The position numbers were made by a program, and so were the translations under genes. Below are positions 1 to 64,000 of a DNA stretch of 64,000 nucleotides, one piece after another. Every line of letters starts with the position of its first letter. The stretch's first letter is position 1. Under the pieces are notes generated by a model that was given only the letters and a program-made list of their open reading frames with translations, made no database searches and had not been told where the DNA came from. This DNA is from Phoronis australis. Taxonomy: Eukaryota; Animalia; Phoronida. The stretch is from the NCBI GenBank assembly GCA_002633005.1, contig NMRA01000003.1, forward strand, positions 666,696 to 730,695, read 5' to 3'.

Positions 1-838
1 ATTAACCATAATATCCGATAAAATGACCACTGACAGTGAATGCTTACACACCCTTACACCGAAAAATAACTGTCACGTACGCATCCAGCCACACGGCGAC
101 TAATATGGGCCTTACCGAGACAAATGTCGAATGTTTTTAGCACATGAGACCGGCAAGTGCTGAATGAAACATGCTCTGGTTTAGGCCTACTGCTTGTGCA
201 AATTTCTTTACTACACATCTAGTAGCTCGTTAAATTGCGTGGCTCTGGCCAAAAGACAGTCTCTGCTCTGGCAAATGAACTCTGGTGACACGCACGCACT
301 CGCTTACTCAATGCAGACAAACTTCAAAACAAACGTCACGTGACAACAACATGTGTGTTCGTCCAGACATTTTTCTCATGTTGCCGATCATACATTTAGA
401 TGGCATGATGTAGCACAGATTTGTACTTAAACCTGCTGTTACTCCTGACTTCATGGGAACTTAAAAATCTTAGGGGCGCTACTTGGAAAACTTAAGGAGG
501 ATTTCAGGTAATTTGCTAGAGTCAAAACTGTATTTTCATTCAAGCATTCAAGTCGCCATATCGACGATTGCGAGGGAGTCAGTCGGCCAGTTTTCGCCCT
601 GGGCACAATTTTCTGTAAAATGATGGTAATTTAGCAGCAAAGTTTGATAGCAATGCACCACGGTTTTGTAGTAAGTCTTTCATAGATTACACACACATCA
701 CATAGCGTAAATGTGATGGATCTTAGCTTCCGATTTCACCGGTTTCGGAGACCGGGTTTCAATGGCCTTGAATTATAAGCGCCCCCCCGAAACAAACTTT
801 TCTAAGCGCCCTGGGCAGTTATTACGGCGAATACGGTA
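1..838. mobile_element. Right end of a probable Tc1/mariner (pogo-like) non-autonomous DNA transposon
   Basis: Terminus ...AAGCGCCC...GGGCAGTTATTACGGCGAATACGG|TA is typical of TA-flanked CCGTA-type TIRs; the left TIR is not seen in the window, so the extent is uncertain. Confidence 0.5.
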
Positions 839-987
839 ATTCAACAAACATTGAACACTGAGTGTGAAAAATGTTCACTTCCCTCTTTGGCTATTGCTGT
901 TAAAATTGTTAATAGAATAATTGTTTCTAATATGCTGTATACTGATGGGCTATCAAAATGAAATCACTATCATCTATAGCGACTTAC

Positions 988-3900
988 TCTAAATTCACTT
1001 CCGGTAAATGCATTGATAGCCTTTTTCAACTTAAGTTGATAGTCTGGTGAGATGAAGAAGTAGGTCATGTCATCAGTAAAGCCAGGTTGGGGAATTAGCT
1101 CCACTTTAACAATATCCTTGAATGGACTCTGGAACAAAACATTATAACAGAGTAACACAAATCAACCTTTACAAAATAATACAAAATTTCTTTGGTCACT
1201 TGAAAATTAACTTAATATACATTACAGCTAAGTACACGTTCAAAATCATCCAAAAATAACAAAAAGTCACTGAAAATGATTTATGTGAGAAAGTTGAAAT
1301 GGCCAAAAAGCTACTCTTACATTTTTATCTTGGTCTGTGACGTTTATTTGTGTGACAAAGTGGTCTGCAGTTGCTGCTGATGGAACTTGACTGATTGATC
1401 CTGTAGTAACCACAGGAGGGTGAAGGTTACGGTTGACATTGACGGTGTAGGTGGCAGTAGCGGTCAGAGGTTGAGGGCCACCATCTTGGATGAACAACAC
1501 AACCTGTAATAGATGAACAATGGACTACCTGTGTAACGAAGTGTGTTTGAGTGGTGATAAACTTAAAATTAATGAAATTCATTGATTGCCAACTACATAG
1601 CAATGCTTTAAGGAATCAAAATCTAGGAACTTGTTTCAGTCAGATGACTGTAGAAATACAGCACATTGATTAGTTACAATCTCCTGAATTCTTCAAATGG
1701 AGCAAAGGTGTCCAGCATGCTGAGAATCAGAGCGATCTGCGATTTTTCAGGAAATCGCCGTTTTGTAGGACATTGCATTTAACAACACCATATACTGGCC
1801 TCGTGTATTTTCTAATGAGTTTTCCATATAGATTATGGCCATGGTAAAAACACTCACATTATATTTTGTTGCACGATCAGTACCAAGATCACGGATAAGT
1901 CGCACTTTGCGGCTAGCACAGTTGAAGTCAAAGAAGGCACTGGCTTGGTCATTCCCAATAACTGTTGGACATGTGACTGTGTTGAATGGAGCCTGCAACA
2001 AAGTATGTAAAGAGTAATGAACGCTGCAGAGGATAGCTACCAGTTGACCAATCTTCCTCAAGGGAACCACATCTGAGAAGACAGGTCTTGCCAAAAAAAG
2101 AACTACAGAATGAAGTACCAGCTATTTCATTCAAATTTGCTGTCACATTTTAACATCTTGTCATGCGTTGTCAATCTGGTTGCACTCGCCCTAATCCCCG
2201 ATGATCCTCATATAACATACAATATCTGACATCGATTACCAGGATTAGAGCATACGGCAGCAATTTCCCATGACTTCAAAACGATATGTTCTAATTTGTA
2301 AAGGATTCACAAATAAAAAAACACTGTAGCAGAGATAAATAAGATGCACTAAATAATGGGCAACAGTCCAATGTAACGTGCCCATATTTTGGGAACCAAT
2401 TTGATGCCTGTTACTCAGTGGAGAAAACTGGTTCTCAAAATTCGGGCACATTATATCTAACCATTGCCAAATAATAAATCTCTTCTACATAGCTGTAGAC
2501 ACACCAGCCAGTTTTGGCTATCTGGAAAGACAACATCATTTAACGGCAGCTACAATCAAACAAAGTTGTTACATTATCTACCTAGTCCTATCAAATGTCA
2601 TGAACAAGCCTCAAAATTTAAGGCCATTATTTTTATCATTCACTAAACATACATCAACGTCTGTGTCCGAAGTGGTAATTTGCAACTGATCCAAATCAGT
2701 GTTAGTGGCACGAGTCTCCAAAACGGTGGTCTCCCCAGAGATTGGGGAAAATGTGGGAGTTCTCAAGTTGCGGCCCACATTAACTGTGACCGTGGCTGTA
2801 TTGGCAGACGACAATCCTCCACTGTCTTTGGCAATAACATTCAGCTAAAATGAGTACAAACAAATGGTGAGACCAGGACCATAATAATCTATTGGAGATT
2901 CATAATTTAAAATAGTAAACACATCTGACAAAAAATTACCAGTCACATCATTCAGTCAATTATATTGGGAAGTTCAATATACAGGCTAATAAATACAGGA
3001 GATTAAGTACGAACATGAACTTAATAATAACTCGCTGGATTTTTTATGATTGCGAATAAAATATCTTGACATAAAAGAAAAAGAACACGCCGCGACACTA
3101 GATGTTGACAACTGATTGCAAGCATAGAGTAGAGATAAATTGAATGCATTCTACCTGGTACTGCGAAACTGTTAGTCTGTCAGGGTCCATGTAGAGAGAT
3201 TTTTTGACATAAATTTTCCCGTCCGGGAAGACACCAAAGTATTCTTTTGCCTTCGTATTACCACTCAGCTCATACGTAACAGCATTGAAAGGAGGCTAAA
3301 AACAAAATAAATTCATACATTAATATTTCATTTACAATTCAAACAAGCCTTTTTCATTCAATTGAGTTTAGAAATATGTCATTGTGAATCACTGTTTGCC
3401 TGTCCCTCTACAACAATGCATTCAATAATAGAGAGTAACGTTAGCATAAGGCCAGCATCTCGCATGCAAACATAAGACACAGTGCCACAGCTTGGTAATT
3501 TACCATACTTTTCACTTGTTACACACATAGTAACAGAGAGTCAGTAAAAAAAAAACTGTCTCCAAGATAACCATAAATTTGTATTTTAGGCAAAGGCAAC
3601 ATAAAAAACAATTGCTTTTCTGTTAAGTCGAGCTTGCATTTAAAAGTCAAACTCCGCAAATTTCTCTGGTTGATGTTAAGGCAAAATGGTTAATAAGAAA
3701 TGTGATATCCTTTAAAGCTTGGATGTGTTTGGGTTGCTTAGACATCACTCAGTGCTGAGACAGAGTCTTGTCACTGTAGTTGCTCAGCTGAAATTTTCAT
3801 AACAGACATTGTAGGCGTCGACTGCCAGATTTGGTTCTCAAAAGGAGAATGATAGCAATGCATAAACGGAATGCATAATGTATGCAGTGATGCATAAATC

Positions 3901-6900
3901 TGATACATCAGGTCAATGCCTAAGAATCATCGATTAAACTCAAATCAGGGGCCAGGGTCCAATCTCTGTTCTTGTAACTTGACTCAAAAATTGACCACTA
4001 GCAGGGCATGCTTAAAAAAATTACAAATTGGTCGTCGAGTCACGAAGTGTCCGAGTCTGAGTCGAGCATGGGTTCGGAGATTAAACCCTGGACTCAGGGG
4101 TCATAGTGAAAACTTTTCATTACATCATTACTTACAGGGTCAGAGTCGGTGGCAGTCACCGTCTTAATTGTAGCGTAGAGAGCTTGATTCTCCAGTATTC
4201 TGATCGTCTCTTGAGTGGTGGCGAATGAGGGTGGCGAGATGTTGGAGTTAACTCGAACACGAACCAGCGTAGTATCCTTTTTATATGGTGTTCCACCATC
4301 CCGAGCCTCAATTGTCAGCTGTAACACAAAGCATTCTCTCCTACAGGTGCAGTTGATAGCTAAAGCAACATCACTTTCGCAAATTTGTTTAGACGGCTGT
4401 AACCATACAGATCAACGAACCATCCATCAGATGCTAAGAAAACATAGAGAGTCAATTGTTTAATTTCAAGTCATAGAAAATAGCAGATGACGTAAACTGC
4501 ATATTAATACCATACAAGGAAAAGTAAGTACTTTAAAAAATGAACAAACTTTGCAATGCAACTTGCTTTTTACACTCAGATAACATAAATCTGCACGTGA
4601 TGCTTGGTACATAATCTGATGAAAAAGTCCATTGCACGTAATACTACCATACTGTCTGGTAGAATTCCTTTACACATAATATGATGATAGCAACTCTGGG
4701 TTGGTCTCAAACAACTTTACCTCATATTCAGCATCAGGTTGCTGAGGCAAAGTACTCTTCAAGAACACTTTTCCATTGGCACCATCCACACGGAAGTAGG
4801 TCACAGCTTTAGATGAACCAATTAGGTGATACGACACATCTCCAAATGGTGACTGCAAACAATATGTGAATGTGATAGAAAACATGCTCAAGTCAAAATG
4901 AGCAGATATATTACCATCATTCAAGCTACGTTATTGCTTTAATAATCGCCACATTTCTAAGGAAATATATCAAAGGAACACGCCAGTGTTACTGGTCAAA
5001 GATCCTTGCACCATGCAGTGGTACAATGTAAACAAACCAAGATGACGAAATCAGATGACAATATTCAAATGCCCTAATTTACCCTAAGCTTGTATTTAAA
5101 TACTCCGCTGACATGTCAATTCATTGTTTATACGTGTCATTGCTCGCACGCTTCGGAAATTAGTGAAAATCTCTGCAGTACTGACCTTTGTATCAGCATC
5201 AGTAGCAAGTACAGTTGTAAGTGAATTGACAAAGTCTGAGTGATCACGAGCGATGTTCACTGTAGCATACGGCTCATTCTGAAAGATCGGTGGATTAAGG
5301 TTCCTGACCACGTTCACCGTCACTAGCTGTTGTGAGGAGGCACGACCACCACCGTCTACGGCTCTCACGTTGAACTGGAAGAGATGAGCGAAACAAGATG
5401 TGAACGCAAACTACAAATGACGGATAGTAATAGTCGCCGCGGTAACGTGGGCAGGTGGTATCAAAAAACATAGCATGTCCAACATGGTTATACATGGTAG
5501 AGTATACACTAGGCATGCACTAGTTCAGCACTAGGTATGAAGTAGTAATGTATACACAAACTGTCTACTAGCAGCGTATACACTTAGTTAAAGGATAGAA
5601 AGTGACTAGAGTTCTCACCACAAGAATTTTACAACAACCCACAGAAGGAGACGAAAAGTCTCCGAGTTACTAGGAATATACGTAAATATTCAGCCCAGCA
5701 GACAAGTGTCATTCTCAATATAGTATGAAGTTACTGGATGGCTCATGACCTACATTTAGTTAAAGGTGAAAGGATATCAAATGACTTTAGTGTAACTCTT
5801 GAATAACCAAACCTGCTCAAACTATTTTGCACAAAATGACTTCCAAAATTGCCATTTCATATCAAATGTGGCCCAAAATACAATATAGCGACGTAACATA
5901 CCGTGTATGGTGTAACCGTGAGACCGTTGACAGAAGACTGAAGCTTGATATCTCCACTCGTAGCATCAATATAGAATGGAACATTAGGAGTGACCATTTC
6001 ATATTTTACACTGTTGTACGGCGTCTACAATAAATATACAAAGACATGTTATAGGGCTACAAGAAAATATCAATCACTTGTCCTTTTGCAAGATAAAAAT
6101 TCTCACGTACAGGTATTTGGATTTACTATTAAAGTATAACTGTTTCATAAAAACAATAAAAGTTACTGTTATACAGAATGGTTGCTATTCCCCTTAAAGT
6201 TATAAAGTTGTGGTAGAGGTAGAATTCTACAAAAACAATATTATACAAACCATAATAATTATAATAATAACTACAATAACAACAACAATACTAATTCCAG
6301 CTTTTCAAATTCATTTTTAAAGCCTGGCACAGAGAGTTGAACTAAAGCCATGACAATAGTCCTAGGCTTTGTATAGGCCAATTAGCTTTCATGATCGACA
6401 TTTGTCCCAAATGATTGATAAATGATATGTGAGTCGTTACCAGAGATGAAAAGGAGACTGAGGTAGGCGATATAAGGTCATTTATTATGACTAATACAAT
6501 TACAAGTAAATATGGTGAATATTGATAAGTAAAATAAAAAATCGTGCCCAGAGAGTTGAAGTACCCCCCAACACATAAGAAACCTTTGTGACATGCATGT
6601 TCTGCACGTATAAATAACAGATTTAAAAAACGATATGTTATGTGCAATGGCAACAAAAAATAAAGACTCTCGTACAATTTTAGACAATATCTTAATATCG
6701 AAGTGCTAATAAAATCCACAAGGGATGACAGTGACTTAAACAAAGCTAGTGTCCCCCCTTAAGGTAGGGGGCCCTTCAATGACGGTGTAGATTCAAATGA
6801 AATTGAGAATAACTACACCAAGGGTGTTGAGATCAGTGGCTGACTACGACATGGAATGGAACCCACACCACGACAGTTGTGTACCTAGCATGCTAAAGGG

Positions 6901-9900
6901 CACTATTGGTTTTACGGCCAAAACTACACTTTAGGTATTATTGCTGGATAGGGTAGACTTTTTGAAGTAATCAGTTTTGATCAGAGCCATAATAACATAC
7001 AACATGCTTTTGTAATGTTATTATAAATCCCAATTCTCACCGTTGACTGCCAGACATTTGCTCAAATCAAGGACAGTGACTTTATCAATTGACTAAATAC
7101 ACTCTGCTATTCATCGAGTGCCATTCAGCTCATAAATTGCAAATGTGAAAGTTTGCATTTCGAGTCAGTGCGAGGGCTGATTTCACATCATCATTTTTTA
7201 GCCTATCATGTCAATTTAACCACTAATTGGCTACTGAGCACCCACAACCTTTAATCTCTAAACTGGTCCTTACCCTCAAATCACCATCAGTAGCTTGAAC
7301 TTTGACCCCAATCAAACTGTTAACAGGCAGCGTTTCCATGATTTCCGTCACATAGTTAGTAGATGGGCCGGTTATCACAGGCTCTTTAAGGTTGCGGTTC
7401 ACGTTGACCGTAACAGTCGCAGTATCCTTCAGACCTCCACCATCAGTAGCCACAACAACCACCTGAGAATCAAAGTTGATGGAGTTACAGTATCCTCATT
7501 TGGAGATTATAACAACAGTGTTTCTATGATTTTTGTATGTTTCTTTCTGCTCACATTTCTATTGCATGAACAATGTCACCAAATATCGAACACAATTAAA
7601 AAGAAAATCACATGTTCTTAATTTCATGAGAAGCAATGAAGCCATTAGTAACTAGAAGCAAAATAATTAATGAAACCAGGAGGCAAGAATTTGTCCAAAA
7701 GTTGGATGCTATCCATTCCCCAACGTAAACATTCAGTGTAGCGATAAGCTTCTAGAAAATCTTACGTAATTTGGTAAGCACATATGCAACACAAAAACAT
7801 AATTGCTACTTGCGGTCAAATCACTAGCAAATCTGTCCGAAAGAGGGCAGGTATAATTCACACCTTATTGGATACCTGTCTGACAAATTTCATGGAAGCC
7901 CATACAGGGATTTGGAAGAAATTTATTAAAAAGAAAAAAATAAAACTGTCACTAGGGGGCAAGTCGAAAGTCAGATACGATGGAAAATGCACTTCAGATG
8001 CGTTTTTACAGGAACAAATGTGAGATTTTGTGGTGTTATTTGCAGGGATTTGCTGTCAAATATCAGATACCAAAAAACAGACTCGAAAACAGTAAAAATG
8101 GCCACCAGGTGGTGCCAAATACCTGAAATCCGTTCGAAAATGGGAGGATGGCATCATCTCATTAATAGATGCCTAACTGCCAAATTTTATGAAAATCCGT
8201 CGAGGACCTACGAAGATACAGAGTTAAGCGTAAAAAACTAAAATTGTCACTAAGGTGCACACCAGTAGTTAGAGAGGTCCGAAATTCGTTGTCGTCCGTC
8301 GTCAGCTTCACAGGAGCACACCTGCCAAATCTCATCAAGATCCTGTGAGGGGTTTAGGAGATACAGCTGTGGACGCTGGACGCCTGGACGCCCAGACAGA
8401 GATGACGGCAATATGGGACCACATATACATATGTGGGCTCATAAAAATTAACATCAAACTGGACGCTGTAATTCAGCAGTATTAAGACCTCATGACTAGA
8501 GGCATTACCTTATACTGGGTAGTGGCATCCTGACTGAGATCTCTGGCTAGTGTTATGGCACCACTCTTAGGGTCATCGAGTTTGAAGTACTGAACAGCAA
8601 CCCCCTCTCCAGAGATGGCATAGGTCACCTTATCATAGGGATCCTGAAGAAGACAGTTGTAGTGCAGACACTTGTAACTTAAAAGTAATGACCAGTCATT
8701 TAAGTAAAAGTGCTTTGAATTAATGTAGTTACTAGTAAGCATGGATTATATCATTTTAACTACAAAAATATTGTAGAACTATGTCCACAATTACTACCGT
8801 AGAACTATGTCGGTTGAAAATGAAAGTTAGCAAACATAAGAATTGGGCATCAACTAATTGTACAGTTATCACCTAGACCATAATTTGGCACATGTGCCTA
8901 TGTGCAGAGAATTTAATATTTGTGTAATTTGTTCCACGCTGGTTACTGCTATACGAGGATTTTCAACGCAATGCACTTTAAGAATCATGGCATAGTCTAG
9001 TCCATAAATAGGCACGTGCACTCAATTTCAGGGCAGCCAAAGAATAACTAAGGGTCACCTGGCCGTCTGTACTAAAATAATTAGTGACCCACACATTTGT
9101 CTGTAACTTTACTATATCCCTCACCTTAGTATCCGGGTCAGTGGCCAATACAGTAATGACTGGTGAGTTAGCTGTATTCTCACGGGTCATGGTGACTGGA
9201 CTGTAATTGGGGAATACCGGCGGACGGTTACGGATCACTGTTATTTCTATGGTCGCCGTATTTGTGGCCGTCTTCACATCTGGCTCTCCTTTGTCAGAGA
9301 CTTTGGCAAAGAACTATAGAGGAAGAGACATAACAAACTCATATTACAATACACTGAAGTCATCACCAGTTTTCCTATTAGTGTGTTATAACACCTAGTA
9401 ACAAAACACAGAATAACTTACAGCTAAAATGTAATAAGTTTATTATTGCACCTGTTTGAATTATTCGCTATTTCTCAATGTGATCATTAGACAAAGTATA
9501 CATTTCACTCAGTTTTAGAATAATAGGCACTTTGTTTAAACATAAAATTTGAAGACAATATAATTGTGAGGCGAGAGATGATTGATAAGTCATGATGCAT
9601 GCAATGCATATCACAGTGTGGGAAGGCAATGGCCAAGTTGTGAAGAACTAGGTTGAATCAAGCAAAACTGGCATTTGAGATGTGGTACTTAAGGTGATGT
9701 ACCAAACCTCACTTGAGTGACTTTTGCTTCTTTGAAAGTCCATCTCCTAGGTCAAAAGACCGAAGAGCCTGTATTTGAAGGAAGCTGTCAAGGAGTATTG
9801 ATGATAGTGATGCCCATCTTGATAGGGTTTGCCTTTCAAACATTTTTGGCAAAAAGTCAAAGTTTAGAAAATTGCATGTTGAACACTTGCTGATAAAAAT

Positions 9901-12900
9901 AGTTATGTTACCCTAGACTCAAATTCTGAATAGATATCACAATTTGTTGAAACAAATTACAGTAACAAGAGAAAAAACTTACTCTGAAGAAATTGGTCGT
10001 CTGACCAACTAAGTTAATTTTGTTGTAGACTTTACCATCAGAAGTGATATCAAATGCACTCGTGGCTGCTGTATTTAGTGGATCAGCAAAGGAGTAGACC
10101 AGCGAATTGTGTGGAGCCTGTAAATAGCAAAAAGGAACCAATCACACCATTAGTGACATTAAAATAATTACCATTATAGTAATTATAACACAAGAGATTA
10201 ATGATGTAATCTCATTGTATCAGTGCGAGAACAATATTGACATAAACCTACAGCTGATACCAGCTTCCAAGCATTACCATACCTAAGACATCTCAGAACA
10301 TCAGACCGTTAAAATCTGGCCCGATGTTTCCAAGAAATGACTTAGTATGTCAATTACGCCTTGGAATTTTGAAAACTAATCAAATTCACTATAAACTATG
10401 TTCTGATGTAAAAAAAAAACATAATTTTTTCGAGTACATATTTGCTGCTCCAAAACGTAATGTCCTTATCTTTTGTTAGAATCAAAACTGGTTATGACTA
10501 TTTCCTGAAATTCCCCTGACAACCAAATTGACTTGGTGACTGAAACTAATCTACCATGGGCCTAATCAGAAGCAGTAACGAACTCCCAGTTTTTCTCAAG
10601 CTAGAAGTCATTCTTTTTTAGGGAACAAGATGACACTGATTTTATAACAACAAGAGGTCTAAAACAAAAAAGGCAAAGTTCATTGCTAATTCAGGATCAC
10701 TCGATACTTCCACTACCCCTCAAAAAGAGAGACGTTTTTAAAGATATTTTCTATACTCTCCAATGCGATTCAGAATGGGCATTTCTGCACACATCTTGGG
10801 CTCTGCTATTCCGAATCCATGGGCGTAATAAAACAATTGTCTTCTACTTTCACTGACCTTGCATGTCAACCGATGTAATAGCACCCATGACTTACACCCA
10901 TCCCCAAAATCCAAAGCCACAATGCGGACTAGTTACCCCCCACCCCCAAAACGCAATGCTCCCATACGTCACCTTAGTATCGGCATCTGTAGCTAAGAGC
11001 TGGACAATTGTATCACCAATCGTGTGACTTTCAAGTATTTCTTCTTGATAAAGTGTCTTTGTCCATGTGGGAGTTGCACTATTTCGGTCAATTATGACAG
11101 TGACAGTAGCCGTGGAGACCCTAGGGGTTACACCATTGTCGCTCGCCACAATACGTAGCTGAAAGGAAAGATTTATGGGTAATGTTTCACTGTAATAAGA
11201 ATTATAAACATCCAACATTTATGAGGCTCAAGAATAACAATAAGCAAGAAACCATTTCAAGAAATAGAAGTTTGTAAACAAAAAAGACTTAGTAAATTTA
11301 TAAAGAAAAAACACAAACAATGTTTATTTTGTTAATTAACATGTATGCTTCTTAATAATATTAAAAACAAATCAATATCTCAAACTTCAATGAAATGAGA
11401 ACTCTTAAGTTTGACTAGAGATGATTACACATACAATATGCTTTGTATCCGTGTGAGTAGTCAGGTCACTCTTTACTGTGATCTCAGCAGTTCCGTCGTT
11501 GTTCGTATCAGCCACAGAGAAGTATGTAGGACCCAGGTTATCACCAGTCAGAGTGTATTTCAGAACATTGAATGGCGGCTGGAAGTGAAACAACATCATG
11601 ACTAAGGCTGTTATGTAACAATACACAGTGGCTAGGTTGCATTCACTTGTGAACACTCCGAAACATAAATTTAAAATAAACACAAAGACGTCTTGAATCA
11701 AGCAGGGCAGAAACCTTCGTCACTTTCCATACTTAGGCTCAACGAACAATTGCTTGGAATTTGGTGGGCTGGTGGACATTGCATCAAATGATACAAAGAC
11801 GATGAGACTGGTCAAAATAAAACTGAACATTTGTTGAAATTTTTGAGACTAAACCTAACCAAAAATTTATCCAGGAAAAAGTGGATGCTCGGCTCGATGT
11901 TAAAATGGCATCCATTCCTTTACATAGACGCGACTCAATCACATGTGTCTAGTCCCTTCATGTATATTCCAGGAATAGATAAGACGAATCCAATGTAACA
12001 CAACAAGCTGGTTAGAAACAGTCCCAGTTACCTGGTCGGCATCAGTAGCTTTAACAGTTCCAACCAAACTGTTGACGGCTTGAGTTTCAGGAATTCTGAA
12101 CAACTTGTTGGTGTCACCGCCAAAGTCCGGAGCAAACTTGTTGCGCTGAAGATTAAATGTTACTGTGGCATTTTGTAGAGCAGGTAGTGATGTTGGAGTC
12201 CCTCTATCCCTGGCTGAAATGGTGATCTGTAAGAATAAATTAAAACACATTATATTTATAAACAGGTATTACAAGAATGCAATTCAGCTTTAATGGTATG
12301 TCAAACTGTCAAACTATGAACAGCAACTACAAGTAATTTATATGTATCATCAAAGTTGGTAGACCACGGTGTGTATTTGAAATGTAGATGTTAGGCAAAA
12401 TCTATTTTTACTCAATCCGATATGCAAGTAATTTTTGTACTATAATAGTAACTTTCCAAATTTAGACAATCCTGCAGCTTCCTCCACTGAATCTTGGGCA
12501 TAAAACTGGTTCTCAAGTCATCTGCAACTCCTGTGACTAGACATGACGTTTCCTGTCATTGGTTTAGTCAAACGTAAGCACTATTTTCCACCATTTCTTA
12601 ATAATTGTGGTTGTATTTTATAAAAATGATTTCATAACAAAAATCATTGCACTTGAAAAAGCAGTGTTGTTATTTACTTAATAAAGGGCTTACCTGTATC
12701 TGATTAACACTGGACGGTAACCCATCAAGAGCTTTGACCAGGGATACATCCCCTGTGTTCTCGTTCACGTAGAAGTAGTTGGAGTAGGTGCTAGGGTTAA
12801 GACTGTACGACACGACATTGTGGGGAGCATACTTGTCCTTATCGGTAGCAGTAACAGTCTCCACTACGTCGCCTATACCCGTGTTCTCAGGTAATGTCTT

Positions 12901-15900
12901 AACGTAGCCTAAGGGGTTAAACTCGGGGTTTTGTAGATTTTTGTTGATCTTTACTTCTACATAAGTGATGCTAGCTTTGGAAGGCACACCGTTGTCATAG
13001 GCTCTAATCTGGAGCTGAAGATAAAGGATAATTTCAATTAAAAGTTGCCACAACCAAAACAAGAATTGTGTGCCAGGATCTATCGTAATTTATTTTTCTT
13101 AAGTCAAATTAAACAAATGGCAACATTTTGAAGTAAATGTAAATATCAATGTTTGCAAATAACACTGAAGCATAATTTCATTTACAAAAGACCCGACTGT
13201 GAAAGGCATTATAGATCTATTATTGAAACAAAGCCCCAGCCATACACCACAGATCATAACTTCTCTTACCACAAATGACGCATCAGGACTCTGGTCGATA
13301 TCTTTCTTTACTGTCACCAGACCATTGTTTGGGTTAATTTGGAAGTATTCACGTGCTTGGTTGTCACCAATTAGTTCATATTTCACGACATTAAAAGTTG
13401 TCTGTAAATAAACATTTTCACAGTCACAACATTGACATCAGTCTGTATGTAAATAACAACTTTGACTTACACTGTGAAAATGTAAGATCATTGGATTCAT
13501 TAAGTTTACAAAACCCCATTGATTGATTGATAAAACCACTTTGTGAGAGCCTGCAAGTTGAGTTATTAAGTGCACGATATACAAAAAGGAGGAGGCAGTG
13601 TGGCCTAGTGGGGTAAGTGTCCACTCCCTTTACTTAAGGTCATGGTTCCCAACGGGGCACACTACTAGACCCTTCTGAGCTCTGTTTAATCTACAAATTA
13701 ATAAAGCATAAAAACAGTTCCAGGCAATTGGTGCACTGGGCCCACCTGAGCAGCTTGCACATGTCTGGTATGAAGTGTACCAGACCGTCTGGTATGATGT
13801 GTACCAGACCGTCTGGTATGATGTGTACCAGACCGTCTGGTATGATGTGTACCAGACCGTCTGGTATGATGTGTACCAGACCGTCTGGTATGATGTGTAC
13901 CAGACCGCCTGCAATTATTTTATAATTTATACAGTAGCTGGTAATGGTTTCAGTCATTGATGTCCTTTTCCCAGGACACAAGATGCCAAATTATCAAGGG
14001 TACAGTTTGTTGTGACAAGTATCAAATAGTCCACAAATTCTGGTGAGGTTTTTCTCTCCACTCTAGCTCCATACGCTTTTAATTAGTCATTGAGAATTAG
14101 CTAAACATGGTTCATTAGAAAAAACAAAATCAATACATACGTCATCATCTCTTGCACTCGCAACAAACACAGTTTCACCAGCTTTCAAGGTTTCGTCAAT
14201 GGTTTTGTCGTATGGCAAGTTCTGAAACTCTGGAGCCTTGTTGTTTCGAGTAACAGTGACAGTGATAGTGGCTGTTTCAGTTGACTCACAGAAACCATCA
14301 CTTGCTTTCAATGACAACTGCAAATGATGAACAACAAAAAATTGTTTTGCCAAGTCCCAAGTTATACATGGTGAGACAAAGTAATTTTTCAATATTCCAC
14401 TCATTTAATGTTTAATTTTGAGCATCAAACTCGACGTTCATGATTTGCTACAAGTTTAGGAATTCCTGCAATACTTTTTATCAAATGATCAATGATCAGC
14501 ATAAAATAAAGTTGAATGACTCGGAAATCCTAGGCTGAGTTCTGGTTACGCTTGTGGCAAAAAATCTTTGCTTACGAAACATAACAAACGACTTTTATTC
14601 CAAATTGATGAATTGCATCCCATAATTCAATGTTCAAACCTCACAGACCAATTCCTTTCAGAGGACGCAACTTTGCTAGATAACATTAATAAGGTCTTGA
14701 GCACAGAAAATAGTTGATTGGCTTACCGTATATGACAGCTGAGTGGCTCCAACCAATCCTCTTCTCAGAAATATCTTGTTCCTATCGACAACTTGGAAAA
14801 ATTGTTGCGCTGTTGCATCCCCTTTAATAACTAGAGTTGCTACATTGTAAGGCACCTGTAAAGGGTGTGAAAGTGGGAAATTATAATTGCATCATTTGCA
14901 TACTAGGTGTAACTAAACTAAAGAAGATACCGAGTTGATGAGGAAGTCACCTTGGATACAATTTTCCTAAATTGCTACAAAATAAAACTAAACAACTAAA
15001 AACATCAGTTTCATTTCTTGGTTATAGTCCCATATTTTCCATCAATAAAACTACCCATCAGAATCATCTCATTTGTTCAGTGCTAGAGTGACGATTTGAT
15101 CAGTGACTAATGTGAATATTTGAACATCGGTAATGTGACTATCAGTGCAAGGGTGACAAATTATTCAATAGTAGAGCAAAATTTTCTTCAGTAATATTGT
15201 GACAATTTGTCCAGTGGTAGTGTGACGATTTCTGAATTGAAACGTACCCCAAAATTTTTGGAGGATGTTTCTACAGGACTACACTGAGTGCTTTAACATT
15301 TAGGGCAAACTTTGTCCCAGTGATCTAAAACACTGTGAGATCACAGTTATAGTTGAAAGGAAACAAGTTTCAAAAACACTATACAGGAAATGTATTGATG
15401 AGACAAATGTTCTGTTTCATTCATTATAAAGACTCATTTTGACAGCATTCTAAGAACTGTCTAGGTCTTGAAAGTTAGACGCCCTCAGTCAATGAACACA
15501 TAATGTCTTGTGGTAGCATAGACGCTCTTGGTCAATGAACACATAATGTCTTGTGGTAGCATAGACTCCCTTGGTCAATGAACACATAATGTCTTGTGGT
15601 AGCATTTACACTCTTCTACACAGTTCTTTCATAATAATGCCTTTTTAAAAATCATTCACACAAAAAAATTCTTAATCCAGAAAATTTTTCTAACAAAATT
15701 GATTTGCTTATGAACCCTTATGAGCAAAAACATTTAAGAATATCCAGAACCACAGAGTTGATGGTGTAACTTGATAATACCAACCTTATCATCGTTATCA
15801 ACTATGCCAAGACTAGTGACCTCTTGAGACAGTGGGTGGGTCTCCAAAATGTTTACAGTCCTGGCGTAGTTTGGAGCCCCCGGGGACTGAATGGTGGGAC

Positions 15901-18900
15901 AGAACAAGTTACGCTTTATGGTGAACGTCACTGTCTCTGATGCCGTTTTCTCCCCGTCAGACGCTTGTACGACAACCTTTGAACAGTAAAAGTTCAGTTG
16001 ACTTTTATTGCAGATTGTCACAAACTGATGTATACCTAAATCAATCCATGATGAAGGTTTGTTATTATCACTATTGATAGATATCTCTTCTCTATGAAGA
16101 ACAAGGCCAGGCGGTACAGTGAAGGGCATATTGGGACTCATTTCAACATGACCTGATTCTTTCCATCTCATCTATGAATGAGGGATTTAAGACATGCAAA
16201 GAATTAGCGTTTTTGCTGTGCTGGAAAGTGTCCTTAACACCATTTTAACAACCAGGGTCATAAATGGAGAAACCATTCTGGCACCATGTTAATGTGAGTC
16301 ATTGTCAACGCAGGTCAGCGAAAGTAAAGTCTGAATTATTTTAGTGCTGTCTACTAAAATTGAGAATACTGGGCATACCTAAATGCAGTGACAGTGATGT
16401 CACCATTACAAATAAACAAGTAATAACAAAGAAGACAGATAATGCACAACACACAAACTTTAACAAAATCTTAACGGCACAGAGCGAAAAGTAGTTTTCC
16501 AAAACTTCCAAAAGCTCTGTTCAAATGAAATGATGGTATACGTACCTGTAATTCTGTGTCGGGTATGTCGTTGAGAACAACAGCGGTCTTCAGACTCAAA
16601 GCTCCAGTGTTTTCGTTGATATCGAAGTACTGAGTGTCTCCACCAATCAATGAATATTTAACGGTGTTGAAGGCAGGCTGCAAGTCAAACAGTTTCATTG
16701 AAATCAGCAGGGTTGAGAAAAGAATATAGCTAACACAGTGAATGCATCAGAAAAAAATAATTATTTAAAAATTCTCAGCAATAAAACCTGCAATCACAGA
16801 TGGCATCATAGTATTTTTCATGTTTTACACCTAGTGCAGCCTTTCACTTTGGCTACAACTTGAGTAAAGGCAAATACTCTGATATATTGTTATTTCTAAC
16901 AGATTTATGAGGACCTATGCACCAGTTAGGCACCATCAGGGCTAGGTAAGGTAGTGGAACAGTACATCTGCTGGCCAAAATCTTGGGTGTTAAGACAGCA
17001 AGTGCCAGATTTTCATAAATTCATCTAGCGCAAGCTCAGAAAACTATTTGTCAGCGTGTATCCCAATACTCAAGATTCTGATGCAAAATTGACTTACATT
17101 AGTATCTGCATCGGTCGCTGAGACATCAGTATAGACCACTGTCCCGCCAATGGCAGTTCGCTCAATAGTTGGCTTGTATGGCACATTCTTGAACACTGGA
17201 GGATGAATGTTCCTAGCAACATTCACCGTAACAACAGCATTTGGACTACTGCTCAGAGAGTTGGGAACGCCAAGGTCTCTGGCTTCAATGTTAACCTGAA
17301 AAGACAGAATTTCAGATTGACGCATAAAAAGTGCTCTAGGAGACTTGCAGATTAAAAAAATACTTNAACAGATTTATGAGGCCCTATGCACCAGTTAGGC
17401 ACCATCAGGGCTAGGTAAGGTAGTGGAACAGTACATCTGCTGGCCAAAATCTTGGGTGTTAAGACAGCAAGTGCCAGATTTTCATAAATTCATCTAGCGC
17501 ATGCTCAGAAAACTATTTGTCAGCGTGTATCCCAATACTCAAGATTCTGATGCAAAATTGACTTACATTAGTATCTGCATCGGTCGCTGAGACATCAGTA
17601 TAGACCACTGTCCCGCCAATGGCAGTTCGCTCAATAGTTGGCTTGTATGGCACATTCTTGAACACTGGAGGATGAATGTTCCTAGCAACATTCACCGTAA
17701 CAACAGCATTTGGACTACTGCTCAGAGAGTTGGGAACGCCAAGGTCTCTGGCTTCAATGTTAACCTGAAAAGACAGAATTTCAGATTGACGCATAAAAAG
17801 TGCTCTAGGAGACTTGCAGATTAACAAAATACTTTCCAGTTAGCTGCACCAGAGACGCTCCTCCATACAATTATCAGTAAATTAACCCCAACACGCAGAT
17901 TACATTTTGTGTCATAGCTCCCATTCAAATCAACAAAATCAGTTCAAGTTTACAACAAATTCAAATCAATTAAACCGTTTAAATGCATATTTCCAGCAGT
18001 TCTGCTGAAACTCAGTGCCGTTGTTACGACAATAACCACCATTATGTATATGGTTATTTTCTCTTTCTGAGGACTAACCCAACAGTCTGGTTCCCTTTCA
18101 GGCACATAATGGGTAAATGACAGCCTGGCTGCAGCTATACTCACCGTGTAGCTTGGGTCTGTGTCATCTTTCAAATTACACTTAACGGTAACAACGCCAG
18201 TTTCAGCGTGTACATCAAAACACTGGGCTCCCTTTGTGCCTGGAACAACTCTGTATCTGACAGTATTGTGGGGTTGCTAAGGAAGAGAGAGCATTAATTA
18301 TACAGTGTACCGATATTAGAGAGGACGTGAGTATCAGATGAGATGTTGCAATCACAACATTTAAGACAAATGATCATGGAGTAAATTGATGTACCGATGT
18401 TTGCAAGGACCTCGAGTACCAGATGAGACGGTACAATCACAACTAAGACAATGATCAATGAGTAAATTTAATTTGAAGCATAGCACTGTAAATGAAACTG
18501 CTGTTACAGTAGTGTTTACCAAAATGCTGGCATACAAGACCGATATACCGAGCTTAGCACTTTCTCACAAAAATGAGCAACAACTGGTTTAGTGAGCATT
18601 GCACAGCGTCCATAAAACAATTAGCAATTTTCAAACATTAACAATCACCAGATGTCTTACCATACACTAACATAAGATAAATTAACCTATGTGGTATGAA
18701 TGAGTTGTAAAGAATGACACATCTAAACACAGTCCATGTTTACCTGTTTGTCTGCATCTGTTGCGGTAACTTGCTGAACACTTTTAAACAGTGGCTCCGT
18801 CTCCAGGATGTTGGCTGTATAGGTGACAGGGTTGAAGATGGGAGGATTGAGGTTACGCGCCACTTGCACGGTTAACGTCAATGTGTCCGTCTTGGATGGC

Positions 18901-20771
18901 ACACCATTGTCATATGCTTGGAGAACCAGCTGCAAAAATATGTTAAACGTCTTGAAATGAATCCCTTTGTTCATCTGTTATGATTGCTATCATAAAAGCT
19001 CACCACAATAAATTTTAAAACAACTGACTGACGACACTACTCATGATGTAGAGCTACTGGGTGTCAATTGGTCAGAAGGCTACAGCTACTACAGCAGATC
19101 CACCTAGTGTCTAGTGTAGAGCTGTTGGGAGTCAGTTGGTCAGAAGGCTACAGCTACTACACCAGATCCACCAAGTGTCTAGTGTAGAGCTGTTGGGAGT
19201 CAGTTGGTCAGAAGGCTCCAGCTACTACAGCAGATCCACCTAGTGTCTAGTGTAGAGCTGTTGGGAGTCAGTTGGTCAGAAGGCTACAGCTACTACAGCA
19301 GATCCACCAAGTGTCTAGTGTAGAGCTGTTGGGAGTCAGTTGGTCAGAAGGCTACAGCTACTACAGCAGATCCACCTAGTGTCTAGTGTAGAGCTGTTGG
19401 GAGTCAGTTGGTCAGAAGGCTACAGCTACTACAGCAGATCCACCTAGTGTCTAGTGTAGAGCTGTTGGGAGTCAGTTGGTCAGAAGGCTACAGCTACTAC
19501 AGCAGATCCACCTAGTGTCTAGTGTAGAGCTGTTGGGAGTCAGTTGGTCAGAAGGCTACAGCTACTACAGCAGATCCACCAAGTGTCTAGTGTAGAGCTG
19601 TTGGGAGTCAGTTGGTCAGAAGGCTACAGCTACTACAGCAGATCCACCTAGTGTCTAGTGTAGAGCTGTTGGGAGTCAGTTGGTCAGAAGGCTACAGCTA
19701 CTACAGCAGATCCACCAAGTGTAGAGCTGGTGGAAGTCAGCAACTACCTGCATTAAATGTTCAGTTATGGAGACATGCTGATTTACCACATAAAAGGATG
19801 AGCTTGGAAATCCTTTTATCGAGTTTACCGAAGTTTTCAACAACAATTATTTGCCACCTCTACCCAAGCTCATAAATAACTCTGAGGTACATTGTCAAGC
19901 TAAGAACAATATATGGTAAGCTGTCTAAAATCCAGTTTTGTGTGCTTCACATTCAAAATCACTAAAGGTGCGTACAATTTATGACAGAACATGGTGCAGA
20001 CGTGTACCTAACAAATGCATGACATCTTGAAAAACATGACAAATGCAGTTATGTCATGTTCTCTACAGATCGATGAAAGGGCAAAAAGTGGTACCCAGGA
20101 CATCATGGTTAGTCTTGCTCAGAAATAAAACTTCCCATGGTGAGAGAAGACCAGACTCAAATAATAAATGACTGGCATTACCATTGAGAAGAGTCTTACT
20201 TTTACACTAGATTCTCCATTAGACATTTGGGGTTCCGCTACTGACAATCCATAGGGGGTAAAGAGACAATTGCTTTCACAGTCAAGACTGTTACACAGTC
20301 CAACTCGGACGGTTGTATGACCAAGAGCAGGCTTCACAAAGAACTGCTTTCACTGACCTTGCACGTAAATTTCAAAAGGCCTATTGTGAGTGAACGACAC
20401 CAAAAGTCTCAAAAATTCTAAGCCCAAAATGGAGGCTAAGTAAGACAACATATAACTGCAGCTGCACTTCAAAGAGTCACACTGTTTTCATGATCAATAT
20501 GTGCAAATACCTTATATTGAGTATTGGTATCTCCTTCAAGACTCTTCTTCAGCTCAATAACTCCAGTATCTTTGTTCACCCCAAAATATTCACTGACGAC
20601 ATCACCTTTGTTCATCAGACGATACTTCACCAAACCAAATTCAGCCTAAAGCATCATTATCATTCTTATGTTACAATAACATAACAGAAGTTCTCCTCTT
20701 AAAATACACTTACAAATACAAGTTAAAAAATCTTGTTTATTTCACTTATTTATGCCTCTGGACACCTTGAG

Positions 20772-20827
<56 letters not shown>

Positions 20828-23800
20828 GTGTGTGCGGGTTATTATTATCAATTTAAAAAGGATAAAACAAAAAATACAAAACACAGGCTCATTTATTCCA
20901 TCAAACTGTTCTCAAAATGTCTGGCAGGATAGCAATTGGTCTCTAACATCAAAGCAAATTGAGATGCCATATGCTATTGAGTGGGTCATCCATGAAAGGG
21001 TTAACATTTTGATGCTCGTTCTTAGTTGCCATGGCAAGATTCAAAACGTGTTTATAATGTTCATTTTTATGAGAAAGGAGGAAATCTCCTGGTGAATAAT
21101 TACATAGTATCAGGTAAACCTCAATGGCATTAACAATTACTGTGCTGAAATGTTTGTTCACATTCTGCTCACTTACAGGGCCATCTTGGTCGCTAGCTGT
21201 CACAGTTTTTCCAATGTTGCCGGGAGATGCATTCATATTCACCGAAGCAGGAGTCGTCGGGTTAAACTGAGGTGCGAAGTCATTTCTTTCCACGTTAACG
21301 GTGAAACGAAACTGGGCACTCGTTTTGGCCGGAGTTCCACCATCACTGGCGACTATGTCAAACTGAAAGAGAGAATCAATCATAAAAGATATAGAACAGA
21401 AGACTGAACAAAACCGTGAAACATCAAATTTGTTTGAAGAAGCACAATACAATCAATCTTATAGCACTCCTAATGGACAAGTTGTTGCTTATTCAACCAA
21501 ATCAAAATGTTGGAATTCATCATGAGGAAAATAACAAATTGATTCAGATGTTATGACAGCAACCAACAAATGTACCGTTTTCGTGAACTGAAGTTCTTAG
21601 GAGTAGAGTGAAGCGTAAACTTACAGTGTAGATTTTCGTCTTGGTCTGATCATCCACCAAGTTCTTCTTCACGTGTACTTCGCACAACCCACCAGGCTTG
21701 ATGACAGTATGAAAGTACTCATGACCACCCACAATGCTGCAGTCAGTAACTGTATTCCAAGGAGACTGAAACGAATTGCAAATGAAAGAAATTAACTAAA
21801 AACGATGCAGTCAGGCTAACTAAAGGTAAATCATCAGGAACCTGGTACAGGTAAAAATTGACCATGGTGATCATTAGAAGGTTGGGATTTGCTTACAACA
21901 ACAGCTCATTGAATTCAATCCTGCCGTTTGGTCACTCACGTAATCCTTTACCACACCTCATTATGTCATAAAACTATGTGTCTGTTGACAGCCCAATCAG
22001 CTCGCTCTCTATTGTGTTGGCAGGGAATGGGGTAACTGAAGCTTGCATCTTAAGTTGACAAAATTACCTGGTCTTTGGTTTGAATTTTTTTTCTGTACCT
22101 CGTCTAAAATCAGACAGTACATTCTAACTGCATACCTACAATGTAAATCTAGGCAAACATAGGCATTGTTAACTATCAACAAAATGTCCACAACCACAGC
22201 CTATTGCACTGTATGTTTCTATGATGTAATGCTCTGTAAAAGTTATGGAGAGCCTGGCTTATCAATAAGTCTGAACATTTAAAGCATTTAATATCTAGAA
22301 AACTATAAATTTTTTAGTCACTCAGTAAAAGAATATTTATTACATTTTCTGGAACTAGAAGGCCTGTAGAAGTTGATTAGTACCTTTTTACCAATCTGTT
22401 TCTTACTGGGTCACATGACTATGTCTTTTTAGAAAACTTTAGAAAAAAGAAAGGTACGTCTGACAGCAAAACAACTTTTGTCAATAACCTGATCAAATTT
22501 CATTTGATATAAATGNTTGTACCACGTGATCTCTTTGTCTTGTTGCAACACTGGGCCATCGTCCACAATTCTCTCCAACTTTCATTTTTCACTCAATTTC
22601 TCTTTCCCTCCCTCCCTCAAACCAATTTTCATTCTTTCCCTTTATCCTCAAATTTCACATGTCGCTGTCCCGGTGTTGCTGTTATTCTTCCGCATATTGT
22701 TTCTTAACTTACTATGGCAGATTGTCACCCACCTTTACAGTGCAACATGTTATATAACTTTTGTAATTACTGATATCTGTAGTAGTTTAGTTTGTCATAA
22801 TATATATGACCTTTTATCTCAACTACATGTGTTGTTTTACTGTAAACTAGCTTCGGTATCGCTTCGCAGTTAGCGCATATAAAAATGTTATTGGTGACAT
22901 ATCAAAAATGCTGTTGCAGTTTTCAAAAGTATCATTTTGGTTGTGTTCTATGCAACTTCAAAGATTTTTCATATAAATCATAAAAGTTCAAGTGGAACAT
23001 TTAAAAAACAATTCCTAAAACCGTTTTTGAGAACAATGCATAATTTAGCATAATTTCTGAAAATTTCACGTGAATCCTATCAGCCATTTCTGAGACATGA
23101 TGTTCCTAAATCAGTCAAATGTTGCCATTATTGTAGGTTCAACATAATCAATCAATCAAATCATATTTTCTAACAATAATACCTGACGGTCGCCATCGGT
23201 GACAGTCAAAGTTTTGATGGGTTGATTCAAATTTTGTGTCTCCCAGATATTGGCTGAAGCTGGATTGGTGCTGGGAAACACGGGAGACTGAAGGTTGCGG
23301 TTAATAGTGACCTCTACCAATGCTGTGGCGGTCCTCATTGGGGAACCATTGTCCTTGGCCAGCACTTGTACCTAAAATGATGGATGGGAAGTGATTGCAT
23401 TGGACTAAATATTTTGACCAATCAAAAACATTTGTGTATTGTAGTTGGCTCAACTTCAATATTGCACTTCAGAAATTCCTCTTAATAAGCATTGGAGAAC
23501 TGTTAACAATGAAGATGTTCATAAATAATACCCAAGGCCTACATTGCTGTATAAGTACCAATGAGCAATAATTATTGTAAAATTCAGATATATGACTTAC
23601 CCGATAGAATGTTTCATTAGTTTTTGTGAGCAAATCTTTTGTCCTAATAAGACCACTTGAGCTGGTAGGCAGTTCAAACAGGCCATCATAACTTCCTATG
23701 AGCTGGTAGGTCACTTGATTGTTTTGAGACTGTAAACAATCCATGGAATCAGGGGTTTATTACACAATTACAATCTACTACTTTGACAAAAGTATACCAA

Positions 23801-26161
23801 CAATCGATTTGGCATTTAGCTTAGCGTCGAGTGCTGTATACCCTACAACACATCATCAAAATTTAATCAACACTGCTCTCAATTTCTTCTGCACACATTC
23901 ACAGAATTATTATTAAGTAAGAGATTTTGAACTCATTTTGACTGCGCCAGAAACAATACAAAGTCATTGCCAGTGATGATTATTTGAACTTCTATCCAAT
24001 GATTAGAAAACTAAGCTTTAATTAGATGGTGAATGAGAGAAATCAAAGCCCCAAATGTTCTTGGAACATATTTTACATGTTAGTATGTATGAGAGCATGC
24101 ACTTACTGAAGTGTCACTGTCAGTAGCCACTACAGTAACAACAGACGTTTGTGTTGGTACCGTCTCATCCAGGGTTTTTCTATAGATGGACGAGAAAAAT
24201 ATTGGAGCGTTTTTGTTTCTGTTGATGGTGAACGTGACTGTGGCCTTCTGTGGAGAGGTCTTTGGAGTAGGGAGACCTGAGTCCACAGCTTCGACGTCAA
24301 ACTGTAGAGAAAAGATAGTCAAAATATTTTGATGTCAGGCATTGCTTTATATTGATTTTCAGCAGTAAGAAGTTCTGAAATAAGACTTAAAGTTAATACT
24401 ATCCACAGAACAAAGTCAGGGGAGCTCGCTGCTAGAATTTTTGCGGTGTTGAACCATCTTAAATTTGCATTATTATGTTGAACATTTTTGGTCTTGCAAG
24501 GAACCATTTCAGAAATAATTTTACTCTATAATTTCTCATGGCATGTCTAGAATGGTTCTGTTGTATTAGAGAAAAGATAACTAACCGTGATCGAATCGCC
24601 CGTCGTCTGTACCAGAGATTTCTTAGCACTAATCTCACCACTGCTTGAGATGTCAAAAAACTCTGACGCCACAGAATTGCCTGTGATTCTGAATGTGGCT
24701 TGGTTATGTGGAGCCTGTAAGAATATTGTTCCAATTAAAGATACTCAAATGTACACAAAAACTTAAAAAACTCCTATCTTCATCTTCGACATAACATTTG
24801 TTGACAGACAAATTCATACAAAGCTAGTCAAGACTGACAAAATGAAGCAATTAATTACTAGGTAAAAATCAAAACATTGTATAAAAGCATAACAGTTAAA
24901 AGGCAAACAAAATGCAAACACAAACACAAAAACAACTCGCACTAATAGTGAAGATACATGACAAACAGCTTATGGCCATACCAAGTTATCCGAGTCACTA
25001 AGTCCTGGTACAGTGACAATAGTCTGCCCTAGAGTTACAGTATCGTCCACGCTCCGTGTTATGGCTGTGTAAACAAACACTGGTGGATTCAAGTTCCTGT
25101 TGATGGTGATGACAAGGGGAGACGTGGCGCTCTTACCCCCTCCATCAGTGGCGGTAACATCCCCCTGGATACAAGCAATTGACAATTACCAACAAACACT
25201 AAGACTTGAAAATCTCACTAGAATGAAGTGACAAATACTGTTGTGTGTTGCCTAGTAACCGAGGACCATATTTGTAAGGGTTATGGTTACAAAAAACATC
25301 TGCGCATATTAGATGATTTAGTAGAATCAGAGAATTCGCAGCAAATGTCGATAGTAAGAACAGAGTAGTAGCAAGTAAAGGTCTGTCGACTTCAATTTGG
25401 ATATTTTCTAGGAATATCAAAGAAAAGTTCTATCCTCCAATGGGCACAACTCAAGATTCCGTCAAGGTGAAGCCAGAGACTTATGACTTGATCACACTGT
25501 TGTCAGAGTGACCAAACACATGTAATTAAAGTTGACATTACTGCAACAGCGATAAGACATTAAGACTTACAGAGACTTGAAGGATGTGACCACTGATGTC
25601 TCTAAAAAGTTCCTTCTTTACTTTGATTTGTCCAGATGAATCAATGGTGAAGTATTCGTTCATACGAGTTCCTCCCAATTTGTAGGACACTGACTTAAAG
25701 ATGGGCTGTAAATGAATCACACTGAATGTTTCTTTTGCATTACAAAAAGAAAAAGTAATAATTAAAGATATTCTTTAAGTTGAAAAGAACTTTAATTTCA
25801 CAGATTGTTAATTGAAAATAATTCTAAAACTTTATAAAAACAACGATGACAATAAAAAGCATTTTCTACTTAATTTTTACACGTTTCATCTTTAATTAGC
25901 AAACCAGTTTCCGATGTCAACAGTCTATAATTGCTGGTTAGAAAACAACAGAACATACAGATCAAATGTACAACTCACATCAGAGTCTGTGTCAGTGGCG
26001 GTTATCTTGAGGGGAGTATTACTGTTCACCGGCAAATTCTCATCAACATCTGTATTGTATGAATTCTGAAGTACCGGAGCAGTGTTACGGACCATATTCA
26101 CTGTAACAGTACCGGTACCAGATCTTGAGGGAGAACCACCATCTCTGGCTCGGACAACCAA
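988..26161 (-). CDS. Cadherin exons 25-59: array of about 18 atypical EC repeats with RN-type linkers
   Basis: Alternating exons of 177-198 nt (xxAxDxG...VxRNxxxPxF...TDxD) and 123-144 nt (PxNxVxY...YF...G...L), all phase 0, plus one fused 321-nt exon. Confidence 0.92.
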
Positions 26162-29100
26162 CTGCAAGAGAAATATCACCCATCACATAAACGACTCAAG
26201 CGTGAAACATTCTAAACAAGCTATGTACAGCAATATTTAACTTATAAAACAAGAGTCAACATGGTTCTACACGCCTCATTCCGTCTCAATAGTGTACAAA
26301 GTATGCTACAGTTAATGTTCATGCCTTAAGAGAGTTGCCCATCTCAACTTATTCAACACAGCATGTGTAAATGAACATTACCGAGTATGAAGGAGCAGTG
26401 TCATCGTCCAACCGTTTTGCTACCACAATCGCTCCAGAGTCAGGATTGATATAGAAGCGGTCATTCGTATTGCCAGACACTATGCTGTATGACACCTTTG
26501 CATTATTACCCTGAAATATGGACAGAGAAAAAAAAACTTTAAGATACGATATGAGCAAAGCAAATCGATATTTCTAACAATAGTGCATTTGGTGTATCAA
26601 AAAACAAATCAATATGCAAAAATACGTTAGACCAAATTTCATATCATGCATGTATTCATTTTAATCAATCATTCACATTATAAAAGCATGGTTACATAAA
26701 AGTGATCTTTATTATCAAATAAATTTCTTTCTCACCAGAGGTGAAAGAATAAGTCATCAAATATCAAGATTTACAGGTAATATTATATCAAACCCATTGA
26801 TGAATTAGTCAGATATAATTAAGTAGAACAAAGTTAAACCCACCGAGTCACTATCAGTGGCTACAACTGTTTCAACAGGAGTTCCAATAGCTACGTTCTC
26901 CTTCAGCGTTTTTGTATAGTCGGGGACAGAAGGGTCAATGTCATTAACATCCTGCAAGAAGAAAAGACAGTCTGAAAACTGTATCACAAACTTGCTTCAA
27001 TTAAGAAACAGGAAATCAACAAAGATGTCAGAATTTGAAGCCTAATGTGAGTGGCATTTCATAATTTTGGATGTTCTGAGCTATGCTATTGCCGTTCTAG
27101 GAACAATTTTGAAACACAAGAAATATTTCATCAATCAATTGTAAGTTAGTGAGCTTGACTTTCTCGCCACCAGATGCCACTGTGAGCATATAGAACAAAC
27201 AGAGAGATCAATTACTGTGGCCAATGCTAATTTGAAAAAAAACACAAGGGAGCAAAGTGACAGATTCTAATAGGAATTTGATGTGTGGTAATCAATCAAT
27301 TGAACTAGCACTGAGTTTAAGACACCTAAAGCGTCACTACCAGGAAAGGTTAAATTCCTGTCAAAATCTAACTCTGCAAAAATTTTAGTAAATGTGCAAA
27401 CTAAGCAAAATGGGGTAACTTCACAGCACCAGTTGATAAGAGTTCACCAACACACACTTTATGATATCATTAAGTTCAAGATAAAAAGCAAAAAAGGCAA
27501 TGAAAGGCTCATTTTTTGTCAGCATACCCAAATTTTGAAATTGATTTGACCAATCAATAACTCACACGTACAAGCTGAACCCGATTAAAATCTAATCAAA
27601 ATAGGACGACCTAAAACAATAGCAAGTTCCTAATTTGGATACTAGACGACAGACACCGTCGCCTATACTGAAATATTACAGACTGTTCAATCTAAGGAAG
27701 AGCACGACTGTCGCAATATGAATCATAGAATGGAGTTGCCAGACAATCTAATCTCTCACCAGCACAGTGACAGTGACCGTTGCCGAGGCTGACACTGCTG
27801 TGCTGCTTGCAACCTCAGCCTCCTGTGTAGTGATGGTCAGCACAAACCGGCGATCTCCGGCCTCGTAGTCCAACAACGCCCTGGTGCGCAGTGTACCATC
27901 AGAGTTTAAGGTGAACTTTTGCGCACCGTTTCCTGACACGATTTTGTACGTGATACTCTTGGTTGTATCCGCATCGGTGGCCTAGGTAGGGAGAATTGAA
28001 AAGGGAACAATCAGCTTCAAACGTATAGAAAATAGGTAACTAGTTGGATTCGGTGTCATTTTAAAGTCTGTGGCTAAAACCCGTGTTTTGTAAGAGAAGC
28101 AAACTTTTGATGTAAACCATTTAAACTGACAAAAAATTGGTTTTAATTAGATGAGGAGTTTTGGGTTTGCAAAGAATTGTAAGTTCGTCGTTCATTGATA
28201 CCATGTTTGGCTCACAGCTGTGACTTGTAGAGTTTGGCCACAACTGTGACTTGTAGAGTTTGGCCACATTTGACTTGTCACAGTAGAGTTTGGCCACAGC
28301 TGTGACTTGTAGAGTTTGGCCACAACTGTGACTTGTAGAGTTTGGCCACAGCTGTGACTTGTAGAGTTTGGCCAAATGTGACTTGTCACAGTAGAGTTTG
28401 GCCACAACCAACAAATTGTTCTTCAAGGCCCTGAAATCACCTCCAAATTGACTACGGATCAATTTGAGACCAATTTCTGAACAGGAAACAGTGGTCTACG
28501 TCAAAGCTTGATTTTTGTGATGGAACGCAGATTTATAGCTGCTTCAAAACCAACCTCTAACACAACGAAATGAAAAATATTTGAATAAACTGAATGAAAC
28601 GTGGGTCACAGTTATTCACTGCGTATCAGACACTAGACAAACCAGTTTTAGTTAATGTACAGTTGATGTTATATGGGACACTAGAAAAACGTTCAAATTT
28701 GGCTATCTTCTGAATATCGCATGGTTGATCAAATAAAGATGAAACATTCAGACACTATGCTATAAGGAGTGTTATCTTCACTGCATCTTCCTTTTTTAGT
28801 AATTTTTACTAAAAAGGCATAGTTATGTGAACCAGACCCAATGAAAGGCAGATTTGGTAAAAAGTCAAAAATCAAATACTTCCAGAAAATACATACTTTT
28901 ACCAAGTTACAATCTAAAGTTTTGTAAGATATTCTTCAACTGAAAGGACTTATTGATAAGGTCTTATATAACCTTAAGTGACACTATCAGCCACCTCCCA
29001 AAATACCACAGTGCCTGTGGTATTTACACACAATGCTACAAGACAAAGTCCTGTGTTGATCACTGGTGAACAGCAAATTTATATCAACATGCTTCATTCA

Positions 29101-32100
29101 GATGCTAGCCAGGTTTAAGTATTCCGCATTGAGTAACAAAGCTGACACTAAAAAGTACAGAGCTCGATGAGTCCCAATACATTGTTCAGCTAAAAATGCT
29201 TAGCAGCCTAATCTTTTGAAAACTCAGTCAACCATACAATGCATTCTTCTTTCTCCTTGAAAGAGGAAAGTTGAACATTACATCAAACCTTTGAAAAGAT
29301 CCCAGCCTTCCACAGAGTTAATACATAGTGAAACTTCCAAGTTTGCTTTCCAATGACCCTTTGTTAGAACACTACGACTGGCATAGGGTTTTGAAGACAG
29401 ATATGTCAGAAGTCTTGAGTTTGAAACCAGATACACCTACCAGCACTTTGGTTACAGAGGTGGTTATTGGTACATCTTCACGTATCGTCTCTTCATAATT
29501 GTTGGGTACAAAGACAGGGACAACATCTTGCAAATCAATCACTGTGATGAGCACCTTAGCTATAGTTGAGCGTGGTGAAGCCCCCGAGTCAGTGGCTGCA
29601 AACAAATCATCGTCACTATTTTACAAACATATTAAAGTCTGGTTTGCACACCACCTGTTGGCCACATCACGTGACCTACACATTTATATTGTCACTATTA
29701 CTAAGCAGCATTAACTACATTCACATATTGTGTTGAGCACAGTTTCACACACATTCACATATTGTGTTGAGCACAGTTCACACACATCTGTAATCAACAA
29801 TCTGGCTTAAATCTTAAGAAATAACAAGAAAAATGAGCTCCAAACCCACATTCAGTCGATGACACAACCTTGATTTTGACCACAAGACTAGAAATCTGAA
29901 GAGTGTTCAACAGAGTGAGTGCCCGCTAGCCTGTACTCGCGAACACAAGGAACAGCTCCTAAACAGCTGTGAGCGCTCACTGTGCGATCCAGTATGGCGA
30001 CTCTGAAGCAGATTGTGTTGAACGTCTTAGCCGATGAGCTTAACACTAACAGTCCTTCCTATGAGGTACTGAGCCATAAATATGATTAATCTTTGCCAAT
30101 AATTATTAATATCGGCAGCCCAAGACAACAACCGTGAAGGCTTTGGAACGACAAGAATCGAAAATTACGTCGAGGAAACTGTTCCTCGCTACAACAACCC
30201 GCAATTTAAGTCACACTTTCGGATGAGTAGCTCAACTTTAGTTTTCGTGTTGCAGAATCATAATGGGTTCATATGTTGCAGACGTGAAGCCTTCGCAGGA
30301 CGCCATCTTGGAAATCTAAACGAACATGCTGTCGAGGTTGTTCGCGAGCGCTAACGTGAACACAGCTGATCAGGAGGAGGGCGCTCAAATCGCTCGCGGG
30401 CTCTCACTCTATTGAACACGCTTCCGATCTAATCTTGACAACCACTTTTAACAAAATAAACCACTCTCCCAGAAGATTTAAGGAAGTGTGCAAACACAAA
30501 CAAGTCAAGGCGCTACTTTACAGTGTATCATACTTGTTTTGACTTAATTATTATTTCATACACAAGTCCATTTATTGATTTTGTCCACTTTATTTCATAG
30601 TCAGTGAAACGAGTCCATGGCTAATGATTTTTAAAATTGGTTTGTCACTTTAAATAAATATTGACTTGACTTGGAAGACACAAGTAACTTACCTTTCACG
30701 ACGATAACATTTATGTTGGTTACTGTTGGTCCAAGTTCATCAAAACTAGAGGAATTAGTCACACTTTGTGTAAAACTAGCCAAACAAATGCAAAAGCAAT
30801 ACATCATTGCCACAGCACGCAGTTCCAAGTATTATAATTAATTCCAAAAAGACAAGCCTAAGCTTAACCATAGATTATAGACAACAGATTCGCAATTCCG
30901 ACATTTTCTTGCGTACTGTCCCAGAGGTGGCGCCACTCTCCTAAATTACCAATTTCAGTTTCCGGTCAGTGTATTGTGACAGAAAATTCTTGCATCTATT
31001 TTGCTGTCCAGTACAATGGAAAAAAATAATTTCGGCATTGAAACGCTGTTCAAAGTTTTCCAATAATAGAACTGTTGATATCATGAGTACTTTTGGCACC
31101 CAAACACACAACAGCCAACCATGATTAGAAGACAACGTACTAGCCGGAAGTAAAATTTGCCAATTTTGCCAGGTGTCGCTAGTGAATAATGACGTCACAG
31201 CTTATGCATAAGATCACAGATTTTGTCCATTGAAAATATACGGAGTTGGCGGTTCACGTGCTATAGTCTATGTATTAACAAAACAAAACTGCCAATCAAC
31301 TTAACTTACCTGTAACTTGCAGTGTATATTGTTGAAGCTTCTCGTAATCTAACGGAACCTTCGTTCGAATTTGTCCAGAACTTGGATCAATGGAGAAATA
31401 CCTAGATGGGAATACAACCAAGATTTTAAAGCCAAACTTTGATGGAATTGGGTTATTTTAGATGCATTGGGCTAACAAATTCTTAGCAAAAATAAGGAAA
31501 TGCGAGTTTAATCACTCAAATGTAGGCCTGTCAAATAATAGATGAAGTTGCATTTTTGTGCAATATTGCATAACCGCGTGATCCCAGCACAAACAACAAA
31601 AGGCCAAAAACAGTTGTATTGAATAGGGGTCTTATTTACAGCTATTTAAATTAAAAGGTGATTCTCGCGGTGACGCAGACAAAAGAAAGCTGCCAAATAC
31701 TCCTAACTGCTCATTACATTTAGCAATTTATGACATCAGTGGGTTCAGAGCAATGCTCTTAACATACTGTAGGGTAGGAACCAAACTTACAGGACATTGG
31801 TGTTACCATTCAAAATAGGCTTTAAGCTGAGGAATCAATGTTGAATTTGAACATCATTGATCAATTATTCTTTGAATGGTCTAAAATACATTCCCTGCAA
31901 AGAAACTGGAACATTTTGTATTTGCGTCCTCGCAAAATATCCTATTGAGAGCACTGAAATATACCGCACAATATAAATTTCCATTGATACTTACGGATCT
32001 TGTGGGTCAACACTGTACGTGACTAATCCATTGTTTCCATCATCTGCATCAGTGGCCTAGGAGATGAACACATCTTGTAACAAACAGAATCATACAAAAC

Positions 32101-35100
32101 AAGACATTGAACTAAAAATCATCATATCTTAACCGGATTCATAATGCAAATCTCACAGATAAACAAGGTAGTCAAGGTGTATATGCATTGGTCTAAAAGA
32201 TAGAACATATTAACAGGGACTAACCAATAATTACATAATGGGATAAGTTAATAATCAATGGGTTACACCAGACGAACTCACTTTGAGAGGTGTACCAACA
32301 GGGGTTCCAATAGGCTGGTTCTCCTGCACTGAACGGGCGTTGGTTTCTGTGAACACTGGGCTGTTATCATTGGCATCTAACAGTATGATACTGAGGGTAG
32401 TCGTGGCAGTCTGAAGATGAATGGAAATATGGGATAAAATGGCAGAAAACAGGACAACGGTTTCTGAATGAGATCATATGAATAAAGAAAATAAGATTGA
32501 TAATTTATACAGATTATTTATAACAACGCAACAAAATGATTGAAACTTTACAAATGGAATAAAAATGAAAAAATTATGAATATTAAGTTGATGCATAAAG
32601 ACTCGTATCAATGAGACACGAAAATGAACAGTTTACAATTAACAACAAATGTCAACAATTGTCTGGTGATGATTATGATGGTGGTGATGATGATGGTGGT
32701 GGTGGTGATGGTGGTGGTGATGATGGTGGTGATGATGGTGGTGATGATGGTGATGATGATGGTGGTTATGATGATGGTGGTGATGATGGTGATGGTGATG
32801 ATGATGGTGGTGATGATGATGGTGGTGGTGGTGGTAATGATTATGATGGTGGTGGTGATGATGATGATTGTAAACAACAGGTCACTTACTGCTAACGATG
32901 TGTCTCTCGCTCTTATGATGACCGTGTGGGTCGGATTCGTCTCTCTATCAAATGCTCTCTGATTCTTCACAAGCCTAGGAACACATCAGCTGTTGGTATC
33001 ACTCATTCAACAGATGCATGTGTGACTTTTGGAAGGCAGATCAATCATTACACTTCATATCAATGATTGAGTTGACGGGACAAAATTCTAACTTGAATAA
33101 GCAAGAATGCAAAACAGATTTCATAGCTTTAAACAAAAACATAAGCGTTTAAAAGTTAGAGCCAAGTCAGTTGTCTTAATGTATTCTTTGACAAGTCATA
33201 ATCACAATGTCATGACAGTGAAGATTATTTATTAGCAATTATTACAGAGAACTACACTTGTGGTAGGTGTGGGTTGTTTGGCTTCGGTGACTTTGTGCCT
33301 ACCCGGGTTTTCCGTATGTAAGCCCACCCAATGAAACACCCATGGATGTTTATTCAAAAAATTAAGCCGAATAAACGTGTTACGACTTCAGGTGTCAAGT
33401 GTCCAGATAGTGGAAAATTTATTCGGGAAATTGCTTCTTAAAAGCCCGCTAAGCGTCAACTTTTAGTCACAAATTCAATTTTGTGGAGCATTTACCATTA
33501 ACTATAAAAAAGAACAAAGTTTTGGCGAACTATGCATTTATTAACATAAATTTTAAAGATACATTTTTAAGTTAAGTCAAAGTCAGGAAACCTATGACTT
33601 ACTGTTTACATGCCCCCTTTTCTAAATAAACGATGTTTATTTGGTCTTACTAAAACGTTTGAAATTTATCATATTCCGAGTACATGCCCATGCACTTATC
33701 TACTGAAAATCGCAGTACCAAGCTAAAGCACTTGTTATGCACATAGAGATATCTCCAAAGTTATATGTTTGACTATCATGGATTAAGAAATAAAACAATT
33801 ATCGAATTTTACTCCTAGTCAGTGTTGTGTTAATTAGACCCCAAAGCAAGTTAATCTTAGAACACAATGGACATCGTCAATTAATTAAAAGCAGGGATTG
33901 TTCATTAAGAGAGCCTGTGTTGACTTACCCTGTGTTTGAGTCCATGGTGAAGAAAGAGCCAGATGGTGTCTCAGACAGAATCTGATATGTCAGTGGGTTT
34001 TTGTCTGCATCAACAGCCTGAAGAAAGTACAAAGTGGTACTCAGTGAGATGTACAAAGTGGTACTCAGTGAGACATACAAAGTGGTACTCAGTGAGACAT
34101 ACAAAGTGGTACTCAGTGAGACGTACAAAGTGGTACTCAGTGAAAAGTACAAAGTGGTACTCAGTGAGACGTACAAAGTGGTACTCAGTGAGACGTACAA
34201 AGTGGTACTCAGTGAAAAGTACAAGCCCAATACTTAAAAGCTAAACAAAATTATTTCTAATCTGAAGGCAGTTTATAAAAGACTGGGTCGTTTTAGTTTT
34301 GCATTTAATTAGCCAAATCATAACGTGTTTTTGGTCAGTAACCATAGTAGGTGTATTTAACAAGTCATCAATTTCTCGTAACAAATTTATGAATAATTAC
34401 TTTTAATTTTACAGCTACTCGAATCAGTTCACACACAATTCCATGAAGCATCAAGTCAAATACAAATGATGTTTCTACACCGCAGTAAAATCATGGCTTG
34501 ATTTTTAGTAACATACACAATACTTCCCTGGATACCGATGGGATTTGTCTACTTTTCTAACGACCAATAAACAACACTGCGAGCCAAAAAAACCTAATCA
34601 ATAAGTGAACTAACCACCTTGAGCTCTACAGTAAGACTAAGGGCACTTAGTACCTTGGTATCACTTAGCACCTTGGTACTGTCATCTGGGCTTGACTACC
34701 ACAGTTAACCAGTACAGATATAGTAGTCGACTATCATATTCAACCTTATCAGTTTTACAGTAAAGACGCATTAGTTAGCAACAACAGTCCTAAAGTGTTC
34801 TGTCTCCGTGATCTCATGCGATAAAATTTTCAATGAACTTAAAAAAGAAAAACTTACATCAGCATCGAATATTTCCGTGTTCACAGGTATAGCTTCACTG
34901 ACGTATCTTGTGTAGACGTTTTGTGGGAAAGACGGTGGAACATTTCCAAATGGTGTCACGTTTATCACCACTGTAGTCACTGACTCCAAACTCCTGCAAT
35001 GGTAAATAAAAATGTACAACAAGAATTAAAGAGAGCTTTTGAAGTACAGAATATCAAAAACCTTTCATACTCCTTACCATCAACACCAGGCTTGCTTTAA

Positions 35101-38100
35101 TATACACAAAAACTGGCAGTCAGCTTCGGACAAGCAGTTAAAGGCAACAGTTCCACATAAGCAAAAGGTGGGAAATTAAATCCTGCTTCAAGCCATCCCC
35201 TTGTACAGCAATCAGTGGAGTTTGTATCCTGCTACAAGCCAGGTTGTGTTATATTATAACAACACAGCAGTGTTTGTATCCTGCTTCAAGCCAGTCCTTT
35301 GCACAGACAATCAACAGAGTCTGAATCTTGCTTCAAGCCAGGCTTTTGTATAAATAATCAGCGGAGTTCCTTGTCAGTTGTGATAGCATCCAGTTATAAC
35401 AGGCAATACAGTTTGAGACCAGAGTGCATGGCTGCATGAAACAGTCCCAAATAGGGATTCAACTAAGTTCCCTAAATCTATATAACACACATTTGTGAGT
35501 TTGTGAAAACACTGATTTTCTTTTCTTTTGCTGTTTGAGTCCCATTACGAAGTCAATTTTTGACTTTAATACAAATTGAGAGTGAACTTTACATTAAATT
35601 CTCAATATTGTTGAAAATAAATAGGGATCTTTTCATACAACACCCCTAATTTAAGGACTAAGTCCCTAATTATTGTGATTCAGCTAAGGGCTCAGTTATT
35701 AGCTTATATTAATTATTAAAAAAATATCAAATAAGAGCTCGTAATAAAGATAAAGTGATAGAAAATATAACATCTGTAAGTAAAGAACGAAACAAATTAT
35801 AAGTAAAAGTTTTAGTTAGAGAACTTAGTTGAGTAACAATTTGGGACTGTTCCAAGCAACCGGGCACAGAGGGCCATTCACATGCGCTCATTTGCACGTC
35901 GTAAATTAATTGAACGTAAGTAATGCAAATACCCGGCCAGCAAAAGTTTACTTCAGGAGCAAATGTGCACTACCTTCGGAGGTACACACTGCACAACGCA
36001 AAATGCATAACTCAGGGGTGCAGATGATGACTTCCAATATCAATCGAACAGAAGAGTTTAAAGTTACATAAAATTCAACAAAACTTCAAAGTTCTGTCAA
36101 ATATATTGTGCATCGTTGAAAGACAGCTGTATGACTAACCACTGGGGATATGGTCTAATCTCTGTACTTAAAATTATTTTCAGCATTTTCCGTTCTAGTT
36201 TTGTGCAAACTAGAGATAAGTGCCTATCAGTCAGTGCTTCGGTACATTATGGTTTGTGCACAATGAATGTCTATCAGTCAGTGCTTCGGTACATTGTGGT
36301 TTGTGCACAATGAATGTCTATCAGTCAGTGCTTCGGTACATTATGGTTTGTGCACAATGAATGTCTATCAGTCAGTGCTTCGGTACATTATGGTTTGTGC
36401 ACAATGAATGTCTATCAGTCAGTGCTTCGGTACATTGTGGTTTGTGCACAATGATTGTCTATCAGTCAGTGCTTCGGTACATTATGGTTTGTGCACAATG
36501 AATGTCTAGTCCAAGTTTGCACCTGATGACCCCTAGATTTGAGTTACAAACTCAAGTAAAACTCAAGATTTCGATTAAAAACTCAAAGTTCAGACTCAAA
36601 ATTTTAGCCTTAACGCTGAGGTTATCAAGTGAAAACTAGGATTAACCCATTATTTACTTGTCAGCATAGAATAATTGACAGTTATCTTCTGGCGCAGCAG
36701 TTCTCATACAAGAAGAATAATATAATAATTGCGTTCTCATGGTACATGTTATATCAGACGTGCACAAACTGCTTATGTGGGCCCACTGCACTGATCATCT
36801 GGAACCATTTTTATGCTTTATTAAATATAGATAAAACTGAGCTGAGGAGCTAGAGACCTGACTCAAAGGTCTAGCAGTGTGCGCCAGTGGTACTCGAACC
36901 CATGCTTTTGAGTAAAGGAATCGGACACCTATCCCACTAAAACACACTGCCTCCTCCAAAAGAAGAATAGAATATGCCAAAAATAATTTCTATTTTAAGT
37001 AAAAGATTAGATCCCGGGCACTGATCAATTGAGTATGTTTCAATTAGGAACAAGGTATGGACACACTTCGAAATACTTGGCAAACACGAGCAGACGTGAA
37101 GTGATGATGAGACAAGGTGTTTACTTTCACTTTGAAAACAAAACATATTGAAGACTTTTAGAGAACAAAAAGAAATTGTCATTTCTATTAACATGCATAA
37201 TGCAACAACTTCATCACTGCAAAGCCTTTCAAATGAAAACATGCATAAACAACATAGTTACGCAGCACAGACAGAGGTCTCCACTATACAGATGTGTTCA
37301 CTTACGGCGTTCCAGCGTCTTTACCCTTCACTCGCAGGATGTACTGCTCATTACGTACAAGAGTGCCAACGGCTGTGATCTGTCCACTTGATGAAATGGC
37401 AAACTTGCCTGCACTATTACCACTAACAATTGAATAAGTGACCTGTCCATTCAAGCCTGCTTCCCCATCTGTAGCTGCCACCTGCAATATACATGTAACA
37501 GGGTATCAAAGCTGTTCATTTCTGAGACTTCATGTTAGAGATAACAAGAACAATGTGGAACGTTGAAATGTCCCCACTGTGTGCTTCGCATAAAACACCT
37601 ATATACAAGGAATATATCATTATTTTAAACTGATACATAGGAAAGAACTTCACCTAGTCTTTCAAATTGGTGATGATTTAGTGTATAGCCAATTCTTAAC
37701 TTGGCAACAGTGTGAAGTAGATTTGATGGGAGGTAATGCCCACACTCATTCATGCTGTTCAATTGTTCTTAGACACGACTTAAAGAAAGTGCTGTGTCAT
37801 TTGAAATGCATTTATCATGCCTTGACATACGAAATATTTGAGACCAAAATTTATAAGGTTTAATGTAATTTTCCCAAGCCAACGAATGTAAAATGAGAAA
37901 GACAAGACAAATTATAGATGGTATTTTTTCACAATATGAAATAGTTCACAAAACATCGATGACATGTACCAACCACCACCAAACACAAAAGCCCTTGACG
38001 ATGTGAAACTGGGAAATAAAATAACACCTTTTACAATCACTCATTAATTACATCCCATTGCTTACTACCTATAACAAGTGATCTTCCTAACTTTATTATT

Positions 38101-41100
38101 ATACCCACCAGATGAACATTTTGTGGATTGGTTATGGTATATTGTCCTTCACGAACACTGACGACGTAACCTTCCTCAGGGAACGTTGGCCTGACATCAT
38201 TAACATCCATTATGTTTACTCTCACATTTAGCGTAGCTTCATTATTCGTAGCCAAACCACTCTGGACAGCTTTAACCTGGAGAAACATAACCAAGTACCA
38301 TAGAATTCTAATGTACCCAGACCTGAAACAGTTGAAGCTATATCACGTCTTCTAAACTAATAGACACAGAGCAATAAAACGTCTCCCTAAATCCTCTTAT
38401 TAAAAGCAATTATTGTATGTTACCATCAAAATGTTAAGTAGTGAAATGTGTACTGTAAAAATGTAATGGCCATCTCTCTCTCCTTAAATTGCTTTAGTCT
38501 ATTTATTACCTTATTATAAATCACGTCAATATGAATTGCAGTAGGGCTAATTATTCCGAGGACAATTTTTGAAAAAAGTATGTATCATTACGTTCTTAAA
38601 CTTCAAAACTTACTTGTAAATCATAAAACCTTGTAGTTTCATAGTCTAGGGAAGCACCTGCATTCAGGAATAAGTTGCCATCTTCTGTAATCCCAAAGAG
38701 TGACCCAGGGGTAGTGACTGAGTAAGTGAAAGATGACGGTGGATCACCTGCAGCCTGTAAAAATCAATTTGAGTTCACATAACTACAGAATCACTACCTT
38801 GTGTGATATCAAACAGTGAACCTAGGTAGTGACTAAGTGAATGAGGGTAGCTGGTCACCAGTGCAGGGTACATGAAACAATCCCAAATAGGGACTAAGTT
38901 AGCTAAATGTACTGCAAATTTGTGGGCCTGTGAAAACACCGATTGTTCTATCTTATGCCGTTTGAGTCTTGTTACCAAGTCAATTTTTGGTTTTGATAAA
39001 AATCGAGAGTGAAAACTCTAAGTAGAATTTGCAATACGGGATCTTTTCATGCAGCGTCCCTCATTTAAAGACTAATTAGCCAATTGTTATGACTGAATTA
39101 AGAGCTCAGTTTTTAGTTATAAGATTAGAAAACGCCATAGCCAAAGAGCTCTTAATAAAGATAAAATGATAGAAAAAAATATTACATCTATTACATCTGT
39201 GCAGAACGAAACAAATAATTATGAAAATGTTTAAGGGAACTTGGTTGAGTCCCTATTTGGGACTCTTTCATGCAACTGAGCACAGTAGTCTGTAAGTAAC
39301 ATCTTTTCAAGTTCATTTTATAGTGCAAGTCCCGTATTAAACAGTGAATCTGGGGCTGTGACCAAAAAGTGAATGGCGGAGACGGATGACAAAAATGAAT
39401 CGACAAGATCCAAAGTGTATCCAGCATTTACAGTGAGATCAATGTTTAGAATTGACTCCTGTCATACACAGCTAGTACATGGCAATTAGCTTAGATGACA
39501 AAGACAATTAAGCATATAACACACAACTGCAATTAACAACAATTTACTCAAACCAAGTTGTAAAGAACATTTCATGACATGTGGACTGCTGTGATCATGA
39601 GGTTGCCAAGATGTGATTTAATTACTTTGATTTGTGCTGTAACTAAATATAATGTGAATATGATCACGACAAAACAACCAAGTCTATGCTCTAGCAAAAT
39701 AATCTACTGCACTAATGTTAATGAGAAGATTTGCAGTGTAGTTCAACAGTCAGTGATCTCATCAACCCTGTACTCACATCATCTGGGTCTGTGGCAGTTA
39801 TCTTCAACTTCTTTAGTAACCCTTGATCCTCTGAGACAACTGTGCCTGGTTTGGCATCTTCGGGAATGTATCCCAAATTGTTGCCACTAGAGGTTGTTAG
39901 TGTTGGTGGACTAGTGTTCAACTTGCTATTGACAATCTTGAATCGAGCTGTTGTGGAGTATTGGTTGTCGTTGGCATTGTTTTCTTCAGCCTGTTAAATA
40001 ACAAGCAACGATAGCATTGTTGATTAGGAATTGTGTTAAAGAGATTACAGACTATTATAGTACATGGACCGCCAACACTTTCAGTGGACGAAATCTGTGC
40101 TCTTCTCCACGTTATCACTATTCACTAGTGACACCTGGTCAAATTATCTTGTATTATATCTGGCAAGTACGTTATCTGCTAATCATGGTCGGCTGTTGTG
40201 TGGTTGGGTGGTAGTAGCATTGATAAAAGTACTTAAGATACCAAAACTTCTGCTATTTTAAGATTTTGAACAGCGTTTCAGTGCCAAAATCATTATTTTG
40301 TTTTGGTTGTACTGGACAGTAAAATAGATGCAAGAATTTTCACAATACACTAACCGGAAAATGAACCAGATAATTTAGGAGAGTGGCGCCGCCTCTAGGA
40401 TTGTACGGAAGGAAATGTCGGAGTTGCGAATCTGTTGTCTCTAATCTGTTTTCATTGAGCAAAACATGAATGACTCACTCACAGACTATGTGCAGTAGTG
40501 AGTAAGACATCAGATGTGTTTGCTCAATAGAAGTGAATGACAGACGCACAGACTATGCTCAACATTTAGAAAGACATTGTTTGTTCAATGGAAGGGAATG
40601 CTGAATCAAGATAGGAGCCATTTTCTATACCATTCATATCATTTACTGTTGTTCCAGGGGTATTAAAATGAACACCAGGGCAACGGCAATTAACAAGCCC
40701 AAGACATATCTCCAACATAAACGTAACGTCAAAAATGGCAGTGCTCCCCTTTGAAAGAAGAGAAGAAAAAATATAAGAAACAGAAGTCAACATGACCATA
40801 TAGTCATAACATAACTTCATCACCGCAATGACATCATAGGAGTAGTTCACTTACTGAGTAACAGGGGAGATAACACTAACACCAGAAAAGTATAAATACA
40901 CAAACCTGTATCTGTAGTACAATCTCTGGGTTTGTACTCCTGAATGGACTGATGTTCTTGTCAACACTCACTACACCAGTAGATGGGTTAATGCTGAAGA
41001 AGCCATTGGTCAGACCAGTGGGTACTGTGAAGGCAAACAATGTGTCATTATGAGTGGACATTACACACAGGACACATAATACATAACTTGACATATATTG

Positions 41101-44100
41101 GTCAACACACTTATTTAGGAGTGAACAGCATGAACACTGACTGTGAAGTTCAATGACATATCGATGAAGCTTATCGATCATCTACAAGAGTTAATAATAT
41201 TGAGAAAAATTAAAACTGGACTAACTTAAAAATTGAAAACATTTCATTGGTCACTGTTCACTTTTCAAGCTTAAGCGACACCTGTTGGAGAATGTCGATC
41301 TTGAAAATTTTTAATAATATCCAGTCCCATGTATGTGATAGTTTGAACCTCAGTCCACCTCTCCTGTGTAAGAACAGATGTGTGATTAGCTTAAAATTAC
41401 ATTCTTTCACACCATATTCAAACTATTTATTTCCTGAAGTTTGTTTCGCGATTGACACAGGAAAACAGGGCTGCCACAAACCTGAAAATGTTGACAGCAG
41501 GCGACGAAAATGTTTTGAAATTCTCAAGCAAGTCCCGCAAAGAATTGCAATTTTTTCTACAACAAGTTCAACGACTACCACAACTGAAGAGCTTTTATTA
41601 ACAGATTAAAAACTGTCCAACTTACTGCTAGATGGAATTATGGAATATTTGACAGGATAGTTCAAACTATCCAGATCTTTGGCTAGCACAGGTCCTTCAG
41701 CTGGTGTTAAAGCTCCAAGAGACTGAAAGTATGTACAGGACAAATGAAGAGATTAGCAACATCATGCTTTAAATGATACAGAATAATTGAAATATCCAAG
41801 TTATCGGCCAATGGTGCCATTATTACCGAGTCCACGATACAGGAAGCTCATCTTGATACACTGCACACTTCACAAGTACTAGCACGAATTATACACAGTA
41901 TCGCAGGTTCTCAAACTGTATCAACACACATACCCCACTATATGTAGCAGTATACATAGGATCTACACATTGTGGAGGAGTTCCAGCCGTGACACAGCCA
42001 GTATAGGAGAATGCTGGAGGGAGATCATTTCCATCTTGTATGCGGAATTCCACTAATGCTGATGCAGACCTTCTCTTTCCAGAAACTGCGTTGTCCTAAA
42101 ACATGACAACAACATGAAGCCTATTTTGCTGCTTAAGCCACACGTGGACACTATTACATCTCCTGGAATAGTCTGATATAACATGCTCATATTTTGAGAA
42201 CCAGTTTGATGCCCGTTATTCAGAGGAGAAAACTGGTTCTCAAAATTCGGGCACGTTATATCAGACCATTACTCATATTCTACTCTTTTTACTGTCGTTT
42301 ACAGATCAAGTTTCGACAAGTTTTCGTAATACAGTTAATCTACATTCCCTCAATATCGTTGAATGTTTGGAAACTGACCTTACTGATCATATGTCAAACA
42401 TGAACAAGTATCCAAATATCCATAACACATAAGCAGAACTTTCCTCACAATTGATACCTGTACCCGATACACCTTATACATAAGACAAATTTATGGACAT
42501 TTTTATAAACTTCTATTTTGATGACGAAGAATTTTGGTCTAGTAATGTCTATTTTTAGTACTTAATATACACTGATCGGACTAGTTTTGTGACAACTCTT
42601 GCGAATAAAGTTGTTTCCACTAACTTCATTTATAAAATTTACATTTAGGCCTTAATCTAATTATTTGTGCACTGTAATTTTTAGGCGTTAAGGGGTATGA
42701 CTGTCATTGACATGAAAGTTAACATTTACTAATAACAGGTAGGTTAAGGAGACTTACAGTAGCAACAATGGTGAGATAAACTGTTTTGTTTACAAGTTCT
42801 TCATAGTCAATCTTGTTTTGAAGTTTGATAATTGTCTGAGAGTCCAGTGGAAGACGGAAGTATGCCGTTCCCTCATTCTGTAAAAGAGTAACAAGACGTT
42901 TAAGGTTTCCACACAGACTTTGATTATGAAGTGAATGATTATTAGACACCAGACGTTAAGGCACTGGTAATTAATATGATCTTCGAGATGCAGCATAATT
43001 ATAGTAAGATATATCAATGAATTGACCTAAATCACATTTAAAGAAAAGTTTTATGTCAGTTGATAAATCATTCTTAAAACAAACCCTTCAGCAGGGTTTG
43101 CCCCTAATCAGCATTGGAAAAATGTTGTTTACTTCACAACTTACAGATGGTAACAAGGATTTTAATTCCACAGCAACTAAACAGTGGCACTGAAGCAAAG
43201 TAGGCCTGAGCGTTTTCCCCTGATGACATCAATCTCCTATTAAAAGTGACACCTGATGTAACAAAAAATTCAAAGGTACTTACGGGAGCAGTGATACCTG
43301 GTGTAGGCACCAGGGAATAGGAAATTTTGCCATTATCCTGGTTCTGATCCACATCAACGGCAACAATAGGATGGAATGTCTGGCCAGCTAGATACTTGTT
43401 GTCGTAAGCATCAGTATTTACAGGTGTCAACTGAAATATAGAAATGCAGTCACTCGACACTTTGATTAAATTTTGATCCACATCACACACTACAATGGGA
43501 TAGAATCTCTGGCCTACTAGATTATATATTAAGTCAAACCTATCTAGGTGTGTTTGTCACCTGAAATATAGAAATATAGTCAACTGACGCCTTAAGTAAG
43601 TTTTAATCCATATCACATGCTGCAATAGGACAGAATCTTTGGTCAACTAGATATATTAGGTAGAACCTATCTGGCCTATGTCAAAGTCAACTGAAATACA
43701 AAATATAAGCATGCACTTGGTAGATATCTAGGCTAACGTAAAAAACTGCAACTAATGGACGCTGCACGAGTTGGATTTATTCCAAAATCCACTTCAGTTG
43801 TACTCTCCTCAATACAAAGGACAAATTTTACAAAGATCCATCATGGAACTCAGTAAATATTGAGCCAAAGATGAAAAGAAACAAAACTGTCAATAGAGGA
43901 CGCAACAGCAGTTAGACCTGTCCAAAAATGTACAGTTGAAAAATCATTTGATCAAGGAAGTTCCATAAGGTTAACAATTTCAAGTGATTTGTAATACGAA
44001 TAATGCAACTGCACTTTGTTCTCACATTTTCAAAAGCAGCTCATGCCATTACGTAAATGAAACAATATCTTATAAAATAACAACTTGAGGTAACTGTCAA

Positions 44101-47100
44101 ATGGTATAACTAGGAGACAAAAACGCCAAGTATTAAGAAATCACGGTAAGAACCAACTTGTATGTTCTTAGAATTCGAAAAGTTTAAGAGATAAACTTTA
44201 ATAAATTCAAATTTTCTAAAAGCATGTTTCCAGGTATTTACCTCATTCAAATCCGTGGAATACACAGGGCGAGAAAACGTCGGTGTGTTGTCATTTTCAT
44301 CCTGGATATTGATCGTGATAGGGTACTCCCTCTGAAATGAGTACAACAACACAGTTACATCCACAATGTATAGCTCCTTTCATTTAACTACATCTTTGCA
44401 TCGTCCAAAGCTGAAATTGCTACTGACTGTCACAATAGTCTTTGGATGACCTGGATACCTCTCCTGCTGTTCATTCACAGGAGTTAAGTGCTCTATAGCT
44501 CATGTATGGAATGGGTGACAAAATTATGCAAAATACAGCATACATACATTCTTATACGAATCAATTCAGGGAATCAAACGTTAATTGACAAACAAAGATA
44601 ATTAGTATTTCTGTCAACAACTTTTTTCAAGGAAAGTAAACGTATTTGACGATTTTGATATGTCATAAAACATAAAATACAAGAGTTCGGACAGAAGTTT
44701 TTCTAAAATGCATTATTAACATTGTACCTCTGACAAAGTACTTTTCCCTTGCTATTTTGAATCACTAATACCAATTTTATTAGTAGGCCCTAAATAAAAA
44801 TAAGGAAAATATGGTACTGTATAGCTACGTATTGCACACACAAATATTATATAAAAGTAATGATGATGATAATAATGACAACAACAATAACAATAATAAT
44901 GATAATGATACTTATTATAATAATAAACATTTTCCAATGCATTTTGTCTGGGAAAGTTTCATAGCAACTGATCAGACCCAAACAATCAATACCTAAGTTG
45001 GCAATCCGAATAAGTAAGCTGTTATCTTGGGCAAGGCAGGAACAAATTTACAATAAGTTTCTTGATGTGACATGGTGCAGCTCAGTGGAATTTCAAATTT
45101 TGTAAAGATCAAACAAATTGAACACAAAATATTAACCAAGCAAATGCACCAAGGAAAAGATACTTACAATAGCACCTGAAGTGGCAGTACAGTGGAGTTT
45201 GAAAATGAAAATGTCTTTGTCGTCCAAAGTACCTGGACCACCCTGTAACAGAAGCAGACAAAATAACGGTAAAAACAAACAAATACCAGAAATATTTAGA
45301 TTTTACTTCATCAAACAGACATCAATCTGCACCATCATTTCAATTTATTCTGGCATCTTAAGAGCATATTAAACTCAATTTCAATGATTCAAAGCTGTGG
45401 GAAAGACTGGCTTATTTGAAAAATGAATTTTTTTACACGGAATGAGAGGTCATGGATGAATGTGATTTTCAGAGGTAATTATTGGTTCCAGCAATGCTAC
45501 TGCTTCCAATGTACTGCAGAAGCTGCCAATAGTATACTTCCCCAGTTTGCAAACCACTGCCACAACTCAAAATAGTAGTTCAGTCTCCACAATTGAAAGT
45601 AATCTAAGAACCAAAACATGGACAGGCAGCAGCCTTAACAGTGGGCACGAAAAGCTAACATTAGTTAAGAGCGAGTGCTTAGCCGAGCAGTGGGTGGGTA
45701 GTCATTAGAGTTGGGAGTGAGTGCTTAGCCAACCAGTGGGTGGGTACATTAGAGTTCACTTGGGAGTGAGTGTTTAGCTGAATAGTGGGTGGGTACGTAA
45801 GAGTTGGGAGTGGGTGCTTAGTTGAGCAGTGGTGGGTACATCGGAGTTGGGAGTGAGTGTTTAGCTGAACAGTGGGTGGGTACATAAGAGTTGAGAGTGG
45901 GTGCTTAGTTGAGCAGTGGGTGGGTACATTGGAGTTGGGAGTGCTTAGCCGAGCAGTGGGTGGGTACATCGGAGTTGGGAGTGCTTAGCTGAGCAGAGGG
46001 TGGGTATATCAGAGTTGGGAGTAGGTGCTTAGGTGAGCAGTAGGTGGGTACATCAGAGTTGAGAGTTGGTGCTAAGCCAAGCAGTGGGTGTGTACATTTG
46101 AGTAGGTAGTGCTTAGCCGAGCAGTCAGTGAATGCATCGAAGGTGGGAGTGCATGGGTGCTTAGCTGAGCGGGGGGTGGGTATGTCAGAAATGGGCACTT
46201 ATAGTTAAGTATTACACCCTGAACATATGCTACAAATGAGACTCTTCTCTTACCTAATGTTTTCCCATGTTTCATCTAAATGGCCTTGTTACAATATGTT
46301 TCATCTGAATGGCCTTGTTACAATATGTTTCATCTGAATGGCCTTGTTACAATATGTTTCATCTGAATGGCCTTGTTACAATATGTTTCATCTAAATGGC
46401 CTTGTTACAATTTTTGACTAATGTTTATTTAAAAATTGCAAACATTTTAAGTCTGGTCAGCATGCCACGTGTGCTCAAATCATGTGACCCAATGAATATG
46501 TCTAAAATGATTCCTGTCCCCGACCTGGACTCTAACTCGGGCATGCAGACCAGACTTAAAAATGTTTTAAAACACATCTCCATGCCGCTTTAAGAATTAC
46601 ATATTGACATGCTTTCTTAATAAATCTGGATAGAGCACAGTGGCTAGCAATATGGCCTGTGAATCTATAACAAATTATAAAACCAAAGCCAATATGTCCA
46701 ACTTAAGTTCAGTACACATTAAAAGTAAAAACAAAACGCCAACTTTGGGTTCAAGAAACAATGTCCTTTTAACATTTTGTCCTCAACCTTCACACAGCCC
46801 AAAATGATATCGTAGCAAACTTGTTGTCTCAAGGTTCAAGACCAACTTTAGACAAGTTTCATGAATACAGAAGCCTTTGAGTGAAGAATCTAAAACTGGC
46901 ACAGTGAAACTGCACGTGTTAACTGTTCATCACAGACACACGCACACAGAGATGCACAGCACATTCACTGAATAAAAACACTTAACTAGCACAGTGAAAC
47001 CGCATAACTTTGTGTAAACTGCTTAACACAGACACACGCGCGCACACAGAGATGCACAAACGCAATCACTGAATAAAGACACTTAACTAACACAGTGAAA

Positions 47101-49485
47101 CAGCATGTGTAAACTGTTTCACACTCACATATACATAATCACAGGAGCGCAAGAAGAACTCACATCTCTGTCTATGGGTTTTGCAGCTTTGATGGTAAAA
47201 CCTGTGAGGAGCCCCGATATAGCGAAGAGTGATGGGTCAGTGTACTTAGGATTGGACACCTGGAGCTCCAAATTTTGGACACTGACACCAAGAATTCCAT
47301 TGATGGGAATGTTAGCCGACATAGTCAGATCAGGATTAACACCAGTCCCTGCTGCAAATGCATCTATGTCTGGAATACACAGAGGCAATAGTAATCAGCA
47401 AATAACAACTAAAGAGAGTGGAATGAAAAATCAAAAAAACTTGTGAACATAGCCATTGCAAGTACTACTTATTAAAGAATATATTAATTTAAAATAGTTT
47501 TACAGAAAATCTTGCAAACCAATTTAACGGACACAGCACTCTGTTGCGAGTGGTACCAGGCTTCACCAACATTACCTGTTTGTGTGACTTCTGATAGAGT
47601 AAGGATCACCTCAGTTCCACTTTGTAACGTGCAAGCTGAAATATAACACAACTCAAAACTGTAATTATTCACAAGGTAGCTTCTCTCAGGAGATTTCATC
47701 ATTGAGCAAAAATATAATGAATGATGAATCAAAACATATGTAAGTAAATTTCTAGCAAAGGAAGAACTAGAATTAAAGTGTAATGAAGAATTAACAGTAA
47801 CTGTAATACATAGTTAATGAAACAATGAGCAGTGTTATAAATTCTCGCAAACACACCCTAAGTCCAAAATTAAAGTTCTTAACAGCATTCAAAGATAAGG
47901 AAGCTGGCCTACAAAGGAGAAATCTTGTTAGGACTCGTGCAAACCATACATTATAGACAACAGATTCGCAACTCCGACATTTTCGTGTGTACTATCCTAG
48001 AGGAGGTACCACTCTCCTAAATTGTCTGTTGCACTTTCCGTGTATTGTGACAGGAAATTCTCGCATCTATTTTACTGTCCAGCACAATGAAAAAAAACAA
48101 TAAATTTGGCATTGAAATGCTGTTCAAAGTCTTCCAATAGTAGAACTGTTGGTACTGTGAGTACTTTTAGCAAATTTACTACCACCCAACCACACAACAG
48201 CCCAGGGGCAAATCCAGGATTTTGAGTTGGGGGGGGGGCCAGGGCACAGGAATAACCAGAATTTCGACAGATGCGTGCCCAGCCCAAAAATGTGGGGACG
48301 CAGACGCCTCGAATGTTTGGGGTTGCGGACCTGTTGACTAAAAAAACATAAAAAAACGGTAAACGGAGTTTGTTCAGTTTGTTCAGTGCCTATGCATTGT
48401 TTATTCACCCCCGACGAGCCCCTGCTTGCGCACACCCGAACTCCCAAATGGTATCTGGTAGAATTTTAGGGGAGGCCATGGTTCCCTTGCCCCCCCCCCT
48501 AAATCCGCCACTGCAGCCGACCATAATTAGCAGACGACGTAGGTTACTTGCCGCAAATAACACCAGATAATTTGCTCAGGTGTTGCTAGTGAATTATGAC
48601 GCAACAGCTTGTTCGTAAGAGCACAGATTTCGTCCATCGTAAGTATACAGAGTTGGCGGTCCATGTACTCTAGTCTATGTGCAAGCTTAATGATTAATTC
48701 ATGTATAAGACCACACATCAAGACATTTTCTTCCTTTTAAGAGTTCTAAGCAAGTTCTCAGCATGTATTAATATCACACCAAGCCAAGCATTTTACAATG
48801 GTGATGCAAAACGACGTTTCGTGCCCATCATTTTGAAATTCATTAACATATTGTTCAGTCCTGTCAAGGAATGGCTTCGGGCCACCAACATTTCATTAAC
48901 TTCCACAGTTCACTTACACAATCACACATAAGCTGTGGTTGTTATAGTCATGGCTGAATGGCACAAATCAAAGAAAAAATGACTAGTTTGCATTCAAAGT
49001 ACACGGTGCAGGCCTATATATTTGAATGCAAGCCTATTAATTACTTCTAATTATTGAAATAAAGATTTTTACCTGTCAACAGCCTGGTTACATTTGAGAA
49101 CCCAGCTTTTGGGTCCAACGAAGAGTTTCAGATGGACCTGATAGGAGGGTTCTCAAACATAACCAGGCTGTGGCTAGGTAATGGCGTCAGCTACGAACAT
49201 TCATTCCACTGCTTTTAATTACTCTACTTTTGATTATTCTCAGAAAAGCATGGTTTTGCACATGCAAGTAACTATATGGTAGCACAATTCCTCAGAGGAA
49301 CACGTGGAAAATGATGAAAAGCACACAAGAAAAATTGTTTAGTTTGAAGGGAAATTTAGCTAGACGTAAATTGAAATAAGTTTTGAAAAAAATTAATCAA
49401 CTAAAAATAAAAACTCACTACCTTGAGCAGTTGTCTCTGATACCAACAGAGTTAGGAACAGAGCCAAGGCCTGAAGTTTAGCCAT
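988..49485 (-). CDS. Giant cadherin-superfamily protein (PCDH15/Cad99C-like N-terminus plus a long atypical EC array), 59 coding exons in window, 3' end beyond the left edge
   Basis: Exons in transcript order, all GT-AG and phase-compatible: 49419-49485, 47567-47635, 47164-47369, 45168-45242, 44242-44331, 43284-43430, 42758-42877, 41934-42095, 41626-41722, 40906-41024, 39778-39990, 38614-38754, 38109-38276, 37306-37481, 34858-34993, 33929-34017, 32890-32974, 32282-32410, 31995-32056, 31310-31401, 29441-29595, 27760-27981, 26844-26951, 26382-26510, 25979-26161, 25571-25705, 24982-25164, 24586-24714, 24107-24301, 23601-23729, 23183-23371, 21625-21765, 21177-21362, 20511-20645, 18744-18929, 18145-18276, 17567-17764, 16546-16677, 15785-15976, 14727-14855, 14141-14317, 13270-13401, 12694-13014, 12032-12226, 11435-11578, 10973-11158, 9983-10117, 9125-9313, 8509-8643, 7274-7462, 5902-6024, 5186-5374, 4721-4852, 4136-4318, 3155-3295, 2653-2844, 1858-1992, 1321-1503, 988-1128. 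Cadherin motifs seen: DENDNTPTF, DANDNSPVF, DVNDIDP, LDYE, FDRE, AxDxG, ATDxD. A few donors have nearby alternatives (exons 1, 2, 13). Confidence 0.93.
2370..2458. mobile_element. Short hairpin MITE, family A
   Basis: TIR-like arms ATGTAACGTGCCCATATTTTGGGAACCA / TGGTTCTCAAAATTCGGGCACATTATAT; homologous to 42171-42266 and 61362-61432. Confidence 0.7.
7672..8447 (+). mobile_element. Helentron/HINE-like non-autonomous element
   Basis: GACG/GACA-type short repeats (8370-8405), then a perfect stem-loop CCACATAT-AC-ATATGTGG and an A-run; internal blocks recur at 59175-59310. The 5' boundary is approximate. Confidence 0.5.
13588..13921 (+). mobile_element. tRNA-derived SINE, family S, copy 1, with an expanded 24-bp unit
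   Basis: Head GGAGGAGGCAGTGTGGCCTAGTGG (A-box-like); colinear with 49691-49970 and the reverse complement of 36722-36957. Confidence 0.75.
13763..13906. repeat. 24-bp minisatellite x6, self-complementary unit
   Basis: GTCTGGTATGATGTGTACCAGACC. Confidence 0.95.
15478..15605. repeat. 43-bp tandem repeat x3
   Basis: GTCAATGAACACATAATGTCTTGTGGTAGCAT at 15488, 15531 and 15574. Confidence 0.9.
17098..17295 (-). other. Second identical copy of cadherin exon 17567-17764, probably an assembly overlap
   Basis: 16898-17365 and 17367-17834 are near-identical (3 substitutions seen, all intronic) and separated by a single N at 17366. Confidence 0.85.
17366..17366. other. Scaffold gap (N)
   Basis: Single N between the duplicated 468-bp blocks. 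Confidence 0.9.
19047..19740. repeat. 68-bp minisatellite, about 10 copies
   Basis: TGTAGAGCTGTTGGGAGTCAGTTGGTCAGAAGGCTACAGCTACTACAGCAGATCCACC(T/A)AGTGTCTAG, near-identical units. Confidence 0.95.
20773..20825. repeat. (TG)n microsatellite
   Basis: Uninterrupted TG run. Confidence 0.97.
22516..22516. other. Scaffold gap or ambiguous base (N)
   Basis: Single N in the intron between exons 23183-23371 and 21625-21765. Confidence 0.85.
26382..47635 (-). CDS. Cadherin exons 2-24: EC1-EC9, mostly canonical Ca-binding repeats, PCDH15/Cad99C-like
   Basis: Linkers DENDNTP, DGNDLPP, KLNTSPP, DVNDVRP, PFGNVPP, DANDNSP, DLQDVVP, DVNDIDP; Cys pair in EC1; C-x8-C loop at the start of EC3; mixed intron phases. 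Confidence 0.88.
28207..28408. repeat. 27/34-bp minisatellite, about 7 units
   Basis: TGTGACTTGTAGAGTTTGGCCACA units, two with a CACAGT-containing insert. Confidence 0.9.
29898..30424 (+). mobile_element. Internally deleted PIF/Harbinger transposon
   Basis: TIRs of about 30 bp (GAAGAGTGTTCAACAGAGTGAGTGCCCGC / GCGGGCTCTCACTCTATTGAACACGCTTC). 30154-30240 encodes RIENYVEETVPRYNNPQFKSHFRMSSSTL, matching the FxxxFRMSxxTF N-terminal motif of HARBI1-type transposases. Confidence 0.8.
30869..31272 (+). mobile_element. MITE family B, copy 1
   Basis: Termini CATAGATTATAG / CTATAGTCTATG; about 400-bp body shared with 40047-40449 (inverted) and 47945-48679. Confidence 0.8.
32666..32868. repeat. (GAT/GGT)n trinucleotide repeat
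   Basis: Mixed GAT/GGT run in an intron next to exon 32890-32974. Confidence 0.95.
34026..34224. repeat. 24-bp minisatellite x8 abutting a splice acceptor
   Basis: TACAAAGTGGTACTCAGTGAGACG units ending within about 8 bp of the acceptor at 34018-34019. Confidence 0.95.
35420..35871. mobile_element. MITE family C, copy 1 (about 55-bp TIR)
   Basis: TGCATGAAACAGTCCCAAATAGGGATTCAACTAAGTTCCCTAA versus TTAGAGAACTTAGTTGAGTAACAATTTGGGACTGTTCCAAGCA; body shared with 38857-39286. Confidence 0.8.
36224..36508. repeat. 47-bp minisatellite x6
   Basis: CTATCAGTCAGTGCTTCGGTACATT(A/G)TGGTTTGTGCACAATGAATGT. Confidence 0.95.
36722..36957 (-). mobile_element. tRNA-derived SINE, family S, copy 2
   Basis: Reverse strand reads GGAGGAGGCAGTGTG..TAGTGG...GGGTTCGAGTACC (B-box), followed by the shared body. 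Confidence 0.75.
38857..39286. mobile_element. MITE family C, copy 2
   Basis: CATGAAACAATCCCAAATAGGGACT ... AGTCCCTATTTGGGACTCTTTCATGCAAC; colinear with copy 1. Confidence 0.8.
40047..40449 (-). mobile_element. MITE family B, copy 2 (inverted)
   Basis: TTTAGGAGAGTGGCGCC.CCTCT.GGA...GTTGCGAATCTGTTGTCT is the reverse complement of the copy 1 start. Confidence 0.8.
42171..42266. mobile_element. Short hairpin MITE, family A
   Basis: GTCTGATATAAC...TTTTGAGAACCAGTTT and AAACTGGTTCTCAAAA...GTTATATCAGAC are inverted arms around a spacer of about 20 bp. Confidence 0.75.
43425..43705. repeat. Diverged 130-bp tandem repeat (about 2.2 units) containing a splice acceptor
   Basis: GTCA(A/C)CTGAAATA recurs with CTG at 43431, 43561 and 43691, with colinear intervening sequence. 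Confidence 0.8.
44857..44928. repeat. (AAT/AAC/GAT)n low-complexity repeat
   Basis: Direct inspection. Confidence 0.85.
45672..46190. repeat. G-rich degenerate minisatellite, units of about 39-47 bp, about 12 copies
   Basis: GTGCTTAG(C/T)(C/T)GAGCAGTGGGTGGGTACAT..GAGTTGGGA. Confidence 0.9.
46267..46411. repeat. 29-bp minisatellite x5
   Basis: ATGTTTCATCT(A/G)AATGGCCTTGTTACAAT. Confidence 0.95.
46899..47120. repeat. Diverged tandem repeat of about 90-100 bp (about 2.3 units)
   Basis: CACAGTGAAAC...CACAGACACACGC...ACAGAGATGCACA...CACTGAATAAA.ACACTTAACTA repeated. Confidence 0.75.
47945..48679 (+). mobile_element. MITE family B, copy 3, interrupted by a nested element
   Basis: Same termini and body as copy 1, plus an insertion at 48203-48513. 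Confidence 0.8.
48203..48513. mobile_element. Nested MITE with CAG...CTG TIRs
   Basis: CAGGGGCAAATCCAGG...G-run / C-run...CCTAAATCCGCCACTG, flanked by the direct repeat CAGCC; the empty site is visible in copy 1 near 31112. Confidence 0.8.
49419..49485 (-). CDS. Cadherin first coding exon: signal peptide
   Basis: ACCATGG start context; MAKLQALALFLTLLVSETTAQG has a basic N-region, hydrophobic core and small-residue cleavage site. The phase-1 donor matches the next exon's phase-1 acceptor at 47635. An acceptor at 49535-49536 implies further 5' UTR exon(s). An in-frame upstream ATG exists at 49509. Confidence 0.8.
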
Positions 49486-49690
49486 GGTGTTAGCAAGTTT
49501 GATGGTCATAAGACCTGAATGTCCACCTCTGTCTCTGAAATTAGGAATAGCTTTTAAAATACAAAAAACAATACTACAATAAGCGTCGATTTGCACAGGG
49601 AAACCTGGTTCAACACTTATCACCAAAGGTCAGTTAACAAGTAATTAAAATGGAATCCAAATTCTTCGATGTTAAGAAATAAAGATACTA

Positions 49691-49970
49691 GAGGAGGCAG
49701 TGTGGCCTAGAATGATATGTGCCTGCTTTCTTTACTCAAGGTCATGGGTTTGAGTCCCACAGGGTCCCACTGCTAAACCCTTGAGTCAGGTTTCTAGCTC
49801 CTCAGCTCAGTTTTAACTACATATATATTAATAAAGAATAAAAATAGTTCCAGGTAATCAGTGCAATATGGGCCCACATGCGTGGCCTGCGCACGTCTGG
49901 TACAACGTGTATCAGACCGCCTGTGCACGTCTGGTACAACGTGTATCAGACCGCCTGCAATTATTTTTTT
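49691..49970 (+). mobile_element. tRNA-derived SINE, family S, copy 3
   Basis: GAGGAGGCAGTGTGGCCTAG...GGGTTTGAGTCCC; 34-bp duplication in the 3' part. Confidence 0.75.
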
Positions 49971-52038
49971 AAATGAAGATACTAATTCCCTGTATATAAC
50001 CTTTGTGCATTTAAATTACATGACAAGAGCAAGTTAGAGTTACCATAAAAATTCTTTAGTTTGCATTACAACATGGCGTACATGTAAAATTACATTTTGT
50101 CAAATTTCTTAGAATACCAAAACTTTCAGAGTTTTACTTTGCTTTAGCACACTTTGTACAGTACAATTGCCACCAAACAAAACTTGGTTAACTTTTGAGC
50201 ATTTGAAATAATAAGTCTCTGAAAAACAAAAAAGAACAATTTTGGTAATTATTCTTATACTCGCAAAATTCCAAGAATTTTCTCACATCATTGACAAATA
50301 TAGATTTTTTCACGTGTACACATTCATCATACAGTCAAGTGGGGTGTAGTTGTATGACTGTATTGTAGCCAGACTAGTTTTAGCATGCTTGATTGAGCAC
50401 TAACATGTTATCTTGTCAGGTATGTGTCTTCCCAGGTGATTTAAGGTCAGTGAGATGTTTCAACAAAAATTAAGAGTCGGGGGAAAGTCTTGCTTGTTCT
50501 TACAACTATTTATTATTTAAAATCAATTAAATTGATGAAAAATCAGCTGACAAATACCTGATCAAGTATTGGCAAAATTAACCACTACAGAGTGTTGGCA
50601 TTATTAGTGTTGGCATTGTCAATGTAAAATGAAAGTAAATTTGTTTCATCTTTATCATCTAGTTATAGCTTACAGTAGGCAAACAACAACCCTGAGGCAG
50701 ACAAACTGCAAACAAAAATAACAATAAACATAAAACATAGCTTACATTAACCTACTGTACCCCAAGAATTAATGAAGAGCACCAGGGAACAGACTTTCAC
50801 AGCATACTAGTCTTGTATTTGGTGGACTATTGAATTTTTAATAAATCAATGGGCTGCATTGTGTGACAACAGAGTGGACACGCACTACAATGCCCCAGGT
50901 ACACAGTGTAAATAAGAACTTGTAGCACTCAAGTTTATTGAGGTGGGGCTATGTCTAGCTCCCATTAGTTCAGAATTCATACCTTGGGAAATCTTAATGA
51001 ATCTCTCCTGGTAATATCTTTACTGAGCTGAAAACATGCAGTCAGCTAGTGAACTAGTTTCTAACAAAGTTCCAAATACATTGAAATTGGTACATCTTGT
51101 GTACTCATTTGTCTCCAACAACTAGCCTTATGAGTTGTTTTTTTCATCGCTTCATAATTGACAATGCCTCGCGTACATGTTCACATATAAACCAAAGTAG
51201 TTCAGATTTCATAAATAGTTCAGTCTGTAACTGGATACATAGGCGTATTAGACGGGGTAGACCAGGGAGGCAACTGCCCCCAGAGTCCAGCAAAAAATGG
51301 ATAAAAAGAAAAAGTTCAGACTGCACAGCATATCGAATGGAAAAATATGAGAACATTTCAAAGAAATGCAACAGAAACGTACCACAAAAGATTAGATGTG
51401 GAAGGGTTGAACTTGATGGTGACGAGGAGGTGGGTTTTAATGACAACGAACTGGGTGGGTACCAGGGAGATGATATCCCACGCTGTCATAAGACCCGCCC
51501 TGCCATAAGACCCGCCCTTACATGCGCGGTCAAGTCCCAACCATCATCTAAGTACGTGTTGTCCAGTGAGTAATGGAAACTCAAAAAATTTTAACCATGA
51601 ACAGTAAACTTGATTGCCACAGGAGAGTATCTGGCTGGTACTGGTTCAGTTCCTGGTTAAGGAATAAAGTGGCACTATTAACTGCTTCTAACATTTACTT
51701 CGTATCCTTTTAAGTAAATTCCATGTTCAACCATGCAAGCCATTCTTTAGTAGACAAATTATTTTCTTCTTTACCTATGTCTCTAGCACACAGTGTCCTC
51801 ATAAAAGTTCAACAAATGTAAATGCTGACTGACTGACAATGGAACAAAAACAATTTCACTGAACAAAATACAAGTACAACATACAGCACGAAAACATTAA
51901 TTTTGTTCCTTTGTCACGACTCTGTGTGGTCAAAGACAACGTAACGAAATGGGCCCGATTGACTCTGAAACTCTAGCTTCCATAAGAGACGATTAGATTG
52001 ACATCAAACACGATAATAATGTTTCTAGTATCACTCAC

Positions 52039-52750
52039 CTGTTATGTATCGATTGTTGACGTATCCGTATTGACAAGGAACCAGATACTTTAAGAGAATT
52101 AAACTTCGCAGAGCCAAGCAGCCTGCTTCCAAAAAAGCTCGACACGGTACCACACCTGTTGGGCCGAGCAATGACCTATTTGACTGTTTTAAGAAACCCG
52201 CACGGATGAAATCACTGAAAAGCATAGCCCAGTGAATAAAAATAGTAGAAACAAGCAAGTAGTAAAACCGGTTTTTCAGCTCCTCCGACACAAAAGCCAT
52301 GCTGACGTCTAACGTGTTGGCCGAGCACCAGTCTATTTTTAGAACGCGGAGTTGAAGTATGTCAATCGCAACTCTCTAAACGTGTTTCTCACGCAAGCTT
52401 GACAGTGGAGGGAGGGTAAAGCATGTCACTCCCCATCATAAATATCACAAATTTTGCTAGATCGCAGAGAAGTGTTATATTTCTAATCTTCCTAAACACG
52501 ACTATACTTCAATTTAATCAGATTTAGTAACCCTCATGCTCCACTTCGGGGACTCGCCACTCACTCCCGGCCGGCGCCGGAGTTCAGCGGCAGTGCGTGG
52601 GACCCGTTACGTCCGGCCTCTGCTCTGTTGTCAGTCCACATCGGCATGTCTTTGAACTTAGCCAAGTGTCTAACTTAACTTTGTGAAAAAAAAGTATTCA
52701 TAGAATTTTGACTTTTCATATCATAGACACGGACATGGCAAGGCTGCATG
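52039..52750 (-). promoter_or_regulatory. Candidate promoter and non-coding first exon of the cadherin gene
   Basis: Locally CpG-rich stretch upstream of the signal-peptide exon, ending in a consensus CAG/GTGAGT donor at 52038. No transcript evidence. Confidence 0.35.
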
Positions 52751-55700
52751 GCTACTCGTTCTTACCCGTGTCAGACGTGCTATCAAAATGGCCTAGGCGA
52801 AAGGTTAGGTCAGTGGGGACCGTCGGCCGACTCGGCGGGGAGGTGTCGCCGGGGATGACCCCCCCCCCGATAAAGTCGTCACTTTGTTCTTCAAAGAAAG
52901 ATGAAGTTGGCTAGGTGGCCACTGTATTATGACTTCTGAGGATGGTGTTTAATAAATGACACCGAAACATGTCAAGTTTTAAAACCGTTGTTGTTTTCGT
53001 GAAAAGATGAAGTTGGAAGGAAATGAAATTGTTCAAAAAGAGCCTTCAAATAAGATTTTCCAAATGTGAAGTTTAAATGGCCCGTACTTATGCAAAATGG
53101 ATTTTTAACTATTGTGTTTTTTTTACTATCATCCTCTTTTTGTTGTTATTTTTCCCCTCACAATAGCATTATAAAATAACCGTTTGACTCAAAAATGAAG
53201 GTCGGAACAACAAAAAATGACAAGTTCACGAAGACCACTATATAGTGGGAGACATGCGCGCACCCACTACTGATGCAGCCTAATTAGGAAATAGGGGGCT
53301 CGAATTTTTGAGAACATGGACCTTTTACTAAAAAAAAGAAAAAGAAAAAGAAGGGGAAATCGGGGTACTTTCAGAGCTGTGGAGTGTGAATTTGCCGAAT
53401 TCCATCCTTTTTAGTGGATTTTTGTTTCGTTTTCTCGGACTTTTTGTTTCTCCGAGGCGGACCTTCTTGCTCACTCACAATTCGAGCCCCCCTGGGTGCG
53501 CGCACGGGAGACAATCTCAGGCGCCACTGCCGTGAGTCATTTTCCCTACACGACCACAAAAACGCCAGTTTTATAAAATCCATCTTTTAAGTGTAATCGA
53601 GACAAAAATATGCCAGTTTCAAAGTGTTGCATACGATCCTTCCTATAAAAGCTTTGTGGTTATTTAAAATCAATTATGTTAATTCTGATTCCTGTAGTAT
53701 ATGTATGCGAACGAATGTGGGACAATCAATTTGTTTACTGTTGTGTCATGCCTTCTTTTTGGCGCGATGAGAGCCTGTTATCAGCAAAAGTTGACTCCGA
53801 ACTCCGTTTAGAAAAAGACAATTGGAACCCCGCTTCAAAAAGAAAACAAAGTACTCGATTGGTTTCTATTGCACGCGAAATATTACATAAAAATTATACA
53901 CTTTAAAAATTAAAAAGAATACATTAACTTTGACTCTTTTTTATGAATTATTTGAAAATGAATTTTATAGCTGAGAGAATATTCTAAAGCAAAAAACTCC
54001 AAATTAAGTACAGGAAACCTGGAAACTGTGCTAACTATGTTATTCATTCATCGACACATGCATATGTTGCACACCACAGGTAATCTGAGATCGGCCTGAG
54101 CTGGGTAACTGCCCTGTGTATGATTAAAAATAAACTACTTCTACACTATCGTTAACATTTTTGTCATTTTATGTTATATTTGAATGACATTACCGCAGCA
54201 TTATTATTAATTATTTGTAATATTTTTTGAAGAATAAACGGTAAAAAAAAATTAAAAAACGCTGTCAGCATACCATTTTTATGGATTGCGCGAACATATT
54301 TCCATCAGCGAGAAATTGTGGTTGCCCGCCTCCTAAGTTTAGCGGTTACGCACCTGATGTTCACGACACAGGATTGTTTATGAGCTGTTTTTTCATGGAG
54401 GCGATTTAATTTTAAAACCAATCAAGTTTGAAATTTATGACAAACAGGTTTACAATTTGCTTTGAGAGGGGTCTATTCCGTCAGAGGAATAAGTGGTCGC
54501 TGGTACTAGGTACACACATGTACATGGCACAGCGCTAACGTGCGCTTATGCTGCTTGCGCTTTCTATTATTTTAGTCGAAGCTTCGATCTTAACAATATA
54601 AGCAGTGGTCACACACATCAGCACTACACTGCTATATAATCACTGGCATCTGATGATGGTCACCGGCCTCAATTTCAGTTCATTCCACCGAATGACTTGA
54701 ACACAATGTAGGAAAGAATTACTTGACGATTTCTAATAAAATCACAAAAACGCAACGGATTTTCCTGTTAATAGTTCTGGTCAAATAGAATTACTTCAGG
54801 ACGTCCGTAGTACACCTAAATTGTCGTCCTAAAACTCCCATTCATAGAAGCTGCACTACGCGCTCTGTCTGGCTGATAGTATTGAATTCTTAACCAGCGC
54901 TTCGGGTTTTAAAACAACACTACCCCCATCCGATCTTGGGTTGTTCCCCAAGGCTTAGAAGGCAATTCATTTCACAGGCATTAGCAACACTATTTTCCAC
55001 TTTGCTATTTTAGGATTGGCGAAGCCCGTAACCACCGTGGCGTTTTCTTTGACCGTTGATGACTTCGATTTTCTTCGTTGGTATCGTTTTTTTAGAAAAA
55101 GTTCTAACTTAACTTTTGTAAGCTAAACTTCACAGAGAAGAATGCAGCTTAAACGTCTACTGAGGCAGAAGAGTAATGCAACACTCACAACGAATACCCG
55201 ATGTATACACAAGAGTTTTACGTAGACATTACGGGCGTCCACTCATGCCTTTGTTCGCCAAATAAAACAGTTTTTTTAAACAAATGTTTGCTTAAGTTTT
55301 TGGCACGTCATAAGCATGCAAACAATGCACCCTCATAAACGCAGCCGCACACTGCAAATGTTCATGGAAGTCATTATACGTTATTTGTCCATTATACTAA
55401 CCCAATTTTCATTTAATTAATTAAGATGAAAAACCTTAAGGTCTTTTGTTTAGTAAGAAATGAACAAGAGCAACGTGGAGCGTTGAAATGCCCGAATTAC
55501 AGCCGACTCTCGTTTAGTCGGTTCTTAGAGACCTTATATCAATATTTCTTCTGTTAATTGGCAGCTTTTGTTCGACGTCACGACGTAAACGACACACGTC
55601 TACCACACTCAATGAACACATTAATGTAAACACGCATCGACTCAAAGCTGTCAGCAAATACAAACCCATCGCGGCAGCATCCGATTTTTGGTGTTTTGCA

Positions 55701-56661
55701 TGTAGGCAAATCTAGCAAAAAGTTTCCGTCTCAACTGGATAGTTTCAACGACTGAAAGTTGTATACAAGACACTTTCACTTAGTTGTCCCACAAATGAAT
55801 AGTATGACAGAACAACCCAATAAAACTAATTCATAGGTGAATATCAATAAATATGTTTATTGGTGTAATATTGGTGTAATATTGGAAGATAGAGTACACG
55901 TTTTTGCAGTCCCTCATGAATTACTGAAAGAATGAAATTATGAATAAAGTCCTAGGTGTTACTCCAGAGTTCGTCCCTTCCGATGAGCTTGTTGTCAAGC
56001 AGCAGTAAGTATATTGAGCGCTACTCAGATAACGTGACTCTTACCCTGGGACACATGGTTCCCCCAAAGACAAACGTTGGCACTAGTTTCGACCTAATTC
56101 TGGGAAATCGATGGGTGAAATAAGTTATGTCACACTGTGGTCCTAACGCAGCTCGTAAGCGTCCTTTTTGATTTAATTAATCACTTCATTCTTTGTTTAT
56201 CATGCTTTGGAAGTGTCCATTCTGATCCACCAAAACCACAACTTCAGCAATTACAATACAACCTGTTTCGCAGGAACTGACAACCACTAAATTATCCAGT
56301 CATGAATTCATTCTGTGGTACTATACTTTAAACAAATATAAAATTGTCAACTTATGGCACAAAAAGAATTGCCGGAAAAATAACGTGCAACAAAACATTA
56401 TGGCACGGACATGTGACCCTGAGCTGTACAAACATATAGCAACTGGTTTGTAGCAAGTTAAACAAGGTTGCCAAATTAAACGGCTCTTTACAGCTTTTGA
56501 TTCATGGAAACTTCAGAGTTTTAACTCAATTTTGATTTATTTTAAATCAGTCAACTCAAACAGGAGAAGAATCCTTCATTGACACCATCACATGTCCAGA
56601 TTGGGCACCTCCACTGGTCCATGTACCCGGAAATTGGTGGCAAAAAAAACAAGAACAACAG

Positions 56662-56737
56662 CAGGAGGTCTGGTACACATGGCAATGATCTGATACACCA
56701 GGAGGTCTGGTACACATGGCAATGATCTGATACACCA
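56662..56737. repeat. 37-bp tandem duplication
   Basis: CAGGAGGTCTGGTACACATGGCAATGATCTGATACAC x2. Confidence 0.9.
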
Positions 56738-57234
56738 TGTAGTAGTAGGCAATTAAATTGCCTCTGGATGCCACAGGCTGCTGATATTACCGTTCTCTAG
56801 ATAATCCGACCCGATACAATAGTATTTTTTAAATTTCTGTTTTGAAAGTTCTTAAATAGCATATTTGAATAATTCGTGAATAGTATATATGGTTAGGTTT
56901 TTAAATTTTCAAAATCGGACAAGAAAAATGACTTATAATATCACACTTTTGACAGATGTTGCCAGAATTCCGCTGGGTGTGAAACATAACTGTTCCTGTT
57001 ACCAAACCAGCAGTTAGCAGTTGGATTTTGAGGTAAGCCAAGTGTCATCGTACAATCCGTGGTATGAAAGTTAAAATACAAAATAAATTTTTATGGTAAA
57101 CATACATATACATGTTGGTATCAGGTGACTTATAATCCCAAGAGACTGTGGACGAATTGCATAAAAGTCTATTTGTTAAATTTCTATTGCATTCTGTGAT
57201 TGATGCATCTTTGTCATAAATATATTCCAGGAAA

Positions 57235-57453
57235 TCACCTCGAAACCAGAAGTTTTGCTAACTCATCTATTTTATCTTGATTTTGGTGCAGATAACACTG
57301 AGTTTCCCACAATGCCCTGGTAAGTATCTTGTCATCCCTACAATCTAGTGGTATTTCCTGAGACAACAATGGACTGAACCGAAAGAAGGGAACATTGATC
57401 ATGCTACACCAAGCTCTTGCTCTGTCAACAACACGGCCTTCAGCTTGAGTGGC
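57235..57453 (-). CDS. PLA2G6: PLA2G6 terminal coding exon
   Basis: [72 protein letters not shown]-stop. Confidence 0.93.
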   Translation of the reverse strand, partial: ATQAEGRVVDRARAWCSMINVPFFRFSPLLSQEIPLDCRDDKILTRALWETQCYLHQNQDKIDELAKLLVSR

Positions 57454-60400
57454 CTACAACGAACGTCACAAGTACAAATGAAATATGATTACATACCATG
57501 GAGTCTGATGTTTCAATGAAAATTTGGGAAATGCAAAACGAGGTTAGAGATAGTACCAGAAAGGCAAGAAACACCTACGGGGGAAAAATGACATTCAGTT
57601 AAAAACAAGGTGGAAAAATATGGCTGTTTTGCTAATAAACAATGATTAAACTTTGAAAATCACCAAAAACAAACAAATCAACAACATTGTTAGAAAAACA
57701 CGTTGCAGTTGCAGCAGATATTTAATAACATGGATTTCTCACCACAAACACAGTCTTCCCACAGACTAAGGCAAAATATTTGTTCGACTTCCCAAAACCG
57801 CTCTGAGGTGGCAATACGGTAACATCCTTTTTAAAATCTATCAGTCTATTTATATCAAACCTTTTTCTGTTATTTTATTTTTACCAAGCTCAAACTGGGG
57901 TTGACCCTGGGACCTTGTTAGATCATCAGTCCAGTACTGTATCCACTACACCAGTCATCCGAGTGCGGTGGCGAGAGTATTGGACTGACAATCAAAAGGT
58001 CTCAAGTTCAGCCCCAACTTGCACCAAGAAAAAGTAAAAAAGTAGTCATTGTTGACCTCATGAGTGTATCACGCACCGTGTTCATTCATCTAAGAACGCT
58101 GTTACACCTGAAGATGGCAGAGGAACTGACTGACAAAAACATCGAGCCAATGTAAATAGGCTAGAGGTTGGTGCAAATAGAACAAGATGTTATAAATCAC
58201 GTAAAAATTAATTGATTACTGAAGTCTTTTTGTAATTGTTTGTACAATGTGGAACCACTTCAATCTCACCTGATCAACAAGCAATTTACCCAGGGCCGAT
58301 GCACCAAAGCCAACATGGAACAAATCTACGACTCCTTTTGGAATGAACACATCACTATGAGCCACAGCCTCCACTGGGAAACGACCGGTGCCCAAAGATA
58401 CGACTATCCCCACAGGGACTGCCATGTGTGACTGGTTCTGCAATAGGGATAACAATTACAAGTAATAGTGGAGTGATGTCATTTTCTGCAAGGACGCAAA
58501 AACAATCATGAATTTTCTTACTTACTAAAGATATTGTGGCAATTGAAAACTTTTGTGGATTCTCCCCTCCTAAAAAATTGAAATTCGATATTTTACAACT
58601 GACCTACCTACTCTTCAAAAGTTTTTAAACCAATTCTTATGCACCAACTATGTTAATTGCTTGAGATTACTTCATTTCCAATTATGTGGCTAGGCCATTT
58701 TCAGGCTTTTTGATTTTCGATCTTTTCAGCAGTTTTGAACATTGATTTCTCCTCAGAGCCCATTGATTGGCATGAAATTTTGCATTTCATTTCATGGAAT
58801 ACGAAAGGGAATGAATTGCCTTCAAACGGTTTTAAAAAGGGTTTTTTGACAGCAGATACTTCTATAGCTTGAGGTTAAACCAGAAATGTGAGATATGGTT
58901 CCCACCATATTGGCAGGAAGAATTCATGTTCAAATAAATAATGACATTTTCACAAAAAAGACAAGAGCAATGCAAAGTGTTGAAATGCGCTTGTGACTTC
59001 ATTGCAAAAGAGTATGCTTCAAGTGAAGTTTATAAGCATCATAAAAGGACACCAGGAGGTGCAGAATATGTCAAAGCTGTCTGTAAGTGGAAAGGCCTCA
59101 CTATCTTCCTCACAAAAACCTTTTCATAGAATTCAAAGAGAATCTGTTTTGGAACTCTGAAGACACAGAGGGAAATGTAAAAAATAGAATTGTCACTATG
59201 TGGCCCACCAGTAGTCGAAAGAAGTTATCAGAAATACACCTGCCAAATTTTTGGAGAAACAACTGCCAATGTGAAAACAAAAACTGCCACTAAGGGGGCG
59301 CCACAGTAATCGAAACCGTGAAAACATCATTGTCAGCCACACTCTTCTCAGTAGGAACACATACATTAACTTTCATATAACAAACCCAAAAAGGATTCCA
59401 CCCCATATAAACATAACAACTAGAGTTTGAAGACAGTACTACATGGGCCCGGTATAACCAAGCTTTAGAAAATTATCTGCTGGACAAGTTTGAATGTTGC
59501 ATGAAGTCAAAAGCATTGTAGTTATCCAGCTTACAATTGTTTTTGCTATCCTGTTATGCAACCCGATGCCCTCTGGTACAACATTGCGAGCCTCGTGACC
59601 AGATGTAACCAAGCAACACTATTTTGCAAATAACTCAAAATTATTTACAGAGGCCTTCAGCTCCATATTGTGTTCATGAATCTCAGTCAGTGTGTCCAGG
59701 GTAGGATTGTTGGCTATAAGTCCACCATCAAGAAACCGCCCCGAAGATCGGAAGTATGTGGGGGCAGCACCGCTGCACCTGGCGGCACGCCACACTAGCT
59801 GTTCTGCAGTATTAAGGAAATAGAAGGATGTTAACATCTTGGTGAAAAAAGCATACATCATAGACTATGCATACACTGCCCAGATTAAGAGAGTGATTTA
59901 CCAAAAGGATTAGTTACAAGTTTACTTCATCATTCTTTTGTTTTTAGATGCTGGACAAATATGAGACACAGTGGCAATTGGACAGAATGAAGTAAAATTT
60001 TATGGGGAAAAATTCAGCAATAAAATCAGCAAAACCCTGGGTGGACTATATCCAGCGCGCACTTGCCTGGCAAGAAAAATATTCATGACAAAAACCAAAC
60101 AAATCTTCCATAATATCAATCAAACAGAAGGAAATTGGTTAGATCTAAAGTGTGACTTAAGTTTGTAAACAGTGTTTTTGCTAATTGGTCTCAAAAAATC
60201 CAGACAAATACGTATTTTATAGAAGCTAATAAAAATTAAAAAGTAAATGTCAAAGTGAAAGCACCTAGCCAACAACAAGTAATTTTACGTAAGATTCAAT
60301 TAAAAATCTTTGGTTAATTTATTTTCCTTTGCAGACACAAGTACTTTCACTTCATACAGGTCACATACTACATGCTTCACTACTTGGGAAAATTAATGCA

Positions 60401-63400
60401 AGGCGACCATGAATACAACAATGAATTAATTTACTAACCATGGGGAGAGAGAGTCTTTTTAAATCTATTATTTTCCGGACTGCCGTTAGGTGATGACGAT
60501 GACATTGGTTTTTCATAGTTACGGAATAGATGTAACTCAGCTGGCAAACGGTCTCCCAGGACACCCGTTACTATGACCCTAAAACAACAAGTGAGCTGCA
60601 GTCTGAGGATAAAGCTGTAACTAAAAATCAGTCATATGCAAAACATGTAAATTGCATAATTAACAATATTACCCAAACTTATTTAATTAGGTATTAGATA
60701 ACACATCTCTTATGTTTGCCAATGAATTCCTTAAACACTAATTTTACAAAATAATAGCATTAATTTTCAACAACATTAAAAGACTTAGGCCCCGCCAACT
60801 AGAACAACTCAAACTGTAGAATTCAAAACCATTTTTTTATTAATGGCCATTCACTTATAACAAAAACACAAAATGTCATTCAAAGCTATTTCTGATTTGA
60901 TCGATCAATTACCAACACTTTGTGTTCAAAATAATAACAAAGTCTTAGAGCTTACCTTGGTCTAGTGACTGCCATCATTTTAGTGTGTTCCCCAAACTCT
61001 GTCTTCAGCACTTCCTCCAGTGGTTCTGAATTATATGGTCGAGTCCCCGAGAACACCTTGTCCTTCATCCGGAAGTACATACCTTGGCAGTACTGTACAC
61101 TTTTACCTGAGAAAGGTTTACATACAATTAAGACATCAAGTCTCAAAGAATCATTATGGAAGTATCAGACTACACCAACTAATGTGCAAAGGCACAAGTC
61201 AGTACAAAATGACAGTTGTGAATGTGGAAAGAGAACATATGCAACTAAAAAAAATGATTCATTTTATGCACACAAGAATACAAAACATCCTATTGTTTGA
61301 ATGCCATGGCAGATATAACGGTAACAAATAATAGTCATTTTGACAATAGACACTTAAAAGGGTACCGCATTTTTAGAACCAGTTTGATGCCCGTAATTCA
61401 AAGGAGAAAATTGAGTCTCAAAATGCAGTACCTCTGTAAGTAACTATTACCATGATTTCTGCCTAGTAAGTCCACTAATTATCTCCTCTAAGACTAGTGC
61501 ACTATCAAAACCCCTTACAATCTAATAGATAATTAAACTCAAGTTAGCTAATAACTCGATTCATCTAGCTGATTCATATACAACTATGAGTATTACCATG
61601 TACAAGGGCCAGCGCCAGGATTCCCCCAGTACTAGTGCCCGAGATCCAGTCAAAACAGTCCTTGATTGGCCGACCTGCTGCCTTTTCTATCGCTTGAAGT
61701 ATCTCCACCAAGATCAAACCACGGATACCTCCACCATCCAGACACAATACCTGTAAGTTGGTAAAAACTAGTAATACTCAGTGCACAGAACATTAAGCAA
61801 TGAAGCAGCATATACCTTCACAATCCAGATACAATACCTGTAAGTCAGTAAAGACTAGCAAGACTCAGTGCAGTCAATAATATGGAACACGCAGTTAAGC
61901 AGTTAAGTTTGGAAAAACCTATATTTTTAAAATACAAGTGGGGTGCAGGGGTGTCCCTGCAAAGCCCCTTACTTAAATCTCCAGGTGCCTGGACATTTCT
62001 ATGCATTGCTGAGGGAGGTCACTGCTGCAACCAGACAAGCTTCCTGTTGTAACTGGTTAAAACAATGCCACATGCAAAAACAAAGACCTGATCTCACCAG
62101 CACGAAAGACTCTTGAGTTAGAGCAGAATGCAACCATTTTTCATGTTACCTTTCGTCACACTGCAGGTCCCTGGTTTTCTTAGACATACATTTTTACGTG
62201 TTAATTGCAGTTCCCAGCATATATTTATGGCATGTTTTCATGATTGGAAAAATATCTCTTTTGTGACATCGTAAATATTACACTTTGAGTTGTGCACACA
62301 TTTTACAATTTACGTGAGCAAATGAAATTAACTTTAACTTACATCTGAATAAAAAACATAGTTACCCTATGACCAATAGGTGGCTCCACTGGAGTATCCA
62401 CAACATCCATTCCTTCACTATTATTAAATGAGGTACTTTGTCCCGCTAGGGCAGCTACAGCAGCGACACCCAGGAGATGATCATAAACTAAAATGTACTA
62501 ATGTAATGTACTTTCAAAGAAATTCATTCAAACACAGCAAATCAATTATCTTCTAATTCAGTATTTAAACAAAAAAATCACCTGACAAAAAACTTAAACC
62601 CAGGTGCAATTAAGGCAATTGGATACCTTATTTATTAAGGCTCAAATTTCTTAAATAACTCTAGACTTTAAGTTTTAATTGTAAACTCATGAAGATTTAA
62701 AATCCTGGATGACAACAGAATGCCCAGATGTTCGTAATCATGTGACTTGAAAATCTTGAACTTAACATACAAAAATGCTAAATTAATAAACACGATTTAC
62801 TTTCATCACGCTCCTGGTTTTTTTAAGAAAGAAGTAGTTGACTTGAGAACGCCACAGTCATGACATGCGCATGTGCCAGTCGCACGTCTTACGTCATTGA
62901 CAAGCGACGCAAAATCGGAAGCAAATGACAACTTTGCCGTTACAAATTTTGATGAGCAGTTTGGTTCAATTGTTACTAAATACTCTCAAAATAACAATGA
63001 CATGAAACCAGTCTGGACAATTTGTTGTGTACTAACATAATCAGGAAACGCAAGGACCCATGACTGAAGAATCGACGTAAAAAGACATTATGGTGCTCTC
63101 TTTTGTGGATAGTTCAAATGATTGACGTACACGATCAATTCACAAAATAATATAGTTGCAGGATAATGGTTGTTTTTCAACAGGAACCAGTTTTTCAATC
63201 AGACAGTCATTACTGTTTGTATGCTGACTGACACTATTAACGTAACAACTTTACACTGTATACCTGCAGTTGGCAATCCCTGGAAGCAAGATCTATTTCA
63301 AATTATATGACATTTTATTTTGGAAAAACACAAAGGCACCAAAAATTCCTTTTGCTTTACCACTGAGGTGCAGCGACCTTTATCACATCGAGCAGCTTGG

Positions 63401-63633
63401 CTGGTCAGATGGGATCTGTGTTTTGCTGCTCAAGCCTGGAATATAAACAATGCATAAATATTGAAAGTAAAGTATACATACACTTTTTCTGGTGGTCATT
63501 GTTAGTCTGTATAGGATTTCCTTGAGGGTAACCATTAAATGTACCACCAGCCTTACACCCTTTGGAACAGCCGGTCATTTGCTTAGGACAGCGGAGAGCT
63601 CCGGTCATGCATAGGGTGTACACATGGATGTCC
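57235..63633 (-). CDS. PLA2G6: 85/88 kDa calcium-independent phospholipase A2 (iPLA2-beta, group VIA, patatin-like), last 8 coding exons; 5' part beyond the right edge
   Basis: Exons 63482-63633, 62366-62487, 61597-61750, 60956-61106, 60439-60578, 59649-59803, 58270-58437, 57235-57453 (TGA at 57235-57237); phases join correctly. Motifs [52 protein letters not shown] and [20 protein letters not shown] are characteristic of PLA2G6. Confidence 0.95.
57891..58026. repeat. Head-to-head pair of degenerate tRNA-like units forming an imperfect inverted repeat
   Basis: Left arm on the minus strand, TGGTGTAGTGG...CTGGACTGATGATC...AAGGTCCCAGGGTCAACCCC, aligns with the right arm GAGTGCGGTGG...TTGGACTGACAATC..AAGGTCTCAAGTTCAGCCCC. 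Confidence 0.6.
58960..59400 (+). mobile_element. Fragment of the same Helentron-like family
   Basis: GTAAAAAAT.AATTGTCACTA.GTG..CACCAGTAGT and ACACCTGCCAAAT match 8230-8330. The 5' motif ACAAGAGCAA.G...GTTGAAATG also occurs near 37544 and 55464. Confidence 0.45.
59649..59803 (-). CDS. PLA2G6: PLA2G6 exon with the catalytic Asp (DGG)
   Basis: [51 protein letters not shown]. Confidence 0.95.
61362..61432. mobile_element. MITE family A-related copy
   Basis: Shares the core AGAACCAGTTTGATGCCCGT.ATTCA.AGGAGAAAA with 42197-42235. Confidence 0.55.
61597..61750 (-). CDS. PLA2G6: PLA2G6 exon with the Gly-rich loop and catalytic Ser
   Basis: [51 protein letters not shown]; not in the ORF track, translated by hand. 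Confidence 0.95.
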
Positions 63634-64000
63634 CTGGAAGTAATTCATGTTCATTGAATTAAATTCGGATGACCATATGGCAATCTTATACTGTTCTAAA
63701 ATGAGTGAAACCATTTAGGTTTAAAACTACCAAGTATTATCGAATGGATTCAAAGACAATAGGTGCTTCCTCAGTTCCAATATAAAGCATACCAGTAGGT
63801 TTTCACAATAATACATAGTAACCACTTCAGCTGTATGGCTCGAAAGGTAACCTCTAAGAACTGACTCGGTTTGCTTAAATTTTATAACTTAGAAGTGCAC
63901 ATTAAGCAAAGAGCTTCCAAATAGCATGTCATGAACATGAACTTTAACCAACATTGCCTCATCACAACTCGTTTCATACACATTCTTTCACCCCAGTTAG

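Follow-up and report, generated by a model that had tools for sequence, protein, structure and literature searches.

A Phoronid Giant Cadherin with Serial RN Linkers Is Likely a Cad99C/PCDH15 Protein in Which EC9 Was Amplified

A stretch of 64,000 nucleotides from Phoronis australis (contig NMRA01000003.1, positions 666,696 to 730,695; hereafter the window) encodes a giant cadherin in which a short Arg-Asn (RN) motif recurs in successive linkers in place of the calcium-binding DxNDN. What kind of cadherin is this, where did its RN repeats come from, and how might such joints work with part of their calcium ligands gone?

Gene Structure

The gene runs past the low end of the window, which cuts off the C-terminus and contains at least 27 cadherin repeats (EC). 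Its parts are as follows.

988..49485, minus strand: giant cadherin gene, likely of Cad99C/PCDH15 type; 58 modelled exons (likely 59), from signal peptide and EC1 to part of EC27
49419..49485, minus strand: first coding exon with a predicted signal peptide, its hydrophobic N-terminus judged by eye
47576..47635, minus strand: likely extra phase-1 exon with the first Cys of EC1, outside the 58-exon model and proposed from sequence only
27760..47369, minus strand: EC1-EC8 exons, with mixed intron phases; EC1-7 each best match the same-numbered Cad99C repeat
26382..26951, minus strand: two exons carrying EC8-9, the final linker of canonical type, and EC9 strands A-E, from the model and RNA joints
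988..25705 (25705-25571 to 1128-988), minus strand: 17 intervening exons of 123-144 bp, strands C-E, phase 0-0, carrying the degenerate DxE site

Splicing and translating the exons, a check that the original prediction had proposed, gave a single open frame of 2,928 aa (58-exon model, 49485 to 988, built from coordinates) with GT-AG borders at 57/57 introns and the 18 RN-type linkers in place. The gene is spliced and expressed: in a comparison that covered 12600-29700 and at least 15 joints, 15/15 of the RNA read joints listed, from 13014 to 29440, agree with the model introns. Intron phase is 0 throughout from the exon at 27981 onward, and the ends of the stretch first singled out for its RN linkers are exact exon edges, 26161 being an acceptor and 988 a donor. 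The linker exons are the following.

25979..26161, minus strand: EC9-10 (strands F-G, linker, strands A-B of the next repeat); Arg codon 26089; one residue below usual RN length
24982..25164, minus strand: EC10-11; Arg at 25098
24107..24301, minus strand: EC11-12; Arg at 24220
23183..23371, minus strand: EC12-13; Arg at 23299
21177..21362, minus strand: EC13-14; Arg at 21287
18744..18929, minus strand: EC14-15; Arg at 18857; xE Glu lost in EC14
17567..17764, minus strand: EC15-16; Arg at 17683; a second copy, 17295-17098, is a likely assembly artefact
15785..15976, minus strand: EC16-17; Arg at 15913; RNA joints
14141..14317, minus strand: EC17-18; Arg at 14248; RNA joints
12694..13014, minus strand: EC18-19, a double-length exon, one intron being absent; Lys at 12942
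12032..12226, minus strand: EC19-20; Arg at 12145
10973..11158, minus strand: EC20-21; Arg at 11086
9125..9313, minus strand: EC21-22; Arg at 9232; one residue below usual RN length
7274..7462, minus strand: EC22-23; Arg at 7396
5186..5374, minus strand: EC23-24; Arg at 5305
4136..4318, minus strand: EC24-25; Ser at 4246 replaces Arg; the EC24 xE slot is Arg
2653..2844, minus strand: EC25-26; Arg at 2772
1321..1503, minus strand: EC26-27; Arg at 1431

A nineteenth linker was rejected. It copies exon 17764-17567 inside a tandem duplication of 469 bp that surrounds an N at 17366 (465/469 identical; DNA depth 14 vs about 45), and that exon is therefore counted once.

The RN Linkers

The spliced translation bears out the original prediction of 18 consecutive short linkers, from EC9-10 to EC26-27, with Asn in 18/18 and Arg in 16/18 (the exceptions being the Lys at 12942 and the Ser at 4246). 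It also bears out the predicted loss of DRE/DYE, found in 0/18 RN repeats; of the canonical pair D(R/Y)E and DxNDN, both members are at 0/18. The claim that TDxD and AxD are retained stands for the aspartates, since both DxD Asp of the following repeat are present in 18/18 and the top xD Asp in 17/17 (the 18th lies beyond the window), but less so for their neighbors, Thr preceding DxD in 13/18 and Ala preceding the top xD in 15/17. Linker Asn, DxD and top xD are the features of a site-3-only linker of the PCDH15 EC5-6 type, and all are thus present. At the base of the repeats, the A-strand xE Glu is retained in 13/18, whereas in 5/18 the alignment puts no Glu at xE; in DxE, the slot of the Glu is taken by Asp in 8/18 and not in the other 10/18.

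That the linkers are at least one residue shorter than usual is corroborated in two ways. HMMER alignment to solved cadherins yields the same one-residue gap, and, measured from the last hydrophobic residue of the G strand, the Pro lies at a distance of 7 in 261 of the 339 family RN linkers (16 of them from the window) and of 6 in 64, compared with 8 in 4,276/5,021 canonical linkers. The pattern is no product of chance: compared in pairs, EC9-26 share 31% identity on average, no two linker exons exceed 54% identity at the DNA level, and five different codons encode the linker Arg. For 16/18 RN at a fixed site, the binomial probability is about 7e-40, a figure that ignores the shared descent of the repeats.

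Relationship to Cad99C/PCDH15

The RN trait is carried by 19 mollusc, brachiopod and nemertean proteins, most of them labelled "Fat-like"; family proteins are 2,200-5,900 aa long. Conservation in orthologues had been set beforehand as a test of selection against decay, and RN is kept across these three phyla, as selection predicts. In the 339 family RN linkers, the two DxD aspartates of the next repeat are retained at 99% and 96%, the top Asp at 97%, and DxE survives in 2.

Several lines of evidence suggest that the gene is likely a Cad99C/PCDH15 gene and not a Fat gene. We take insect Cad99C to be the PCDH15 orthologue. First, window EC1-7 best match the same-numbered Cad99C repeats, with a near tie at EC8 (97.5 for EC8 vs 100 for EC6), and best region matches are reciprocal. 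Second, among 390 proteins compared, window EC1-4 score 144 bits to both Cad99C-type proteins vs 89 to the next non-family protein, and for the C-terminal 498 aa of P0063, the mussel orthologue, the scores are 125 and 117 vs 71. Third, in a tree of the membrane-proximal region, 11 RN proteins, two Cad99C-type proteins and nematode PCDH15 share one side of a 100/99 branch; this tree has few outgroups and long branches and leaves out vertebrate PCDH15, and support for the RN group alone is 60/20. Fourth, window EC5 has no DRE/DYE and the EC5-6 linker is non-canonical, which passages of one study give as a Cad99C/PCDH15 feature (PMC2171266). Another such feature in excerpts of PMC8691648 is a pair of EC1 Cys residues, one each in strands A and F; the F-strand Cys is in our model, and the first Cys would lie in the likely extra exon 47576..47635, a placement read from the DNA.

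Drosophila and other insect Cad99C and vertebrate PCDH15 have 11 EC repeats as well as a membrane-adjacent domain, a single pass and a class I PDZ-binding end. The window gene resembles them in its in-register EC1-7, its non-canonical EC5-6 and its putative EC1 Cys pair, and differs in having EC9 in at least 18 copies; RN joints with an intact site 3 are absent from the 11-repeat proteins examined. The standard count of exactly 11 is not matched by at least 27 repeats, so we class the gene as a derived Cad99C/PCDH15 orthologue or variant rather than a standard member. The C-terminal half of the comparison comes from orthologues only, the window gene's own C-terminus lying beyond the window: they show a final EC pair, a membrane-adjacent region and a TM, with a shared juxtamembrane tail motif in 14/19 and a T-x-L end in 11/19. 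The last EC9-type repeat, at the site of the expected calcium-free hinge before EC10-11, has no RN in 3/3 orthologues inspected.

By summed score in a whole-protein comparison, CELSR1 stands above PCDH15, which comes second and aligns in register. Pfam PF23206, the PCDH15 membrane-adjacent model, matches neither 5/5 family proteins nor nematode PCDH15; a PDB search with a single EC2-3 exon brought up no PCDH15 match of significance; and the first homologue search, with one exon as query, returned three generic cadherins among 159 candidates.

The labels of most named family proteins (e.g., "protocadherin Fat 1/3/4-like"), which the original prediction had rightly anticipated, together with the many repeats, invite the view that this is a Fat or Dachsous cadherin with decayed calcium sites. 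We regard this as highly improbable. In Fat cadherins, EGF and laminin-G domains follow the EC repeats, but none occur in 5/5 family proteins scanned. Cad99C is the best match at both ends of family proteins; 250 other cadherins, with many Fat or Dachsous proteins included, show RN/KN at 6 of 7,259 linkers; and Arg, Asn and site 3 are kept at 31% repeat identity, which argues against decay. The Fat/Dachsous reading is contradicted by these region matches, by the tree and by the EC9 profile ranking described below, and the molluscan, brachiopod and nemertean "Fat-like" proteins look like the Cad99C/PCDH15 orthologue.

EC9 as the Source of the RN Repeats

The original prediction gave no historical source for the RN pattern. 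In a linker-trimmed profile search with window EC10-26 against the 9,832 domains of 365 other proteins, Cad99C EC9 takes the top two ranks, and EC9 is the best of the 11 Cad99C repeats for 14/18 window repeats and 212/319 orthologue RN repeats, vs 42/394 control repeats. P0063 changes to RN at EC9-10, the same joint as in the window gene. Against this, window EC9, EC10, EC16 and EC26 best match Cad99C EC6, and nematode EC9 ranks only 373rd. On the profile ranking, the RN repeats probably derive from EC9 of PCDH15/Cad99C, one domain copied at least 18 times, with a canonical top half and a base that was already short and non-canonical. As described in passages of PMC5120219, vertebrate PCDH15 EC9 has HPG-E in place of DXNDN and NEE in place of DYE, which makes the EC9-10 joint the likely origin of the short base without DRE. 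At the slot of the linker Arg, insect EC9 carries His.

We suggest that amplification proceeded by copying of a phase-0 exon pair, so that each new joint would combine the short DRE-less base of EC9 with its canonical top, and that the linker slot ancestrally held a basic residue, for which vertebrate and insect EC9 have His, before Arg was fixed there. About 47 repeats are found in one orthologue.

Arginine and the Calcium Sites

Our assignment of residues lining calcium sites 1 and 2 derives partly from classical cadherin structures. The original prediction held that RN linkers keep site 3 only and that the Arg stands in for the missing ions through a salt bridge. Among 421 family linkers with site 3 intact, the xE Glu is present in 288/375 with Arg/Lys vs 12/46 without (OR 9.4), and Asp occupies the Glu slot of DxE in 213/375 vs 6/46 (OR 8.8); for 14 other conserved positions the OR against linker Arg is 0-2.5. 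None of 5,000 within-protein shuffles reached the observed Glu count. Since the repeats are related, one repeat per sequence cluster was also drawn. With clustering at 50% identity (327 clusters) or 45% (231) the covariation holds; at 40%, where a single one of the 81 clusters takes in 313 repeats, the worst draw gives p = 0.052 for the Glu link. Because Arg co-occurs with both acids and far less with the 14 other positions, these data support a pocket plugged by Arg, and they supply candidate salt-bridge partners, namely Glu at xE and Asp at the Glu slot of DxE. The site-3-only claim fares less evenly: site-3 ligands are intact and the DxE and linker Asp are gone, but two site-1/2 acids remain, so that a second ion is possible.

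In the 421 linkers, a basic residue at xE is commoner without the linker Arg (4/46 vs 6/375; 115/5,000 shuffles). An exchange of Arg between linker and xE slot, as in window EC24, was considered and kept as a hint only; by alignment, EC16 and EC22 have Arg at both.

We favor, as somewhat probable, the hypothesis that this lophotrochozoan Cad99C/PCDH15 with an amplified EC9 binds one calcium, at site 3, per joint and that Arg fills the site-1/2 pocket by pairing with the two acids. Arg would pair with the acids of its own repeat and perhaps, in the following one, with the second DxD Asp too, keeping the base of the repeat ordered without ions 1 and 2; the link from Asn to site 3 would hold the joint, which is likely to be more pliable than a three-ion joint. 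The protein may act as a single-pass tether on microvilli or cilia, as for Cad99C and PCDH15, whose place and role on microvilli or stereocilia are known in fly and vertebrate from excerpts of the literature, and at about 4.5 nm per repeat it could exceed 120 nm.

The retained acids could instead hold calcium themselves: xE Glu, the DxE-slot Asp and the second DxD Asp might bind a second ion at a shifted site 2, with Arg as an outer counter-charge. Most family repeats retain both acids (xE Glu/Asp in 80%, slot Asp in 227/339), and linkers with two ions are on record for PCDH15 (EC2-3, EC3-4) and PCDH24 (EC2-3), the PCDH24 one being straight and stiff in the source passages. Yet both linker Asp are missing, the residue after Asn being mostly Leu or Pro, and Arg occupies the place to which the first Asp would point. 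The acids also tend to go when Arg goes, with site 3 intact, which fits Arg pairing better, and we consider this two-ion joint unlikely.

A different objection is that Arg and the acids merely cap the domain base, a leftover of the EC9 hinge, leaving floppy one-ion joints with no ion mimicry; its main difference from our preferred reading is the contact of Arg with the next repeat. All three covarying residues sit in one repeat, so joint bracing by them is not required. Insect EC9 already has both acids and basic linker residues at a joint thought to be calcium-free, and the one-ion PCDH15 EC5-6 adopts three different conformations, in the part of the source at hand. Moreover, for 46 orthologue linkers that have Arg but neither Asn nor Asp, the second DxD Asp persists in only 37%, so that Arg can outlast site 3. 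On the other side, the second DxD Asp is present in 389/448 linkers with Arg/Lys vs 39/59 others (OR 3.4, with general decay as a confounder). We judge this inherited cap to be quite unlikely. AlphaFold geometry for joint bending was dropped. A three-repeat RN fragment of P0004, modelled with confidence (pLDDT 89.5, pTM 0.62), lay at an rmsd of 7-11 A or worse from solved cadherins, and the canonical-type control, Cad99C EC6-8 (pTM 0.49, 9-15 A), was no better; with the control fitting equally poorly, the models are uninformative on bending.

Comparison with Known Joints

Passages of PMC7547225 (PDB 5w1d, 6bxu) describe PCDH15 EC5-6 as a partial calcium-free linker, flexible, with one ion at site 3. 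Like the RN joints, it is without DRE, has an altered linker and keeps the motifs at the top of the next repeat; as far as that text goes, it differs in occurring singly, in its linker PPNNQ without Arg and in having xE changed rather than kept. This site-3-only, flexible joint makes the RN joint less novel and counts against a stiff rod. New, by sequence comparison, would be the 18-fold repetition with a covarying Arg-Glu-Asp set. PCDH15 EC9-10 is given in passages of PMC5120219 (PDB 4xhz) as a calcium-free linker bent about 90 degrees; EC10 there is without site-3 motifs and the joint therefore binds no ion, whereas an RN joint faces an EC9 copy with site 3 intact.

We found no description of an RN-type joint in the literature searched, which left aside the review of octopus CDHX (Wang and Ragsdale 2017). 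CDHX has a very large number of repeats. It is a cephalopod cadherin, called unique and sucker-enriched in a passage of PMC6110919. We liken it to the RN family by description only; a cuttlefish-clustered protein of 5,252 aa is a family member.

Significance

If our assignment holds, a misannotated family gets its name, the "Fat-like" proteins likely being the Cad99C/PCDH15 orthologue. Passages of a 2023 paper judge PCDH15 lost in the oyster C. gigas (PMC10734073), but C. gigas P0157 groups with Cad99C by region scores and tree; on our reading the "lost" oyster PCDH15 would be the RN-type protein. The exon-pair pattern suggests that tether length in the family is tuned by copying. Hundreds of instances of one joint type offer a natural series on calcium number against cadherin stiffness, a question relevant to the elasticity of tip links, and the three-residue hypothesis of Arg, Glu and Asp is open to experiment. 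Tentatively, and leaning slightly against it ourselves, we raise the fuller possibility that lophotrochozoan PCDH15 was rebuilt as a tether of 120-230 nm by means of the repeat beside its elastic hinge, an Arg-Glu-Asp triad replacing two of the three calcium ions. If true, this would be a calcium-sparing, length-tunable cadherin rod with a previously undescribed joint.

Gene Model and Exon Structure

The sequence has a GC content of 38% and is DNA of eukaryotic type. The gene studied, a giant cadherin, lies on the minus strand, and the exon boundaries of our model were picked by splice signals. The exons are covered by RNA reads from runs under the same species label, and 15 of the 15 splice joints listed, all within 12600-29700, agree with model introns. 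The first RNA mate maps to the plus strand over these exons, which in most stranded libraries denotes minus-strand RNA. RNA of run X7 occupies 16 of 30 bins and covers few cadherin exons, so expression differs among samples.

Features of the window
49485 to 988, minus strand: cadherin gene model, 58 exons, single open frame, 2,928 aa, 57/57 introns GT-AG
13014-12694, minus strand: fused exon, sole exception to the two-exon-per-repeat scheme
16897-17834: tandem copy of 469 bp around the N at 17366, doubling one linker (coding) exon
57238-61777, minus strand: multi-exon patatin-like phospholipase gene upstream of the cadherin (Pfam Patatin matched by 2 of 7 pieces tested)
2386-2441, 8070-8112, 13600-13920, 21998-22046, 22517-22880: high-copy repeats in introns, where DNA or RNA depth is very high and read ends are loose
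32664-32868: long intronic microsatellite, trinucleotide-type
19047-19722: intronic minisatellite, 68-bp unit, about 10 copies

The protein divides into cadherin repeats EC1-26 and a partial EC27. Exons of EC1-8 have mixed intron phases. Starting with the exon at 27981, introns are phase 0 throughout, and two exons encode each repeat, the one covering strands C-E and the other strands F-G, the linker and strands A-B of the next repeat; this layout is consistent with an exon pair having been copied in tandem. The two 469-bp copies are identical at 465/469 bases and DNA depth across one of them is 14, versus about 45, so this duplication is likely an assembly overlap. The intronic high-copy repeats are likely dispersed mobile elements. 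At 14737-14782, six clustered exon positions differ between the window and the reads of RNA runs X5 and X6, four of them lying inside five bases; the reads likely represent another allele.

The RN Linkers and Their Distribution

The original prediction described 18 consecutive linkers, EC9-10 through EC26-27, in which a short Arg-Asn (RN) motif replaces DxNDN, and they are as first described: Asn is present in 18/18 and Arg in 16/18, DRE/DYE occurs in none of these repeats, and the repeat after each linker has DxD (18/18) and the top Asp (17/17). The further claim that RN is selected rather than decaying also holds, since RN-region repeats have a mean identity of only 31% and the linker Arg is spelled by five codons, which argues that the motif is maintained at the protein level.

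A profile from the 18 linker exons, searched against 1.84 billion representatives, gave at least 150 matches. Altogether, 19 proteins beyond the window's own have at least five RN or KN (Lys for Arg) linkers; in 250 other proteins such linkers number 6/7,259. Because the family was chosen by this count, the informative observations are the sharp split and an independent retrieval: the C-terminal 498 aa of one full-length match, the mussel orthologue P0063, contain no RN repeat and found 11 other proteins at ≥81% coverage among the 120 matches listed, and all 11 are RN-rich. On these sequence comparisons, RN linkers are a real, selected and family-wide feature.

Named members come from gastropods, bivalves, the brachiopod Lingula and the nemertean Tubulanus, and, as anticipated, they are labeled "protocadherin Fat 1/3/4-like" or hypothetical; a chiton N-terminal fragment already carries the label "cadherin-99C-like", and one member falls in a cluster of cuttlefish proteins. 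The top-ranked matches listed contain no RN-rich protein from annelids, arthropods or deuterostomes. Three closely numbered mussel models on contigs of equal size (P0063, P0270 and P0271) have EC1-9 heads 77-79% identical, which suggests tandem paralogues or split models. In several orthologues (P0010, P0004 and P0026) distal RN repeats alternate in two types and many linkers read Arg-Asp, hinting at a later duplication by a two-repeat unit. By pattern, RN and DxND linkers are both absent from P0090 (Chlorobiaceae; 35 cadherin-like repeats) and P0133 (limpet; 20).

Calcium Sites

At a canonical joint, ions 1 and 2 are bound by the xE Glu, the DxE acids and the linker Asp residues, and ion 3 by the linker Asn, DxD and the top xD. 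The proposal that RN linkers keep site 3 only stands for site 3 itself, which is intact in 96-99% of 339 family RN linkers, but two site-1/2 acids often remain: the A-strand xE Glu is present in 13/18 window repeats and Asp occupies the DxE Glu slot in 8/18. Of the 339, 2 keep DxE; an acid (Glu or Asp) stands at xE in 80%, and 227 carry Asp at the DxE Glu slot. That these two acids hold a second ion seems unlikely to us.

Both acids covary with the linker Arg. From 535 family linkers with aligned xE we removed 13 whose Arg slot holds Asp and a further 101 with site 3 not intact; in the remaining 421, xE Glu accompanies Arg/Lys in 288/375 linkers versus 12/46 lacking it, and Asp at the DxE Glu slot in 213/375 versus 6/46. 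Fourteen other conserved positions gave odds ratios of 0-2.5. The Arg covariation persists when each cluster contributes a single repeat, with clustering at 50% or 45% identity, and the Glu link is weaker at 40%. The simplest reading, which we favor with some reserve, is that linker Arg, xE Glu and Asp occupy the old site-1/2 pocket, leaving a single calcium per joint at site 3. All three residues lie within one repeat, so they could conceivably just cap the domain and leave the joint floppy, which we judge slightly less probable still than a second ion. PCDH15 EC5-6 is a one-ion linker occupied at site 3 and adopts three conformations (PMC7547225), so stiffness should not be presumed for the RN rod. 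In AlphaFold models compared with solved structures for bending and joint geometry, the RN fragment and a canonical control fit equally poorly.

A Probable Cad99C/PCDH15 Protein with Amplified EC9

Several observations suggest that the family belongs with Cad99C, the insect orthologue of vertebrate PCDH15. P0063 can be aligned repeat by repeat, in register, to a nematode protocadherin-15 over EC3-EC9 and switches to RN at EC9-10, the same joint as in the window gene. The best nonfamily matches of window EC1-4, by a wide margin, are the two Cad99C-type proteins P0378 (named cadherin-99C) and P0365, as they are for the P0063 C-terminus. A membrane-proximal tree joins 11 RN proteins, P0378/P0365 and nematode PCDH15 (support 100/99); its branches are long, its outgroup was CDH23 and two others, and vertebrate PCDH15 and eight family proteins were left out. 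P0378 aligns in register with solved PCDH15, with a summed score second to CELSR1. Once the RN family and nematode PCDH15 are set aside, the amphioxus P0110 (3,277 aa, "Fat 4-like") is the best Cad99C match at both ends; its linkers are mostly canonical and the tree places it outside the Cad99C group.

With a linker-less profile of window EC10-26, EC9 of P0378 and P0365 ranks first and second among 9,832 domains, and nematode EC9 only 373rd. EC9 is the best of the 11 Cad99C repeats for 14/18 window repeats (EC9, EC10, EC16 and EC26 being the exceptions) and for 212/319 orthologue RN repeats versus 42/394 controls. In vertebrate EC9 the linker already lacks one residue and has His where the Arg would be (PMC5120219), and insect EC9 likewise has His there. 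These findings make a likely architecture of EC1-8, many EC9 copies, EC10-11, a membrane-adjacent domain, a transmembrane segment and a tail. Copying of EC9 is on its own enough to explain the split between a degenerate base and an intact top.

Novelty and Function

The family's proteins are already in databases, and linkers with one ion are known. Three points appear undescribed: amplification of EC9, the identity of these "Fat-like" proteins as Cad99C/PCDH15, and the covariation of Arg, Glu and Asp. Our full-text literature search, which reached few subscription journals, found no description of RN linkers or of an expanded lophotrochozoan PCDH15; given that scope, a prior description may exist, above all as octopus CDHX. 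PMC10734073 concludes that the oyster has lost PCDH15, and its supplements, which give the oyster sequences used, bear on that point.

The fly Cad99C ectodomain sets microvillus length and is predicted to span 50 nm with 11 repeats (PMC2171266). On that scale the window cadherin would exceed 120 nm and, given its family membership, is likely a membrane tether of microvilli or cilia.
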